A stretch of DNA of 64,000 nt from a virus (IMGVR_UViG_3300038428_000280:21161-85160), one strand, 5' to 3'. Positions 1 through 64,000 are shown, counted from the stretch's first letter. Translations and numbers: made by a program. Notes: generated by a model from the letters alone, not told the origin.

Positions 1-28
1 CCGAAGAATACCGTCTAAGAAAATACGC

Positions 29-56
29 TTGACATTTTCTTTTTCTGTGATATGGT
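29..56 (+). promoter_or_regulatory. sigma70-like promoter upstream of ORF 125
   Basis: TTGACA (29-34), 16 nt spacer, TG-a-TATGGT (51-56); SD-like AAAGGA just before ATG 125. Confidence 0.55.
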
Positions 57-124
57 TATGATTGTTCGGGCAATTCCGCCTGAATATAAAAGTCCTCAAT
101 TAGAGGCAATGTAAAAAGGAAAAT

Positions 125-1021
125 ATGAGAAAAAATGACTACGAGCTGTCAGTCAAAGTTGACGGCAGCAAACTTCCGGAATATGGTTCCCACGGCAAAA
201 CTTACGTTCGTGGAGAAATAGGCAGGGAATTCACCCTCCAATTCAGAAATAACACAGCCGACCGCGTTCTTGCACGCTTTAGCGTTGACGGATTGAGTGT
301 CCTTGACGGTAAAAGTGCAGACCGAGATTCTAGTGGATATATTTGTGATGCTTATGCATCCATTGAAATTGCTGGTTGGCGAACATCACTTGATGAAGTC
401 AGAAGGTTTGAATTTTCATCAAAGGGTAAGTCTTATGCTGGCAAAACCATCAGCAGTTCCAACTGCGGGGTAATTGGAGTTCAGGTTTTTTCGGAGAGAC
501 AACCCAAGATAAAAATTGTTGAGAAACACATTCATCATCACCACGACCATTACCCTGAACCTGCGCCTTGGCCTTGGGATCCGTGGAAGCCTTGGAAAAA
601 GCCGTATGACCCGTATCCTTGGAAACCAACTCCTATTTGGGGTAACGGTGATATTATTTGCCGGGATACTTTGAAGGATACCAGCGCAACATATTCTGCA
701 AATGCTTCTTCCATGCTACGGTCATCAAAGGGAAGAGACAATGGCAATGTCAGAAAAATGTCATTCGGTGGAGGTTGTTCTTGCTCATCACCTGATGAAG
801 TAACCGATTACAATCTTGGAACCAAGTTTGGTGATGCTAAATCCGACCATGTTAGAACTGTAAAGTTTGAAACAGGTTCATTGATTACCCAATTGGAAAT
901 CTACTACACCGACCGCGCAGGATTGGAAAATGCTGGAATAAATCTTGACAAAAGAACACCAGCGGTATCCGTTCATCCTCAAGCATTTAGTGGGTTTTGC
1001 CAACCGCCTGACGAAGATTAA
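125..1021 (+). CDS. hypothetical protein with His run and PW/PY-rich linker
   Basis: 298-aa ORF with promoter, SD and downstream terminator; HHHHDH and PWPWDPWKPWKKPYDPYPW low-complexity segment. Confidence 0.8.
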   Translation: MRKNDYELSVKVDGSKLPEYGSHGKTYVRGEIGREFTLQFRNNTADRVLARFSVDGLSVLDGKSADRDSSGYICDAYASIEIAGWRTSLDEVRRFEFSSKGKSYAGKTISSSNCGVIGVQVFSERQPKIKIVEKHIHHHHDHYPEPAPWPWDPWKPWKKPYDPYPWKPTPIWGNGDIICRDTLKDTSATYSANASSMLRSSKGRDNGNVRKMSFGGGCSCSSPDEVTDYNLGTKFGDAKSDHVRTVKFETGSLITQLEIYYTDRAGLENAGINLDKRTPAVSVHPQAFSGFCQPPDED

Positions 1022-1034
1022 GTTCTATTATTTC

Positions 1035-1071
1035 AAAAGGCCCGGTTCGAGTGATTGAACCGGGCTTTCTT
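1035..1071 (+). terminator. intrinsic terminator
   Basis: GCCCGGTTC-N7-GAACCGGGC hairpin followed by TTTCTT. Confidence 0.8.
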
Positions 1072-1072
1072 A

Positions 1073-1100
1073 TTGACTTTTATCTTCGATATGATATAAT
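1073..1100 (+). promoter_or_regulatory. sigma70-like promoter, near-leaderless
   Basis: TTGACT-16-TATAAT with extended TG; ATG 8 nt downstream. Confidence 0.75.
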
Positions 1101-1108
1101 ATACCCAA

Positions 1109-1699
1109 ATGAAACTCAACTGTAACAGTTTTTTTGACGGAGAATTTGAATATCTCAATCTAAATGAATTGTATCTAAAATATAGAAATCTTTTAACGGA
1201 TACAAAAATTCCTTCGCAAATTCAATTTTTATTAAATCAATTCCACAACAATACATTTGGTGGATATGCAGAAGATAGAAAGGATATTTGGAAAGGAACC
1301 TACTTGGATAAACATGGGAATTATATTCATTTGGGAGTTGATATCAATGTCAGAGCAGGAACCAACATTCGATGCCCTTTTGATGCCAAAGTAATTGATA
1401 TTTTTATTGATAGCGATACACAAATTGGTTGGGGCGGTAGAATAATTTTACAGCCAAGCGAATATTTACCATATTTGGTTTTAGCTCATATTGAACCGAC
1501 ATCTTTAGTCAATAAAAATTATTTTAAGAAAGGTGAAATTATTGGTCAAGTTGGGACTTGGCCAGCCAATGGCAACACTTTTCAACATCTACATGTTCAA
1601 CTTGTTAAAGATTTGGATATAAACAATTTTGACGGATATGGTTGTGTTGAAGATTTGTCAAACAATATTGACCCTTTCGAAATGGAGTTTAAAATATGA
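1109..1699 (+). CDS. M23 family metallopeptidase (putative peptidoglycan hydrolase)
   Basis: HLGVD (HxxxD) and HLH zinc-binding motifs. Confidence 0.75.
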   Translation: MKLNCNSFFDGEFEYLNLNELYLKYRNLLTDTKIPSQIQFLLNQFHNNTFGGYAEDRKDIWKGTYLDKHGNYIHLGVDINVRAGTNIRCPFDAKVIDIFIDSDTQIGWGGRIILQPSEYLPYLVLAHIEPTSLVNKNYFKKGEIIGQVGTWPANGNTFQHLHVQLVKDLDINNFDGYGCVEDLSNNIDPFEMEFKI

Positions 1700-2715
1700 C
1701 AAAATTAGCCACCCTAGAAAGAATTCATAGCATTCAACCCCACCCAAACAAGGAAGTGGAAAAACTTGAAATTGGCAAAGTAAAGGAATGGCCTGTCGTC
1801 ATTCCAAAAGGCCAATTCAAGGATGGCGATCTTGTTGTTTTTATTCAAATTGATTCCATTTGCCCCAAAGAAAATCCCTACTTTGCCTTTCTTGAAAGAC
1901 AAAAGTATAGAATTTGGAATGCTAAGTTTAAAGGAGCGCCTTCACAAGGTCTTGTGTGTCCTCTTTCTATTCTACCTAGAGGGGATTCATCCCTGAGAAT
2001 AGAGGAAGGAGCAGATGTTACCGAACATCTTGGCATCACTAAATATGAAAAACCTCTTGATTTAAGTATTTGCGGCGATGCTAAAGGTGGATTTCCGACA
2101 CACTTGATTCCTATTACCGATGAAGACAATTTACTCAATAATCCTGAAACTCTTAATGAATTCATGGGAGAAGAATGTTATCTTACCGTAAAGGTTGACG
2201 GTTCTTCCATGACCATTATCCATGATAACGGTGAAGTTAGGGTTTGCAGTCGCAGATTGGAGCAAAAAGAAGGAACAGGATTTTGGAAGATTGCTGAACA
2301 ATACGATTTGCCAAACAAACTTAAGGCTCAGATGGCGTTGAATATTGCCATTCAATCGGAAGCTTGTGGTGGAAAAATTCAGGGAAACCCATTGGGACTT
2401 TCCGAACCCTGTATGTTTGTCTTTAATGTCAAAGATATAACTACAGGCAAGTGGTATGGTTGGGAAGAAATTAAATCCATTTGTTCATTGTTCAATATAC
2501 CATCTGTGAGATTGGTTTGTGAACCTTTCATCTTTGATGAAACTTGGACCATTGCAAAACTTCAAGAAGAAGCAAATAAGGTGGTCTATGTGACTGCAAA
2601 AGGTGAAACAAAGAAAGGCGAAGGAGTGGTTCTTCGACCTACTAAACCAAAATATTCAGCTATTCTTGGTAAACCACTGTCGGTTAAAATCTTAAATCAG
2701 GAGTATAAACAATGA
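1696..2715 (+). CDS. ATP-dependent RNA ligase, DRB0094/Rnl5 family
   Basis: N-terminal OB-like module (IQPHPN..LE, SQGL), motif I KVDGSS, EGVV, C-terminal K. Confidence 0.85.
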   Translation: MTKLATLERIHSIQPHPNKEVEKLEIGKVKEWPVVIPKGQFKDGDLVVFIQIDSICPKENPYFAFLERQKYRIWNAKFKGAPSQGLVCPLSILPRGDSSLRIEEGADVTEHLGITKYEKPLDLSICGDAKGGFPTHLIPITDEDNLLNNPETLNEFMGEECYLTVKVDGSSMTIIHDNGEVRVCSRRLEQKEGTGFWKIAEQYDLPNKLKAQMALNIAIQSEACGGKIQGNPLGLSEPCMFVFNVKDITTGKWYGWEEIKSICSLFNIPSVRLVCEPFIFDETWTIAKLQEEANKVVYVTAKGETKKGEGVVLRPTKPKYSAILGKPLSVKILNQEYKQ

Positions 2716-3245
2716 TTTCTCCATTCTTTTTTCATAGCATGATTGATGAAGATTATGCTTGGGAACTTCAATTCTTTCAAAAATATAGGGATTTGAAGGA
2801 TGGTCTCGACATATTCAACATTGAAATGAATTGGGATAAATATATGGCTGACCATAATCCAAAATTCATTTTCAGTCTGAAATTGATTAACATCATTATT
2901 TTCGAGTTCATCATTTACAATATATGGCATACCGATAACTCCCGTTCACCTTACTTTGGAATGGATGATGTTGATGCACCCAATTACGAAAAAGACAATC
3001 ATCCATCAACATCGGATGTTACCGTGATATTTCATTCGAGAAGAAATTTTTATCATGGGCAACCTATTTATTGGTATGAATTCAGGACTAAAATAGATGG
3101 TTTTGACTTCACGGATTTAATACCCCAACACTTTCTTAACGTTCCATTTACAGTATTCTATGAATACGGTGGAACACACGAAGAAGCGTTAAAAGAATTG
3201 ACAAGCGAAGGTTTTACGAATATAATAGAAGGCAATGAGCTATAA
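2712..3245 (+). CDS. hypothetical protein
   Basis: 177-aa ORF coupled (ATGA overlap) to the ligase. Confidence 0.65.
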   Translation: MISPFFFHSMIDEDYAWELQFFQKYRDLKDGLDIFNIEMNWDKYMADHNPKFIFSLKLINIIIFEFIIYNIWHTDNSRSPYFGMDDVDAPNYEKDNHPSTSDVTVIFHSRRNFYHGQPIYWYEFRTKIDGFDFTDLIPQHFLNVPFTVFYEYGGTHEEALKELTSEGFTNIIEGNEL

Positions 3246-3585
3246 TTTATTTCTTGATGACAACCGCGACCCAAACAAGTTTCTTAACGATACAAAAACT
3301 TGGGTGATTGCACGTAATTATAATCAATTTGTAGATATAATTACGAAACAGGGTTTACCTGATTTGATTTCATTTGACCATGATTTGTGTGATGTTGACC
3401 AAGGAAAGGTGGAGGATTTCAAGGAAAAAACAGGGTATGATTGTGCCAAGTGGTTGATTGAATATTGCATGAAAACAAATCAATCGTTACCCAAATGGCA
3501 AATTCATACATTTAATCCAGCAGGCATGATAAATATTTACGATATTTTATCTACATATAACAATAAGGAAGAGGTTTGTGAATGA
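3235..3585 (+). CDS. cyclic-phosphate-processing receiver-domain protein
   Basis: LFLDDxR, ISFDHDL, TGYDCAKWL, HxxNPAG motifs typical of this family. Confidence 0.75.
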   Translation: MSYNLFLDDNRDPNKFLNDTKTWVIARNYNQFVDIITKQGLPDLISFDHDLCDVDQGKVEDFKEKTGYDCAKWLIEYCMKTNQSLPKWQIHTFNPAGMINIYDILSTYNNKEEVCE

Positions 3586-4060
3586 TATGGACGATTTAAT
3601 AAAAAATATTGGTGATAAAAAGAAAGCTTTGATTATTCTTGTGGGTCCTCCTGCAAGTGGTAAATCAACTTGGGGTAAGAAATTTGCTTTGGATAATGGT
3701 GTGGTCTATGTTTCAACCGATGAAATCAGAAAAGAAATTGGCTCGGGAGAAGGCGACCAAACCGTGTCTGCTGTGGCTTTCGGTATTGCTCGTCGCAGAG
3801 TTTCAGCCGCTTTGAGTGCAGGTAAAAATGTAATGATTGATGCCACCAACGTCAACAGAAAATCTCGTAAGGATTGGGTTAATTTGGGAAAAGGTCATTC
3901 ATCGTATATTATTGCTGTCGCTTTTGAGGTTCCAAAAGCCGAACTTTTGAAAAGAGATGCGAAGCGTGAACGTCAAGTTGGACCGGAAGTTATTGACAGA
4001 TTTATAAACAAATATGCCCGTCCAGCAGCAGACGAAGTGAACAAGGTTATCATTAAATAA
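3578..4060 (+). CDS. P-loop polynucleotide kinase-like protein (AAA_33)
   Basis: GPPASGKST Walker A, STDEIR, IDATN, RxxxRxRxV lid. Confidence 0.8.
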   Translation: MNDMDDLIKNIGDKKKALIILVGPPASGKSTWGKKFALDNGVVYVSTDEIRKEIGSGEGDQTVSAVAFGIARRRVSAALSAGKNVMIDATNVNRKSRKDWVNLGKGHSSYIIAVAFEVPKAELLKRDAKRERQVGPEVIDRFINKYARPAADEVNKVIIK

Positions 4061-4065
4061 AAATT

Positions 4066-4398
4066 ATGACAAGCAAGAAAATTATCACTGAAATTTCAAA
4101 ATTGGATGGATGGAAATGGCACAAAGGGAGTGAATTACGTTTTGGTCCACCAATTAAAGGTGAAAAAATTATAAAGCGAGGATGGCATCTAGGTAAAAGA
4201 GTAAGAGAAACTTTACCAGCCTATCTTACTGATAGAAATGCTGTTATAATGGTAATTAATAAACAAAATAAGATGGTTCAATTTGCAATTGACAATTTAA
4301 TTCACGATAAACTTTATCCAAATCAGCCGACAATTTGTGCAACCGCACACCAACTTTGTGAAGCTCTTTTAAGGGTATTGGATAAATGGAAAGAATAA
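4066..4398 (+). CDS. hypothetical protein (paralog of 4403-4846)
   Basis: Shares N-terminal TEIxxLDGxKW and C-terminal QLCEAxLRxxxKWKE with the next ORF. Confidence 0.7.
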   Translation: MTSKKIITEISKLDGWKWHKGSELRFGPPIKGEKIIKRGWHLGKRVRETLPAYLTDRNAVIMVINKQNKMVQFAIDNLIHDKLYPNQPTICATAHQLCEALLRVLDKWKE

Positions 4399-4402
4399 AA
4401 TT

Positions 4403-4846
4403 ATGAAAGAAATAGACATTCTTACTGAAATTGCAGCTTTAGATGGTGGAAAATGGCTTTATGCTCCAAAAGCCGAAACACCACACCGTTTTTGGTTGGA
4501 TGATGATGCTTACGTTTCTCATGCCCAAGATTTTATTGAATGGGATGGAGTAAAAGATATTCCCATCGGATGGGATTATTGCCATTTCAAAGATTACACA
4601 AAATCTTATGATGCAATTTTACCTGTAATTAAAAAGCTAAAGGATGAAAATCAATTTTCAAGCAATCCGGCCCATTATCCTACTTGGATGTTTTCTTCAC
4701 ATCTTCTTAAAATTTTAGGTCTTAAATTGTGGAACAATGGAGAACCGTTGAAGTCACCATGTAATCTTTGTCAAATAATTTTATCAGCAACTCCGCTTCA
4801 ACTTTGTGAAGCTGTTTTAAGAGCGGTGAATAAGTGGAAGGAATAA
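4403..4846 (+). CDS. hypothetical protein (paralog of 4066-4398)
   Basis: Same shared terminal motifs. Confidence 0.7.
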   Translation: MKEIDILTEIAALDGGKWLYAPKAETPHRFWLDDDAYVSHAQDFIEWDGVKDIPIGWDYCHFKDYTKSYDAILPVIKKLKDENQFSSNPAHYPTWMFSSHLLKILGLKLWNNGEPLKSPCNLCQIILSATPLQLCEAVLRAVNKWKE

Positions 4847-4850
4847 CTTC

Positions 4851-5147
4851 ATGCATTTGGGTCATCTATCTGTTGAAGCATTTTTGAGAAAAGGTGAATA
4901 TGACCAAGGTGATGTGGCCATAATTGATTACGATGATTTATATGATTATTTGCATTCAGTAAAATTAAAACCAAATAAATCTGTAGAAGCACCACCCTAT
5001 CAAGTCGCTTATGATTTTCCCCCATTGTTTAAATGTTTTTTTGGTCATAAATTTGAATGGAAAGTAACACCAATGGGTCAGTGGAGACAAGAAATTTGTA
5101 AAAAATGTGGTATAACAAGACACACCGAAAAACTAACAAAAATATGA
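4851..5147 (+). CDS. hypothetical protein with C-terminal Zn-ribbon-like motif
   Basis: CFFGHKF...CKKCG. Confidence 0.55.
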   Translation: MHLGHLSVEAFLRKGEYDQGDVAIIDYDDLYDYLHSVKLKPNKSVEAPPYQVAYDFPPLFKCFFGHKFEWKVTPMGQWRQEICKKCGITRHTEKLTKI

Positions 5148-5653
5148 AAGATGAAATAATTGACATAGAAGCAGTAACCGTACCGGATAAAGAACCAACC
5201 GACAAAACATTAAAATTGATTGATGAACTAAACAATCAACTTACCACCGAGAAAGGTGAATGGATTTATGTTAAAAACGTAGGGATTTGTTGGCATCCTT
5301 CTTTAGTTGAAAAACAGATGGGACATACTCCACAAATAGAAATGCCCTCCCCATCAACACCCCCTCTTCTATTAGAGGATATAGTCAAATGGGGTAACAC
5401 AATAGATTTTGATAATATTCCACAAAATGCAGTGGTATTGGTTAAATTGGATATCAGTGACCCGTTTCGTGTTCAAATGATGCAACGGGTTATTGCCAAG
5501 CAGGTTCTTGAACCGAGAATCGAAAAGTTGAAAGAACGACGCGTTTGTATTTTGTTTATGCAGGCGGGCGACGACATTTCAGTAATGCCCGAAGAAGATA
5601 TGAAAAAAGCCGGTTGGGAAAAGAAGGAAAAGAGTATCATTATTACACCTTAA
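5144..5653 (+). CDS. hypothetical protein
   Basis: ORF; ATG 5144 overlaps the upstream TGA. Confidence 0.65.
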   Translation: MKDEIIDIEAVTVPDKEPTDKTLKLIDELNNQLTTEKGEWIYVKNVGICWHPSLVEKQMGHTPQIEMPSPSTPPLLLEDIVKWGNTIDFDNIPQNAVVLVKLDISDPFRVQMMQRVIAKQVLEPRIEKLKERRVCILFMQAGDDISVMPEEDMKKAGWEKKEKSIIITP

Positions 5654-5655
5654 TT

Positions 5656-5853
5656 ATGGATGATTGTAATAAATATTTTATTTCTTGGAATGAGTTTTTG
5701 AAGGATGCTAAAGTTTGTAATGACCTTCAATTAACCCAAGAAGAGATAAATGAATTAATGGAATTCCATGAAAAATCAATTCAACAACGTGATAGAGATT
5801 GGTCATTGATATCGAATTGGGTTGTTGGAGCAGAGCCTATTGGTGAGGCTTGA
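5656..5853 (+). CDS. small hypothetical protein
   Basis: ATG 2 nt after the upstream stop; 65 aa. Confidence 0.5.
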   Translation: MDDCNKYFISWNEFLKDAKVCNDLQLTQEEINELMEFHEKSIQQRDRDWSLISNWVVGAEPIGEA

Positions 5854-5877
5854 CTTTTATAATTAGTGGAGTATCAT
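5850..5877 (+). promoter_or_regulatory. sigma70-like promoter, near-leaderless
   Basis: TTGACT-16-TATCAT; ATG 5884 is 6 nt downstream. Confidence 0.6.
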
Positions 5878-5883
5878 CATAAA

Positions 5884-6090
5884 ATGAATGATGACGAGCC
5901 TAAATATCGCTGTGCTTGGTGTATAAGAGACACCCATACCAATCCATGCGAATTTTGTGGAAGCGATACTGTTCATGTCAAAGGAACGGTACACAATTGC
6001 CATTGGTCCATGTACACAATTAGCACGGTCAAATGTAAATTGTGTGACAAAATCATCAGTTACGAAGATTATCTGAACGGGAAATTTTAA
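5884..6090 (+). CDS. small Cys-rich zinc-finger protein
   Basis: CAWC, CEFC, CKLC pairs. Confidence 0.6.
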   Translation: MNDDEPKYRCAWCIRDTHTNPCEFCGSDTVHVKGTVHNCHWSMYTISTVKCKLCDKIISYEDYLNGKF

Positions 6091-6092
6091 AT

Positions 6093-6470
6093 ATGAAAAC
6101 AACATTGGAGAAATGGGCAGATAAAATAAGGAAATTACGGAAAAATCAACCCAAAGTGACTCTGAAAGAAGCTCAGGCACAAGCAGACCGGGTTATGAAA
6201 GTTGTTAGAGAAGCCAAAGGTATTAAACGGCTGGAACCAAGGGTTTATCATAAGACACCTTATGTTTTGGATGAAGACATAAAGAAACTGCATGGGGCCG
6301 CTTGGTTTAAAAAATTCGTCAAAGCTGCCGGCCCCGGCAATACAATGATGATTATTCCAGCCAATGACCCGTCGCATAAAAAATCAAGGCAACAAATAGG
6401 TATGTATATGTGGGATTATGAAAGATTTGCTGATGTGGTTGATTTTAACAGACCCACATATTTCGATTAA
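6093..6470 (+). CDS. hypothetical protein
   Basis: 125-aa basic ORF in operon context. Confidence 0.65.
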   Translation: MKTTLEKWADKIRKLRKNQPKVTLKEAQAQADRVMKVVREAKGIKRLEPRVYHKTPYVLDEDIKKLHGAAWFKKFVKAAGPGNTMMIIPANDPSHKKSRQQIGMYMWDYERFADVVDFNRPTYFD

Positions 6471-6521
6471 AAAATAACAACAAGTAGTAAAACGCATATG
6501 AGATAGAAGAACAATAACGAT

Positions 6522-7181
6522 ATGAACATTATCAACAGAACGCAAGTCTTGAAGCTAAACAGCGCTTGGCAAGCTGTAGGTCAATCAACCGTGGGTAAAG
6601 CCTTGGTTGACTTGGCCGCAGGCAAGTGCGCTTTGGCTCTTGACATTGAATACGAAAAGGATGAAAAAGGTGAATACATCCTTGACGAAAATGGTTGGCC
6701 ATCCGGTCAATCATGGCCTCGTCCGGTAACTTGGGAAGAGTGGATTACGTTACCTGTTCGCCCGTTTGATGATGTCATTCATTATGGTAATGGCCTCAAA
6801 ACCATGAGAGCGCCTACGGTCATTATTGCTAAAAACTTTAGCAGAATGCCTCTTAAAAAATTCAAAGGCAAACCTTCCAAGGATGCTATTTGGATTCGTG
6901 ATAACGGTACCGACCAATACACGGGCAGAAAATTGAAGCGTCATGAAGCTACGGTTGACCACATTCTCCCTCAATCGAGGGGTGGTCAAAATACTTGGGA
7001 AAACCTTGCCCTCACAGCCAAGGAAATTAATGCCAAGAAAGGTAACAAGCTTAACAGTGAAGTGGGTTTGAAATTGATTCGCGAGCCAAAGGCTCCAAGA
7101 CCAATTCCATTGTCTCACTTGATTAGAGAAATCAAGCATCCTGATTGGAGACCACACCTTCCGCATTTGGTTGAAGATTAG
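6522..7181 (+). CDS. HNH endonuclease (McrA-like, long N-terminal domain)
   Basis: VLxLNxxWQ start, IRDNGTDQYTG, TVDHILPQSRGG..TWEN...NAKKGN. Confidence 0.85.
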   Translation: MNIINRTQVLKLNSAWQAVGQSTVGKALVDLAAGKCALALDIEYEKDEKGEYILDENGWPSGQSWPRPVTWEEWITLPVRPFDDVIHYGNGLKTMRAPTVIIAKNFSRMPLKKFKGKPSKDAIWIRDNGTDQYTGRKLKRHEATVDHILPQSRGGQNTWENLALTAKEINAKKGNKLNSEVGLKLIREPKAPRPIPLSHLIREIKHPDWRPHLPHLVED

Positions 7182-7662
7182 GAAAATTACTCTTTGGGGA
7201 ATTAAAGTTAAAAAAGGACCCTCTGTTAACTATAATAGAGGGTTCTTTTTTTAAATATTTGATTGCAGATTCAAGAATTGATATATTATCTTTGAATAAG
7301 CCTATCCCAACATTACAACTATGACATAATAATCCTCTTATTACATTAGTTTTATGGCAATGGTCAACGTATAATTGAGGCGAAATGGAATGTTTACTTT
7401 CTTTATTACCACATATAGCACAACATCCGTTTTGATTATTTAATAGGATGATATAATCTTCCATTGAAAGGTTGTGAACTTTTTTAAGACGACCTCTTCT
7501 TTTATGAATCTTTACTTTATCTTTATTATTGGCCTTCCATAATTTAGACCTTAGTTTAGCACAAGATTTACAATATGGCCCTTTACCCATTTTGCCTGCA
7601 CTTGGATTATTGTAAAATTCTTCCAAATTCTTTTTTATCTTACATTGTGCACACCTTTTCAT
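7132..7662 (-). CDS. endonuclease VII-like (His-Me) putative homing endonuclease
   Basis: N-terminal CxxC..CxxC, then CAIC, VDHCH, IRGLLCxxCNxGIG. Confidence 0.85.
   Translation of the reverse strand: MKRCAQCKIKKNLEEFYNNPSAGKMGKGPYCKSCAKLRSKLWKANNKDKVKIHKRRGRLKKVHNLSMEDYIILLNNQNGCCAICGNKESKHSISPQLYVDHCHKTNVIRGLLCHSCNVGIGLFKDNISILESAIKYLKKEPSIIVNRGSFFNFNSPKSNFPNLQPNAEGVVSNQDA
7210..7252. terminator. bidirectional intrinsic terminator between convergent nucleases
   Basis: A6-GGACCCTCT...AGAGGGTTC-T7. Confidence 0.7.
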
Positions 7663-7682
7663 TAATAGTAGTTATCGAAAGC

Positions 7683-7725
7683 AAAAAACAGGTCATCTTG
7701 CATTACACAAAAAGACCTGTTTTTT
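7683..7725 (-). terminator. intrinsic terminator after the vWA gene
   Basis: AAAAAACAGGTC...GACCTGTTTTTT inverted repeat. Confidence 0.7.
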
Positions 7726-7739
7726 ATTAATTATCAAAA

Positions 7740-8429
7740 TTAAACAACTTTTGATGGAATTTTCTTTTTTGTTTTAGAAGCCGCTGTATCGGTGGTGTCC
7801 ATAAACTTGAAACTTGCACCTTTCAAACTGCGATATGCGGTAGCGCTACGAGACAATGTATCGAAAGCAAGAGCTGTTCCCGCTGAATCGGCTACATAAT
7901 CCAATGTGGTTCCTGCTTGATAGCCCATTGAACTGCCGACTGCCCAAGAATCTTGGTTGGCTCCAATATAAGCAAAATCCCAACTATAAACCTTGGTTTG
8001 ATGCTCAACCATTCCTTTTACCATTATGGAATCCATACGAACCGCATCCCTGTTGTGCAGGTGGTCGTTGTCTTCGCCGTCGGTGATGGTCACAACCAAA
8101 ACTTTTTCAGGTCGTTCCTCTTCCGGCATGGCTGACAAGCGAGCACCCATGTCATTGATGGTCTTGCCAAGAGAATCGTAAAGCGCTGTGCCGCCTCTTG
8201 GAATATAATTGTTTTTGTCCAATAGAGGAACCTGATACAAGTCAACGTCCTCAAACATTGTCTCATATTGCGTGTCAAATTTATAAGCAAAAACACGGCA
8301 TTGACCGAGCTTTGCGTCCTGTTGTGATTTGATGAATGTATTAAATCCACCAATCATGTCGCTGCAGATTGATTGCATTGAACCTGAACGGTCAATGACA
8401 AATATAATATATGTGAGTCCACTTTTCAT
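7740..8429 (-). CDS. vWA-domain protein
   Basis: MIDAS DRSGSM, GGTALYD, ITDGEDN. Confidence 0.85.
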   Translation of the reverse strand: MKSGLTYIIFVIDRSGSMQSICSDMIGGFNTFIKSQQDAKLGQCRVFAYKFDTQYETMFEDVDLYQVPLLDKNNYIPRGGTALYDSLGKTINDMGARLSAMPEEERPEKVLVVTITDGEDNDHLHNRDAVRMDSIMVKGMVEHQTKVYSWDFAYIGANQDSWAVGSSMGYQAGTTLDYVADSAGTALAFDTLSRSATAYRSLKGASFKFMDTTDTAASKTKKKIPSKVV

Positions 8430-8436
8430 AGATTAC

Positions 8437-8464
8437 ATTATATGACAGGATTGTAAGAAGTCAA
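8437..8464 (-). promoter_or_regulatory. sigma70-like promoter, near-leaderless
   Basis: TTGACT-16-TATAAT on the minus strand; ATG 7 nt downstream. Confidence 0.75.
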
Positions 8465-9601
8465 GTCATTAGCAACCATTTTTTCAATCAAGCCGTTAAA
8501 CGTGGTTTTTGGCTGCCAGCCCAATTCTTCTCTAATCTTATCAGAATTGGCGCACAATACATCCACTTCGGCAGGACGATAGAATTTTGGATTTACTTTA
8601 ACCAACGTAATCAATCCATTGGGCGTTATTCTTTGCATGAACTTTTCATTCACTCCTGTATCATACCATTCGCCCTTTATTCCAACCATTTCAAAAGATT
8701 TTTCTACAAATTCACGAATTGTATGTTTTTCTCCACTACCAACAACGTAATCTTTTATATATGGAGCAACATTCTTTACATCTTTACACGTTTCTATTAC
8801 TGCTGGATTAGATGGAAGCCACAGATAATTGCATTTGTCTTGATTCAACATTTTCCATACCGCATCCATCATGTCTTCAGCATTGGACCAATCTCGTTTA
8901 GCATCAAGGTTGCCCAATTCGATAGGAACAATTGGTGTGCCATTGTTGATATCGTTATAAATTTTAACTATGCCTTTTGTAATTTTTCTTGTGACAAATG
9001 CCTCACCGCGCCTTGATCCTTCATGATTGAACAACCAGCCTTGAACGGCGTAAATTCCATATGACTCCCTATAAACTTTTACTAATTGGCGAGCAGCGAC
9101 TTTGGATGCTCCATAAGGACTTCTTGGCCTTAAAGGATGATTTTCATCTTGTGGTTCATATACAACATTGCCAAACTCTTCCGAAGAGCCAGCATTGTAG
9201 AATCTGCAATCGGGTTTGAGACGTTTGATAGCTTCCAAACAATCCAAAATTGCTGTGGAATTACATTCCCATGTTTGTCGAGCAAAATCCCAAGAAGAAG
9301 CCACAAAACTTTGAGCGGCAAAATTTATAAAATAATTCGGTTTTATACACTCCATAATTTTGTATATGGAATGAGAATCCGTCAAATCAAAATTGACTAA
9401 TTGAAATCTTGACTCATTCTCAAGATGTTTGATGTTGGAATGATTTTCTACACTTAAGCGTCTAGCGCCACCAACAACGGAGGCACTTGTTTCACTAAGG
9501 AGGTAATCAACCATCAGAGAACCGTCTTGTCCTGTAACGCCTGTAACGAATACTACTGTTCCTTCGGGACGTTTGATATCTTGAATATTATTGACTTTCA
9601 T
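8438..9601 (-). CDS. gmd: GDP-mannose 4,6-dehydratase
   Basis: TGVTGQDGS, AAQSFV, SSEEFG, PRSPYGASK, LFNHE, FVTRKIT, GNLDAKRDW, FYRPAEV. Confidence 0.92.
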   Translation of the reverse strand: MKVNNIQDIKRPEGTVVFVTGVTGQDGSLMVDYLLSETSASVVGGARRLSVENHSNIKHLENESRFQLVNFDLTDSHSIYKIMECIKPNYFINFAAQSFVASSWDFARQTWECNSTAILDCLEAIKRLKPDCRFYNAGSSEEFGNVVYEPQDENHPLRPRSPYGASKVAARQLVKVYRESYGIYAVQGWLFNHEGSRRGEAFVTRKITKGIVKIYNDINNGTPIVPIELGNLDAKRDWSNAEDMMDAVWKMLNQDKCNYLWLPSNPAVIETCKDVKNVAPYIKDYVVGSGEKHTIREFVEKSFEMVGIKGEWYDTGVNEKFMQRITPNGLITLVKVNPKFYRPAEVDVLCANSDKIREELGWQPKTTFNGLIEKMVANDLTSYNPVI

Positions 9602-9752
9602 AACCTATACGTATGTATAGGTTCACGTAGAATTTAATTATAATTTGATGTATTTGTATGTGCGGTCATTAATATCATAATACCAATAACCACATACTTT
9701 ACCTAATTCAGAACGAAGAGCTAAATTTTTCCACTCTTTCATCCAATCGGAA

Positions 9753-10193
9753 TTAATCCAACTCATTGTTGCCATTGATTCCGTCTCTGAATTTTGAAAA
9801 TCTTCTATGGAAGTCATCAAAATCTTCCTCCGTTAATCCTAATACATTTACGATTGCATTGATGATATAACAAGAGTGATATTTTCCTATATTTTTCTCT
9901 GCCAATTTTTTAGCGATGATGGAAGCAAAATAAGTTAACTCCATCAATCTTTTTTTCTCTTCGTTCTCTTCAAAACCACCAAGTATCAATCCGGGGATTT
10001 GCTTGGATCCAATATCAGATTGGGTTTCCTTAATGACCGCGTTTCTCAATAACTCTTTAAGTTTTTCAGCATCCACCTTTGCAGTTTTTAACTTTTCACG
10101 AAGTTTTTTAACATCCCTCGCGGCAACTTTTTTAGCTATGGAGAACGTGGTTAAAATGCCCTCTTTTGCCAAGATGTGGTTTACTGTTTGCAT
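9753..10193 (-). CDS. hypothetical protein (late-motif preceded)
   Basis: 146-aa ORF; TATTTATA 6 nt upstream of ATG. Confidence 0.7.
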   Translation of the reverse strand: MQTVNHILAKEGILTTFSIAKKVAARDVKKLREKLKTAKVDAEKLKELLRNAVIKETQSDIGSKQIPGLILGGFEENEEKKRLMELTYFASIIAKKLAEKNIGKYHSCYIINAIVNVLGLTEEDFDDFHRRFSKFRDGINGNNELD

Positions 10194-10214
10194 TCTGCCT
10201 ATAAATAGAATGAA

Positions 10215-10940
10215 TTAAAATCGAGCTTCGATTTTTCGGGAAGAACCCTGAATTCTGTCGGGGTCTGAAAAATTAAATTCTACCTTACCCCTTCGTATGT
10301 ATCCACGTCCCGTAAGAAACATGCAATTATAGCACAAAATTTCTATGTTTTCCAACAGATGATTTTTTTCATTACCATCTTTGAAACTTATCAGCAGAGG
10401 CATTTTTTTGTCTGTCAATCTGTGCTCATTGAATCCACAGTTTTCACATTCCGCTTTTTTTGTTCCGCTTCGAATGAGAAGGTCTTTAAGCCGGTAAATG
10501 GGATAATTTGGAAATTTGCCTTCAAGTATTTGATTGAGGGGATATTTGCCTTTATCGGGAGCCCAATATCTTTTTCTGTCCCCCTTGCCCCAAGGATTTG
10601 TTTTGAATAGGCTGTATGTTTTTGCCCATTTTTTATAGCAATTATATCCGACATTGAGGTATTTAGCGCAGGCCGTAGCATTGTTACAATGTTCTTGAGC
10701 TTCCTTTATTTCCGATTCCAGCAAAGGTCTAGCGCCTCGTCCTTTGCGAAGTCTTCGGGGGTCAATCTTGATGATGCCTATGGATTTTAAATCTTCTTCG
10801 GGAAGCTGCAACTCTTCCAATACCGTTTTATTTTCAAGGTTTGCAATCTTTTTTTTAACTTCCTGTAACTCTCGGACCACGACTTCCAACACTTTATTTT
10901 CCGTTGGTGTCGGTGATGGATTGATTTGTTGTGTTTCCAT
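10215..10940 (-). CDS. HTH plus degenerate HNH-domain protein
   Basis: ATACAKYLNVGYNCYKKW HTH-like; CENC...SFKDGNEKNHLLENIEILCYNC. Confidence 0.65.
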   Translation of the reverse strand: METQQINPSPTPTENKVLEVVVRELQEVKKKIANLENKTVLEELQLPEEDLKSIGIIKIDPRRLRKGRGARPLLESEIKEAQEHCNNATACAKYLNVGYNCYKKWAKTYSLFKTNPWGKGDRKRYWAPDKGKYPLNQILEGKFPNYPIYRLKDLLIRSGTKKAECENCGFNEHRLTDKKMPLLISFKDGNEKNHLLENIEILCYNCMFLTGRGYIRRGKVEFNFSDPDRIQGSSRKIEARF

Positions 10941-11283
10941 TTTCTCCTCTCAAACTTTCTTTTTGAAGGTCAATACCATGCATTCTCATGAAATTTAGAC
11001 GAAGTATTTCAGCTTTTTCATGCAATCCAGCATTGATTAAAACACGATAAGTATTGTAACAAAAGTGTTTTTCCGGCTTTTTAAAATCCTTTTTCTCCCA
11101 ACATTCAAGAATGACTGTGACTTTAAATCCCGGTGTATCTTTTCTTTTTTCGATAGCGCGAGTGGCGGCTTCGACGTAAATATCATCAAAGCTGTCTGAA
11201 TCGATGTCAAATTCATCCATCCAAAAATTTGAACATTTTACCACAACCGTTTTAAGTGTTGAAGTTTTTGTATCTTTTTTCAT
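10894..11283 (-). CDS. hypothetical protein
   Basis: ATG 11283 overlaps the upstream stop. Confidence 0.65.
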   Translation of the reverse strand: MKKDTKTSTLKTVVVKCSNFWMDEFDIDSDSFDDIYVEAATRAIEKRKDTPGFKVTVILECWEKKDFKKPEKHFCYNTYRVLINAGLHEKAEILRLNFMRMHGIDLQKESLRGENGNTTNQSITDTNGK

Positions 11284-11498
11284 AGTTTGTTTCCCCAACC
11301 GTCTATTCCTGCGCAATCATTACAAATCCCCTCAAAGGTTCGTTTTGGTTTGGAGCACCTACACGTTTCAGTTGTTCCGCATTTCAGGCACACCAAACGA
11401 AGGTCGTGTTTCATTCCATCCGGGTCATGTTCCCTTCGAATTTCAAAAAACGTCTTGGGTTGTTCGTCTTCTTTTAATAGGGATTTTAGTTTGATCAT
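11280..11498 (-). CDS. small Cys-rich protein with MIKLKSLLKE N-terminus
   Basis: N-terminal motif resembling large-phage virion proteins; CLKC, CRC, CNDC. Confidence 0.6.
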   Translation of the reverse strand: MIKLKSLLKEDEQPKTFFEIRREHDPDGMKHDLRLVCLKCGTTETCRCSKPKRTFEGICNDCAGIDGWGNKL

Positions 11499-11503
11499 AA
11501 ATT

Positions 11504-11731
11504 TTAGGCCAAAAAACTCGTTGGATATTCCACTTCCATTCGCTGCTTCATTTTTTTCATGATGTTATGGATTCGAGGCAATCTTTTAACCCTTACATCA
11601 TTGACATAAAAGGGTTCCATTATCCTTCCAAGATTTACAATTCTATCATATTCTCTCAAAACACTATAGATTTCTTCGTACTCTTGGGCTGTCAGGCTAC
11701 CTTCATCTTTTTTATTCGTCTTTTTTTTCAT
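11504..11731 (-). CDS. hypothetical protein
   Basis: 75-aa ORF in operon context. Confidence 0.55.
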   Translation of the reverse strand: MKKKTNKKDEGSLTAQEYEEIYSVLREYDRIVNLGRIMEPFYVNDVRVKRLPRIHNIMKKMKQRMEVEYPTSFLA

Positions 11732-13355
11732 AAGTCAAATCTCCATCATTTAAAAGGTCAAGATTTTTAAGTTTTTCCTTGACGTTATCACAAACTTGTT
11801 CTTCGATTGTTCCCGCTACAAACATTATTTTCTGAACGCTTTTACTCTTTGCATTTTCCCGCCATACTCTACCTGTGGCCTGTCTCATTAACACGGCTGA
11901 ATAACTTGGTGAAATCAATGTTAAACGCGGATTAAGACCATCTATATCATGAAGGGAAAGACCAGCACCGCCACTAGCTATGTTCACTAAAATCACCTTC
12001 TCCTTACCAGCCTGAAAGTCATCCACATTCTTCTGACGTTCTTCATCCTTGGTTTTACCGTCAAAAATACACGAGATATTCAACCTTTTAGCTATGGCTT
12101 GAAGAGTTTCAGTAAAGTTAACAAAAACTACCACAGACATGCCATTTTCCAATCCCTCTTCAATCATGTCTATAAATAGGGGGACCTTAATCAATTCAAT
12201 ATGTTGTCGTGCCCGCAAAATGGCGGTCAATTCACTAGCCTTGTCGGTTTTGGTCAATTGAGCTAGTTTCTTCAATTCCTTTTGCATTTCTGCATGACAT
12301 TCATTTATTTTTTTGACATCCGCATCATCCATGTTATAACATTCAGCAATGATTTCAGATTCAGGAAAATTGGGAATGGTATCTCGGGTGAGTCTGACAC
12401 CACGATTAATGAAAATATCCTTGTGTAATTTTTTCAAAACTTTTTGTCTAAGCTTCATGTCGTCGGTAAATTCCAAACCAAAACGCCCTTTGTGGACTCC
12501 ATGTTCATAACACCACTGATAATAAGCATTTGCACCTTTGAATAGTTTTAAACAAGTGCCGACGGTTCTAAGTTCGAGGGGATTGGTTGCATTAGTGGCC
12601 GAACAAAATAGCATTTTGTAATTTTGCTTGAGAGCTTCGATACAAGTCTTTGAATTCTTGGTCTTCCAATTCTTTAATTTTTGTGACTCATCCCAAACAA
12701 TCAACGTATCTTTCGGGATTTTCCATATAAATTTTCGTTTGTGTGTTTTTCTGTTTTCAACATAAGAGGCAAAGGGGGAATCGGTTTTACCTATTCGAAT
12801 TTGTTCATAGTTTATAATACCCACCAATGAACTCTTCATTTTAAAATGGTCTGTCACCACACGCTTCCACGGTTCCATCACAGCCTTGGGACAAACTACA
12901 AGCATCTTCATTTTAAGTTCTCGGGCAACTGAACAAGCTACGTAAGTTTTACCGACACCCACATCCGAACCATCAATGGCACAACCTGTCTTATTGATAG
13001 CTGTCACCAATTTGCTTACAGACTCAACTTGCCAAGGTCTAAGACCGTCTTCATTTTCAACCTTGTAGGGGGGTATCCAAAACTCTTCAGCCTCTATTGG
13101 AGGGGAGGGCGGGTCTTTAGCACCGATATTACTAAAATTTTCCGCACAAACTTTGGTTTCATAAAGGTACCAATCGTTATCAACCTTGGCTACGGAGAAA
13201 CCTTCGCCCCACATTTTATATTTGGCATGATTCCAAAAAGTAAAAAAGGGCGGACGATATTCAACAGGAATTTTCCATGCACGGCGCCATACAAATTCGC
13301 CGTCTTTGTTTTCCCACTGATAGGGGTCACTCCATTCAATATCCAAGTTTATCAT
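11712..13355 (-). CDS. SF2 / SNF2-like helicase
   Basis: LRPWQ Q-motif, VGVGKT, DESQ, SAT, GGAGLSL, QATGRVWR. Confidence 0.85.
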   Translation of the reverse strand: MINLDIEWSDPYQWENKDGEFVWRRAWKIPVEYRPPFFTFWNHAKYKMWGEGFSVAKVDNDWYLYETKVCAENFSNIGAKDPPSPPIEAEEFWIPPYKVENEDGLRPWQVESVSKLVTAINKTGCAIDGSDVGVGKTYVACSVARELKMKMLVVCPKAVMEPWKRVVTDHFKMKSSLVGIINYEQIRIGKTDSPFASYVENRKTHKRKFIWKIPKDTLIVWDESQKLKNWKTKNSKTCIEALKQNYKMLFCSATNATNPLELRTVGTCLKLFKGANAYYQWCYEHGVHKGRFGLEFTDDMKLRQKVLKKLHKDIFINRGVRLTRDTIPNFPESEIIAECYNMDDADVKKINECHAEMQKELKKLAQLTKTDKASELTAILRARQHIELIKVPLFIDMIEEGLENGMSVVVFVNFTETLQAIAKRLNISCIFDGKTKDEERQKNVDDFQAGKEKVILVNIASGGAGLSLHDIDGLNPRLTLISPSYSAVLMRQATGRVWRENAKSKSVQKIMFVAGTIEEQVCDNVKEKLKNLDLLNDGDLTYEKKDE

Positions 13356-13383
13356 TCTATAACAAATGACCTACACTTGTTGT

Positions 13384-13677
13384 TTAATCGCCGTATTCTT
13401 CTTTTTGGAAGGCGGTGGCGGTGTGAATATCAGTTTTTACGTAGTTATTGTTTTTAATAACTCCAATGTTAAATTCTTCCGATAGAGCACGGGTTAGCAT
13501 GACTCCGGCTGGGTCGTCATATCCATATCCTAAATCTATAAGATTTTGAACATATTGACTCCTTGACATTTTAAATGCCCTTGGAATCAAATAATTGAAA
13601 TAATTGACAAGCTCCGGCACCGTATTAAAGGTGACATACCGACTTATCGTTGAATCTTGTATATAAAATTTACTCAT
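13384..13677 (-). CDS. hypothetical protein
   Basis: 97-aa ORF; TACATATA within a small palindrome 7 nt upstream. Confidence 0.65.
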   Translation of the reverse strand: MSKFYIQDSTISRYVTFNTVPELVNYFNYLIPRAFKMSRSQYVQNLIDLGYGYDDPAGVMLTRALSEEFNIGVIKNNNYVKTDIHTATAFQKEEYGD

Positions 13678-13752
13678 ATCACACTATATGTAGTGTCAAT
13701 ATTAGCATTATGTCTTAAGATTGTGTAAATTACAAGTTTTTATATTAAAAAC

Positions 13753-14712
13753 TTAATGGCTGCCACTTATACTTGATGTGGGGGTGGTATTAGTAGTGAT
13801 AACTACTGTTGGAGGAGCTATACTTCCTGCTGTTGGTACTGCGGCAGTAGCTACAGTTGTTGCAACAGGTGCAACAGCTGCGGCTATAATTGAATTTTTC
13901 AAAGTAGTATATTCGGTTTCCAATGCTTTATATGCATCGTTGCTTACCAATTCAAGTTCATCTATACTTTTTGGAACAATATATTCAATAAGCTGTATAG
14001 CAATAGAACCAACTCTGCTGAATATACTAAATATGGATGCTGCAACAGGATTGGTAAACGAAAGTATTCTTAATACTGTGTAAGCAATACCTAAAAATAA
14101 GCCTACCCAAAAAATATGTTTACCAAAATTTACCAATCCTTTTACTACTGCACCCAATCCCCAATATGATGTATAAGAAGATAATTGACTTGATAATGTA
14201 TCAGTTTTTAATGCAGTAGCATTAGCAAGTGTCATGTAATCAGAAATTGCTTTATCTTTATTAGCTTCTAAATCCTTTTTCTGAGCTTGAAGGTCAGATA
14301 TTTCTTTATCTTTATCTTCTAATTCTTTACTACCTTTTCCATTTATTAAATCATCAGCTAAAGATTGAATTGATTTTTGGTCATTGAGATTTGGTAAACC
14401 AGCAATATTCTGAACTCTTTCATTCAATGTTTGAGCAGTTTTAACTGCTGGGTCATCGGTTACAGATTGATTCAAAGAATAGCCGACACCAAAAGATAAT
14501 CCTGATATTTCATATAATTGGTCGCTGGTATTTTGTGCAATGTCATTTTGGGCTAATGTAATCTTTTGTGCGGATTTTTGTTCTGCGGTTGCAGATTTAC
14601 CAAAAATACCCTTAACCGTTGAACATCCTACCACCAATGATGCGATGACCAATGAAATAGCTACTTGTTTTAATATTGAGGATTTAATGCTTTTCATAAC
14701 TTTACCTTCCAT
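13753..14712 (-). CDS. lipoprotein with coiled coil and C-terminal TM segment (spanin-like candidate)
   Basis: Signal peptide with VVGC lipobox, coiled coil, hydrophobic IFWVGLFLGIAYTVLRIL, Ala/Thr/Pro tail. Confidence 0.65.
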   Translation of the reverse strand: MEGKVMKSIKSSILKQVAISLVIASLVVGCSTVKGIFGKSATAEQKSAQKITLAQNDIAQNTSDQLYEISGLSFGVGYSLNQSVTDDPAVKTAQTLNERVQNIAGLPNLNDQKSIQSLADDLINGKGSKELEDKDKEISDLQAQKKDLEANKDKAISDYMTLANATALKTDTLSSQLSSYTSYWGLGAVVKGLVNFGKHIFWVGLFLGIAYTVLRILSFTNPVAASIFSIFSRVGSIAIQLIEYIVPKSIDELELVSNDAYKALETEYTTLKNSIIAAAVAPVATTVATAAVPTAGSIAPPTVVITTNTTPTSSISGSH

Positions 14713-14730
14713 AACAATCTATAAATAGGT

Positions 14731-15180
14731 TTAACCATTGAGAATCATCTTTTTCTTTGTTACATTTGTGTAAGGATAGTTTGAACTATTTATACCTATT
14801 TTTTCATAACCATAAGGTATTCTTTCTTCCAACGGACCGTCAACTATTCCCAACTTTTGTTTAAGAAATGCTAAAGCGGCTATGGGCGACATTCTTCCAC
14901 AATTAAATCCGACAATGCCGTGTTTTTCACAAAAATCTTCCAATACCTTTACATCCTTTTCAGGCCATGTCTTTTTTGGGGTGGTATCTTCAATTTCACC
15001 ATCATTCAATTGTTTTTTCTGAACCATTATTTTATATGGGTCAAAACCGTTATTTTGCTTAAGAGTGTCAATTTTTTTAGATATCACTTGATTAAAATCA
15101 GGAATGATACTCGTTTTTAAATCAGGATATTCTTCAAATCCTAGAGTCAATTGAGTTCCACTTTGATTGAAGTCGTTCAT
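14731..15180 (-). CDS. hypothetical protein
   Basis: 149-aa ORF. Confidence 0.65.
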   Translation of the reverse strand: MNDFNQSGTQLTLGFEEYPDLKTSIIPDFNQVISKKIDTLKQNNGFDPYKIMVQKKQLNDGEIEDTTPKKTWPEKDVKVLEDFCEKHGIVGFNCGRMSPIAALAFLKQKLGIVDGPLEERIPYGYEKIGINSSNYPYTNVTKKKMILNG

Positions 15181-15185
15181 ATAAA

Positions 15186-16355
15186 TTATCCACTATAATC
15201 CATCTTTTTTGGTGGATATTCCTTGCCAATCAAATAAGTTCTCTCGACCATTTTCTTACTACTTTTTCGGTCTTTAGCTTTCTTTTGATCTTCCCAATCA
15301 CGAAACATTATATTACCAAGTAAGTAAGCTTGTTTTTCCATTTGACGCAGCCACGGGTTGTGCTGAGCATATTGTGGGTCTTCACCCCTTTTATCTATGT
15401 TCCTGCCACTTTTACTTGTTTGAAGTTTTTCGTTTTCGTGTTGCCAATGATGGACTATTTCATGAGCAAAAGAACGAAGAATGTCTTTTTGATGGCGGTC
15501 AGTTATGTACAAGTTAACGGTTCTTGTATCAGGGTCATAATAGGCCGTCTTGCCCAAAATCTTGTTGGCGTTCTTTTCATCTGACAATAACTTTACCTTT
15601 GGCACAGTCTTTATTTTCAATTCATTTTGCAAATAAGAAAATAATTGTGCCAAATGCGATTTAAACGTATCCATGTCTTCAGGCATCATACCTTCTATAA
15701 ATAGTTGTCGATTACCCTTATTTTCACGTAAAGCTGTAGGATTATGCCTTATTCTATTTGATGGTATTTTACTTTTGTCTTTTACGATTTTATTGGCTGA
15801 TTGGTCAATTAAAGTGACACCTGACTTATTTGCACTATCTATCAAAATGTCCCATTGTTTATCCGTTGGTGGTAACGTATAACCTATTAGCATCAACCCT
15901 TCTTGAACCAAAATTCGGACGAATCCCATGTCTTTTAAAGCTTTGGCCGAGCCTTCATGGCTCAGAGGTATGTCGTGGGTTTTTAAATAATTTTTAGCCC
16001 ACAATTCATGACTATTACTACCTATGTAAGCATCCTCAAACTTGCATTCCGGTGTCAACCAATAACCACCACTTGCAAGAATCCTAGATTCACCTGTCTC
16101 TTCCCAAAGACCTTTAAACAAATCTTTGGCACGGGTAGGATAATCCACGGGTTGGACAAAATCCGCATTGTCGTTCTCTTCACAGGTTGGAGTGGTTACA
16201 AAAGTAGGTTTTACTTCGTAAGGAACAGAATCATCAAAATAATCACTAAAACTAAGACCTTCTCGTATTCCCATGTGGGAACGATAAGCACTCAGCTTTT
16301 TTTGTGATTTTTTAATGCGCACATTGAAAAAATTACGGCTTTCTTTTATGGACAC
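15186..16355 (-). CDS. two-domain protein with C-terminal HEXXH metallopeptidase-like domain
   Basis: DILRSFAHEIVHHWQ and downstream E (MEKQAY). Confidence 0.7.
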   Translation of the reverse strand: MSIKESRNFFNVRIKKSQKKLSAYRSHMGIREGLSFSDYFDDSVPYEVKPTFVTTPTCEENDNADFVQPVDYPTRAKDLFKGLWEETGESRILASGGYWLTPECKFEDAYIGSNSHELWAKNYLKTHDIPLSHEGSAKALKDMGFVRILVQEGLMLIGYTLPPTDKQWDILIDSANKSGVTLIDQSANKIVKDKSKIPSNRIRHNPTALRENKGNRQLFIEGMMPEDMDTFKSHLAQLFSYLQNELKIKTVPKVKLLSDEKNANKILGKTAYYDPDTRTVNLYITDRHQKDILRSFAHEIVHHWQHENEKLQTSKSGRNIDKRGEDPQYAQHNPWLRQMEKQAYLLGNIMFRDWEDQKKAKDRKSSKKMVERTYLIGKEYPPKKMDYSG

Positions 16356-18159
16356 CGCTAGTAGTTTTCTTTGGTTTCTGAAATTTTAGTTTTGGATTTT
16401 TCAAAGTGGTCTTTGGTTTCATTCCCTTTTGAATGGTTTTGGCCACCTTGCTCGGCTTTTTGGAAGCTTCATCCAAATCATCCGCCCATCTTTGTTTTCC
16501 TGATTGCGGAAGGTTTCCATGAGTAATGGTTCTGTAGGAACTATGCTGAACCGCCTGTCCACCAGCTTCGTCCATTGCAGCTTCATCTTCTTGTTCTTCA
16601 CCTTCACTTACTTCGGGGTCGTATTGGTTTGTTCTAGCAAACATGTCAGGTTCAGAAGTCTTAGCTAATGTTGGCTGAACAACCTTATATGACGGTCCCA
16701 TTTTCATGTCAACCGTAGCCTCGTCCATCTCTTCTGCGCCGGGATATTTTTGTGGGTCTAAAGCTTCATCCTCTTCCTTGTGGGATTTATAGCCTTTATT
16801 CTTCATCCACCATGCTAATGCATAGGGATTGGTAATCTTTTTCTTTTCAGCTTCTTCCACGCCTACAGTTTCTTCCTCTTCCTCCTTTTTGGGATTCCAT
16901 CTTTTGGCACCACCAACAGAATGTTTCTTCATAGCCTTTACCGTTCCTTCCCATCCCGGAGGCGCTACTTCTTCTATTGATTCGTCGTTTTTACTAAATT
17001 TACCGGCTTTAGCCATTCTAGCAAATGCTTTACGATGTGGAGTGCAGGTAGGCTTAGACATTGGTGTGCAATATCCTTTATGAGCAGGATTTACAGCCTT
17101 TTTTAGAAATTTTTTCTTTTCAGAAATCCTATCAATCTTTTCACGAAGACTCTTTAATTCAGACAATTCGGTTTCAGTCAGATTGCGTTGTGCATTGGCT
17201 AACGCAACATAACGTTCATTCATCATGCATTCTTCTTCGTCATCATACATTTCACTGATTTCAGGTTCATATTGATTGGTTCTAGCAAACATGTCAGGTT
17301 CGGAAGTTTTAGCCAAAATAGGTTGAACCACTTTATACGAAGGACCCATTTTCATGTCAACTGTTGCTTCATCCATTTCTTCCTTTTTATCCTTCTTCCC
17401 AAATGACCCTTTATTTTTACAAAATGCGCATTTGCATCCAGCCTTATGTCCACCTTCATTTAATTTAACCCATTTGCCACTCTCTTTGTCAAATCGGATT
17501 TCCTTCAAGACTTCTTTGACAATTTTACGGACTTGGGCCTTATTTTCATCCAATTTTGGAGTATTAGCAATGGTGCCCTTGGTGTTCAAACCACCCTGTT
17601 TTTGACCTTCACCCGGTGCAACGGCACCACCAACCGATTTGGAAGCCACCGAACCATCAGTTTTCTTACCACCTGCGGTTATAGTTTCCTTATCACCATC
17701 TTGACTGACAAGAAGACCACCTTTATCCTTGGCCACGCCAGCTTTTTCCGTACTACTGCCGGCTGCGGTCATACCTGATAACTCACCGGTGGCTGGGCCA
17801 CCGAATCCCCGGCCAATTTGTATAACTTTACCGAGGCGAATTGGTTGGCCATGATGAGGAACATTTAAAGCGCCGCCCAAAAGAGGCAAACCACCATTGT
17901 CATCATATTCACCACTGCCTTCTTCCTCTTCTTCATCTTCGCCGCAGTAACCACAATGTTCTTGAATCTTGGAATAGTAATGTGCATCGCTTTGCAAATT
18001 TTTACTTGCGATCTTGGCGGCAACAAATTCATCTTCGGTCTGTTTAATTTCAGCAAGGATGCCTTTTTGAAATTCTTTTGCGTCAACACCTTCCGGAATA
18101 AGATTTTGAATATCTTTCGCAGTTGCCTTTTTATTTTTGAAGAAATCTCGATAGTTCAT
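16333..18159 (-). CDS. large acidic/low-complexity putative head (internal virion) protein with internal repeat
   Basis: DUF5661-like N-terminus (..AAKIASKNLQSDAHYYSKI), duplicated ~43-aa block, late motif upstream. Confidence 0.65.
   Translation of the reverse strand: MNYRDFFKNKKATAKDIQNLIPEGVDAKEFQKGILAEIKQTEDEFVAAKIASKNLQSDAHYYSKIQEHCGYCGEDEEEEEGSGEYDDNGGLPLLGGALNVPHHGQPIRLGKVIQIGRGFGGPATGELSGMTAAGSSTEKAGVAKDKGGLLVSQDGDKETITAGGKKTDGSVASKSVGGAVAPGEGQKQGGLNTKGTIANTPKLDENKAQVRKIVKEVLKEIRFDKESGKWVKLNEGGHKAGCKCAFCKNKGSFGKKDKKEEMDEATVDMKMGPSYKVVQPILAKTSEPDMFARTNQYEPEISEMYDDEEECMMNERYVALANAQRNLTETELSELKSLREKIDRISEKKKFLKKAVNPAHKGYCTPMSKPTCTPHRKAFARMAKAGKFSKNDESIEEVAPPGWEGTVKAMKKHSVGGAKRWNPKKEEEEETVGVEEAEKKKITNPYALAWWMKNKGYKSHKEEDEALDPQKYPGAEEMDEATVDMKMGPSYKVVQPTLAKTSEPDMFARTNQYDPEVSEGEEQEDEAAMDEAGGQAVQHSSYRTITHGNLPQSGKQRWADDLDEASKKPSKVAKTIQKGMKPKTTLKNPKLKFQKPKKTTSGVHKRKP
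16606..17382 (-). repeat. two copies of a ~130-bp coding repeat (about 16606-16734 and 17254-17382)
   Basis: EEMDEATVDMKMGPSYKVVQP(I/T)LAKTSEPDMFARTNQY(E/D)PE(I/V)SE occurs twice. Confidence 0.9.
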
Positions 18160-18204
18160 AGATGTATATAAATATTCGCTTATTTTGTTAAAACCGACAA
18201 AATA

Positions 18205-18972
18205 TTAAGATAGACTTAATTTCTTGACAGCCTTTCGTTTGTCATATAGGTCTTTGAAGATTTTATCAAGTTCCGGCGTATTGGCCACCGCCACGCTCTT
18301 CTGCTTTTCAGCAATCATTTCATCAAGAACCGCTTTTGTTTTGGAAAAAGTGGTTTCATCAACTTTCATTTTTTTATCATCAATGTTTAACATATGGAGC
18401 CTACTGTAATAATGGGGGTCTTCTTTCATGTTTTTCAATACGGTTTGTTTAGCTATGGCTTTGTCTTTTTTGACCATTTGACTTAATTCGTATTGAAGCG
18501 CTGACATTATTTCATCAGGAGAAGGCGTTTGTTTCTTTCCCTGAAATAATTGGTCAACTTGTGGGTCAAATCGGGCATCGGGATTAAGAGGTCGTTCAGA
18601 TTGTGCTTTATCCGCCGCACCAGCAGGACTCATGATTTGATTGCCCATTTTTTGTCCAGCTACTCCTTCGCCACCATCGGTTTCTTTATCCTGAACAATT
18701 TTACCATCGGGATATCCTGTTATTGTCTTACTTCCTTGACCATCTTTGTCAGGCCTGTCAGGCATAGAAGGAACAGCAGAGCCGGAACTTGTGTTGGGTT
18801 GAAAATGGTCTTGGGTTTTGTCGGATGAAGAGAACTTGGATGGATTTTGCGTAATATTTCCACCGCCGGGAGTACCATACCCCGTTTGGTAATTCAATGT
18901 CCCGCTACCACCACCGGGTGCTCCATCTATAGCGTTTTCTCTAATGATTCTTTTAATGACTCTTTTTGCCAT
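18205..18972 (-). CDS. putative virion protein with DUF5661-like domain
   Basis: ELSQMVKKDKAIAKQTVLKNMKEDPHYYSRL; late motif 4 nt upstream. Confidence 0.6.
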   Translation of the reverse strand: MAKRVIKRIIRENAIDGAPGGGSGTLNYQTGYGTPGGGNITQNPSKFSSSDKTQDHFQPNTSSGSAVPSMPDRPDKDGQGSKTITGYPDGKIVQDKETDGGEGVAGQKMGNQIMSPAGAADKAQSERPLNPDARFDPQVDQLFQGKKQTPSPDEIMSALQYELSQMVKKDKAIAKQTVLKNMKEDPHYYSRLHMLNIDDKKMKVDETTFSKTKAVLDEMIAEKQKSVAVANTPELDKIFKDLYDKRKAVKKLSLS

Positions 18973-19021
18973 ATCATATAAATAGTATGGATAATAAAGA
19001 AACTATTATATATGACCGCAT

Positions 19022-19049
19022 AAAAAACCGACATCACAAGATGCCGGTC
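19022..19049 (-). terminator. intrinsic terminator (minus strand)
   Basis: ACCGGCATC-TTGT-GATGTCGGT followed by a T run on the minus strand. Confidence 0.7.
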
Positions 19050-19176
19050 AAACAGAAACTTTCCTCAATTATTTGTTCGGGTCATTCTATGAAACAATCA
19101 TGAACAAAATAAAGTTCAAATGTTTGAGGGTTATACTCACAAATAATCGAGCTTATAATTTCGGTTGTATTTTAAA

Positions 19177-19314
19177 TCATTCTTCGTTTACAGGTATGGT
19201 AAATATCCACCTAAAAGGTTGATGAACTATCAAATCCACAGGCCAAGCAAAAACTGCAAAAAGCCAATTCGGAACCCATTTTCTTTTTATTGCTATCAGT
19301 TCGTAATTAGCCAT
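19177..19314 (-). CDS. small hydrophobic protein (45 aa, not in ORF track)
   Basis: MANYELIAIKRKWVPNWLFAVFAWPVDLIVHQPFRWIFTIPVNEE; ATG 3 nt after the upstream stop. Confidence 0.45.
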   Translation of the reverse strand: MANYELIAIKRKWVPNWLFAVFAWPVDLIVHQPFRWIFTIPVNEE

Positions 19315-19317
19315 ATT

Positions 19318-19569
19318 TTAAAGGTATTGCGGTTCGTCCACATAAATGTTTTCGGAAATCAATTCCAAATTTATTTCTTCTACACTAATTTTACCTGCTC
19401 TCAAATAAAATATCTTGTAATTACCACCACCCCTAATTTTTGAAAGTTGACATTGAACAGATCCTTCATTTGGTAAATCATAACAATTGCCTTCAACATA
19501 ATTTTCACTTCTGTCCCATCTATCGTGTAGCTTTTTAGCAAAATGCTTTTTCCATTCGTGTATTCTCAT
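19318..19569 (-). CDS. hypothetical protein
   Basis: 83-aa ORF in operon context. Confidence 0.55.
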   Translation of the reverse strand: MRIHEWKKHFAKKLHDRWDRSENYVEGNCYDLPNEGSVQCQLSKIRGGGNYKIFYLRAGKISVEEINLELISENIYVDEPQYL

Positions 19570-19570
19570 A

Positions 19571-20137
19571 TTATCTAATTTCCGGTTTCAGTAACTTCCA
19601 TCGGTCACTGTTTGTTTTTACAAACCCATTGTCTATGTGTTTAATCATGTCAATCACATCTTCAATGTTATCGTAAATGTATTTGTGAGGAACAACGCCC
19701 ATAAGCCAAAGTGGGCATTTTGATTTGCCACCTTCCACCGATAAAAACAACGGTTTCTTCTCACGAATGATTGTGGTTATTTCTTCAGCGCTACCCCACG
19801 AAGCTACGTCAGGAATAATGTGAGCAATGAAAAAATCACAAATGTCGCACAGTCTCAAATCATAACCACGAACATCCCACATGCGTTGTTGAACCAAATC
19901 ATATTGACCTGTTTCCATCCAATGTTTCAGGTCGTCTCTAGCCGATTCATCTTCCGGTATATCGTGAACAAACGGTTTGTAATATGGGTCAAAGAATCTT
20001 ATGCCACAGTATTTCAATTTTTGTTTAACGATTTCTCTCCAAGGCCGGCCATTTGCATACTGCATGTGGCCTATCAAATAACATCGTGTTCCACGAAGAA
20101 TATGAACTTTTGGCGTGATCTTTTTTGCGACGGCCAT
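19571..20137 (-). CDS. nucleoside 2-deoxyribosyltransferase-like / nucleotide N-hydrolase fold protein
   Basis: YLIGHM..WRE..FFDP..DL..CD..SWGSAEE pattern. Confidence 0.6.
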   Translation of the reverse strand: MAVAKKITPKVHILRGTRCYLIGHMQYANGRPWREIVKQKLKYCGIRFFDPYYKPFVHDIPEDESARDDLKHWMETGQYDLVQQRMWDVRGYDLRLCDICDFFIAHIIPDVASWGSAEEITTIIREKKPLFLSVEGGKSKCPLWLMGVVPHKYIYDNIEDVIDMIKHIDNGFVKTNSDRWKLLKPEIR

Positions 20138-20160
20138 AACCTCTTTTTTAATAACAATTC

Positions 20161-20445
20161 TTATCCCTGATTTGAGCGAGCAACAATTTCCAAGGCTAAA
20201 TCATATTTAGCCGTAAATTGAAGTATCTCCTTCATTTCCAATACCGGAGCATACTCACAATAAATTTCAAGTGTATTTTTCATGTGCATAGGATGTTGTT
20301 GAACAATCTCTGCACGACGAAACCATTGCTTGTTTTTGGAATTATCGTAAAATTCACCTAGAGCTAGTCTTAACCTGTCCGGCAATTGTTTATAATGATG
20401 CGGCAGCTCTATGTGATTGACCTGTTCGGTTGGTTGATTTTCCAT
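20161..20445 (-). CDS. hypothetical protein (paralog of 20454-20702)
   Basis: LGEFYD..KN..WF.RAE...HP.H.K.TL..YC...P.LE.KEI.QF...Y.LALEI shared. Confidence 0.75.
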   Translation of the reverse strand: MENQPTEQVNHIELPHHYKQLPDRLRLALGEFYDNSKNKQWFRRAEIVQQHPMHMKNTLEIYCEYAPVLEMKEILQFTAKYDLALEIVARSNQG

Positions 20446-20453
20446 AATTTTCC

Positions 20454-20702
20454 TTATTTTTTATTCGGGCGAATAATAATTTCCAATGCCAAATTATAAG
20501 TGGCTGCAAATTGAACTATTTCCTTTCTTTCCAAAGCCGGTTCAAAATCACAATAGACTTGAAGTGTAGGCTTTAAATGGTCAGGATGCATTTCCATCAA
20601 CTCAGCTCTGTAAAACCACGGTCTATTTTTGTAGAGGTCGTAAAATTCACCAAGGATTCTTTTATGCTCTCTTCCTTCCGGTAACTTTCTTGGCAGTTCC
20701 AT
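20454..20702 (-). CDS. hypothetical protein (paralog of 20161-20445)
   Basis: Same shared motif. Confidence 0.75.
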   Translation of the reverse strand: MELPRKLPEGREHKRILGEFYDLYKNRPWFYRAELMEMHPDHLKPTLQVYCDFEPALERKEIVQFAATYNLALEIIIRPNKK

Positions 20703-20710
20703 AATTTTTC

Positions 20711-21694
20711 TTATTTTAAATGTTTCAGTATCTTATACATACACGCTAAAAATGTTATATCTCTAACTTTTGGTATAACTAGCCCCGATTGATATATAGA
20801 ATCAGCTAATTCATATATAATTAATGCTTCTTTTCCTTTGGCATATTCTTCCACCTTATCAAACAAATATCTATAAACCGTCTCCAATGACCCTGCATCA
20901 AATTCGGTGGTTATTTGACGAATTTCATTGAATACACCAGCTTTATTTGGTGTTTTTAGCAAATCAACTAATTTGTTCAGCATGTCCATTTCCACGGCAT
21001 TTTCCTTGGAAATCTTGATTTTAAGAACTGTATTTCCCGTATCATCCACTGTTTCGATGGTTGATTGTTGAGCAAAATTGATTACTTTTCTGATGTCAGG
21101 ATAGTAAGTGTTGACAATGAAAACAATATCTTCCTGCGTAAATGACACCTTTTCATTTTGCAAAATTTCCACCAATCTAAGTGCTACTTCCTTTTTGGAG
21201 ATTGGCTTGATTTCAAACGATTGCATCCTTGATGAAATCGGGTCAATCATTTTTTCCACATAATTACATGTTAGAATGAATCGTGTATGGGCTGAATAAG
21301 TCTCCAGCATGTTTCTAAGAATGCCTTGTGCATCCTGAGACAATCTATCGGCTTCGTCAAGAATGATGACTTTAAGAGGATAAAATCCCGCTGATGAAGC
21401 ATAATTCTTCATTTTGACTCTTACATCCTCGACACCATTTTGGTCTGATGCATTGATGTACATTGAATCACATTGGACATTATTTGTGAGAATTTTTGCC
21501 AAGGAAGTTTTACCCGTTCCAGCAGGGCCAAACAACAAAATATGCTGAAAATCACCCTTTTTGATAAATTGGGAAAATTTCTCCTTTACACTGTCATTAC
21601 CAATGAAAGCATCCATTGTAGTTGGTCTATATTTCTCCACCCACAATGAATGGTCTCTCTTGGGGACTCTACTTTCTTCAACCAAAAAATCCAT
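20711..21694 (-). CDS. clamp loader AAA+ subunit (T4 gp44/RFC-like)
   Basis: LWVEKYRP, GPAGTGKTS, INASD, DEAD, FILTCNY, SR. Confidence 0.92.
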   Translation of the reverse strand: MDFLVEESRVPKRDHSLWVEKYRPTTMDAFIGNDSVKEKFSQFIKKGDFQHILLFGPAGTGKTSLAKILTNNVQCDSMYINASDQNGVEDVRVKMKNYASSAGFYPLKVIILDEADRLSQDAQGILRNMLETYSAHTRFILTCNYVEKMIDPISSRMQSFEIKPISKKEVALRLVEILQNEKVSFTQEDIVFIVNTYYPDIRKVINFAQQSTIETVDDTGNTVLKIKISKENAVEMDMLNKLVDLLKTPNKAGVFNEIRQITTEFDAGSLETVYRYLFDKVEEYAKGKEALIIYELADSIYQSGLVIPKVRDITFLACMYKILKHLK

Positions 21695-21696
21695 AA

Positions 21697-21873
21697 TTAG
21701 ATAAATTTGACCTTGCGAGTGCTAACTTTGGATTTCAAAATTTTTCTAGCACGGGGAAGTTCCGCTGTGATTTCTTTTTTGGTGAGAACTTCCTTGAACC
21801 ACGGCCCAATCCATTCACCGTGACTCTTGTAAAATAGACCGTAATAATTTTGTTGAGTTTGATTCGTTTTCAT
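21697..21873 (-). CDS. small basic hypothetical protein (58 aa, not in ORF track)
   Basis: MKTNQTQQNYYGLFYKSHGEWIGPWF...; AAGGA SD upstream. Confidence 0.55.
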   Translation of the reverse strand: MKTNQTQQNYYGLFYKSHGEWIGPWFKEVLTKKEITAELPRARKILKSKVSTRKVKFI

Positions 21874-21905
21874 GTTATTTCCTTTGTTTTAATTTATTGT
21901 TATTA

Positions 21906-22655
21906 TTAATCTTCCACTTCGGTTTTAACCAAATAATATTGACTCTTGAAACCGCTTGCATCAAAAGCTATTCCTGCCAAACCGGCTTCTGATACTCCAA
22001 GAACAGAGTCACTTACCTCACTATTTGCGGCAAAAATTTCCTTAAGATGTTTAGCATTGAAACTGATTGGATTCTTTACGGTATCCTTGCCCGCAGTCGT
22101 GGTGATTTCCAAGGCAATTCGGTCAGAGAGGTTCTTTTCCTTGTAACCCAAAATCATTTCCAATTTTTGTTTCTTCTTGTTCATAATGAGCGTGAACAAC
22201 GCATCCTTGTCATCCACACCACTAAATGCTTTGTTAAAGGCGCCAACCAATTCTGCGTTACAAACGACCTCGACGGTGAACGGTGGAATCGTTTTCATGG
22301 TTGGTGCAGCTTCGACACCATCAACGCCCGCAGCAACATATGTGACCACATATTTTCCATCATCCACAATTACCTTGCGAACCCTTGTCTTGTCGTTTTC
22401 ATCCATGTCCAAGGTAAATGAAATATTATCGGAAAGAACAGGTAACATCCCTTTGAATTTGTTGGTGTCTTGAATGCCGATTTCAAGGCCTGTGAAAAAC
22501 GCTCCCTTTTCCAACCGAACAGAATCAAACAACTTTCTGTCGGAACTCATCGCTCTCACCATTAAATCGTTGTTGTCGGCATACCATCTGACGCCTTCAA
22601 CGATGCCACCCAAATGATATTTTTTAATAAATGTTTCAATATTTTTCTTTTCCAT
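21906..22655 (-). CDS. DNA sliding clamp (T4 gp45/PCNA-like)
   Basis: About 250 aa, beta-rich, C-terminal SEAGL..IAF...YYLV as in clamps; adjacent to the clamp loader; GGAG SD. Confidence 0.65.
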   Translation of the reverse strand: MEKKNIETFIKKYHLGGIVEGVRWYADNNDLMVRAMSSDRKLFDSVRLEKGAFFTGLEIGIQDTNKFKGMLPVLSDNISFTLDMDENDKTRVRKVIVDDGKYVVTYVAAGVDGVEAAPTMKTIPPFTVEVVCNAELVGAFNKAFSGVDDKDALFTLIMNKKKQKLEMILGYKEKNLSDRIALEITTTAGKDTVKNPISFNAKHLKEIFAANSEVSDSVLGVSEAGLAGIAFDASGFKSQYYLVKTEVED

Positions 22656-22685
22656 AGTTATATTCTCCAATGATTCTTCATCTTA

Positions 22686-23084
22686 TCACAGCTGTTGTAT
22701 TTTGTCTATTTTTTTTAAAAGATTGGGCGTTTCAAAAATATTTCCGATGATTTCAACGGTTCCTTCAATCATTCTTTGTGTAAACGACATACTTAATAAT
22801 GCAGACCCACAATCAGCAATATACGCACCACGACAAAATTTTACTTCGGCTATTTTAGGAATAAATTCTGATTTGGCATGATTTGTTATTATATCACCTT
22901 CATAAATCTCTTTACCATTTTGGTCTTTGAAACCGGTATATTGCATTACTTCACAATCTTCTGTCCATTCATCACCACACTCATATTGAATAGCATCCAA
23001 TATGATGTCTTCATTACCAAACCAATTATAAATTTTCTTTTCTGATTTAACCCAAATTCTAAATCTTATTTCTCTATTATTCAT
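22686..23084 (-). CDS. YopX family protein
   Basis: REIRFRIW, MQYTGFKDQNGKEIYEGDI, EIIGNIFETPNLL. Confidence 0.9.
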   Translation of the reverse strand: MNNREIRFRIWVKSEKKIYNWFGNEDIILDAIQYECGDEWTEDCEVMQYTGFKDQNGKEIYEGDIITNHAKSEFIPKIAEVKFCRGAYIADCGSALLSMSFTQRMIEGTVEIIGNIFETPNLLKKIDKIQQL

Positions 23085-23626
23085 ATGAATGTATCCAAGG
23101 TTATCTTGGGTTTTACAGGTGCTTCGTCAGGAATGCACAATTGAATAGCTACACCAAACTTTTCAGCAAAAGGTTTTAATTCAGCTTCAATAAGACATTT
23201 TAGTTCTGTTCTTTCAGGTGGTGGAGTAAAACCGATGACTTTTCCATACGGCCCCCGCCTTCCATTTTTTCCCCCAAGAAGAGGCATGTTCACAGATTTT
23301 ATGTCATTTTCCAAAATGGCAAGTTTCAATGATTTGATTGACGCATCAATCCATTCAAGGGTGCTCCAATACTTCCAATCATCCTTCACCGCCAAGCCAA
23401 GAAGATAGACATGATGTTCCAAATCAAAATATGTGTAACAATCGCCGGGACGAATTCCATGTTTGGAACATTTCTCCTTGTAATCTTCAAACATCTTTGG
23501 ATAACGTTTTTTGAACTCCAAAGCAATACCGGCACCCATAACTCCCACACAGTTAATGGTATTTACGTAGGCATCAGCAGGAGTGTCAAAGATGGATTTG
23601 TAACTGATGATAAATCTTTCACCCAT
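23081..23626 (-). CDS. macrodomain ADP-ribose glycohydrolase (DarG-like)
   Basis: VNTINCVGVMGAGIALEFKKRYP, MPLLGGKNG. Confidence 0.85.
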   Translation of the reverse strand: MGERFIISYKSIFDTPADAYVNTINCVGVMGAGIALEFKKRYPKMFEDYKEKCSKHGIRPGDCYTYFDLEHHVYLLGLAVKDDWKYWSTLEWIDASIKSLKLAILENDIKSVNMPLLGGKNGRRGPYGKVIGFTPPPERTELKCLIEAELKPFAEKFGVAIQLCIPDEAPVKPKITLDTFI

Positions 23627-23637
23627 ATTATAAAATA

Positions 23638-23853
23638 TTATTGAACTTCTCCTTCTTTGTACAGTTTATTTACAATGCGTTCTATTATTTTCTTTGACTC
23701 TTCCAATAATTCTTTTCTGTCAGGTGTTGAAGAGTCGTTATTAATCAACAATGACAACGCATTAATATAGTTACCACCATACGGCGTAGGAACTAGCATA
23801 ATACAACTTGGTTTTTGGTAATATTCAAAACCGAATATTTTTTCCTTATTCAT
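23638..23853 (-). CDS. hypothetical protein
   Basis: 71-aa ORF. Confidence 0.5.
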   Translation of the reverse strand: MNKEKIFGFEYYQKPSCIMLVPTPYGGNYINALSLLINNDSSTPDRKELLEESKKIIERIVNKLYKEGEVQ

Positions 23854-23866
23854 AATTTATATATTT

Positions 23867-24664
23867 CTATCCGAAAAACGGATTTTCTTTTCTTTTATAA
23901 GAATCAACATTTTTTTTATTAATGTTGACTACACCCAAATTAATTTTTGGAAATTCTTTAATGGTTTCATAACCGCCATCAACTTGTTTTTTCCATTCCA
24001 AATCTTTTTCTTTTGGATAGTCTATTGTCCATTTAACCGTTGATTTGTCAAGCATTTTCCTAGCCACCTTCGACAACGGCATAATGTACCTGAATTGTTT
24101 TCCCCTTATTCTAACGATGCCTTTCGTTTTCATAAAATCACGGGTCAACCAAAATATTTTTTCCTTATTACAAAACTTAGCGTTTTCAACACAAAGGTTG
24201 TGTGCGGTTCTTGGATGAATCTTTTCACCATCAGGGCCAATATAAATGTCTGTCCATATAAAGCCACCATATAAAAAATTGGCAGACTGATAAACATAAC
24301 CACATTTTCCCACAATGCCATCTGCCCAAGTATATAAAAACAATCTTTCCGGCAAATTTATTTTCATCCATTTGACTACTGCTGATAGCATTTGTGACTC
24401 GGAATTTTTTGGCATTTCAGGAAGCATACACATTTTGCCAATTTCATAATAGTCCTTGGTGGTAAGTGCAGGAAAAAGTTTTCGAATGGTCGCAAGGGGT
24501 TGTGTTCCCCAACCAAGAGTCAGAACGCCAACCATTTTATCTCCAATGAATACACCAAGATAATGTTTGGTAAGTCGGGGCATTACTTTTGAGTAATGAT
24601 GTTCTTGAACTAATTCGGCTGCGGTGTATTTGTTTACTTTCTTGATTTTGAAATCAAATTTCAT
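23867..24664 (-). CDS. Mom-like DNA modification GNAT-fold protein
   Basis: EHHYS, EIGKMC...KNSESQMLS, WADG..G..GYVYQSANFLYGG, K.FRY. Confidence 0.7.
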   Translation of the reverse strand: MKFDFKIKKVNKYTAAELVQEHHYSKVMPRLTKHYLGVFIGDKMVGVLTLGWGTQPLATIRKLFPALTTKDYYEIGKMCMLPEMPKNSESQMLSAVVKWMKINLPERLFLYTWADGIVGKCGYVYQSANFLYGGFIWTDIYIGPDGEKIHPRTAHNLCVENAKFCNKEKIFWLTRDFMKTKGIVRIRGKQFRYIMPLSKVARKMLDKSTVKWTIDYPKEKDLEWKKQVDGGYETIKEFPKINLGVVNINKKNVDSYKRKENPFFG

Positions 24665-24669
24665 GAAAA

Positions 24670-24912
24670 TTATTCGGCATCATAAAATCTATCACCATTA
24701 ACATCTGTTATTGGTTTAACATCAGTTGGTAAAGATTCGTCCCACTCAAACTTTGGATGAAAGTCGCCATCACCATCTGCATATATTGTCACTTTGCGGG
24801 ATGCTCCAATTCTGCCAAGATATGCCATGTATTTTAACATAGCTAAAAAATGAGGAACCCACCTATCTTTCATGGTACATTTAATTGTAAAGGTTTTATC
24901 GGTGTCTTTCAT
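24670..24912 (-). CDS. phage hypothetical protein
   Basis: RW..HFL.MLKYM..LG..G.SR....YADGDGDF.PKF. Confidence 0.65.
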   Translation of the reverse strand: MKDTDKTFTIKCTMKDRWVPHFLAMLKYMAYLGRIGASRKVTIYADGDGDFHPKFEWDESLPTDVKPITDVNGDRFYDAE

Positions 24913-25199
24913 AATTTTTCTATCTTTTCAATAAATCGTTTATCACAAGACTCCCAAGATAAGTCACAATTTTGAATATCTTGTTTAAGAATAGTTAATA
25001 CTCTTGATTTACAAAGTTGGAAAGCTATGGTATATCCGTTTTTAAGACCTAAAGAATAACCACTACTAAAAGCATTACTAACATTTTTCTCTTTTTTTAG
25101 ATTGTCTTCATATTCACGCATTTCTGCTTCCGTGCATTTGCATACATCATAATGGTCCCAACAACGGGGACAGTGGCTATATGGTGTTCCTATAGACAT
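24909..25199 (-). CDS. hypothetical protein
   Basis: 96-aa ORF with N-terminal CPRC..CKC. Confidence 0.55.
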   Translation of the reverse strand: MSIGTPYSHCPRCWDHYDVCKCTEAEMREYEDNLKKEKNVSNAFSSGYSLGLKNGYTIAFQLCKSRVLTILKQDIQNCDLSWESCDKRFIEKIEKL

Positions 25200-25201
25200 A
25201 C

Positions 25202-25390
25202 TTACAATTTTTCAATTTTCGTGCTTTCACATTTTATATGGTTATAATAAAAATCGTTACCACAATAAAAGCATTGTATATTTTTAAAACTACTTACATT
25301 AGTAACAATATTTTCAATTTGTGTTGCGCCACACCAAGGGCATTCAACTTTTATCTTTTCCCATTTATTTTTAAATACAGCAACACTCAT
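25202..25390 (-). CDS. small Zn-ribbon protein
   Basis: CPWCG...CFYCG. Confidence 0.6.
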   Translation of the reverse strand: MSVAVFKNKWEKIKVECPWCGATQIENIVTNVSSFKNIQCFYCGNDFYYNHIKCESTKIEKL

Positions 25391-25575
25391 TTTAATGTTT
25401 TTCCAATACTTGGATGGCTCTGAACTTCACTTGTAACAAGATTGCGAACTTTTGAATTGATTCGTTCAAAAAATTCCTTACCCACACGGGTAAAACGTCC
25501 TGCTCGGTTGGCTTTAGCATAGTCCAAAGCAAGTTTTTTAATAGCGGCTCGGTTGATGTACGGGGTTGTATTCAT
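25387..25575 (-). CDS. putative minimal histone-fold protein
   Basis: 62-aa basic protein: short helix (INRAAIKKLA), RV loop, long helix, KTL loop; own promoter. Confidence 0.55.
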   Translation of the reverse strand: MNTTPYINRAAIKKLALDYAKANRAGRFTRVGKEFFERINSKVRNLVTSEVQSHPSIGKTLK

Positions 25576-25583
25576 AATCGGTC

Positions 25584-25612
25584 ATTCTATCATAACCACC
25601 TATTTTAGTCAA
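25584..25612 (-). promoter_or_regulatory. sigma70-like promoter, near-leaderless
   Basis: TTGACT-17-TAGAAT with extended TG; ATG 8 nt downstream. Confidence 0.7.
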
Positions 25613-25631
25613 ATATTATTCGGTATTCATT

Positions 25632-25832
25632 TTAATTCTTGTTTATAAAAACTACACGGCATTCATCATTATGAATGACATACGTTCCCACTATCTTACC
25701 ATCAGCGGGAAGTTCTTTCAGAGGAGTTTCTATATGTAAAATAAACCATCCCTTAACTGAATTGTTGTCAGAGAATCTCTCTAATAAACAATAGGTATTA
25801 TCTTCTTGTTCGGATTTTAAATATTCTTTCAT
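25632..25832 (-). CDS. hypothetical protein
   Basis: 66 aa, ATGA-coupled to the polymerase stop. Confidence 0.55.
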   Translation of the reverse strand: MKEYLKSEQEDNTYCLLERFSDNNSVKGWFILHIETPLKELPADGKIVGTYVIHNDECRVVFINKN

Positions 25833-28447
25833 GCTCCAAAATCAAAAAACTGACTTGCTGTTTTCATCGCTGGATTTGGAAATGTCCACTTGAACACATC
25901 ATAAATTCCATCGTTTTTGCCGTTTGCAAATTTTGATTTTAATTCTTGCTCGAACATCTTTTTTCTGTCCACCAACTGATTTACAAGGTCTATTATTTCA
26001 TCAGGGTCGTTTCCATCACCTTTTAATGCCAAAGCATCAAGACCGTATTGGTTGGTTTGTAAATATACCCATTTGATTTTTTGGCCGTGATGAATGGGTT
26101 CAAAATCTCTTTCCAATCCCAATTTAATCAACAAATCATTATACGCTAACGCGGCTTTGGCTTGAGCGGGAGTGGCCAATTCAAAATGAAATGGCAACCG
26201 ACTGTCGGGGTTATAATTTTTGGTTCCGTCCTGACTTATAAATTTTACGGAAGTGTTCTTTGCTATATCAAGAACATCAAAAGTCTTCATATCTTCCCTA
26301 AATTTGAGAATCATGTCATCCAATTCTTTTTTGGGAACATCGGTCAATAATTTTCTCAAAAAAGAATCCATAAACTTGCGAAATGAAGCTGGAAATGATG
26401 AACGCACCACGTCAATGCCCTTTACTTCCAACCTTGGTTGTTTCAATAAGGCACCTTCTTCATGAATAATCCACTGTGCATATCGTTTCTTAGCCAGCCA
26501 AAACGACGATTTACTGATAACTTCCTGTTTAGCATCAAACGTGTGTTTATTCAAATTGAAAAAACGTTTAGCCATGACGTTATAGAACTGATTCACATAG
26601 CTCTGAACTTCGGTGGTGACGCTCATGATGGCTTTTGTCATGTCATCCTCATTATTCAAATCTATGTTTGGAAATCTCTTCTTGATAATGGGAATTGAAT
26701 CAACAAAACACGAATCGGTATCACTATAAATCACCCAATCACCATCTTCAGCGGTGTCCAAAGCTTGTTTGTAATAAACATTTATTGCTTTTGCGGTAGT
26801 CTTGATGATATCCACACCGGTTGTAGTGACCGCTTCAGCATTATCCACATCATAGAAACGAAACACAGGCAATCCCAAAACTCCATAAAATGAATTAAGC
26901 AAGATTTTCCAAACCGCTTGTCGTTGATTGTAGAAATTATATTGCTCCATGTCACCTGCCTTTTTGAATTCGGCAGCCTTCTTTCTCATGTCTTTGCGTT
27001 GTTTAAACCACAAATCCAACAATATTGGTATCACACCCCTTTTATCCTGCCTATAAAGCACCCCATTGGAAGATAACGAATAATTACATTTTTCAATCCA
27101 TTCTCCAAATTCTTGTGGTGTATAATCAGCCTGACCCACCCGATAATTTGTCAATTCACCCTTTACGTGGGATTCAACCGAATAATTTTCCAGCTTACCC
27201 ACCTTTGTTTCAGGTGATATATTCAAAGAAATGATGATATTGGGATACATGGAAGTTAAATCAAGGTCAAAGACCCAATTATACCTTCCCGGCACGGGTT
27301 CTTTTACAAAAGCACCCGAAAAGCCTTCTTCTCCTTCTTCCAATCTGTCTTCATAATCCTGTCTTCCCTGTGAAGGTTTGTTTGGCGCAATCAAACCACC
27401 ATTGCGTTTCAAATAAATCAGTGTGGCGCCATCGAGATATCTTGATGACATATGAAAGTTATCGTAAGGAACATGGCCGACATGGCAAATGTTTCTAGCC
27501 AAATCAATAAATTTAAGTTTTCTGTCCAACGCTACAACAATTTTAACGTCGGTCATGTTATATTCCAAAAACTTATTGATGTCTGCTTTATACAGGTCAT
27601 TTAAATTACCGTGATACTGAATTTTACCTATACCTACCGTCTTTTGACCTATCGGACCAAGAGCATAAGTGGGTTCCATTTTTCCTGAGAATTTTTTGTA
27701 TAACAAAATGTAATCAAGAACGGATATGCCACCCACGGTTAATTTTTTACTAAAACCGTTTACGTAGGCTGCACCGATGGGTGACAAGCACTTGGCCGCT
27801 TTTGCACCAAGACAATTTTTCAAACGAAGATAAAGATAAGGCATGTCAAAATAATCAACATTCCAACCTGTAACGATTGTGAACGCACACTCTTGCCATT
27901 TATCCATGAAACTTATCAAAAGATTGTCTTCATCGTCAAACGACCTTGTAACAATTTTTACCTTCTGTCTTTCTTCATCAGTGGTAATCTTCCAATCCTT
28001 TGGCAACCAAGGTTCAACTTCCTCTTCCTTGGAATCTATTTTATGGTCTTTATCAAGAATAAACACATAACAGGTCTTGGTCAAATAATCAAATAATGAA
28101 ATGCCTGTAATTTCCTTGTTGGCCGTTTCCATGTTGGGAAACCCACCTTCGGTGGACACTTCAATATCAATAACTCCGACCTTATGTCCTTTGGATGGTT
28201 CGTCCGAATCCACATAGGTATCCATAAGAACTCTCGTTTCGGCTGGAACATCGGATTCAAACAATTCGGGGTCATTATCATTATAGTTGAATACTTTTAC
28301 AAGTTCGTCGCCGTAAAGTGAACGTTCCGGTCCACCTACCTTTTTCTTGTATGCATATTTTGGATAATCAAATGAGGTATAACCTTTTTCGTCATCCCAA
28401 AGATGAACAACCCAATCCTTTTTATTTATGTATATATTCTGGTAAAT
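25829..28447 (-). CDS. family B DNA polymerase (T4 gp43-like), probable non-canonical start at 28447
   Basis: Exo DIEV, GWNVDYFD, YNMTD; Pol DLTSMYP, KILLNSFYG, YSDTDS, KKRY; frame stays open 61 codons upstream of the track start (IYQNIYINKKDWVVHLWDD). Confidence 0.95.
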   Translation of the reverse strand: MYQNIYINKKDWVVHLWDDEKGYTSFDYPKYAYKKKVGGPERSLYGDELVKVFNYNDNDPELFESDVPAETRVLMDTYVDSDEPSKGHKVGVIDIEVSTEGGFPNMETANKEITGISLFDYLTKTCYVFILDKDHKIDSKEEEVEPWLPKDWKITTDEERQKVKIVTRSFDDEDNLLISFMDKWQECAFTIVTGWNVDYFDMPYLYLRLKNCLGAKAAKCLSPIGAAYVNGFSKKLTVGGISVLDYILLYKKFSGKMEPTYALGPIGQKTVGIGKIQYHGNLNDLYKADINKFLEYNMTDVKIVVALDRKLKFIDLARNICHVGHVPYDNFHMSSRYLDGATLIYLKRNGGLIAPNKPSQGRQDYEDRLEEGEEGFSGAFVKEPVPGRYNWVFDLDLTSMYPNIIISLNISPETKVGKLENYSVESHVKGELTNYRVGQADYTPQEFGEWIEKCNYSLSSNGVLYRQDKRGVIPILLDLWFKQRKDMRKKAAEFKKAGDMEQYNFYNQRQAVWKILLNSFYGVLGLPVFRFYDVDNAEAVTTTGVDIIKTTAKAINVYYKQALDTAEDGDWVIYSDTDSCFVDSIPIIKKRFPNIDLNNEDDMTKAIMSVTTEVQSYVNQFYNVMAKRFFNLNKHTFDAKQEVISKSSFWLAKKRYAQWIIHEEGALLKQPRLEVKGIDVVRSSFPASFRKFMDSFLRKLLTDVPKKELDDMILKFREDMKTFDVLDIAKNTSVKFISQDGTKNYNPDSRLPFHFELATPAQAKAALAYNDLLIKLGLERDFEPIHHGQKIKWVYLQTNQYGLDALALKGDGNDPDEIIDLVNQLVDRKKMFEQELKSKFANGKNDGIYDVFKWTFPNPAMKTASQFFDFGA

Positions 28448-28521
28448 AAAATCCCATCCTTCTTTCTTTTCTTGTGTTTCTTGTTTTTCTTTTTATCAAC
28501 CACCAATATTCTTTTTTTCAT
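28426..28521 (-). CDS. 31-aa Lys-rich upstream ORF overlapping the polymerase 5' end
   Basis: MKKRILVVDKKKNKKHKKRKKDGILFTRIYT; ATG overlaps the upstream TGA. Confidence 0.4.
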   Translation of the reverse strand: MKKRILVVDKKKNKKHKKRKKDGILFTRIYT

Positions 28522-28832
28522 AATTCATTCAAATATTTTACAACTTCTTCGCCCAATTCTGCTAAATCTTTTCCTTCGTGAAAATATTCATCAAACAAAA
28601 TAACAAAACCCTGTTCATTGAATTGTTTATATGATGGTAAATCAACATGTGCTGAATTGTCATGAAAATCATCTTCATCACCTAATTCAAAATATACACT
28701 TCCGTTTTTTCTGAATTGACAGATAAATTGCCACTGTCCCAATTCTTGTTTTTTTGGAAATTTCCAAACAAATTCAATATATTCAGAATGAAAACTCTGA
28801 TTGGATAAAAATTGGTTTTGAGGTATGTTCAT
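28518..28832 (-). CDS. hypothetical protein
   Basis: 104-aa ORF. Confidence 0.55.
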   Translation of the reverse strand: MNIPQNQFLSNQSFHSEYIEFVWKFPKKQELGQWQFICQFRKNGSVYFELGDEDDFHDNSAHVDLPSYKQFNEQGFVILFDEYFHEGKDLAELGEEVVKYLNEL

Positions 28833-29082
28833 AATCTTTTGCCTCTTCGGTTGCGGTTTTATTTAATTTGGTCATCAAATTTTTGAATACAACTTGTCCT
28901 TCGGGCGTCAATTTTGATTCATGTTTGGAAAGTTTCTGTAAAAGAACCTCATGCTTGAACCACAAAAGTTCTTTGAAACCTATATCTGTTTTTGGATTGG
29001 TCAATGGTTCCATTACATTGACCACATAAAGAAGAAGTTGAAGCTCTTCCTGCGTTAATGATTGAAGTTGACTAATTCTCAT
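28783..29082 (-). CDS. hypothetical protein
   Basis: ATG 29082 is 8 nt below TATAAT; C-terminal QSEFSF. Confidence 0.65.
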   Translation of the reverse strand: MRISQLQSLTQEELQLLLYVVNVMEPLTNPKTDIGFKELLWFKHEVLLQKLSKHESKLTPEGQVVFKNLMTKLNKTATEEAKDYEHTSKPIFIQSEFSF

Positions 29083-29090
29083 CGTCAATG

Positions 29091-29187
29091 ATTATACTCC
29101 GCCGCAAAAAGAAGTCAATTTATAATATTCGTGTCATTTTCTTTGGTTCTATAAATATTTGACAGATTATGCAAACACTGATAAAGT
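29091..29187. promoter_or_regulatory. divergent pair of sigma70-like promoters
   Basis: Minus: TTGACT(29118)-16-TATAAT(29091). Plus: TTGACA(29159)-17-TAAAGT(29187). A TATTTATA (minus, 29150-29157) lies between them. Confidence 0.7.
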
Positions 29188-29193
29188 AAATTA

Positions 29194-30102
29194 ATGGAAA
29201 AAAATTTAACACCAACCAATGGCAAAAAACGGGTCAGTTTTTCCCAATTCTCCAATTGGTTTAATTGCCGACATAGATGGTATCTTGACCATGTAAAAGG
29301 ACTACGCGAATTTGAGGATAATGTCAATACATGTTTTGGTACAGCCATGCACGAAGCCGTTCAACTTTATATTGAGACTTTGTATAAAAAATCTGCAAAA
29401 GAAGCTGACACGCATAACCTTTATGAAGTATTCAAAACTGCTTTTGATAGAGAATTAAAAAACACAAAGGTTGTGGTTGAACCAAAAGACTACAAGGACT
29501 ATTGTGACGATGGTGACAACATTATTGTTGCATTCACCAATGTAACCAATCGTATCAAGCATTTTCCATCAGGCAAATATGAATTCATTTCCATTGAAGA
29601 TGAAATCATCATGCCCATCAAAAACGATGTGGAATTTGTTTGTTACCTTGATGTGGTATTGAGAGAAAAGGCAACAGGCAGATACAAAATCATTGATATC
29701 AAAACGTCCACCAGCGGCTGGAATCACTATCAAAGGGATGATGAAGCTAAAATCTCTCAAATTCTTCTCTATAAAGCATTTTTTAGTAGAAAATACAATG
29801 TTGATATTGACATGATTGACGTTGAATTTTTCATTTTAAGAAGAAAACTTTGGGAAAATTATGCTTATCCTCAAAGTCGAATTCAGACCTTCGTTCCAAA
29901 GAATAATCAGCGAGCGGTAGCGGGAGCCCTGAATAACTTCTCCGAATTTGTTACGGAATGTTTCACACCCAATGGCAAGTTTGTAGAAGATGCCAAAATT
30001 TATCTTAAAAATCCCGGTAAAGGAAAGAAAAATTGTCGTTATTGCCCACACAAAGGCAAAAATTGTGATGCGGTTTCAGATATTCCAAAAGATGAGTTAT
30101 GA
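29194..30102 (+). CDS. PD-(D/E)XK nuclease (RecB/Cas4-like)
   Basis: SFSQ..C, FGTAMHE, LD...IIDIKT, Q..LY, C-terminal CRYCP..C. Confidence 0.85.
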   Translation: MEKNLTPTNGKKRVSFSQFSNWFNCRHRWYLDHVKGLREFEDNVNTCFGTAMHEAVQLYIETLYKKSAKEADTHNLYEVFKTAFDRELKNTKVVVEPKDYKDYCDDGDNIIVAFTNVTNRIKHFPSGKYEFISIEDEIIMPIKNDVEFVCYLDVVLREKATGRYKIIDIKTSTSGWNHYQRDDEAKISQILLYKAFFSRKYNVDIDMIDVEFFILRRKLWENYAYPQSRIQTFVPKNNQRAVAGALNNFSEFVTECFTPNGKFVEDAKIYLKNPGKGKKNCRYCPHKGKNCDAVSDIPKDEL

Positions 30103-30338
30103 AATTTGAAACAAAATATGATGTAAATGAAATCCTTTGGCATATGCGTGATGGTAAAATCATACCAATGAAAATTACTGACATACAAATTCATTTTGAC
30201 CCCGATTCAAAATACGAAAAACTGTCTATTCTTTATGGAACAGACGATTATTGCGCTATTTATGAATCACAAGAAGGAAAAACGTGGTGGAAAACCCGCG
30301 AACAACTTGTAAATTATATTTTGAATCCACCATCTTAA
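30099..30338 (+). CDS. hypothetical protein
   Basis: 79 aa, ATGA coupled. Confidence 0.6.
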   Translation: MKFETKYDVNEILWHMRDGKIIPMKITDIQIHFDPDSKYEKLSILYGTDDYCAIYESQEGKTWWKTREQLVNYILNPPS

Positions 30339-30366
30339 TATAAATAACATTTTTCTCAATCTACTT

Positions 30367-30404
30367 CATATATAAACATGTAAACACTTTTACATGTATA
30401 TATG
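30367..30404. promoter_or_regulatory. palindromic operator-like element before the RHH gene
   Basis: ACATGTAAA-cact-TTTACATGT flanked by CATATATA/TATATATG. Confidence 0.5.
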
Positions 30405-30617
30405 AAAACAAAAACAGCTACTACGGTAAAGATTGAAAAAAGCCTTTATGATAATTTTAAGATATTAGGCATTCAAAACAATCTTACTCTTCAAACATTC
30501 GTTGAAAAGTGCGTCAACCTTTATGTTGGTGACACTTCTTCTAGTTCCTCATTCAGAACTCTTGTGAACAATTTCGTTGTCCCTGTTCTAAGCGAAACCG
30601 GTTCATTCGGTTCTTAA
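30402..30617 (+). CDS. ribbon-helix-helix DNA-binding protein
   Basis: TTVKI strand, then SLYDNFKILG and LQTFVEKCVNLY helices. Confidence 0.6.
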   Translation: MKTKTATTVKIEKSLYDNFKILGIQNNLTLQTFVEKCVNLYVGDTSSSSSFRTLVNNFVVPVLSETGSFGS

Positions 30618-30630
30618 CTTCTGTTGTTCT

Positions 30631-31149
30631 ATGAAAAGCAAGAAACATAAAACCACACCTGAATCTCATATTAAAAGACAGTACCACTATAAAGTGGGTA
30701 CAAAAAGAAAAACTATTAATATGACCGTCTCTAAAAAAGATAAATTTACAGCATATGAACCCAAAACAGAAAATCGATTTATCGCTTCTATCAAAAATAA
30801 AAAAGGTGAAATCGTAATTCCTTCTTATGTTATCAATGCAATAGATAGACCAAAACTTAGTATAAATTCTATTGGGGAAGTTGAATACGGTGCCCTTAGT
30901 ATAATGTGTTATGACCCAATTGACCCAAGTACGACACATGCTATAATGAAGGCTATCACAACAAAAAACACTACATGGGATATAACTCTGAAAATTCTTG
31001 GACCAGTTGGAAATGTCGTAGAAGAATGGGAAATATCTGATGCATCATTGGATGACGTTGATTGTAGTAATTTTGATTGGCAAAACACCGGAGACCCAGC
31101 CTATGTTCACTTGATAGTCAAACCGAAGAAAATTGTTTTAAAAAATTAA
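30631..31149 (+). CDS. tail-tube (T4 gp19-like) paralog
   Basis: YEPK..NRF, IPSY....DRP, YDPI.PS, LGPVG.VVEEW, FDW motifs of large-myovirus tail tube proteins. Confidence 0.6.
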   Translation: MKSKKHKTTPESHIKRQYHYKVGTKRKTINMTVSKKDKFTAYEPKTENRFIASIKNKKGEIVIPSYVINAIDRPKLSINSIGEVEYGALSIMCYDPIDPSTTHAIMKAITTKNTTWDITLKILGPVGNVVEEWEISDASLDDVDCSNFDWQNTGDPAYVHLIVKPKKIVLKN

Positions 31150-31152
31150 GTT

Positions 31153-32655
31153 ATGGATACTACAGCAATTAACAAAAAACCAAAAGGTTTATTACTATCA
31201 GACGACTTAAGAATGCATTCAGGAGTCGCTACAATGAGTAGAGAACTCGTTTTGGGAACAGTCAAGGCTTATGATTGGGTTCAGATTGCCGGTGCAATTC
31301 AACATCCTGAAAAAGGCAAAGTAATCAACATGGATGCGGCTACTGCGCAAATGACAGGCGTTAAAGACGCACACGTTACAATTTATCCTGTTGATGGTTA
31401 TGGGAATGAGGAACTTTTGTTTGCTATTATGGATAGAGAAAAACCCGATTTCATTATGCATTTCACAGATCCAAGATTTTGGGGGTGGTTATATTCCCTA
31501 GAAAGGCAAATCAGGTCCAAAATACCACTCACATATTACAACATTTGGGACGATGTACCATATCCGATGTATAACAGGCCATATTATGAATCCTGTGATT
31601 TATTGATGTCAATCAGCAAACAAACCTATAATATAAACAAATGGGTATTGGGTCCTGATAAAATTTCCACCATAGATTCTCCAAATACCGATGGAAGAGC
31701 CGTATTGCATTACGTTCCGCATGGAATTAATAAGACCATTTTTTATCCCATTCCCGACGACGATGCCAATTTAAAGAAAAGAAAAAAAGAAATTTTCAAC
31801 AACAAGAATTATGATTTTGTAATCTTTTACAATTCACGCAATGTTCAGAGAAAAAGAACCAGCAATATTATGTTGGCCTACAAAGCCCTTTGTGACAATC
31901 TCACACCTGAGGAAGCGGCAAAATGTGTATTGGTATTACACACCGAAGTCCGTCAGGATGCTGGAACAGATTTGATTGCAGTCAAGGAAGCGTTTTGTCC
32001 AAATTATGACGTTATCTTTTCCACATCAAAATATTCACCACAAGATATGAACCTGTTGTATAACATGGCTGACGTTACCATTAACATATCATCCAATGAA
32101 GGATTTGGTCTTTCAACGGCTGAATCACTCATGAGTGGGACGCCCATTATCGTAGCGGTGACGGGTGGCTTGCAGGATCAAATTGGGCAAACAAAGGACG
32201 ATGGTTCGCCCATTGAATTTGATTTAAACTTCGGGTCAAATAATGTAGGAAAGTATAAGAAGCATGGTGTTTGGGCGTATCCTGTTTATCCGCCAGTACA
32301 ATGTATCCAAGGTTCCATACCAACGCCATATATTTTTGATGATATGACACGTTGGGAAGATGCAGCCGAAGGCTTGATGTATTGGTATCTAGCCGGTCCT
32401 AAAAAAAGAGAATGGTGTGGTCAGCAAGGAAGAGAATGGGCATTGAAGGAAGGAGGTATCAATGCTGAAAACATGTGCGACCAATTTATCAAATGTATGA
32501 ACTATACATTGGATAATTTTAAACCAGTAAAACCTTTCAGTATTTTCACCGAAAAGGATTATGTGGGCAACTTGATGCCGGGTGGTATGGGGTTTGAAAT
32601 TCCAAAATTTGATAAAGATAAAATCAAACAAGAAATAGAAAAGATAAATATATGA
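31153..32655 (+). CDS. GT-B (GT4-like) glycosyltransferase
   Basis: SDD...SGVA, VPHG, SRN..RK, SSNEGFGLS..ESL..GTPII...TGG. Confidence 0.85.
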   Translation: MDTTAINKKPKGLLLSDDLRMHSGVATMSRELVLGTVKAYDWVQIAGAIQHPEKGKVINMDAATAQMTGVKDAHVTIYPVDGYGNEELLFAIMDREKPDFIMHFTDPRFWGWLYSLERQIRSKIPLTYYNIWDDVPYPMYNRPYYESCDLLMSISKQTYNINKWVLGPDKISTIDSPNTDGRAVLHYVPHGINKTIFYPIPDDDANLKKRKKEIFNNKNYDFVIFYNSRNVQRKRTSNIMLAYKALCDNLTPEEAAKCVLVLHTEVRQDAGTDLIAVKEAFCPNYDVIFSTSKYSPQDMNLLYNMADVTINISSNEGFGLSTAESLMSGTPIIVAVTGGLQDQIGQTKDDGSPIEFDLNFGSNNVGKYKKHGVWAYPVYPPVQCIQGSIPTPYIFDDMTRWEDAAEGLMYWYLAGPKKREWCGQQGREWALKEGGINAENMCDQFIKCMNYTLDNFKPVKPFSIFTEKDYVGNLMPGGMGFEIPKFDKDKIKQEIEKINI

Positions 32656-32852
32656 AAAAATCAAAATCAAAATCTATTTTGTTTATAGGTCTTGACAGCA
32701 CTCGCTTCAAAAAAGAAGAAGATTATAAAAAATATGCTGATAAGATTAATGAACAGTTTAGAGAAGGTACGGGAATTATCGACGAAAAATTACCTATTGT
32801 AGTTTATGATAAGTCATCCACAAGTATAGACCTTTTAGAAATAAAATTATGA
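32652..32852 (+). CDS. hypothetical protein
   Basis: 66 aa, coupled. Confidence 0.5.
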   Translation: MKKSKSKSILFIGLDSTRFKKEEDYKKYADKINEQFREGTGIIDEKLPIVVYDKSSTSIDLLEIKL

Positions 32853-33334
32853 ACGAAAAAGAGCGAAAAGTAATGGCAGCTTGCATAACCGAAGCAAAAA
32901 ATCAAAGAACCGAAGCATTAAAAAATGCTAAAGCAGCATTAGAAGAAGCATTTCCTGAACACAGTGCAACAATAAGTCAAAAGATAGAGGAAGATGGCGT
33001 CACCAAGAAAGACTTGGATGAAATGATTGATGAATTGGAATCAGGTATTGCCACCACTACATCTACTACATCCACTGATGAAGAAGCAGAAACTAAAAAG
33101 CCATCGTTCTTTCAAAATTTATCTAGTTCTCTTCATCGAGGAAAAATTAATGAAAGAAACAACTTTAAAAATCGATTTAGACTATTGGCAGGAATAAATA
33201 CCAGCCCGGCAGTAGCAAGATTGACGATAAAAGAAGGAGTGGTTGTTGATTTAACTGAAATACCAAAGTGGTATGATATTATTAGATATAAATTATGTGG
33301 ATTTAAATATGAAGTGTTGGTAGAACAACTATAA
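32849..33334 (+). CDS. hypothetical protein
   Basis: 161 aa, coupled. Confidence 0.6.
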   Translation: MNEKERKVMAACITEAKNQRTEALKNAKAALEEAFPEHSATISQKIEEDGVTKKDLDEMIDELESGIATTTSTTSTDEEAETKKPSFFQNLSSSLHRGKINERNNFKNRFRLLAGINTSPAVARLTIKEGVVVDLTEIPKWYDIIRYKLCGFKYEVLVEQL

Positions 33335-33338
33335 TAAG

Positions 33339-33366
33339 TTGAATAATCTAATGGTTACGATATAAT
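33339..33366 (+). promoter_or_regulatory. sigma70-like promoter, near-leaderless
   Basis: TTGAAT-16-TATAAT; ATG 7 nt downstream. Confidence 0.65.
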
Positions 33367-33373
33367 AGGTTAC

Positions 33374-34075
33374 ATGAAAATACACGTCAAAGATTCAAAA
33401 GATTTAATTATACCTCAAGCCGCCACTCCACAATCCTCAGGCTATGATGTTATAGCCTTGGAAGACCCCAAAATTATAGGAGAACAGGATGGGGCAAATA
33501 TTTGGAAATCAATAGATTACATAGAATACAAAACAGGATTGTTTATTGCTCCACAGCAGGAAATGGCAGCAGTATTTATAAGTTCCCACATTCAAAATTA
33601 CCACACACTTATTTTTCCCCGTTCAAGTGTAAGAAAATATAATTTGGTTTTGGCAAATAGCATTGGATTGATTGATAATGATTACAGAGGCGAATTGATT
33701 TTGTGTTTTAAATACATATGGCAACCGGATGATATGTTTCCATGCGTCGTTCCACTTGATGATGTCACGGGAAGAAAAACCTTGAGAGGACAAATCAATA
33801 TAGATAAAATCTACAAGAAAGGGGACAAAATCGGTCAAGTTGTAGCCGAAGTCACCAATCCCATTGATTGGATGGTGGTGGCAGATTTAACAACTACCAC
33901 AAGAGGAACGGGTGGGTTTGGTAGCACGACATCAACCATTACAGAAAAAAAAATTGAATCGCCGAAAGAAGCTAGTAATTTAATTGACAAATGGAAGAAA
34001 ACAGGAGCGTCGGAAATTCCCACTCCACAAAAATACGAATCAATAATTAAGGAAAGAGAGAAAAAAATCGTATAA
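33374..34075 (+). CDS. dut: trimeric dUTPase
   Basis: SGYD, PRSS, GLIDNDYRGE, GDKIGQ, RGTGGFGST. Confidence 0.9.
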   Translation: MKIHVKDSKDLIIPQAATPQSSGYDVIALEDPKIIGEQDGANIWKSIDYIEYKTGLFIAPQQEMAAVFISSHIQNYHTLIFPRSSVRKYNLVLANSIGLIDNDYRGELILCFKYIWQPDDMFPCVVPLDDVTGRKTLRGQINIDKIYKKGDKIGQVVAEVTNPIDWMVVADLTTTTRGTGGFGSTTSTITEKKIESPKEASNLIDKWKKTGASEIPTPQKYESIIKEREKKIV

Positions 34076-34294
34076 ATGAAAAAAATTATTGTACCCAAAG
34101 TTAACGAAGAATCAAAATTTTTCTGTGACCATCATCCTGACAGAGAATGCTTCGGCCAATTAAAAATGAATTTTTGGTATGGAAGCCAACATGATATGAC
34201 AGAAATTGAAATTCATTTATGTGATGAATGCGCAGATGAATTGATTAACGAATTTAAAAATAAATTTGGAGCAAAAATAATAGATTCATTTTAA
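34076..34294 (+). CDS. small Cys/His hypothetical protein
   Basis: CDHH..C...HLCDEC. Confidence 0.55.
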   Translation: MKKIIVPKVNEESKFFCDHHPDRECFGQLKMNFWYGSQHDMTEIEIHLCDECADELINEFKNKFGAKIIDSF

Positions 34295-34314
34295 AAGAAT
34301 CAAGAATAAATGAT

Positions 34315-35730
34315 ATGAGTAAACCATTGTGTATATTTCAGAGTCCGATGTGGACTCGTAGCGGATATGGCGATTTGGGAATGGCATTAGCCAAAAGTTT
34401 GTTGCGATATGACAAATATGACCTGATGATTGTTCCTACTCGTTGGGGTGGATGTAGTCGAAAATATTTGGAATCCGATATGACCGACCCCATAGAACAG
34501 GAATTATACAAAAGAATTGTCCGACAGCCCGTAAACAGGCAACCGGAATTGTTTATTCAATGTTCGATTCCCAACGAATTTCAACCACCCGCAAAATACA
34601 ACATCGGCATCACTGCAGGTATAGAAACAACCGTGGCTAGACCGGATTGGATTGAAGGCTTGAATCGAATGAACTTGAATCTTGTCACTTCAAATCATGC
34701 CAAAAAAGTGTTTGTGGAAGCCTCTTACCACAAGCAACCTGAACCCAATCAACCACCCCCACCTGAATTAAAATCTCTAAAACCTATGGAAGTGTTGTTT
34801 TGGGGCGCCGACCTGTCAATTTATGGCAACGACAAATCGTTTGAGCCAAGGGTTGAAGAAGAATTATATGCGGTCAAGGAAGACTTTTGTTTTCTTTTTG
34901 TTGGTCAGTGGACAAGCGGGGGATTGTTCAATGACAGAAAAGACATAGGAAATCTAATCAAATGCTTTTTGACGACCTTTTCCAATATGGGACTTAAAAA
35001 GAAACCAGCCTTGATTATCAAAACAAGTGGTGCAGCCATATGCAACATGGACAAGCATGAAATGATTAATCGGCTAAAAGCAGTCAAAGGCATGGTGGCA
35101 CAGGAAAGAAAAACCAACGACCTTCCCAATGTTTATATTTTGTATGGAGAACTGACTGAACCAGAAATGAATGCCCTTTATAATCATCCAAAGATTAAAG
35201 CACACATTTCCTTCACTCATGGTGAAGGTTTTGGTCATCCATTATTACTTTCAACGTTAAGTGGTAAACCGCTGTTGGTTTCCAATTGGAGTGGTCATTT
35301 GGATTTTCTTGACCCAAAACTTTGTAAATTGTTACATGGTGATGTGAAACCACTTCCGTCTGATTGTGTCAATGAATGGTTGATTAAGGAGTCTTCATGG
35401 TTCACCGTGGATTACAATAAGGCAATGGAATCGATGAAAAATTGTTTTCATTTTTACAGGCCACATCTTGAATTGGCAGAAGTTTTACGTAAAAGAAATG
35501 TCGAACAATTTTCCCTTCAAGCTATGGACAAAAGGTTTCACGGTCTTTTGGATCAATATGTTCCCAAATTTGCTACCGAAACCAAATTGGTTCTACCCAA
35601 ATTAAAAAGAGTAGTAAAAGATGCAGTCACAGGTGAATTGAGACCACCTACATGTAGTTATGCATCAACCTCTTCAGCGGAAACAAGTTCTAATAGCAGC
35701 AGTAGTAGTAATGTAACAAGTTCGGCATGA
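34315..35730 (+). CDS. GT-B (GT4-like) glycosyltransferase
   Basis: RSGYG, FLFVGQW..DRKD, THGEGFGHPLL...SGKP...NWSGH. Confidence 0.85.
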   Translation: MSKPLCIFQSPMWTRSGYGDLGMALAKSLLRYDKYDLMIVPTRWGGCSRKYLESDMTDPIEQELYKRIVRQPVNRQPELFIQCSIPNEFQPPAKYNIGITAGIETTVARPDWIEGLNRMNLNLVTSNHAKKVFVEASYHKQPEPNQPPPPELKSLKPMEVLFWGADLSIYGNDKSFEPRVEEELYAVKEDFCFLFVGQWTSGGLFNDRKDIGNLIKCFLTTFSNMGLKKKPALIIKTSGAAICNMDKHEMINRLKAVKGMVAQERKTNDLPNVYILYGELTEPEMNALYNHPKIKAHISFTHGEGFGHPLLLSTLSGKPLLVSNWSGHLDFLDPKLCKLLHGDVKPLPSDCVNEWLIKESSWFTVDYNKAMESMKNCFHFYRPHLELAEVLRKRNVEQFSLQAMDKRFHGLLDQYVPKFATETKLVLPKLKRVVKDAVTGELRPPTCSYASTSSAETSSNSSSSSNVTSSA

Positions 35731-36683
35731 AAATTTCCTATTTAATCACCGTTCACAATGAAACCGATACCTTAATCAAGCTTTTAGAACGATTGATAAA
35801 CAACAAGTTTGATGAAGATGAAATGGTTGTGCTGGATGATTTTTCAGACAATGCAGAAACGAAAAAAATTCTAACCCAAGCATCTGAAAAAATATCTATT
35901 TTCCAACACGCACTAAACAATGATTACGGTTCACATAAAAATTTTGGTAATTCCAAATGTTTAGGCGATTGGATCTTTCAAATCGACGCGGATGAATTAC
36001 CGTCTGAAACTTTGATTTTTAATATCAGAGATATTATATCGACGAATTTGAATGTTGAATTAATATACGTTTCAAGGATAAATGACTTTAAAGGTGTCAC
36101 GGATGCTCATGCTAAACAATGGGGATGGAAACTTACTCCATCACCATCTTGTAGTAACAGACCTATAGTAAATTGGCCGGATTATCAAAGCCGAATTTAT
36201 AAGAGGATTCCAGACAGAATAAAATGGGATAGAAGATTGCATGAAACCATTACTGGTCATAATGAATATGCGTTTCTACCTAAAGAAGAAGATTTAGCAT
36301 TATACCATGATAAAACTATAGAAAAACAGATAGAAACCAATTTAAAATATAACAAATTATTCACTTATGAAGAAAATATAGGCCATACAATTGGCGACTC
36401 TAAACCTAGAATATTGACGTTCTATTGGAATGTCAATGACTTAAAAGAATATGGCACTTTACCAAAAATAGGTGATATATTAAATAATCATTCATCGTGG
36501 AAAAGATTATGGGAAATGTATTTTAAACAAGATTTTATGAAAGAAAATGATGTATTCAAAGTAGTTGAAATTATAGACTTGAGAACTATATCAGAGGAAC
36601 AAATAAAAAATATACAAATGAAATACAATATCAATATAAATAAAAACATGACGCATCTTCTAAGAGTGACACAAAACAAATAA
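35727..36683 (+). CDS. GT-A (GT2) glycosyltransferase
   Basis: ISYLITVHNE, VLDDFSD, QIDADE, PDYQ.R, LHE. Confidence 0.85.
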   Translation: MKISYLITVHNETDTLIKLLERLINNKFDEDEMVVLDDFSDNAETKKILTQASEKISIFQHALNNDYGSHKNFGNSKCLGDWIFQIDADELPSETLIFNIRDIISTNLNVELIYVSRINDFKGVTDAHAKQWGWKLTPSPSCSNRPIVNWPDYQSRIYKRIPDRIKWDRRLHETITGHNEYAFLPKEEDLALYHDKTIEKQIETNLKYNKLFTYEENIGHTIGDSKPRILTFYWNVNDLKEYGTLPKIGDILNNHSSWKRLWEMYFKQDFMKENDVFKVVEIIDLRTISEEQIKNIQMKYNININKNMTHLLRVTQNK

Positions 36684-36684
36684 T

Positions 36685-37284
36685 ATGAGTGAATGGAAAA
36701 TTAAAAGGCAAGCCTACAGACCTTCGGTAAAACCGATTCAAAACAAGGAAAAAACGCTTAAGGAAATTTATGACGAGGTTTTGTTGTTGGGTTTTAACAC
36801 TGACAAGGGTACGACTCATAGTTATATAGACACTTATTCAACCTTGTTTGAACCTTATCGAAATGAACCAATCAATTTTTTGGAAATCGGAGCCGATTTT
36901 GGATATAGTCTTGCTTTATGGCGAGCCTATTTTGAAAAGGCAAACATTTATGGCATAGATAATAGGGATGTATTGCAATACGATGAGGATGTAAAAGTGA
37001 CATTTTATGATGCCAATGACGCATCCATCATAAACAAATTTTATTCTGACATAGAATTTGATATAGTCGTGGATGATGCAAGCCACGAAGTTAATTATCA
37101 AGCCATGCGATTTCCAATTTATTTTCCAAAAATAAAAAAGGGTGGCATCTATGTCATAGAGGATGTTCAAGCCTTGGATACGGAAGGTCAACTATTAAAA
37201 AATCTTGACCCTAGTGCAGAAATAATAGACCTTAGAAAAGTAAAAGACAGATATGATGATGTATTGGTGATATACAGGAAATAA
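36685..37284 (+). CDS. class I SAM methyltransferase (sugar O-methyltransferase-like)
   Basis: TDK...HSY...Y, LEIG..G.SL..W, FDIVVDDASH, GGIYVIED. Confidence 0.8.
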   Translation: MSEWKIKRQAYRPSVKPIQNKEKTLKEIYDEVLLLGFNTDKGTTHSYIDTYSTLFEPYRNEPINFLEIGADFGYSLALWRAYFEKANIYGIDNRDVLQYDEDVKVTFYDANDASIINKFYSDIEFDIVVDDASHEVNYQAMRFPIYFPKIKKGGIYVIEDVQALDTEGQLLKNLDPSAEIIDLRKVKDRYDDVLVIYRK

Positions 37285-37288
37285 ATTA

Positions 37289-38521
37289 ATGAAAGATTAC
37301 AAACAATTAGATAAATGCCCAATAAGTCATTCCAAAAAAAGTATCACTTACTTTGATTTTGGAATGATTCCCTTGGTGAATAATCTAAACGACACCCAAT
37401 CAGAGTCATTATCATGTCCAACTTATCCCTTAATTCTCAATTACTATCCCCAAAGTAAATTATCAATGTTGTCTGTAGCTATTGACCCAAAATTATTATT
37501 TGACCATTATGTTTACAAATCAGGCACAAACAAACCATACATCGAACATTGTAAAAACATGTATGATTATCTGTCAAAATTTGTCACTATCAGACATGAC
37601 GATACAGTTGTAGATATAGGTGGAAATGACGGAACACTTTTAAAAACATTTGTTGAAAAATCCAAGGTAAAAATCTCGCCCATTAACATTGACCCAAGTG
37701 AAAATTTAAGTGAGATAAGCAAAAATAATGGTATTTCTACCTTAACCAAAAGATGGACTTATGGTTTGGCAAGTTCACCCTCTTTTGCAAGACAATGCAA
37801 AGTAATCACATCCACCAATGTATTTCAACACGTTGAAGACATAGGCGATTTTGCTTCGGGTGTTCATAACGCATTGACCAATGACGGTGTATGGTGTTTG
37901 GAATTTCCATATTGGAAAAAAGATTTGGAAACCATTCAATATGACCAAGTATATCACGAACACATATACTATTATTTGTTGACGCCCCTTAATGACCTCT
38001 TTTCACAAAAAGGATTGGAAATTATAGATGTGTCCGAACAAACCATTCACTGTGGAAGTCTTAGAATCATCAGTAGAATCGGAAGAAACAGAATGCCCAA
38101 TCCTGCCGTGTCAAAATTCATAAAGGAAGAATTGATATTTGATGAGAATTTTTACACCAATTGGAGAGAAAAAGTCAAAACCCACATATTCGACAGCCGA
38201 ACAATGTTACTTGACCTTAAAAAATCAGGTAAGAAAATAGCCGCATTTGGTGCAGCCGCCAAAGGATGTCTTTTTTTAAACGCGACCAATATAAACCACA
38301 AAACCATAGATTACATTGTTGATGATACGGACACCAAACAAAATAAATTTATGCCGGGTGTGGGAATACAAATAGTTGATAGAAACCGACTAATCAAAGA
38401 CCCTCCTGATTACATCGTAATTCTTGCCCATAATTTTGCTGATTACATCACCGAATCTTTGCGGCCCATTTACAAGGGCAAGTTTATCAATATGTTTCCA
38501 CAACCGACAATTTATGAATAA
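37289..38521 (+). CDS. NDP-sugar C-methyltransferase
   Basis: VDIGGNDGTLL, NVFQH, YHEHIYY, GAAAKG, PDYIVILAHNF. Confidence 0.85.
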   Translation: MKDYKQLDKCPISHSKKSITYFDFGMIPLVNNLNDTQSESLSCPTYPLILNYYPQSKLSMLSVAIDPKLLFDHYVYKSGTNKPYIEHCKNMYDYLSKFVTIRHDDTVVDIGGNDGTLLKTFVEKSKVKISPINIDPSENLSEISKNNGISTLTKRWTYGLASSPSFARQCKVITSTNVFQHVEDIGDFASGVHNALTNDGVWCLEFPYWKKDLETIQYDQVYHEHIYYYLLTPLNDLFSQKGLEIIDVSEQTIHCGSLRIISRIGRNRMPNPAVSKFIKEELIFDENFYTNWREKVKTHIFDSRTMLLDLKKSGKKIAAFGAAAKGCLFLNATNINHKTIDYIVDDTDTKQNKFMPGVGIQIVDRNRLIKDPPDYIVILAHNFADYITESLRPIYKGKFINMFPQPTIYE

Positions 38522-39251
38522 AAGTTTGGTAGCCATTCTACATTACAATACCATAAGTTATACCGATGCGTTGTATGAAATGTTAAAACCATATGAACAT
38601 AATGATTATGATTTGGTTGTCATAAATAACGGTAGTGATGCAGGTAAAATAAGTAAATACACCACTTATAGTTCGGATATTAACACAGGTTACGGTGGTG
38701 GGCTGGATATGTCCCTGAAATTGTTTATTGACAGCCCGGAATATGATTCGTTCACTCTTTTAAATTCAGATTTGATTATTCACGGATACAATTTCATTAG
38801 CACGTTAAGAAAATTACTTTTCTCAAACGAAACTTTGATGCTTGTATCTCCATGTGTAATACAACCGATACCCAATCAATGTTTTTGGAAACAAATGCAC
38901 TGTTGGAATGCCACCGAATTGAGATATGTTCCATTTGTTGATTTTCAGTGTGCATTGATGAAAAGAAAATTGGCGGAAAAAATTGGCGAATTTGGAAGTC
39001 ATTATGGGTGGGTTCAGGATTTGATGACCGGCATTATTTGTGAGGATAACCAATGGAAAATCGCCGTTTGTGATTGGACACCAATTGTTCACATAGGAAA
39101 TGCTACCGTTAAGGAAAATCCCCATCTGTCAAATTACAATATATTAGCGCAACAAGAAATGGACCAATATTTTATTGACAGAAATCTTGTAGAACGGGCT
39201 AATCAACTAAAATTAAAATCCATAAATTACAATTATGCAACTCACACATAA
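38514..39251 (+). CDS. GT-A glycosyltransferase
   Basis: ILHYN, VINNGS, NTGYGGG, LNSD. Confidence 0.7.
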   Translation: MNKSLVAILHYNTISYTDALYEMLKPYEHNDYDLVVINNGSDAGKISKYTTYSSDINTGYGGGLDMSLKLFIDSPEYDSFTLLNSDLIIHGYNFISTLRKLLFSNETLMLVSPCVIQPIPNQCFWKQMHCWNATELRYVPFVDFQCALMKRKLAEKIGEFGSHYGWVQDLMTGIICEDNQWKIAVCDWTPIVHIGNATVKENPHLSNYNILAQQEMDQYFIDRNLVERANQLKLKSINYNYATHT

Positions 39252-40062
39252 AATAGTTCTATATTGTAAATCATTTAGTGGAGATGTCCACCGATGTAAA
39301 ATTCTTCTTGATTCTGTACTCAAGCACAACAAGGATAACATACCATTTTACATTTCGGTACCTTTGGAAGACATGCATTTGTTCAGTTCCATGTTCCCCA
39401 ATGAAGTGCCTATCATATGCGATAATGATATAATCAAAAATAATTTAGCTCAAAGTTGGAAAAATCAACAGATTGTCAAGATGATGTTTTGGAAAACGGG
39501 TCTTGCAGAAAATTATGTGGTGTTGGATTCTGATTCCTATTTCATTAAAGATTTCCACATGAAAGATTTTTTGGTTAATTACGAAACACCACTCGATGAT
39601 GCTATTCCATATACAGTAATGCACGAACAAAAAGACCTGTTTCAATGGACAGCAAAATACAAGGGCATTCTTGGCTTTGACCCACAACAATCATTTGCTG
39701 AATGTAGGCAACCAATCATGGATTTGTTTGACAGAAAGGGCAGACTCTATGATTTTGGGCCTGTACCTGTCATTTGGTCTTCAAAAGTTTGGCAAAGTTT
39801 GGAAGAAGAATATATTAAACCAAATAACTTGACTTTTGAGGGGATAATTAATACAATATCCAGCGAATTTACTTGGTATGGAGAATGGTTACTAATAAAA
39901 AAACCAATAGAACTATGGCCCATCGAACCCATGTTCAAAGTATTTCACTATAAATTGGAATACGAACAATTAAAAGCAATGGGATACACCGAAGAGCATT
40001 GGGCACAAAATTATTTGGGTGTAGTAATGCAATCTTCATCGGGATTACCAATTAAGTATTAA
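39235..40062 (+). CDS. DUF6492-like nucleotide-diphospho-sugar transferase
   Basis: W..QQIVK, VLDSD, SEF.WYG. Confidence 0.6.
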   Translation: MQLTHKIVLYCKSFSGDVHRCKILLDSVLKHNKDNIPFYISVPLEDMHLFSSMFPNEVPIICDNDIIKNNLAQSWKNQQIVKMMFWKTGLAENYVVLDSDSYFIKDFHMKDFLVNYETPLDDAIPYTVMHEQKDLFQWTAKYKGILGFDPQQSFAECRQPIMDLFDRKGRLYDFGPVPVIWSSKVWQSLEEEYIKPNNLTFEGIINTISSEFTWYGEWLLIKKPIELWPIEPMFKVFHYKLEYEQLKAMGYTEEHWAQNYLGVVMQSSSGLPIKY

Positions 40063-40067
40063 ATATT

Positions 40068-40241
40068 ATGGAAACAATTACAAGAAGTCGAACTTTAAAA
40101 TGCAAAAAATGTAAAGCAGAAAACGAATATTATGTTGTTGTTCGACCCGATGATTTTGTTCCTCTAAAAGTTTTTATATGTTGGTATTGTAAAGCAAAAA
40201 ATACAATCAATGCAGAAACAGGAGAATATTATACATCTTAA
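40068..40241 (+). CDS. small Zn-ribbon protein (57 aa, not in ORF track)
   Basis: CKKC...CWYC. Confidence 0.55.
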   Translation: METITRSRTLKCKKCKAENEYYVVVRPDDFVPLKVFICWYCKAKNTINAETGEYYTS

Positions 40242-40242
40242 T

Positions 40243-41112
40243 ATGGAAAATCCAATTACATTTTGTATATCAACATTCAACAATTTGAATTATCTCAAAT
40301 TGGCGGTTAAGTCTGTAAGGAAATACTCTTATTTCAAGAATGCTCCGTTTATTGTTTATTCAGAAAATTCCACGGATGGAACAAATGAATGGATTATAAA
40401 TGAAGGAAAAAACATTCATCACATTGAACCGTATATTGAAAACAACATAATTACCAAAGGTATCGGCGGCGGCATGAATTTTTGCGCCAATAAGGTGAAG
40501 ACCCCGTGGATTATGTTTCTTCATGCTGATTTCTTTGTATCAAAAGATTGGGATATAAATGCTTTAAGAATTGCTGACAAAAACGGCGACATTCCTATTT
40601 GGGTATCCAGCTATAGAATTCAACCAAACATCTTTCATGAAGAAAGCAGGCCGGGCACCCTCGTCGTTCCCCCGGAAGAATTTGGCGAATACTATCACAA
40701 CTTTGATGAAGAACATTTCATCAACTATGCAGAACAATTCTCAGCACTCAATGACACGGAAATAAGAAAGGGTGAAGGAGTGTCAGGATTGATAAGAAAA
40801 AGAGATTGGGATGCGGTGGGAGGAAATGATGATTTGTTTGCTCCTGCTTATTATGAAGATTATGACCTGTTTGTTCGTATGCAGTTAGCAGGGTATAAAT
40901 TCGTGTTAACTGCTAGGTCGGTGGTCTATCATTTTGGTTCAAGGGCTAGCAGATTTCCGGATGACAATTTAACTCAAAGAAAACCGGAACTAGCCAACCA
41001 TGAAAGAAACGGATTTCAAAAATGGATGAAAAAATGGGGCCAACCACCACAATTCGATAATGAAGGATTTATCATTCCAATTCAAGGAACAAACAATCCT
41101 ATAAAAGTATAA
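40243..41112 (+). CDS. GT2 glycosyltransferase
   Basis: STFNN, STDGT, HAD, GGND..F...YED.DL..R, VYHFGS. Confidence 0.85.
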   Translation: MENPITFCISTFNNLNYLKLAVKSVRKYSYFKNAPFIVYSENSTDGTNEWIINEGKNIHHIEPYIENNIITKGIGGGMNFCANKVKTPWIMFLHADFFVSKDWDINALRIADKNGDIPIWVSSYRIQPNIFHEESRPGTLVVPPEEFGEYYHNFDEEHFINYAEQFSALNDTEIRKGEGVSGLIRKRDWDAVGGNDDLFAPAYYEDYDLFVRMQLAGYKFVLTARSVVYHFGSRASRFPDDNLTQRKPELANHERNGFQKWMKKWGQPPQFDNEGFIIPIQGTNNPIKV

Positions 41113-41117
41113 AATAC

Positions 41118-42461
41118 ATGCCGATTGTAAATTTCATAAGATTAAACGAACCTTGGCGTGCCGACCCTTATTCGGACCCCAACTTGGGTATGCTTTATGT
41201 CATTGCTACCATGAGAAATCTTAAAATAAACGGTGAGCCTGTTCACGTTACTTTTACCGATATGGCGCATGAAAAGGAAATTTCATCTGCTGATGTGTTT
41301 GCACTATCTTCCTGTACTTTGGATTATCCTGAAACTGTCAGGATTGCTCAACGGATAAAAGACACATACAATAAACCCATTATTGTTGGTGGTCCACATT
41401 TTGATGCGATTTCTGAAATTGATTGGAAACAGGAATTGCCGAATATTCCAATCAATTACATTTGCCGGGGTGAAGGAGAAACCACCATTGAAGAAGCATT
41501 ACAAAAGTCCCTGTCCAACCCCACGGAAAAGGCTATCATTACACAAAAAGTTCCGTTACTTGATTTGGACACCGTTCCATTACCGGCAATAGATGTCTTG
41601 GATAAGGAAAAATATTTTAAGGAAGGTAGAGCCTTTGCCGGTAATATATTTAAAAAAGGAAATTCTGCCACAATGATGACAAGTCGGGGATGCCCATTTT
41701 TATGCAGTTTTTGCGCTTCTCCAGCACTGCACCATAAACGAGTCAGATTTAGAACCATAGAAAATATCAGAATGGAATTGGAGCTTCTTCAAAGAGATTA
41801 CAATGTAACAGAAATCAGGTTTCAAGATGATTGTTTTACCATCAATGACAGACGCTTTGAAGAGTTGACAGATTTATTGGAACACTCTCAAATTAATTAC
41901 CGCTGCTCGATGAGAGTGGACCAAGTGGAGGACAAAACCCTTAAAAATTTATGGCGTGGTGGTTGCAGGGAAGTGGGATTTGGCATAGAATCAGCCGAAG
42001 ACCATGTATTAAAACTCTTGAACAAAAAAACCACGGTGGATTTAAACCGCAAAGGAATTTTTAAAACCAAAGAAGCAGGATTTCGAACAAGAGCTTTTAT
42101 GATGACAGGACTTCCGGGCGAAACAAAAGATTCAGCCAAAGCAATGATCGATTTTCTTGAAGAAACCCAACCGGACGTGGTAACACTCACGTCATTCATG
42201 CCCTTGCCGGGTTCAGACATATACAACCATCCTGAAAAATATGGTGTTACCATTTTGGATAGAGATTGGAAAAACTATGATATTTCCATAAAATGGCAAT
42301 CTCAGGTTCCTTTTGTTCATAGAATTTCCACTGCAACCATTGAAGAAATGGAAGTCAACCGCGAATTGTTAAAGGAATATCTTTTCAATAAAAAGAAATC
42401 CAACATTTCCACCTACAACAAAGAATACACATCTGATGTATTACACAAACATACCTTATGA
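41118..42461 (+). CDS. B12-binding radical SAM enzyme (class B methylase-like)
   Basis: VGGPH, GEGE, SRGCPFLCSFC (CxxxCxxC), DDCF, GIES, GLPGET. Confidence 0.88.
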   Translation: MPIVNFIRLNEPWRADPYSDPNLGMLYVIATMRNLKINGEPVHVTFTDMAHEKEISSADVFALSSCTLDYPETVRIAQRIKDTYNKPIIVGGPHFDAISEIDWKQELPNIPINYICRGEGETTIEEALQKSLSNPTEKAIITQKVPLLDLDTVPLPAIDVLDKEKYFKEGRAFAGNIFKKGNSATMMTSRGCPFLCSFCASPALHHKRVRFRTIENIRMELELLQRDYNVTEIRFQDDCFTINDRRFEELTDLLEHSQINYRCSMRVDQVEDKTLKNLWRGGCREVGFGIESAEDHVLKLLNKKTTVDLNRKGIFKTKEAGFRTRAFMMTGLPGETKDSAKAMIDFLEETQPDVVTLTSFMPLPGSDIYNHPEKYGVTILDRDWKNYDISIKWQSQVPFVHRISTATIEEMEVNRELLKEYLFNKKKSNISTYNKEYTSDVLHKHTL

Positions 42462-43474
42462 AAGCCGTCATACTTGAAAAAATCAATGCACCTCTTATAG
42501 TTGATGAAGTCGAATTAACTCCTCTTGAAGTGGGACAAGTTTTGGTTAAAGTCCTTACAAGCGGATTATGTGGTTCTCAATTGCTTGAAATTGGTGGACA
42601 CAAAGGCAATGCCAAATTCGTTCCTCATTTAATGGGACATGAAGGTTGTGGTGAAGTGGTGGAAATTGGTGCAGGTGTGACTAGAATGAAACCGGGTGAT
42701 AGGGTAGTCATGCATTGGATGAAAACAGAGGGAATAGAATCCAATTTTCCACATTACAAATATAAAGATAAATTAATCTCAAGTGGTAAAGTAACCACCT
42801 TGAATGAATATTCAATAGTATCAGAAAATCGATTGACTGTTGTTCCTTCCGATACGCCTCCTGAATTGTGTTCCCTGCTTGGTTGTTGCCTTACAACCGC
42901 TTTGGGCACCATTACCAACGAAGCCAATATCAAAATGGGCGAAAGTGTGATGATTATTGGTTGTGGCGGGGTCGGTTTAAACCTAATCATGGGCACCAAG
43001 CTGCACAACGCGTATCCTATTTTAGCAGTGGATATTTTTGACAATAAAAAAGATTTGGCTTTGGAAATGGGTGCTACCAAATTTGTAAATGCTAGAACCG
43101 AACCCATGTTAACTGAAAAATTTGATGTTATTATGGATACCACAGGCAATACCGATGTTATTGCTATAACAATGGAAATGTTAGCAGATAGTGGAAGATA
43201 TATTTTGGTTGGTCAATCCTCACCCTCCGATTGTCTTCATGTTCCAAACTATTGTCATTTATTTGGAGGTACAGGAAAGACCATAAAAGCTTCTCAAGGT
43301 GGAAGGACCAACCCAGCTACCGATATTCCACGTTATATAAAATTAGCAAAAAGTGGTATAATAAATGTGAATAAAATGATAACAAATATTTTACCATTAG
43401 AAGATATCAATAAAGCAGTTGAATTGGTAAAACAGGGAAAATCAGGAAGAATTATAATCAACATATGGAAATAA
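42458..43474 (+). CDS. zinc-dependent alcohol dehydrogenase (MDR family)
   Basis: GLCGS, GHEGCG, GCGGVG. Confidence 0.88.
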   Translation: MKAVILEKINAPLIVDEVELTPLEVGQVLVKVLTSGLCGSQLLEIGGHKGNAKFVPHLMGHEGCGEVVEIGAGVTRMKPGDRVVMHWMKTEGIESNFPHYKYKDKLISSGKVTTLNEYSIVSENRLTVVPSDTPPELCSLLGCCLTTALGTITNEANIKMGESVMIIGCGGVGLNLIMGTKLHNAYPILAVDIFDNKKDLALEMGATKFVNARTEPMLTEKFDVIMDTTGNTDVIAITMEMLADSGRYILVGQSSPSDCLHVPNYCHLFGGTGKTIKASQGGRTNPATDIPRYIKLAKSGIINVNKMITNILPLEDINKAVELVKQGKSGRIIINIWK

Positions 43475-44031
43475 AAAAAATCAAAAACGAAGACCCAAGA
43501 AATGCTTGGCCTGAAGAATACATACGTGTTAAAGACAAAGTGGTTTTAGATTTAGGCTGTGGGTTCTTTGGTCTGACTAATACATTTAAAAGTGGAACTA
43601 TGCAATGGGCAAACATTAAATTACCTGATATGATTTCTACATCCGAATATTTTTTAAATTTAGGCGCTAAAATGGTAATCGGAGTTGACAGCAATTCATC
43701 TGATATTGAATATTTAATCAACACTATTGGAAACACAAACAGGTCTTTATTTTTCGGAGAAGAAATAAGGTCTCCACAAAAAATAGAAGAATTAATTAAT
43801 AAATATAATATTGAAATAATAAAATCAGATATTGAAGGTCAGGAAAGCAATTTATTAGGCATGAATGATAATGTTTTTAAATCGATAAAAGAGTATTATG
43901 TTGAAACACATACGTCATCTGTTCATGAAGAATTTTTAAAAAAATTCAATATATTTAATTATAATATTAGAGAAATTATGGCTGTAGGTGATGCTGCCTC
44001 TCCACTCGTCATTTTTGCATATCAAAAATAA
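43465..44031 (+). CDS. FkbM-like methyltransferase
   Basis: VLDLGCG, KSDIEGQE, VETH. Confidence 0.6.
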   Translation: MEIKKIKNEDPRNAWPEEYIRVKDKVVLDLGCGFFGLTNTFKSGTMQWANIKLPDMISTSEYFLNLGAKMVIGVDSNSSDIEYLINTIGNTNRSLFFGEEIRSPQKIEELINKYNIEIIKSDIEGQESNLLGMNDNVFKSIKEYYVETHTSSVHEEFLKKFNIFNYNIREIMAVGDAASPLVIFAYQK

Positions 44032-44035
44032 AGTT

Positions 44036-45232
44036 ATGACTAAACAAGAATTAATAGATTTCAGTGATAATATTATTCGCATCTATAAAGAGAAAAATCT
44101 AAGAGTTACCTTTCATTTGTCAGGAGGTAACGAAGACCAACTTCTGAACGTTTTCAAAGACATTAAAGAGGGAGATTATGTTTTTTCCACACACCGAAAC
44201 CATTATCATGCATTACTTCACGGAATTCCAGCAAAGGAATTGACAGAAAAAATTGTTGAAGGAAGAAGCATGTATATCTTTGATAGAAATCGTAATTTTT
44301 TCACTTCAGCAATTATAGGAGGAATGGTAGCCATAGCGGCTGGAGTCGCATTAGCCTTGAAAAGAAAGGGGTCAACACAAAAAGTATGGTGTTTTGTTGG
44401 CGATGGAACAGAAGATAATGGACATTTGTTTGAAGCGGCTCGCTATGTTGATGGCTGGGATTTACCATGCACATTTATATTGGAAGATAACAATTATTCC
44501 GTAAGCACTTCACGAAAAGAACGGTGGGGAACTTCAGTTCCTCCTGTTCTTCCAAAATGTGTAAAACGATATCACTATGATTCAAAATGGCCGCATATTA
44601 GAGTTGATGGCATGTTAGATTTCAGTAAATCCAAAGCTCCAACAAACGAAGAATTATTTCCTTCGTTGCCGCTAGAACCACTTCCAAATTTTGACCATTT
44701 ATTGTCAGAGAATATATCCTTTAAAAATGCCGTGTCAAAATCTATGGTGAACATATCTAACAACAATGGTGTTTTCATAGGTTATGGTGTCAAAAACATA
44801 AAATACGGAAATGCTATGGGGGTTTTGGAACCAATATCAGACGATTTGAAAATAGAAACCCCTGTTGCTGAAAATTTAATGGCTGGCTTGGCTATGGGGA
44901 TGTCTTTTGAAGGATTTAGACCTGTCATCTACTATGAACGCCATGATTTTATGTTGGTTGCTGCAGATGCTATAGGCAATCATATGAATCACATAGAAAG
45001 AATTTCTCATGGAGAATACAAGGTTCCTGTTATTATGAGAACCATAGTCACAGATGGTGGTCTATTTTATGCAGGCCCGACACACTCACAAAACTTTACA
45101 AATGTATTCAAGACATTGGTGGATTTTCCAATTTATGTTCCATCCACAGGTGGTGAAGTGCTCAAATCTTACAATTTAGCTCTAGCATCAAATAGACCAT
45201 CCATGATTGTAGAAAAGAAAAGCTTGTATTAA
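44036..45232 (+). CDS. fused TPP-dependent E1 alpha/beta (transketolase/dehydrogenase-like) enzyme
   Basis: THRNHYH, GDG...EDNN TPP motif, ETPVAE...G.A.G...EG.RP, GPTHSQ. Confidence 0.8.
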   Translation: MTKQELIDFSDNIIRIYKEKNLRVTFHLSGGNEDQLLNVFKDIKEGDYVFSTHRNHYHALLHGIPAKELTEKIVEGRSMYIFDRNRNFFTSAIIGGMVAIAAGVALALKRKGSTQKVWCFVGDGTEDNGHLFEAARYVDGWDLPCTFILEDNNYSVSTSRKERWGTSVPPVLPKCVKRYHYDSKWPHIRVDGMLDFSKSKAPTNEELFPSLPLEPLPNFDHLLSENISFKNAVSKSMVNISNNNGVFIGYGVKNIKYGNAMGVLEPISDDLKIETPVAENLMAGLAMGMSFEGFRPVIYYERHDFMLVAADAIGNHMNHIERISHGEYKVPVIMRTIVTDGGLFYAGPTHSQNFTNVFKTLVDFPIYVPSTGGEVLKSYNLALASNRPSMIVEKKSLY

Positions 45233-45233
45233 T

Positions 45234-45968
45234 ATGGATAAAAAAATTTTAGTCATAGGTGACAGTTGCAGAGACATTTTCATTTATTGTGAAGCTGAAC
45301 GTCTATGTCCTGATATTCCTGTACCTGTTTTAAACATCATCGACCAAACAGAAAACGCAGGAATGGCAAAAAATGTGCAAAGAAATATTCAAAGCTTAAT
45401 CAAAGAATGTGACATAGTAACCAACTATAATTGGTATGATATTACCAAGACACGTTACATGCATAAAAGAACAAATCACATGTTCTTTCGCATCGATGCA
45501 AATCAACATGAAGTTCCTAGAATCAATATCAAAAACTTGAATTTGGATTATAAAATTGTAGTGGTATCCGATTATAACAAGGGATTTTTAACTGAAGAAG
45601 ATATTGAATATATTTGTTCTTCTCATTCCGCGGTATTTTTGGATACTAAAAAGAATGTAGGTTCATTTGCTAACAAGGCTCTTTACATAAAAATCAATCA
45701 TCATGAGTATAAATGTTCCGAACCAACTCTTACCAAAAAACTAGCGAATAAAATAATTGTCACAGAAGGAGATAAAGGTTGCCTATTTAGAGAAAAAATG
45801 TATCCTGTTAAAAAAGTTCAAGTATGGGATTTGTCAGGAGCCGGTGATAGTTTCATGGCAGGTTTGGTATGTAAGTATTATGAAACCAATGATATTGAAA
45901 CATCTATAATATTTGCCAATAAATGCGCATCAAAAGTTGTTCAAGAAAGAGGCGTAAGCATAATATGA
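45234..45968 (+). CDS. PfkB/HldE-like sugar-phosphate kinase
   Basis: VIGD..D, P..PVPV, SDYNKG, DLSGAGDSF. Confidence 0.8.
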   Translation: MDKKILVIGDSCRDIFIYCEAERLCPDIPVPVLNIIDQTENAGMAKNVQRNIQSLIKECDIVTNYNWYDITKTRYMHKRTNHMFFRIDANQHEVPRINIKNLNLDYKIVVVSDYNKGFLTEEDIEYICSSHSAVFLDTKKNVGSFANKALYIKINHHEYKCSEPTLTKKLANKIIVTEGDKGCLFREKMYPVKKVQVWDLSGAGDSFMAGLVCKYYETNDIETSIIFANKCASKVVQERGVSII

Positions 45969-46666
45969 AAAAATTAGACTTGAAAAACGTTAAACCAACA
46001 ATAAAAGGCAACGCGGAAAAGAATAAGGATTCTCTTATACAGCATATTTTTGATTGCATAGGCACCACCAATAAATGTTATGCAGAAGTTGGCGCGGGCG
46101 ATGGGATTAATAATTCCACAGTTTGGTATCTTAGGGAACACTGTGGCTGGCATGGTATTTTACTTGATATGGCTTTTAACAATCCCAACATCAATTTATA
46201 TCAAGCGGAACTCACCAAAGATAATATCTGTCCCGTTTTTAAACAATGCCATATACCTAAAATGTTTGACTTATTATCCATTGACCTTGATAGTAATGAT
46301 TATTGGATACTAGCAGAATTATTAAAAGAATACAAACCGAGAGTAATAATAGCTGAAACCAATGTACGATTCGATACTTATGAAAAGTTAGCAAGAAAGT
46401 ATGAACAGCCGTATGGTAATAATACAAATGGTTGGTGGGGAACAAGTCCTTATTGCTACAAACTTTTGGGAGAAAAATATGGCTATACTTCAGTTTATAT
46501 CAATGAGGACGATATTTTTTTAATACAATCTGATTGCTTACATTCTGACGATAGAAAGATTTCTTGGCCATTGGTTCATACCGGTCCAAATTTTGAACCA
46601 TATGAGAAAGCAGGATGGCACAATCGTAATTATGAAACCGACAAATGGGTTATTCCTGAATTATAA
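45965..46666 (+). CDS. FkbM-like methyltransferase
   Basis: EVGAGDG..N, W.GIL.D, DLLSIDLDSNDYW, PRVII.E.N. Confidence 0.7.
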   Translation: MKKLDLKNVKPTIKGNAEKNKDSLIQHIFDCIGTTNKCYAEVGAGDGINNSTVWYLREHCGWHGILLDMAFNNPNINLYQAELTKDNICPVFKQCHIPKMFDLLSIDLDSNDYWILAELLKEYKPRVIIAETNVRFDTYEKLARKYEQPYGNNTNGWWGTSPYCYKLLGEKYGYTSVYINEDDIFLIQSDCLHSDDRKISWPLVHTGPNFEPYEKAGWHNRNYETDKWVIPEL

Positions 46667-47340
46667 TGATGAAAAAAATTCTATATCAACCGTGGGGTGG
46701 ATTGGGCGACAACTTACAATATTCAACATTACCTGAAAGGTTTGCTGAATTGGGTCATGAATTCTACATATCTGACCAAAACGTATATAGAAATCCACAA
46801 ATTTATGGCTTGGTGTGGGGAAAAAATCCATATGTTAAAGGCATATCAAACGAACCTGCTAATGTGGGGTCTTGTGTTCCTTTTGTTCCCTATTATGCAG
46901 GCAAAACACGAATCTATAATTGGGAACATTGTCATGGATTACAACCAATAAATGAATTACCAAAAGTGTATTATCAACCAACCGTCATAGAGTCACTAAC
47001 AGAATCCATATTGGTAGATTTTAGTGGTTATACTTCATGGGAAGTGCCCGACCATTTGGATGAAATATTGAAGGAAAATTTTGGAGATAGAAAAATTGTA
47101 ATTCCCACGTCAGAATATTTTCACAGACAATATCAGGGGTTAAAACACGATGAAAAAATGGAATGTAAATCCATTTTTGATTATTGTGATATGATACACA
47201 GTTGTTATTATTTTATTTGTTCTTCAAGTGGTAATGCTGTATTGGCTTCAGCCCTAAACAAACAGAACACCACTGCGTTCTATCCAAAAAGATATGATGT
47301 GCAAAAAGATTTCTTTTTTCCAAACATAAATTATGAATAA
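46666..47340 (+). CDS. putative GT-B glycosyltransferase (GT9-like)
   Basis: GGLGDNL, NPYV, I..C..FI..SSG...LASAL. Confidence 0.55.
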   Translation: MMKKILYQPWGGLGDNLQYSTLPERFAELGHEFYISDQNVYRNPQIYGLVWGKNPYVKGISNEPANVGSCVPFVPYYAGKTRIYNWEHCHGLQPINELPKVYYQPTVIESLTESILVDFSGYTSWEVPDHLDEILKENFGDRKIVIPTSEYFHRQYQGLKHDEKMECKSIFDYCDMIHSCYYFICSSSGNAVLASALNKQNTTAFYPKRYDVQKDFFFPNINYE

Positions 47341-48427
47341 TATTAGCATTATAGGAATCGGCAAGTTGGGCTTATCTTTTGCTCTCAACTTGGAACGAAA
47401 AGGTTACAACGTAATTGGGGTGGATGTAAATCTAAATTATGTTGACCAAATCAATAATAAAACATTAAAATCAGATGAACCCAAGGTGGAAGAATATTTG
47501 TCTTCATCGAAAAACTTCATTGCAACGACAGACATATCAAAGGCTTTAGCCAATGACCTCATATTCATAGTTGTGGCCACCCCCTCGTTGGAGGGTGGCG
47601 GATATGACCATTCTCATATAGATGATGTTATTAAAAGTTTTAGAGCATTGGGCAAACAACCAACCAAAAAATATTTGATAATAAGTTCGACGGTTATGCC
47701 CGGCTATTGTTCGACGTTGAAGTATATAAAAGAATACAATTATGAAGTCGCCTACAATCCTGAATTTATTGCCCAAGGAACAATCATAAAAGACCAATGC
47801 AATCCTGATATTATTCTTATAGGTTCAACATCAGAAGAAGCAAAAAATCTTATTGAAGAAATATACAAAAGATTATGTGATAATAAACCGTCAATCTGTA
47901 AAATGTCCTTGATGGAGGCTGAGATAACAAAAATAGCATTAAATTGTTTTCTGACCACGAAAATTGCTTACGCTAACATGGTGGGTGATATAGCTTTAAG
48001 GACAGGCTGCAATCCTGATGTCATCTTGGATGCCATTGGCAAAGATTCAAGAATAGGTGGTAAATATCTTAAATATGGCTTTGGCTTTGGCGGCCCATGT
48101 TTTCCAAGAGACAATAGAGCTTTTGCATCATTCTGTCATACCAATTATATCAATGCACATATAAGCAAAGCAACCGATGAAAGTAATCAATCTCATTTAA
48201 AAAACCAAATATTGGAATTCAAACATTCTCATGACTTTGGTGAATCGGTTGTCATAGAAGGAGTTGCATTTAAGAAGGATTCCACAATAATAGAAGAATC
48301 ACAACAATTAAAATTTGCTGTAGAGTTGGCAAATGAAGGCTATGGTGTTACCATAAAAGATTGTGCATCAGTAATTGACCAAGTACAGAAAATTTACGGT
48401 CATAGATTTAAATATGTTGTTTCATGA
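47333..48427 (+). CDS. UDP-glucose/GDP-mannose dehydrogenase
   Basis: GIGKLG, VATPS, STV.PG, YNPEF, GFGGPCFPRD. Confidence 0.9.
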   Translation: MNNISIIGIGKLGLSFALNLERKGYNVIGVDVNLNYVDQINNKTLKSDEPKVEEYLSSSKNFIATTDISKALANDLIFIVVATPSLEGGGYDHSHIDDVIKSFRALGKQPTKKYLIISSTVMPGYCSTLKYIKEYNYEVAYNPEFIAQGTIIKDQCNPDIILIGSTSEEAKNLIEEIYKRLCDNKPSICKMSLMEAEITKIALNCFLTTKIAYANMVGDIALRTGCNPDVILDAIGKDSRIGGKYLKYGFGFGGPCFPRDNRAFASFCHTNYINAHISKATDESNQSHLKNQILEFKHSHDFGESVVIEGVAFKKDSTIIEESQQLKFAVELANEGYGVTIKDCASVIDQVQKIYGHRFKYVVS

Positions 48428-49254
48428 TAACAAACAAAGCCATAGGTTATACAGGCAGACTAGCTAATCAAATTATTCAACACGCAACATTGGTTTCTGT
48501 TGGTATAAAGAATGGTTATGTAGTAAAACTTCCTGCCAAAAATGAAACCATCAAACAGGATGGTTGTTACGATTTTGCCAATAATAGATGGGTTGCATAT
48601 AAATTGGATTTGTACAATTGTTTTGACCTTGGTTCAAAAAAATGTTCAGATGAAGAACTTAATGAAATAAAATATGTCTATAATGAACACGAGTGGACTT
48701 TTAATCCCAACATATTTAACGTCAAGGATTCAACATCAATCGAAGGTTATTTTCAAAGTGAAAAGTATTTCATTGACGTTAGGGAAGAAATATTGAAAGA
48801 GTTCAAATTCAAATCACACATTATAAAGGAAGCTGACGATGTTATCAATCAAATCAGCAACAAAGAAATTGTATCCATTCATGTCAGGCGCGGAGATAAT
48901 GTTACCAATCCCACCTTTCCGTTGATTGGTTTGGAATACATTGGAAAAGCATTAGAATATTTCACGAACAAGGATTATAATTTCTTGATTGTTTCAGATG
49001 ATATAAATTGGTGCAAAGACGCATTTCAAAAAGAAGACAATGTGTTTTTCAGTGAAGGACATTCCAATTACGTTGATTTATGTATTATGAGCAAATGTCA
49101 TCATAATATCATATCAAACAGTAGTTTCAGTTGGTGGGCCGCATGGTCAAATATCAATAAAGATAAAAAAGTCATAGCGCCCTCCACATGGTTTAAACCA
49201 CATATTCAGCATAATCAAACAGACATGTATTGTAAAGGATGGATAGTCATATAA
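48424..49254 (+). CDS. GT11 alpha-1,2-fucosyltransferase-like
   Basis: GRLANQ, GYFQSEKYF, HVRRGD, SDDINWC, NSSFSWWAAW. Confidence 0.88.
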   Translation: MITNKAIGYTGRLANQIIQHATLVSVGIKNGYVVKLPAKNETIKQDGCYDFANNRWVAYKLDLYNCFDLGSKKCSDEELNEIKYVYNEHEWTFNPNIFNVKDSTSIEGYFQSEKYFIDVREEILKEFKFKSHIIKEADDVINQISNKEIVSIHVRRGDNVTNPTFPLIGLEYIGKALEYFTNKDYNFLIVSDDINWCKDAFQKEDNVFFSEGHSNYVDLCIMSKCHHNIISNSSFSWWAAWSNINKDKKVIAPSTWFKPHIQHNQTDMYCKGWIVI

Positions 49255-50162
49255 TGAAAACACATATCATAATTCATGTTTTGCCGTTTGAAATTGACAG
49301 ATTTGAGCATCAAATGTTTGAACTTCACAAAAATAGTAAATACTTGGAAAAAAATGATGAAGTGGTGATTGATGCTACTCTTAACGTCAATGATTTGCTT
49401 GTTGATTGGAGCAAAAGTAAAATAGACAAGCAATATTTTATTGATCGATTTGATAAACTAAAAATCATAAATGATAAATGGGCAACTCTTTATTTTGACA
49501 TAAGTTCAAATAATGAATGTTTGGGCGTAGATGACAAGCGAAGAACCGCCATTAGAAAATATTCTTCCTCTTGTGATAACTTTATCTATTTGGACAATGA
49601 TATGTTCTATCCGAACACCGCATTGAAATACATAATAGAATCTGCTAAAATAGTGGAAAAAGAAAAGGATTATTACATCATATCACCCCAATCTACCATG
49701 TTATGGGATGCATCATGGGATGTATTAATTAATCAATCCTATAATCATCTTAAACATGAAGATTTATACTGTACTGACCAATTTGAAGTGTTTACTAAGG
49801 ATTATGGAGATATAGAAGTAGTTCCAATAGACACTTTTAAAATGGGTGGCGGATGGTTCAATATGTTATCATCAAAACTACTAGCCTATACTGATATACC
49901 CGATTCGTTTGGCCCTTATGGGTTGGATGATACTTTTGTTGTTGATGCTTGTAAAATAATGAAAAATTTTAAGATGAGCGTTCAACAATATGTTGTTAAA
50001 AATTTGGTTGTTACACAAAGCTATATGTTTGAGTTACATCATGTTTATTTAGACCATATATCGTTTAATATAAAACAAAAACAAATCTTTGCGGCAAATG
50101 CTGCCAAATCATATCAGCAAGAAATTTCCAAGTTTATAGAAAAATGCAAATCTCATTCATAA
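49254..50162 (+). CDS. putative GT-A fold glycosyltransferase
   Basis: YLDND (DxD), GGWF, YGLDD; cluster context. Confidence 0.5.
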   Translation: MKTHIIIHVLPFEIDRFEHQMFELHKNSKYLEKNDEVVIDATLNVNDLLVDWSKSKIDKQYFIDRFDKLKIINDKWATLYFDISSNNECLGVDDKRRTAIRKYSSSCDNFIYLDNDMFYPNTALKYIIESAKIVEKEKDYYIISPQSTMLWDASWDVLINQSYNHLKHEDLYCTDQFEVFTKDYGDIEVVPIDTFKMGGGWFNMLSSKLLAYTDIPDSFGPYGLDDTFVVDACKIMKNFKMSVQQYVVKNLVVTQSYMFELHHVYLDHISFNIKQKQIFAANAAKSYQQEISKFIEKCKSHS

Positions 50163-50983
50163 TACCAACTAGAAACACGTTGCCATATACTAAGTTGGCA
50201 TACGCCAGCCTGCGCCAATATAATCCTAATGCGGAGATAATCATTCTTGATGACTTATCCACCGATGGAACCTTGGAATGGCTCGACACATTACACGACG
50301 ATAATTTGGTAATATGGAAAAACGACCCAATAAATTTTCCAAGAACCTATTCCGACCAAAAATTCTCTGGTCACACTTTGACATATAATATTGGCTCGCA
50401 ACTAGCAAGGGGGCCTGTAATTGGTATCTTTCATTCAGACATGATATGCACCCCAAACTATACCAAAAATTTGTTAAAGCATCTTAAGCCAAAAACTATT
50501 GTATGTTCGACACGTATTGAACCACCCATTTATCCTACCGATAAAGCTAAGTTACAAATGAATTTCGGTATTTATCATGAAGAATTCAAAGAAACCGAAT
50601 TTCTTAATTTTGTAACTGAAAAAGAAAAAGAAAATACTGACAAAACCACCAAGGGATTTTTTGCTCCTTGGATGATGTTTCAGGACGAATATTTGGATAT
50701 AGGTGGCATGGACCCCATATATGCTCCTTATCCAATTGAAGACAGTGATTTTGTTACACGACTTTATTTATTGGGCTATGATATAATACAAAGTAGGGAT
50801 AGTTATTGTTATCATTGGGCTAGCCGTGGACATAGATGGACGACAGGTAAAGTTCAGGTAGATACAGACGAATTCAAAATGTATCAGCAAAGGTCATTGA
50901 AAGCCTTCTTTGACAAATGGGGGTTTTGGCCAAGAAACGATGAATATTCATACCCAATCATACCCATTGAAAGAACAACCTAA
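50144..50983 (+). CDS. GT2 glycosyltransferase
   Basis: IIPTRN, DDLSTDGT, HSDM, GGMD, EDSD, YH. Confidence 0.85.
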   Translation: MQISFIIPTRNTLPYTKLAYASLRQYNPNAEIIILDDLSTDGTLEWLDTLHDDNLVIWKNDPINFPRTYSDQKFSGHTLTYNIGSQLARGPVIGIFHSDMICTPNYTKNLLKHLKPKTIVCSTRIEPPIYPTDKAKLQMNFGIYHEEFKETEFLNFVTEKEKENTDKTTKGFFAPWMMFQDEYLDIGGMDPIYAPYPIEDSDFVTRLYLLGYDIIQSRDSYCYHWASRGHRWTTGKVQVDTDEFKMYQQRSLKAFFDKWGFWPRNDEYSYPIIPIERTT

Positions 50984-50997
50984 ACCTAGTTATTGAC

Positions 50998-51384
50998 ATG
51001 ATGGAATTGTTTCTTGTAGTAAATTTTATAACCCTCATAATGCTGATTTGGCTAAAGTCGGATGCTATAGTCGAATGGGGTTCATTGGTGGGATTGTCCA
51101 AATTCTTAAAACTTGAAGAATTTAATACAGAAAAATTGGAATCGGCTATAAAGGGCAATTCATTAACTTATCCCTCATTTTTGAAAAATAAATATCATTA
51201 CAATTTCATTACCAAACTTCTAGGATGTCCTTTGTGTCTGTCGGTATGGTTGTCGATATTAGCCTGTATATTCATTTCCATTATGTCTGCAAATTGGTTG
51301 AATTTATTGCTGATACCCACGGTGTGCATTTTATCATTGATAACCTATGGACTTGTAATCACCTTAAACCAACTTTCATCATGA
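50998..51384 (+). CDS. membrane protein (DUF1360-like)
   Basis: Three hydrophobic segments, LLGCPLCLSVW. Confidence 0.6.
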   Translation: MMELFLVVNFITLIMLIWLKSDAIVEWGSLVGLSKFLKLEEFNTEKLESAIKGNSLTYPSFLKNKYHYNFITKLLGCPLCLSVWLSILACIFISIMSANWLNLLLIPTVCILSLITYGLVITLNQLSS

Positions 51385-51668
51385 ACATGGCTGGCCCCAA
51401 TGACCTATATCATTTTTTGGTAGGAAATGGGTTGGTAGGAATCTGCCCCGAAGCCCAACACATGGTTGCATGCATGGATGTTTTGATCCGCATGTGTGCT
51501 TGCGACCCACAGAAAGCAAAACAAGACAGGCTCAATCAATGCAGACAACATTATATCGCTTTTGTATCGAAGTCACCCAATTTTGCAATTCCATTGTTAA
51601 CCAAAGCCAATGATAATAGAATGCAATTTTATCTTAACAATCAATTGATTGCTACAATTACACGGTAA
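51381..51668 (+). CDS. small Cys-containing hypothetical protein
   Basis: ATGA-coupled start; CACD motif. Confidence 0.55.
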   Translation: MNMAGPNDLYHFLVGNGLVGICPEAQHMVACMDVLIRMCACDPQKAKQDRLNQCRQHYIAFVSKSPNFAIPLLTKANDNRMQFYLNNQLIATITR

Positions 51669-52536
51669 TCCATTTCCACTGTTTAAGAGCTTTCTCCACG
51701 GATTCATGAACAGGCGTCATTACAATTCCTGCTCTTCCCAACTTCTCTGTATTCAAAATGGTATTTGACCGTGGTATTGTGCTTATTTTTTCAAATGCTT
51801 CAATGCTTTCAAAATATTGAAAATTCTTGTCAATGTTCAATATGTTTCGCATCATAGCAGTGATTTCATCGGTGCGAATTCCACCGGGATTTGTAACATG
51901 GTAAATTCCAAATGGAACCGCTTTCATGATACATTCTATACATGCAGTTACCAATTCTTTCCTATTGGAAAGGGAATTGCTTGAAACGACCAATTTATCA
52001 AATTGCATCAATTTGGCTAAATAATTTCGTGGGTGGTTTATTTCATCAAATGGAAGTCTGATTCGCCAAATGTATTTTTTCTCCACATTATTTAACAAAT
52101 CTTCAGCCATTGCTTTGGTACCTGTATAAAAACTGCATTTGGTATTAAATGTCATATTTCTTACATCATCTTCTTCATAACCACCAGCAGGATATCCATT
52201 AAACACACATCCTGATGACATATGACCCAAAATTATATTGCGTTCTTTGCATATTTCACCCAACATTTGTGGAAAAACAACATTCGACTGAATGGCTTGG
52301 TCTTTATAGTCTTCACAATTTACTATGGAATTACCACCCACGTATGCTGCGCAATTAATGATGACGGAAGGTTTGATTCCTTTGATAAGATTGTCAAGTT
52401 CTTTAAATGAATAACCACTACCATCGGCATGTCTTGACGACAATAATCTTATAAGCTTTATATTGGTTAAAGGAAGTAGTTGACTGACGAATTCAGAACC
52501 AATATAGCCATTACCACCAAACAATAAAATTTTCAT
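51658..52536 (-). CDS. NDP-4-keto-6-deoxysugar reductase (RmlD/SDR family)
   Basis: GGNGYIG, INCAAY, SSGCVF, YTGTK (YxxxK). Confidence 0.8.
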   Translation of the reverse strand: MKILLFGGNGYIGSEFVSQLLPLTNIKLIRLLSSRHADGSGYSFKELDNLIKGIKPSVIINCAAYVGGNSIVNCEDYKDQAIQSNVVFPQMLGEICKERNIILGHMSSGCVFNGYPAGGYEEDDVRNMTFNTKCSFYTGTKAMAEDLLNNVEKKYIWRIRLPFDEINHPRNYLAKLMQFDKLVVSSNSLSNRKELVTACIECIMKAVPFGIYHVTNPGGIRTDEITAMMRNILNIDKNFQYFESIEAFEKISTIPRSNTILNTEKLGRAGIVMTPVHESVEKALKQWKWITV

Positions 52537-53285
52537 TGTATTAACCTCGCTTTCCAATCTTTAACCAAAGGTTTTACAAACATTAGTTTTTTTGCAACCT
52601 TGGTTACTTTGTAACCGGAACTTGAGTAATCGCCCAAATACCCACCATATCGTCTTAAGCATTCTTCGGTATCTTCCCTAGCCAATCTGCCTCTTTCACC
52701 TGTTTCTTTTGCCCAAAGCTGAAGGGGCGTTTTACGAATATGGTTGCCTTGAGTTTCACCTATAAATATCCAATTGTCAGCCTTGTAACACGAACCACAG
52801 CGCAATTTATAGTTGTTATATTCTGTTTCTCTTTCAGGCTGAACAAAGGTTTCCAACAAAACAAGGTCATCGCCATATCTTTCTTTCCATTTTTTAGCAC
52901 CTTCAATGCGAAGCTGTTTAAGGGTGGCTGACGCTGCATTTTTTATGGAAATTCTTGGCTGTGCCAAGCAAAACCGTGAATTATTTGCCAAATGACATAA
53001 ATTCCTTATCTTGGTATCATTATTCCAACCTATGAAATTGTCTCTGACCGCTACCGCAATGGTGGCGGAAGACAAGCCGATGGCTCCAATTTGATTTCCT
53101 GATACCGTTTCGTAAACCAACCATCTAAGATTGCGTGTGGGAGAATCGGTATATTTTACATAACTATGAAATTTATTAATGGTGTCTCTGAATATCTTAT
53201 TTTGTGGCGGTGAAGAGCATTCCACCAAATTTACGGATGAATTGGTGTTTACCTTGATATCAAAAAAAGATGCTTCAATGGACAT
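52533..53285 (-). CDS. DUF4338 (DruA-like) / Mom-related GNAT-fold protein
   Basis: FHSY, RDNFIGW, ANNSRF, LETFV, GSCYKADNWIFIGETQG. Confidence 0.7.
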   Translation of the reverse strand: MSIEASFFDIKVNTNSSVNLVECSSPPQNKIFRDTINKFHSYVKYTDSPTRNLRWLVYETVSGNQIGAIGLSSATIAVAVRDNFIGWNNDTKIRNLCHLANNSRFCLAQPRISIKNAASATLKQLRIEGAKKWKERYGDDLVLLETFVQPERETEYNNYKLRCGSCYKADNWIFIGETQGNHIRKTPLQLWAKETGERGRLAREDTEECLRRYGGYLGDYSSSGYKVTKVAKKLMFVKPLVKDWKARLIQ

Positions 53286-53288
53286 GGT

Positions 53289-53699
53289 TTAAGATTTCTG
53301 TGGCACAGGTGCTTTTCGAAGAGTATCTAATTCTTTTGGAAGAATACCTTTATTAATCATATATTCTGTTTCCACAAGACAAAGCACATTCCACGCTGCA
53401 GCGATTGCATGGTCTTCGTCTTTCTCACCATCAGCAAATTTAAACAAATGCCTGAGAGCTGAATCAAGATACCGATTGAGTGGGATGCCTTTTCTCCAAT
53501 TGTCTGCATCGTATTTTTTGGCACCATTCTCAAAATGTTGCGCCAGCCTTGTAATCGCATGAACAGGAAGAAGGTCGAAGCGTCCCTTTCCTTCTTGGGT
53601 ATCCCTTTGAGCACCTGTTACAAATTTATGTCTTTGACCTGAATCTTTTATTACAAATTGCGGGGTCTCATCCCTCATATTCAATTCACTCATATTCAA
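53289..53699 (-). CDS. dATP/dGTP diphosphohydrolase (DUF5664)
   Basis: GKGRFDLLP, GAKKY...NW.KG, DSALRHL, EDH..AA.WN. Confidence 0.85.
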   Translation of the reverse strand: MNMSELNMRDETPQFVIKDSGQRHKFVTGAQRDTQEGKGRFDLLPVHAITRLAQHFENGAKKYDADNWRKGIPLNRYLDSALRHLFKFADGEKDEDHAIAAAWNVLCLVETEYMINKGILPKELDTLRKAPVPQKS

Positions 53700-54241
53700 T
53701 CCTTTTCATCATCATTTCTTTTCATGACGGTTTCAATTTCCTTGTCTGTCAAGCCATATACCCTGCAAAAATCTTCCAATTCCTTTTTACCTTTGTCGGT
53801 GGAATACAGCAAGGTTGCATATTCGGAAGATTCTTTTTGAGAGATTTCAAAATATTTTGATATTAATTCAAGAAGTCTTTTATTAAATGGAACCTTTTTT
53901 GATTTAATCCAAGGATAGAATGATTTGGGATAATCGGCTGGAATCAGGCCAATGAGAAGCTGATATAATTGGGGTGATGGTATTTTATCAAAATACCTAA
54001 ATATGGTGGCCATATCTTCCAATAGCGCCGGATTCATACTTAATGCTTTAAGTATCTTGAAATGATTGAATGATTTTTTATCCAAATCTGATAAATTTTT
54101 GAAATACTCCGGGTCCTGAACAATTCGAATCTGCTTAACATGGTCGAATAAACCAAGTCCTTTTGGAGTTTCAAGTTTCTTCCGTCCCCGTTTCTTTGGT
54201 CCTGATTTCAGGTCTGATTTGTCGTCTGAAAGTTTTGTCAT
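53696..54241 (-). CDS. clamp loader small subunit (T4 gp62-like)
   Basis: LFDHV..I, F..F.I.KALSM, Y..L...IP, F.PWIK pattern. Confidence 0.6.
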   Translation of the reverse strand: MTKLSDDKSDLKSGPKKRGRKKLETPKGLGLFDHVKQIRIVQDPEYFKNLSDLDKKSFNHFKILKALSMNPALLEDMATIFRYFDKIPSPQLYQLLIGLIPADYPKSFYPWIKSKKVPFNKRLLELISKYFEISQKESSEYATLLYSTDKGKKELEDFCRVYGLTDKEIETVMKRNDDEKD

Positions 54242-54449
54242 GTTTTCTTAATTCCTTGTACAATTCTCTAACCGAAGATGTTAACACACCCTGATTACGA
54301 TGTAAAGAATTTATATCACGACGGAGTAAACTTATTTCATCATTCGCCTTATCAAGACGTTTTTCTAACTTATCTTCACGGCGTAATATACAATATACCA
54401 ACAGTATAATGGATAATAGCAGTATAATTTTAAGAATCAAGAATATCAT
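54171..54449 (-). CDS. single-pass membrane coiled-coil protein
   Basis: N-terminal hydrophobic helix then heptad-like segment. Confidence 0.5.
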   Translation of the reverse strand: MIFLILKIILLLSIILLVYCILRREDKLEKRLDKANDEISLLRRDINSLHRNQGVLTSSVRELYKELRKHDKTFRRQIRPEIRTKETGTEET

Positions 54450-54591
54450 CTGTGGTATCTACTTGTGGCAGACTTGGTTTCGGTGGTGTAAAATCACCAC
54501 GCTTGAAGTCTTTGAATTTTTTACTTTTTTTGAAGTTTTGGTCTCTTCGGTCTTTTTTCCATCTGTCATTTTTTCTATAAGTTCGTCCCAT
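54430..54591 (-). CDS. small basic protein (53 aa, not in ORF track)
   Basis: MGRTYRKNDRWKKDRRDQNFKKSKKF...; TGaTATAAT 9 nt upstream. Confidence 0.5.
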   Translation of the reverse strand: MGRTYRKNDRWKKDRRDQNFKKSKKFKDFKRGDFTPPKPSLPQVDTTDDILDS

Positions 54592-54606
54592 ATCTCTTTT
54601 ATTATA

Positions 54607-55923
54607 TCAACGGCCTACATCGTTAAAGTATAGTTCTTTAGCTTTTTTATAGGTCATACCCGGATTGTCAAGCTCGTTCATATCACTATAAAACAATTTA
54701 TTTGGTCTTAAACGTCCTTCAGCCTTCAGTTTTTTGTATCTTTCAATAGCTTTTGGACGCCACCAATCCATGATAGCTTTGGTGTCATCTTTAAATAGTG
54801 GCTTCATTATCAATTTATCTTCGGTAATTTTTCTACAAAGAAAATCTCTTGTATTTTCATAAAAACACGAATAATAAACCCCGCGTTCATAACCATGACA
54901 ATAATTCGATTGTTTTATTTCACAAGCTTTAAATATCAACGATAACACTCTCATTTTTGCGCCGGTGACGGGGCCGGAAATGCCTTCCTTCTGTGTCATG
55001 GCAGTTTCATACTCATCCTTCATGTTTTGTTTTAGCCAACCGTGCCAATTACCATAAGCTTCTTCATAGGGTTTGATGGGAATTTTACCTTTGGACAGAC
55101 CGACCGGTTTCCACCATTTAAGACTATTATACATGGAAAATTGTCCATAAAGACTTGTGGTGGTCATACCAACCAATTTGCATCTTTTGGATTTACCCCT
55201 TATTTGATTTTCCCATTCATTTCTGACCACATTGGAAGTTACCAATGCGGCTACAAGTTTTCCACCCAAAAAATTACTTCCAAATGGTTGTGTTGGAACA
55301 ATAGTGGTTCCAATGGCTGAATGTTTTAACATTTTGTATTTCAGTTTATCGTCTTGTGTCCAACCTATGAAATTATCTCTAGCAGAAATTGAAATCACGT
55401 CACTAGCAATTGACGCAATACCCAATATTTTATTCGATAACTCGTCCATCATCAAAAATTTTATGAATCTGCCCGGAGCCTGATTATATTCCGCCGTGCT
55501 ACAATAAATTCTCAAGGTTGTCCAAAGTCTTTCTTGTGATTCATCCACCACGACCACTTTTGGTTTAAGGTTATTAATTTCTGCGATGGTCAATTCTTCA
55601 TCATTAATATCAGTAGGTGCCCATATCCGAGCCTTTGCTATGGTATGAAATTGTCTTACATCGTTGTTTATCAATTGAATTTCTTCGTATTTTTTTCTAA
55701 AAGTGAACTCTTCAACTTCCAATGAGACCAGCCAATTTAAATTATCCACCAATTTTTTCTTATTCTTTTCAAAATCAAAAACTTCTTCATCAGTGACCAA
55801 TTTGTAGGCGTCTCCTGACGCATACTTTCCGGCTGTTGCGTTCATTTTTTTCCGGTCTTCTGCCAATTTCTTTCTGACTTCTTCGGAAAAGGACACACCC
55901 TCTATAAATTCTGATTCATTCAT
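54607..55923 (-). CDS. large DUF4338 (DruA-like) domain protein
   Basis: PGR, RDNFIGW, VPTQPFG.NFLGGKL.A, TTTSLYG..S.Y, G.SKG. Confidence 0.7.
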   Translation of the reverse strand: MNESEFIEGVSFSEEVRKKLAEDRKKMNATAGKYASGDAYKLVTDEEVFDFEKNKKKLVDNLNWLVSLEVEEFTFRKKYEEIQLINNDVRQFHTIAKARIWAPTDINDEELTIAEINNLKPKVVVVDESQERLWTTLRIYCSTAEYNQAPGRFIKFLMMDELSNKILGIASIASDVISISARDNFIGWTQDDKLKYKMLKHSAIGTTIVPTQPFGSNFLGGKLVAALVTSNVVRNEWENQIRGKSKRCKLVGMTTTSLYGQFSMYNSLKWWKPVGLSKGKIPIKPYEEAYGNWHGWLKQNMKDEYETAMTQKEGISGPVTGAKMRVLSLIFKACEIKQSNYCHGYERGVYYSCFYENTRDFLCRKITEDKLIMKPLFKDDTKAIMDWWRPKAIERYKKLKAEGRLRPNKLFYSDMNELDNPGMTYKKAKELYFNDVGR

Positions 55924-55925
55924 AC

Positions 55926-55960
55926 TACTTATATTGTATTATGCCTGAAAATAAAGTCAA
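55926..55960. promoter_or_regulatory. overlapping divergent promoters
   Basis: Minus: TTGACT-16-TACAAT, ATG 9 nt downstream. Plus: TACTTATA late-like motif 7 nt before ATG 55941. Confidence 0.6.
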
Positions 55961-56477
55961 CAACAAACAAACTATAAAAAAAGCTGCACCCACTTATTAT
56001 CATTGTTTCAAACTAAGCGATTCTTCACATGCTCTGTTTGATATAAAAATGGATATGCCTGTCGTTATTGGGTCTTCGTCAATCATACAATCCATCAAAC
56101 TCCCTGCAAATTCGTTCGTGTTCAATTACGAATTAAATTCAAGGGGATTTTTTGAAAAAACTCCCGATTTATATTTGAAAATAAATGATGATGCCGAAGG
56201 AAAACATCAAAAACCCCCTCTTAGATATCACTACATAAACCCAAAAATTACACTCTATTTCGTCTTTAAAATTAATACGGTTTTGTATTCTTTGTTCGAT
56301 GTCGAATTTGATATGCCCCTTGCTTACGGGGATTTCAGTAAAGTTCAGGCTGTGTTAAATAATATAAACAAAGATTCCACCATTTTCTACTACAAAGAAG
56401 ATTTGGTAGTAAAAAAATCATTCAAAGTATGGTATATCTATGAGAATAAAAAAATTCGATATATAACAGGAAGATAA
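55941..56477 (+). CDS. hypothetical protein with two tandem repeat domains
   Basis: Y..FK......LFD...DMP...G....Q.. occurs twice. Confidence 0.65.
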   Translation: MPENKVNNKQTIKKAAPTYYHCFKLSDSSHALFDIKMDMPVVIGSSSIIQSIKLPANSFVFNYELNSRGFFEKTPDLYLKINDDAEGKHQKPPLRYHYINPKITLYFVFKINTVLYSLFDVEFDMPLAYGDFSKVQAVLNNINKDSTIFYYKEDLVVKKSFKVWYIYENKKIRYITGR

Positions 56478-56478
56478 G

Positions 56479-56673
56479 TTAGACGGCAAGTTTTATATCA
56501 AATTCACATTCTTTGAGATTTTCACCCAAACCACCTGACAGGGCTATGTCCATTTGTATTTCTGCATGGTCAAGACTGATTTTGGTGATGGTGTGTTTCT
56601 TGGCATCAAAAATACCATATATATGCAAACCAACCAAATGCCGTTTCTGTTTTGCATTCTTCTTCCTTTTCAT
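56479..56673 (-). CDS. hypothetical protein
   Basis: 64-aa ORF. Confidence 0.5.
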   Translation of the reverse strand: MKRKKNAKQKRHLVGLHIYGIFDAKKHTITKISLDHAEIQMDIALSGGLGENLKECEFDIKLAV

Positions 56674-56703
56674 ACATATGGTATTTTGCGCCTTGTCTAT
56701 GGA

Positions 56704-57111
56704 TTATGCGTGAACCGTTTTATGATTATTATTTGATGCTATATTTGTGACCGGCGATATCGAAGGCGTCGGTGAGTGGGTGGAAATTTCCATCACATTC
56801 ATGATTTTAGGCATATCCAAGGAAATGCCATCCGCCTTCGCTTTATCAATGGCGGTCTGTTTGACAGGTCGAACAGCAAAAACCAACTGTGGTCTTCCCT
56901 TTCCACAATTTTTTTGCCCAATGATAGCCACTAAATTTTCTTCACTGACAGCTTTGTTCAGGCGAACACGAAGAGTGATGTCCGAACCTGATGCAGTGAG
57001 CATATGAGGATTGGCTTCCACCAAACTATCGATGGTGAAATACAAATCCTGTGAGGGCCACGCAATAGATTGCTTGGTTTTATTTTTTCGTTGTGTTTTT
57101 CTAATACTCAT
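56704..57111 (-). CDS. putative winged-helix DNA-binding protein
   Basis: FTIDSL...ITLRVRLNKAV....GKGRPQLVF wing motif. Confidence 0.55.
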   Translation of the reverse strand: MSIRKTQRKNKTKQSIAWPSQDLYFTIDSLVEANPHMLTASGSDITLRVRLNKAVSEENLVAIIGQKNCGKGRPQLVFAVRPVKQTAIDKAKADGISLDMPKIMNVMEISTHSPTPSISPVTNIASNNNHKTVHA

Positions 57112-57166
57112 AATTATACCTTCTTTTTATTTTGCTCTTTCATATTCAGAGCCTTATAGAGTCAGC

Positions 57167-57195
57167 ACTGTACTGTAAATTCATCGAATTGTCAA
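57167..57195 (-). promoter_or_regulatory. sigma70-like promoter (leadered, with SD)
   Basis: TTGACA-17-TACAGT; GAAGGT before ATG 57111. Confidence 0.6.
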
Positions 57196-57202
57196 TCTCT
57201 AT

Positions 57203-59413
57203 TTATACTTCTTTCGATAAAAAAAGTTTATTGATGGTTCGAGCAATCTCCACAACGCTTTCCACATCAATGAATTGCGCATCCTTCCCATACATCAAGT
57301 CAAACAATTCCTTTAAGGTCAATTGCCTGTTTTTGCCACGCATGTTGCCGTTTATATTTATTATGGGTAAACGAAGATTTTCTTCCTGAATAAAATAACT
57401 GAGAACTTTTACGCCATGTGAGCGAATCTTATCTATCTGTAATTTGGTGTGCAATGCACCCACTTCGCCGGTATAATTAAAACCGACACCATATCTGTTG
57501 ACATGTGAACGAATGACATAACACGGTTCTCCATCGGAGATATTGAGAAAATAATGGTCTTGTTCCGTGGTTTTTTTGCCAATAATAAATTCTTCTGCAA
57601 TTGCCTCAAAAGCCAATCCCTCGGGTGTTGACCCATTTGCACAAAGATAAGGAAACAACTGCCGCACTTTCGAAATCTTGTCGGTTTTTGAATCATAAGC
57701 CAAAACAATGTAGGGTAATTCAGCATTGTTTCCAAGAGAACTGTATGTGCATATGGTGCTTCTGAATGAGACTGACACTTCCAAATTTTCTACCATTGAA
57801 GCTGCAACACAAATAGCCACCACACATGTCATGGTTGGACACCATTTATAGTCGGATTGCATTGAACCACTAGAATCAACAGAAATATGAAGTCTAGCCT
57901 TGTTATATTTTTCACTTTTCGTTCGGTTAAAAATATGTTCAAAACCGACACCGATATCAGCAAGTAATCTCCTTTCAATTTTCCCTGAATGTTTGCGAAT
58001 ATATTTTGTTAAAACTTCCTCACCGCGAATTTGAAGCTTTCTTCCAAGTAATTTACCCAAAACAAATCCTTTGGCAACGGCTTCATCATAACGTTGTGGA
58101 GGCAAGCTCGTGCCTCCGGGCGCGGACCGGTCTATTGCAGCTAATGGAAAAGTTTCCGTGCCTGAATCAATCAACTGTTTGGTAAGTTTTTTGACCACAA
58201 TGCAATCAACTGCGGCTTGAGTATAATCCCCACTCAAGTTCAAACCGAATCCTGCTGGTAGCAAAACGATTCCGGCCTTTTCGATAGCATCCAAAACCGC
58301 CTCTTGTTGTTTGGTTACGTGTTCCTTGATACCTTCGTAGTTATGGTCAAGAATTTTACGTTGTTGATTCAATTTATCATACAAATCATTCAATTCATTC
58401 TTTGAAAAATTTGTTATATTGCCCGCATCCGCCGGGTCATATTTTACAGGTTCGTTGCCCTTTTCAGTTTGATGTTCATTAGCCTTCTCTTCTTTTGTAT
58501 TTACTTTACCTTCTTCGATGTTTTTTTCATTATTAAGACTACCACTGATGTTACTGTTACCACTCCTATTACTTGGTGAAAGTTTGTCGTGGACGGTTTT
58601 CACCGTAGCATTAGCGGAATTGGGGTCCGGCTCGTCTTTCTGAATTCCCAAATTATCCACAATAATTTCAACAACCTTGTAACTCAAATCCATTCTTTGA
58701 ACCGTTGTTTTTAATCTGAAAATATTTTGAATGTCAATCAATTCAGCAATTTCCCTCAAACCCACCAATGCGTCCAAATCGGTGTCAGGGTTGGTCAAAT
58801 TGATTACACGAACTTCATAAGAAAAAAGATTTGGAATTCTGAACGCATCTGATGTCAACATCTTGGATTGCACTTCACCATTCCAAAATTTTTCATACAT
58901 AGCTTTGTAATAACCTCTGTATCCCGGTGCCTCCTTGAAAATATAACTGTCTATGTATCGGTCTTCGACATAATTCCAAACCCATTTACATAGATGGGCT
59001 ATTTGACCTTCCGATAGATTCTTATCCTTGGCCTTTTTCTTTAAAGAAAGAGGAATGGGAATCGGAACCCTAGAAAACGTGGATTTAGCCACATCAAAAT
59101 CCGTCAATAGAATGTGTGAAGCTTCGTGCAAAGCAACGCCCACCGACCAATCAAAATCGGATTTTTTTCTGATGGAAGCCGATAAATACACCATATTTCC
59201 ATCAGTAAAACTTAAGGTTGATTTTTCTTCGGAACAAAACTGAACGGGAATATCCAAGTGGGTCAAAATATATACAAAATTGGAAACAATACGTCGATAG
59301 GCCGCAAGCTGAATCAGGTCCATTGAGAAACTTCCGTTCCCTTTGGGGATATATTGGTTCAATAAATCCTTATTTAACCAAAAATCGGAATATGATTTTT
59401 CTTGTTCTGCCAT
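57203..59413 (-). CDS. vWA protein with N-terminal HEXXH domain (CobT-like partner of MoxR)
   Basis: FTDG, LHEASH, NYVED.YI, VDSSGSM, GSTPE, ISDGEP. Confidence 0.8.
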   Translation of the reverse strand: MAEQEKSYSDFWLNKDLLNQYIPKGNGSFSMDLIQLAAYRRIVSNFVYILTHLDIPVQFCSEEKSTLSFTDGNMVYLSASIRKKSDFDWSVGVALHEASHILLTDFDVAKSTFSRVPIPIPLSLKKKAKDKNLSEGQIAHLCKWVWNYVEDRYIDSYIFKEAPGYRGYYKAMYEKFWNGEVQSKMLTSDAFRIPNLFSYEVRVINLTNPDTDLDALVGLREIAELIDIQNIFRLKTTVQRMDLSYKVVEIIVDNLGIQKDEPDPNSANATVKTVHDKLSPSNRSGNSNISGSLNNEKNIEEGKVNTKEEKANEHQTEKGNEPVKYDPADAGNITNFSKNELNDLYDKLNQQRKILDHNYEGIKEHVTKQQEAVLDAIEKAGIVLLPAGFGLNLSGDYTQAAVDCIVVKKLTKQLIDSGTETFPLAAIDRSAPGGTSLPPQRYDEAVAKGFVLGKLLGRKLQIRGEEVLTKYIRKHSGKIERRLLADIGVGFEHIFNRTKSEKYNKARLHISVDSSGSMQSDYKWCPTMTCVVAICVAASMVENLEVSVSFRSTICTYSSLGNNAELPYIVLAYDSKTDKISKVRQLFPYLCANGSTPEGLAFEAIAEEFIIGKKTTEQDHYFLNISDGEPCYVIRSHVNRYGVGFNYTGEVGALHTKLQIDKIRSHGVKVLSYFIQEENLRLPIININGNMRGKNRQLTLKELFDLMYGKDAQFIDVESVVEIARTINKLFLSKEV

Positions 59414-59421
59414 GCTTTCAC

Positions 59422-60393
59422 TTATTTGAATGGAATTCTTACCTTACCTGCACGTTTGGGGTCATTGATTGGTGTAGCGGTTTTTGCAGCGCTGACATCA
59501 ATGTATTTTTGGGCAAGTTGTTTTACAAACAAACGTTCACAATCTTGCCCACCATCTTCACTGTAAAGAGGATAAATCGTCATTTCAGCAATTTCATTCA
59601 ATGAAAACCCATCCAATACCAAACGTGCCATTTCAATCACTGAATCGGTGGTGATGAAGGTATTGATTTTTGGATTGTCGTTTTTACATGCCAATTTTGT
59701 TTCCTCCGATATTTTTACAAGTAAATGAAAATGTTCTTTTTGTTTCTCCGTGGCATCAGGAAAAAGAATACCCAACAAACGTTCTTCCTGCTTTGCACTA
59801 AGCACCTTCATTTCAACAATGACGGGAAAACGTGAAGTCAAAGCTTTATCCATTACTCTTGTAGCCGTATATTCATTGCCTATGTTTGCCGTTGCAATAA
59901 ACGAAACGCCTTCAGCAACAGGAACTATTGCTGAATTTTCGGTTTCATCCAATCGAATGTATTTTTGGGTGCTATCCAATACAGGCATCAAAATATTCCA
60001 TGCGTCATGATGTCCTCTTGAGAGTTCGTCCAAAAGAATGATTGCATTGGGAGTACTGATTGCTTTAACAAATTCAGACGAATGAAAAATCGTTCCTTCA
60101 TCCTTTTTAAACGTCGTGTTGCCTATGAGGGTGGCTCTTGCGTCCTGAGTTGAACCAAGATTGAAATAGAAAAATTGCCTTGAATCCGCATAAATTTTTG
60201 CAACCGATTTTGCAGCCTTGGTTTTGCCTGACCGTGTTGGCCCAATAAAAAGAATGTTTTTTCCTCTTACCACCGCCCAAACCAAATACTTCCATTGAAG
60301 GTCATCAATGATTAAGTCGTTGGGTTTCAACATTGTACACTCCGACAATTGTTTTGTTACCTCTTCGTTGGTCATAGAGAATATATTTTCCAT
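59422..60393 (-). CDS. MoxR/CobS-like AAA+ ATPase
   Basis: GPTRSGKT, LLDELSR, FIATAN.G.EY, D.AL.SRF. Confidence 0.88.
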   Translation of the reverse strand: MENIFSMTNEEVTKQLSECTMLKPNDLIIDDLQWKYLVWAVVRGKNILFIGPTRSGKTKAAKSVAKIYADSRQFFYFNLGSTQDARATLIGNTTFKKDEGTIFHSSEFVKAISTPNAIILLDELSRGHHDAWNILMPVLDSTQKYIRLDETENSAIVPVAEGVSFIATANIGNEYTATRVMDKALTSRFPVIVEMKVLSAKQEERLLGILFPDATEKQKEHFHLLVKISEETKLACKNDNPKINTFITTDSVIEMARLVLDGFSLNEIAEMTIYPLYSEDGGQDCERLFVKQLAQKYIDVSAAKTATPINDPKRAGKVRIPFK

Positions 60394-60402
60394 TCACATA
60401 TA

Positions 60403-60430
60403 AGTTTATCATAACCATATAAAAAGTCAA
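60403..60430 (-). promoter_or_regulatory. sigma70-like promoter, near-leaderless
   Basis: TTGACT-16-TAAACT with extended TG; ATG 9 nt downstream. Confidence 0.65.
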
Positions 60431-60435
60431 GCGCA

Positions 60436-60463
60436 AATAAAAACCGTGCAAAAAGCACGGTTT
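60436..60463 (-). terminator. intrinsic terminator
   Basis: AAACCGTGC-A5-GCACGGTTT with T run on the minus strand. Confidence 0.75.
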
Positions 60464-60490
60464 CTAATATTGTTACAACTGAATGATTTA

Positions 60491-62284
60491 TTAGGGCCTC
60501 TTCTTAAGGACAAACTTGGAAGTTTTCTTTTCCGGCACCCTCAACTTTTTATCATTCTTGTGCTTAGGCGGTTTGACTTGAGGCGTTTTTGTAATATTTT
60601 TGTTTTTGGATTCCGGGTCTTTGCCGGGTTCCGTCACCTGCTTCATTGGTTGGTCAGGCATATCCTCATCCCTCTTGGTTTGAGGTTCATTATAGTTTTT
60701 ATCATCCTGCTTGGTATCTTTTACCGAACCGTGTTTTGGGTCTTGATACCTGACACCCACCTTGGCTTTCTCCGGGCCAGCATCCTTTTTAATTACTTCC
60801 TTGTCGTCATAATTACTAAGTGCTTTTTCCCTTTGTTTGTCAGGAATGGTTTTGTTTTTCAAATCACTGAAATTAGCTTTGATGAAATCTTTAACTTGAT
60901 CCCATGTAAGGGCAATGGCTCGAACTCTATCAACCAATTTAACCATCGCATCAACGTCATAATTATTTTCAAATCTTTGAGTAATTCGAACATACAAAAG
61001 ATTTTGTGCTCTAACTATCAACTGTTGATGGTCATCCCAATAAGCTTCCCACGAAGGGTCAATACCTTTAACAAGTGTGTCAAGCTCCGTTTGCTGTTTG
61101 ACGTTGGTTTTACTGAGTCTTGGATTTGGGTCTTTGAAATATTGCTTGTCCGAAATTTCTTTTTCATCCTTGGTTTGGTCAGGTTTACCACTACTCGTAA
61201 GTGTGCTCATTTCATTTAGAACATCCTTGACCACATTACGCAAAGATTCTTTGAGACGCATCCTTGGGTCGTTTTCTTTCTTGATTTCAGAGATACATTC
61301 TCTGATCATGTTTCTGAATTTGATAATTTCATTCATAGGCTTTATTTTATTTGACAAATATTGACGAAGATAGGGATGGTTACTTATGAGTTCAGTTACA
61401 TCTACCCAAGAACCATTATTTAATATTTCATTATCGGGCACTTGATGCACTTTATGTAAATGGGTCAATAGTTCTTCGTCATTACTAAATTCACTGACAC
61501 ACATCTTACATGATGATATCTTTGTAATTTTTTCCGTGGTTAAATTTACAATAGGCCATCTATACCTGTCATGTAAATGTTTAGTAGTTAATACAGCTTT
61601 TTTAGGTGTATCTACTGTAAAATTTGCTACTCCATTACCTGCTATTTTTCCATCTGCACCATAAGCAATAATTGAATATCCTCCCAACAGTTTTTTACTA
61701 ACCACAATTTGGTTTCTATATTTTGGCTTGTTTCCCCATTCATCAAATCTGTCTCTTGGTTCATATTGCATAGGCTCTGTCGGTGGTTTTTGTTTGATGC
61801 CTTTTTTTTTCAAAAGTTGCGTAATGTCCCATCGGTTGGGTTCTTGTGTGGTAGTATCATATTTTGGTCCCTTGATAGTTTCGCCTGTATCTTCACTTAC
61901 AAATTGAACGGCTCTAGGGTATAATAAAGATTTGTCTTTTTTAAACCATTCGACAAATTCCGGCAAATCATATTGGGTATCAAACTCATATACTACTCTA
62001 TAAACACTATACTCTTTCTGCGCCGCAGATTCTATGTCAACCAACACCTGTTTGTCGCGTGGTCCATGTGCTTCTTTAAGTTGTTTCATACCAAATACAC
62101 GGTCATCAGGAACCTTATACTTTGTTTTAAGATATTCCAAATCATTACTTGTTTCTTTTACTTCCGGTTTGCCCTTGCCCATATCACACCAATAACCATA
62201 TTGGTCCAATTCCATCATTTCACCTGTTGCGGTGTTCCTCATTTTGGGTCTTTCTCCCATATCTGTAATAAAAGGTGTCACCAT
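60491..62284 (-). CDS. large multidomain putative virion protein with a C2H2-like motif
   Basis: TATTTATA 6 nt upstream of ATG 62284; IRECISE/LKESL..VLNE helices; CKMC..F.....L..H...H. Confidence 0.65.
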   Translation of the reverse strand: MVTPFITDMGERPKMRNTATGEMMELDQYGYWCDMGKGKPEVKETSNDLEYLKTKYKVPDDRVFGMKQLKEAHGPRDKQVLVDIESAAQKEYSVYRVVYEFDTQYDLPEFVEWFKKDKSLLYPRAVQFVSEDTGETIKGPKYDTTTQEPNRWDITQLLKKKGIKQKPPTEPMQYEPRDRFDEWGNKPKYRNQIVVSKKLLGGYSIIAYGADGKIAGNGVANFTVDTPKKAVLTTKHLHDRYRWPIVNLTTEKITKISSCKMCVSEFSNDEELLTHLHKVHQVPDNEILNNGSWVDVTELISNHPYLRQYLSNKIKPMNEIIKFRNMIRECISEIKKENDPRMRLKESLRNVVKDVLNEMSTLTSSGKPDQTKDEKEISDKQYFKDPNPRLSKTNVKQQTELDTLVKGIDPSWEAYWDDHQQLIVRAQNLLYVRITQRFENNYDVDAMVKLVDRVRAIALTWDQVKDFIKANFSDLKNKTIPDKQREKALSNYDDKEVIKKDAGPEKAKVGVRYQDPKHGSVKDTKQDDKNYNEPQTKRDEDMPDQPMKQVTEPGKDPESKNKNITKTPQVKPPKHKNDKKLRVPEKKTSKFVLKKRP

Positions 62285-62306
62285 ATCTCTTATAAATATG
62301 AATATT

Positions 62307-63086
62307 TCACCCAAAGAATTGATTTTCTGTAGAAGCATCCACTACAATTTCTTCTATTTCATCGGTATGATTGGTGTCTTTTGGATATGCGGAGTTAAAC
62401 GGATGTTTCAGGTTTTTTAAAATTTTCTTTTTTTCCGTTTTACTTCCCAATAAATACACATATCTGTGTTTTGAAGATTCTTTTTTTCTCCAAAAAGTAT
62501 GACCAATTTTTTTCTTTAAATATTCCACATTGTGCGACCCATAGGTTGATGATATGGTTCTCGAATGTATCCATTTGTAGGGTGGCCCAACCAACGACAC
62601 GGAATAATTAGGCATCAAGGCCAAAGAAGAATTGCCTTGGTAATAAAAATTGCACGCTTGATAAATCGTTCCCTTATGACCTTGCTCACCATCCGCATAA
62701 GAAATAACTGCTTTTATATGTGGAAAATTTTTTGCAACAAGTTCCAAAGACCTTGCTATGGAGTAACTTTCAATATTTTTACCATAACCATCATGAATGA
62801 ATAAGCGGGTTAGTTCAAATACTTCATCAATACTAATCAGTTTTGAAATGGATTCAGCCGCAGAACGACCAACCGGTTGCCCAAACACAACACATCCAAT
62901 AAGCTTTTCTTCTTGTGCATCAATAAATTGGCATTGTTCTCCCGTAATATAAAAAATACCATAAGCAACTTGGCACAAAGACCACTTGTGAGAGTAATGA
63001 TATTTTACAATTATTTCCTCGGCCACAGCTTTATCTATTTTTCTAACGACGACTTTACCGGCATCGAAATATTTTTCTTCCGACAT
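62307..63086 (-). CDS. Mom-like DNA modification GNAT-fold protein
   Basis: YHYSH, ELTRL, KNIES..I, ISYAD..QGH.GTIYQACNF.Y.G, KHRY. Confidence 0.8.
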   Translation of the reverse strand: MSEEKYFDAGKVVVRKIDKAVAEEIIVKYHYSHKWSLCQVAYGIFYITGEQCQFIDAQEEKLIGCVVFGQPVGRSAAESISKLISIDEVFELTRLFIHDGYGKNIESYSIARSLELVAKNFPHIKAVISYADGEQGHKGTIYQACNFYYQGNSSLALMPNYSVSLVGPPYKWIHSRTISSTYGSHNVEYLKKKIGHTFWRKKESSKHRYVYLLGSKTEKKKILKNLKHPFNSAYPKDTNHTDEIEEIVVDASTENQFFG

Positions 63087-63094
63087 ACGGAGTA

Positions 63095-63123
63095 ATTATA
63101 ACCTAATAGGCTAACGGTGTCAA
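63095..63123 (-). promoter_or_regulatory. consensus sigma70 promoter, near-leaderless
   Basis: TTGACA-17-TATAAT; ATG 8 nt downstream. Confidence 0.85.
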
Positions 63124-63139
63124 ACGATTATTATTGCTG

Positions 63140-63472
63140 TTATGGAGGGTCAATCGCTTCAGTTGAATTTGCTTTTTTTGATGGTGGGTCAATCATTGTT
63201 GAAGGAGGCAATTTACCTGTTCGCTCTTGTAAAACAGTTGCAATCATTGTTATTGCATTGTCAATCTTGGCTAAATGCTGGTCGGTTTCATCCTGTCGAA
63301 TTTCCAAGGCTTGTGTTTTTTCTACCGCAGACCTTGCAGTAAAATTTGTTTCAGCACAATAAAAAATGGAAGCAGTAATGATTCCAAGAATTGCAACAAT
63401 GGCAAGTATGCCATCCCAACTTATTTCATTTCTGAAGTTTTTTGCTAGCATAATAAAAAGTGTTTTCACCAT
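63140..63472 (-). CDS. single-TM coiled-coil membrane protein (holin-like candidate); start uncertain
   Basis: GILAIVAILGIITASIF TM then coiled coil; TATTTATT upstream. Confidence 0.5.
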   Translation of the reverse strand: MVKTLFIMLAKNFRNEISWDGILAIVAILGIITASIFYCAETNFTARSAVEKTQALEIRQDETDQHLAKIDNAITMIATVLQERTGKLPPSTMIDPPSKKANSTEAIDPP

Positions 63473-63506
63473 TAATAAATATAAAAAGTGTAATGAAAAA
63501 TCAAAA

Positions 63507-64000
63507 TTAACTGCATTTGGACCATCCACATGTTGTACATGATACACAACCCTCAAGATAAACCAATCCATTACCACAACTTGGGCAGACTTGGCCCCTT
63601 GCCACTTCACCATTTTGAATATATTTCTTTAATACCCTTGCAGCGGCGGCGCCCATCGAAGTGATATCTTCGGTGGCTTTTTGTAATTGGTCCACTATGA
63701 ATTGAATGGGCACACCATGACGCAAACTTGTGGATGCAAGTCTGAACATGATTTGTTCAGTAGGAGTAAATTGTTTGCTAAAATCCTCAATCAAAATGTC
63801 ATCAATTTCCAAAGCATACTGACGATGCTTTACTTTGGAGATTTTACCTTTTTTGAAATTTGATTTCAATCCAGGACCATTAAGATGTCCACCAAATATT
63901 TCATAAGGTTGACCATTTTGAAGGCCGACAGCAATACAGAATTTTTCTCCCTTGACATTCACAACGTAAATATCAGCATCCAAAGTTGGAAGTCTTTCAG
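63507..64000 (-). CDS. nrdJ: class II ribonucleotide reductase C-terminal part (5'-truncated by window edge)
   Basis: PYEIF, RL.S..LRHG, C-terminal CPSCG...EGC..C..CGWSKC. Confidence 0.75.
   Translation of the reverse strand, partial: ERLPTLDADIYVVNVKGEKFCIAVGLQNGQPYEIFGGHLNGPGLKSNFKKGKISKVKHRQYALEIDDILIEDFSKQFTPTEQIMFRLASTSLRHGVPIQFIVDQLQKATEDITSMGAAAARVLKKYIQNGEVARGQVCPSCGNGLVYLEGCVSCTTCGWSKCS

Follow-up and report, generated by a model that had tools for sequence, protein, structure and literature searches.

GNAT-family enzymes are encoded among the replication genes of a large T4-like phage

The best explanation for the genes described here, which we judge to have about an even chance of being correct, is that they encode a replisome-tethered set of GNAT enzymes that mark nascent phage DNA. 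As several of these proteins end or begin with the short Phe-Phe peptide of the phage polymerase, their sequences suggest that docking on the sliding clamp, and marking of newly copied DNA, is probable. The contig is a fragment of the very large genome (~340-365 kb) of an uncultured T4-like phage, and the window analyzed is a 64,000-nucleotide stretch of it (IMGVR_UViG_3300038428_000280:21161-85160). Five enzymes of GNAT-fold families, two Mom and three DruA-like, are found on the contig among DNA-replication genes. The initial annotation, which interpreted such proteins as clamp-riding base modifiers and the DruA-like domains as putative phage counter-defence, is partly supported: its four ORFs have the right coordinates and lie on the minus strand, but its count was too low, as the contig has a third DruA gene beyond the window (contig 16114-17220).

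The first Mom gene (type 1, Mom1 or P0001, 265 aa; 23867..24664, on the minus strand, as are the replication, macrodomain, DruA-like, Mom2 and DUF5664 genes positioned below) is located between the genes for a B-family DNA polymerase (PolB; 25829..28264; Pfam DNA_pol_B; phrog_262, E 1e-167) and a sliding clamp (249 aa; 21906..22655), with a DarG-like macrodomain gene (23081..23626) between Mom1 and the clamp. The PolB reading frame probably begins further upstream than annotated; the PolB ORFs of relatives carry 61 extra N-terminal residues. The identity of the clamp, already proposed in the initial annotation, is established by its PCNA-type fold, as its AF2 model (pLDDT 93) matched PCNA and other clamps in Foldseek with E about 1e-10 and its profile matched PCNA (E 0.01) and the RB69 clamp (E 0.033) in the PDB. 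The large subunit of the clamp loader (AAA+; 20711..21694) was recognized by Pfam AAA and DNA_pol3_delta2, with a weak match to Gp44_lid. In distant relatives PolB, the clamp and the type 2 Mom are contiguous in that order, as in relative L159 (PolB 2723-5219, clamp 5281-5998, Mom2 5997-6759), and synteny with the replisome is established.

Further into the window lie the short DruA-like protein P0003 (250 aa; 52533..53285), the long DruA-like protein P0004 (438 aa; 54607..55923) and the type 2 Mom (Mom2 or P0002, 259 aa; 62307..63086). A gene located between the two DruA genes (53696..54241) had no Pfam match and resembles a clamp-loader small subunit (phrog_225, 'clamp loader of DNA polymerase', E 1.7e-10) rather than a nucleotide-pool enzyme. 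Of the neighbours that had been suggested to tune nucleotide pools, the DUF5664 gene, encoding a dATP/dGTP diphosphohydrolase N-domain protein (53289..53699; PF18909, E 5.8e-24; phrog_801), was confirmed, the dUTPase was reduced to a weak match (window 33569-33928), and a search of the contig for the NDT family gave no match. A role for DUF5664 in the Z-base (2-aminoadenine) pathway was considered and rejected because a PurZ/PurA homolog is absent from a complete relative; PurZ (PF00709) had no match in the contig or in this 100%-complete 365-kb genome, in a search whose control matched in 14/14 genomes.

Both Mom proteins belong to the Mu Mom family but differ at an essential position

The Mom-like character assigned earlier to P0001 and P0002 was borne out by Pfam PF25680, which matched the two proteins with E-values of 3.7e-53 and 1.1e-43 (180.6 and 149.8 bits; gathering cut-off 27.1), in agreement with PHROGs phrog_1384, and this establishes the family assignment. 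Mom1 and Mom2 share only 21.8% identity, and Mu Mom (PDB 8bv8) matches them at E 1.1e-18 and E 2.2e-8, respectively. Mu Mom has been described as a GNAT that depends on Gly-tRNA(Gly) and acts on dsDNA, and in which R111, S124, D149 and R151 are essential and an R111K variant is nearly dead (Silva et al. 2026, PMC13219725). Reading the alignments by hand revealed that the equivalents of Mu H58/Y59, S124, D149 and Y159 are retained in both phage proteins, while the R111 position is Lys (K77) in Mom1 and Arg in Mom2. Among 67 type-2 sequences, the equivalents of R111, S124, D149 and Y159 are at least 90% conserved. At the R151 position, however, Mom1 has Ile and Mom2 has Glu, so that the full essential set of Mu is present in neither protein. 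The HTH-like insertion that Mu Mom requires for activity (residues about 175-209) falls in gapped alignment in both.

By homology to Mu Mom, which shares the Pfam family, the GNAT core and a phage origin, we infer that the two Moms would most likely use a charged tRNA as donor of an aminoacyl group, which they would attach to a base of the double-stranded phage DNA, and that this modification may shield the DNA from host nucleases. As one essential Mu residue has been lost, the product may differ from the Mu adduct, and the two Moms are best classed as family members without being assigned that product. Six tRNA genes are present on the contig, and the two that are tRNA-Gly provide only circumstantial evidence for Gly-tRNA(Gly)-dependent modification of N6-adenine in dsDNA by the Moms.

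These same features have to be weighed against the alternative that the substrate of the Mom- and DruA-like GNATs is not DNA but, for example, tRNA, a protein, a nucleotide or a glycan intermediate, and that their location among replication genes reflects only shared early timing. GNAT substrates are very varied, and according to PMC13219725 neither substrate nor co-substrate can be predicted from structure; the loss of the R151 equivalent, the RmlD-like gene adjoining P0003 and the tRNA genes on the contig would also be in keeping with this alternative. We nevertheless consider it quite unlikely, given Pfam Mom scores far over the cut-off, the retention of most catalytic equivalents, a clamp-type tag that fits a DNA-directed enzyme, and the occurrence of the same tag on a DNA methyltransferase of a relative.

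Whereas Mu encodes a single, late-expressed Mom with no replisome link, two paralogs are found here inside replication operons, and one of them, Mom2, is preceded by a sigma70-type promoter-like site. This site (TTGACA-17-TATAAT; 63095..63123, minus strand) matches at 12/12 positions, ends 9 nt before the Mom2 start and is the only 12/12 match in the two scanned regions; a second (10/12) lies before P0004 (55933..55960, minus strand). The earlier proposal that two of the four genes have their own promoters thus agrees with good sites before Mom2 and P0004, although promoter-like sites in total are not above shuffles (53 versus 47 ± 7).

A DruA-like protein shares its fold with Mu Mom

The assignment of P0003 and P0004 to DruA/DUF4338 was reproduced with Pfam PF14236 (E 6.4e-23 and 8.5e-28), and with the gene outside the window the three DruA proteins score 81.8, 97.8 and 93 bits against a gathering cut-off of 27. 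PADLOC DruA models match all three (P0004, 6.4e-24), and P0004 also belongs to phrog_19197. Both window proteins contain RDNFIGW and, on direct reading of the translations, P0001, P0002 and P0003 each have G..Y.(A/S).N(W/F)...G, as the initial annotation had noted. P0003, the DruA-like protein for which a structural model was generated (AF2; pLDDT 87), has a GNAT fold whose best match among solved structures in Foldseek is Mu Mom (E 1.2e-6); comparison with 8bv8_A gave a VIA Z of 14.4 and an rmsd of 4.3 over 175 aligned residues, a ranking in which Z values of 12-14 are reached by many GNATs and hits at most 1 Z unit apart count as tied. A profile-profile comparison of the DruA-like proteins with Mom found no link (probability 0.7% and 0.4%). 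The DruA/DUF4338 domain is called a GNAT domain in PMC10853773, and our literature search found no paper pairing the terms 'DruA' and 'GNAT'.

The same Pfam and PADLOC models recognize DruA of type I Druantia and the phage proteins, but here the genes are phage-encoded and the partners are absent, with no DruB-E among the scanned neighbours of the window DruA genes. Those neighbours comprise clamp-loader-like, DUF5664 and RmlD-like genes together with unknown phage genes, which places the DruA-like genes outside any Druantia system. P0003 further differs from type I DruA in being compact, in having the Mom-like motif G..Y.A.NW and in bearing an N-terminal SFFD peptide (residues 6-9; 53259..53270, minus strand). 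The model is of low confidence where this peptide lies (residues 1-12, pLDDT <50). P0003 has 437 homologs, and a like peptide occurs within the first 14 residues of 23/43 aligned ones versus 75/1905 background ORFs. In P0004, the FDF peptide EEVFDFE (residues 46-52) is internal rather than terminal.

Polymerase-like Phe-Phe tails are conserved in close Mom orthologs

The tails quoted in the initial annotation are all present in the translations: ENPFFG in Mom1 (23870..23887), a candidate clamp-docking tag, ENQFFG in Mom2 (62310..62327) and ASQFFDFGA in PolB (25832-25858), each on the minus strand. Mu Mom lacks such a tail and its chain stops within the aligned core, while the phage Moms continue at the C-terminus for about 50 more residues, the last of which form the polymerase-like peptide. 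For Mom1, relatives were collected from 80 loci fetched out of 329 tblastn-confirmed in viral contigs. The expectation that the tails are conserved holds in the close clade, as the FF tail is kept in 9/9 distinct Mom1 orthologs (at least 72% identity) and the di-aromatic tail in 11/11 distinct Mom2 orthologs (at least 55% identity), but about half of those that are more distant have no tail. Overall, it is missing from 25/47 Mom1-type and 54/87 Mom2-type sequences, and it is found in only 9/93 full-length representatives of the wider Mom family. Counting an aromatic pair within the last 6 residues, di-aromatic ends occur in 53/53 PolB, 22/47 Mom1-type and 33/87 Mom2-type proteins, versus 0/51 clamps, 0/17 DruA proteins and 63/1636 other ORFs (3.9%), which establishes a ten-fold enrichment in the Moms over background.

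Could the shared tails be functionless, arising by chance or by inheritance within a few related lineages? The independent lineages are few, many orthologs have lost the tail, and 13/132 contig ORFs of at least 50 aa have a di-aromatic pair in their last 6 residues. This explanation is nonetheless improbable, as 5/6 terminal residues are shared between paralogs that are only 22% identical, the tail is kept in 20/20 close orthologs while the linker preceding it varies, the enrichment over background is ten-fold, and an unrelated polymerase lineage has an independent pair of its own: in a complete 380-kb phage, a divergent PolB ends in EEKEYF and a Mom paralog in EEKEWF.

Other relatives also bear on the correspondence between the tails of PolB and Mom. 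PolB tails of the form S.FF(D/E)F pair with ..FFG Mom1 tails in 9/9 distinct pairs, and among TLE.FF-type PolB tails the Mom1 tail is TLE-like in 4/7 distinct pairs (e.g. TLENFF and SLEEFFE); a fifth TLE-like Mom1 tail, SLYKFFE, pairs with the PolB tail NLEAFFS, which our script classed as 'other'. In one relative, a DNA methyltransferase ending in AQHDFF adjoins a Mom ending in IKHDFF. Counting against matching, two relatives combine a PolB ending in NIALVD with a Mom paralog ending in ITELAF, and a permutation test across 60 distinct PolB/Mom pairs did not reveal a genome-specific match, the observed similarity of 7.07 being reached in 678/2000 shuffles of the Mom tails (6.90 ± 0.41). The correspondence therefore goes no further than a common Phe-Phe motif and a small number of tail classes, in few independent lineages.

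The clamp is the candidate partner of the Phe-Phe peptides

In T4, gp43, gp55 and gp33 bind the clamp through hydrophobic/acidic C-terminal peptides that are interchangeable and sit on flexible linkers, as described in PMC2988020. Short terminal peptides that resemble the polymerase's own are also seen on otherwise unrelated proteins here, in ENPFFG, ENQFFG and the SFFD of P0003. PMC2988020 names the polymerase, the clamp loader and transcription factors as T4 clients, whereas the candidate clients of this phage are putative DNA-modifying enzymes. We hypothesize that the C-terminal EN(P/Q)FFG of both Moms and the N-terminal SFFD of the short DruA mimic the clamp-binding end of the polymerase and would most likely tether these proteins to the PCNA-like clamp, with the result that they could scan DNA just behind the fork. 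A precedent is mammalian DNMT1, a DNA-modifying enzyme brought to newly replicated DNA by a PCNA-binding peptide; this eukaryotic methyltransferase has a PIP box, whereas the phage tails do not conform to the canonical PIP-box form.

It is alternatively possible, if unlikely, that the DNA is modified while the peptides serve another shared partner, such as the clamp loader, the single-strand-binding protein, the polymerase body or a compartment or scaffold protein, or act within their own protein. Some Mom2 ortholog tails (K.FYE, KWKN, KFI) are unlike their own PolB tails (ERFF), and the permutation test revealed no genome-specific matching. Set against this, the genes adjoin the clamp gene, and the clamp is the only established partner of the T4-type polymerase C-terminal peptide according to PMC2988020.

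A more far-reaching version of the clamp-tethering proposal, which we regard as doubtful, is that the clamp serves as a toolbelt for DNA-marking and DNA-cleaning enzymes, each held by a polymerase-like Phe-Phe peptide, and that DruA-like proteins are aminoacyl-tRNA-dependent DNA modifiers like Mom. If true, the unexplained DruA of bacterial Druantia would gain a biochemical function as a DNA-marking enzyme. The set so defined would comprise the two Moms, the DruA-like GNATs, a DarG-like ADP-ribose remover and, in relatives, the methyltransferase.

The DarG-like protein, recognized by Pfam Macro, resembles the DarG antitoxin, a DNA ADP-ribosyl glycohydrolase (PADLOC 7e-35; NCBIfam 3.9e-34, below the NCBIfam cut-off, with a score of 118 against 250). 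It differs from DarG in comprising the macrodomain only (181 aa versus about 330 model positions), in being phage-encoded with no DarT neighbour, and in its conserved TL(D/E)xF end: the phage protein ends in ITLDTFI (23084-23104, minus strand), and 8/8 distinct sequences, the window's own and seven orthologs, end in [ILVM]TL[DE]xF.

Mom1 and Mom2 differ from Mu Mom at the active site

All four open reading frames that the initial annotation had assigned to Mom- and DUF4338-type proteins were present, each on the minus strand and with every one of the motifs and tails quoted for them. Two of these, Mom1 (P0001; 23867-24664) and Mom2 (P0002; 62307-63086), are Mom family members (Pfam Mom, E = 3.7e-53 and 1.1e-43), in agreement with their PHROGs label of 'Mom-like DNA modification protein', and both gave direct matches to 8bv8, the solved chain of Mu Mom (E = 1.1e-18 and 2.2e-8, respectively). 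TAL-effector rows in the search of Mom1 against the PDB were set aside as weak, repeat-type matches covering 29 residues. Reading the 8bv8 alignments by hand in Mu numbering (chain index + 9) revealed that H58/Y59, S124, D149, and Y159 of Mu have identical equivalents in Mom1 and Mom2. At the R111 position Mom2 keeps Arg and Mom1 has Lys, which is invariant across 37/37 aligned orthologs; R151 is replaced in both proteins, by Ile (Mom1) and Glu (Mom2). In Mu Mom itself, R151A abolishes activity and R111K cuts it drastically (PMC13219725, section 13). As conserved family members Mom1 and Mom2 are presumably active, but with neither keeping the Mu-essential R151, the donor they use, their target, or what they make may not be that of Mu Mom, whose product is N6-carbamoylmethyl-adenine. 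That the substrate of these enzymes is not DNA at all would be a further reading of such substitutions, to be set beside the identical catalytic equivalents, and one that we think decidedly unlikely. Use of charged tRNA by Mom for DNA hypermodification was recently demonstrated, the substrate of Mu Mom being dsDNA and its co-substrate Gly-tRNA(Gly) (PMC13219725). Just before the window, at 19955-20988 of the contig (1956-2988 of locus L168), lie six tRNAs: Gly-GCC, Gly-UCC, Ile-TAT, Met, Leu-CAA, and Leu-TAA. The presence of two tRNA-Gly (GCC, UCC), the co-substrate type of Mu Mom, is suggestive only.

Mom proteins and the phage polymerase share terminal peptides

The Mom tails, ENPFFG in Mom1 and ENQFFG in Mom2, had been likened to the ASQFFDFGA terminus of PolB, the B-family DNA polymerase encoded at 25829-28264. 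Conservation of these tails held among close relatives, with a Phe-Phe or Phe-Tyr end in 9/9 distinct Mom1 orthologs of at least 72% identity and 11/11 distinct Mom2 orthologs of at least 55%, but failed in about half of the distant orthologs. Mom1 and Mom2 are 21.8% identical overall, yet five of their six terminal residues agree, and the residues immediately ahead of the tails vary among close orthologs. A census of 160 related loci and this contig, scoring a di-aromatic pair within the last six residues, found such ends in all 53 distinct PolB C-termini, 22/47 of Mom1-type, and 33/87 of Mom2-type proteins; the counts were 0/51 for clamps, 0/17 for DruA proteins, and 63/1636 for other ORFs. 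Family-wide, tails occurred in only 9 of 93 full-length representatives drawn from the best 150 family matches. Being absent from roughly half of the distant orthologs and most family representatives, the tag is therefore lineage-specific. Such absences would also fit tails without function, a reading that has the close orthologs to explain and that we regard as very unlikely.

Tail classes of Mom track those of PolB. PolBs ending in S.FF(D/E)F were paired with ..FFG Moms in 9/9 pairs, and genomes with TLE.FF-type PolBs had TLE-like Mom1 tails (TLENFF, SLEEFFE) in 4/7 distinct pairs; a fifth such tail, SLYKFFE, accompanies a PolB tail (NLEAFFS) that was script-classed as 'other'. Mom2 orthologs were tail-less beside GFNKFF PolBs (9/9). 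The very different PolB of a complete 380-kb phage ends in EEKEYF and its Mom paralog in EEKEWF, and in one related locus (L058) a DNA methyltransferase ending in AQHDFF adjoins a Mom ending in IKHDFF, while two relatives combine a PolB end of NIALVD with a Mom paralog end of ITELAF, which do not match. Shuffling Mom tails among 60 distinct pairs left similarity unreduced, giving no sign of genome-specific matching, and the shared feature is a generic Phe-Phe motif with a few classes, seen in few independent lineages. Among five records with a tail-less Mom1 ortholog, four of them incomplete, none matched the PolB query (P0005) or the clamp profile; one contained a divergent PolB.

Similar peptides were found in other proteins. 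The short DruA-like protein P0003 opens with MSIEASFFDI, a part of its model where pLDDT falls below 50, and a like peptide occurs within the first 14 residues of 23/43 aligned homologs versus 75/1905 background ORFs. A third DruA starts with an LFDF peptide, and the long DruA-like protein P0004 has FDF internally (residues 46-52). Between Mom1 and the clamp gene, a DarG-like macrodomain protein (23081-23626, minus strand; PADLOC DarG, 7e-35) ends in ITLDTFI, and an [ILVM]TL[DE]xF. end is present in 8/8 distinct sequences, the window's own and seven orthologs. This TL(D/E)xF end may indicate clamp-linked removal of DNA ADP-ribose, countering DarT-type defence. An 80-aa protein upstream of Mom1 (end RFYDAE) was rejected as a tag, its orthologs keeping only.[YF]DAG, and other small FF-ended ORFs of the contig (87, 98-99, and 149 aa) lacked both a Pfam match and orthologs among the loci fetched.

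The sliding clamp is a candidate partner of the tails

The gene at 21906-22655 encodes a clamp, as had been claimed: its product has no match in Pfam or PHROG, its sequence profile matches PCNA and the RB69 clamp weakly, and its model (pLDDT 93) matches PCNA and other sliding clamps with E ~1e-10. A clamp-loader AAA+ gene adjoins it, Mom1 lies between the PolB and clamp genes, and in distant relatives PolB, clamp, and Mom2 are contiguous without gaps. Clamp binding in T4 relies, for the polymerase as for gp55 and gp33, on highly similar, interchangeable hydrophobic/acidic C-termini with variable linkers (PMC2988020). Complex prediction with three clamp copies (alignment A1) and Mom1 residues 221-265 (alignment A2) scored 0.48-0.50; two partner-replaced controls scored 0.00 and the clamp-replaced control 0.30, so that the 0.20 margin required was narrowly missed and the prediction weighs on neither side of the binding question. 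Binding of the terminal peptides to another shared partner appears unlikely while retaining some weight.

We propose, at about an even chance of being correct, that Mom-type and DruA-type GNATs are embedded in the replisome and modify phage DNA, several of them tethered to the clamp by PolB-like terminal peptides. The enzymes would form a set among the replication genes, and their peptides would bring several of them to the sliding clamp. Given the preference of Mu Mom for dsDNA, clamps that stay behind on newly synthesized duplex would suit Mom enzymes as a platform. If several divergent Mom/DruA-like enzymes are indeed clamp-tethered, this would show viral coupling of post-replicative base modification to the fork. 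It would also hint at DNA adducts of new kinds, given that the Mom active sites differ from that of Mu, and provide a way to approach DruA, whose part in Druantia defence is unexplained. Taken singly, the elements are already known: Mom, clamp-binding peptides, and the GNAT nature of the DruA/DUF4338 domain. In the literature searched, which covered few subscription journals and no supplements, we found no paper that ties Mom to a sliding clamp, nor any that brings together clamp-type tags on Mom and on DruA-like enzymes, sets of several paralogs within replication operons, and a DarG-like macrodomain bearing a tag of its own.

A DruA-like protein is predicted to adopt a Mom-like GNAT fold

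Both P0003 (52533-53285) and P0004 (54607-55923), on the minus strand, belong to the DruA family as annotated (Pfam E = 6.4e-23 and 8.5e-28), as does a third protein of 368 aa outside the window (contig 16114-17220; E = 2.4e-26). DUF4338 is called a GNAT domain in PMC10853773. Comparison of DruA-like and Mom profiles with hhalign found no sequence link (probabilities of 0.7% and 0.4%), and the DruA profile had no match among PDB sequences; the short DruA/Mom alignment is collinear with the Mom catalytic motifs, a hint that is only suggestive. The Foldseek comparison with Mom proposed earlier was run on P0003 as modelled by AlphaFold2 (alignment of 43 sequences, pLDDT 87), and Mu Mom was the best solved match (E = 1.2e-6). 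VIA-align gave Z 14.4 and an rmsd of 4.3 Å over 175 aligned residues, with ordinary GNATs next (Z 12-14, 128-152 residues). As rows no more than 1 Z unit apart count as tied, the safe statement is that P0003 has a predicted GNAT fold with its most extensive match to Mom. Its 437 homologs, each of ~250 aa, are all unnamed.

The P0003 transcription unit runs P0004, a clamp-loader small-subunit-like gene, DUF5664, P0003, and an RmlD-like reductase; unlike Druantia systems, these DruA-like genes had no Druantia genes among their neighbours. The small-subunit-like gene (53696-54241, minus strand; 181 aa; phrog_225, E = 1.7e-10) sits far from the large subunit (20711-21694). The reductase gene (51658-52557, minus strand) overlaps the end of P0003 by 25 bases and links this operon to the large sugar-biosynthesis locus of the initial annotation.

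Promoters, neighbouring genes, and related phages

Own promoters had been suggested for two of the four genes. A perfect TTGACA-17-TATAAT lies upstream of Mom2 and a 10/12 site upstream of P0004, but promoter-like sites overall were not enriched relative to shuffled sequence. Of the proposed nucleotide-pool neighbours, DUF5664 and a weak dUTPase-like match (33569-33928) stood, while the NDT-like gene was rejected, having no match in the contig. A Z-base pathway was likewise rejected, no PurZ-like gene being found in the contig or in a complete 365-kb relative.

The 85,160-bp viral contig, of which the window is bases 21161-85160, is rated 25% complete by CheckV. For a close relative (Mom1 87% and PolB 86% identical), the record spans 365,299 bp with a completeness rating of 100% and has three Mom and three DruA matches; the source is thus a jumbo phage with a genome of about 350 kb. 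The best identity of PolB to an isolated phage was 43% (Microcystis phage Mel-JY01), the remaining matches being T4-like phages at ~30%. In the 20 kb of Mel-JY01 inspected, PolB, a gene of 250 aa, and a clamp loader were present and Mom was not. Megablast of window 21900-28300 against phage records gave no match.

The PolB frame here (minus strand) starts with TTG, and ORFs of close relatives are 61 residues longer N-terminally. Some relatives have PolB split into two ORFs ~1 kb apart (L011 4958-8584, L022 6631-9973, L108/L110 764-4293), possibly by an intein, intron, or homing-endonuclease insertion; the ThyX gene of L036 (115-1746) contains intein and HNH domains. Elsewhere, DruA, Mom, Mom, and DruA form a back-to-back tandem array (L131 986-4680), and three consecutive Mom paralogs all have a K.GKF(I/M) end (L108/L110 5997-8335). 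Also outside the window, in the vicinity of the third DruA, a protein of 538 aa (contig C1:13484-15100, minus strand) combines DUF2828 and DUF7788 domains and adjoins an AAA+ ATPase.
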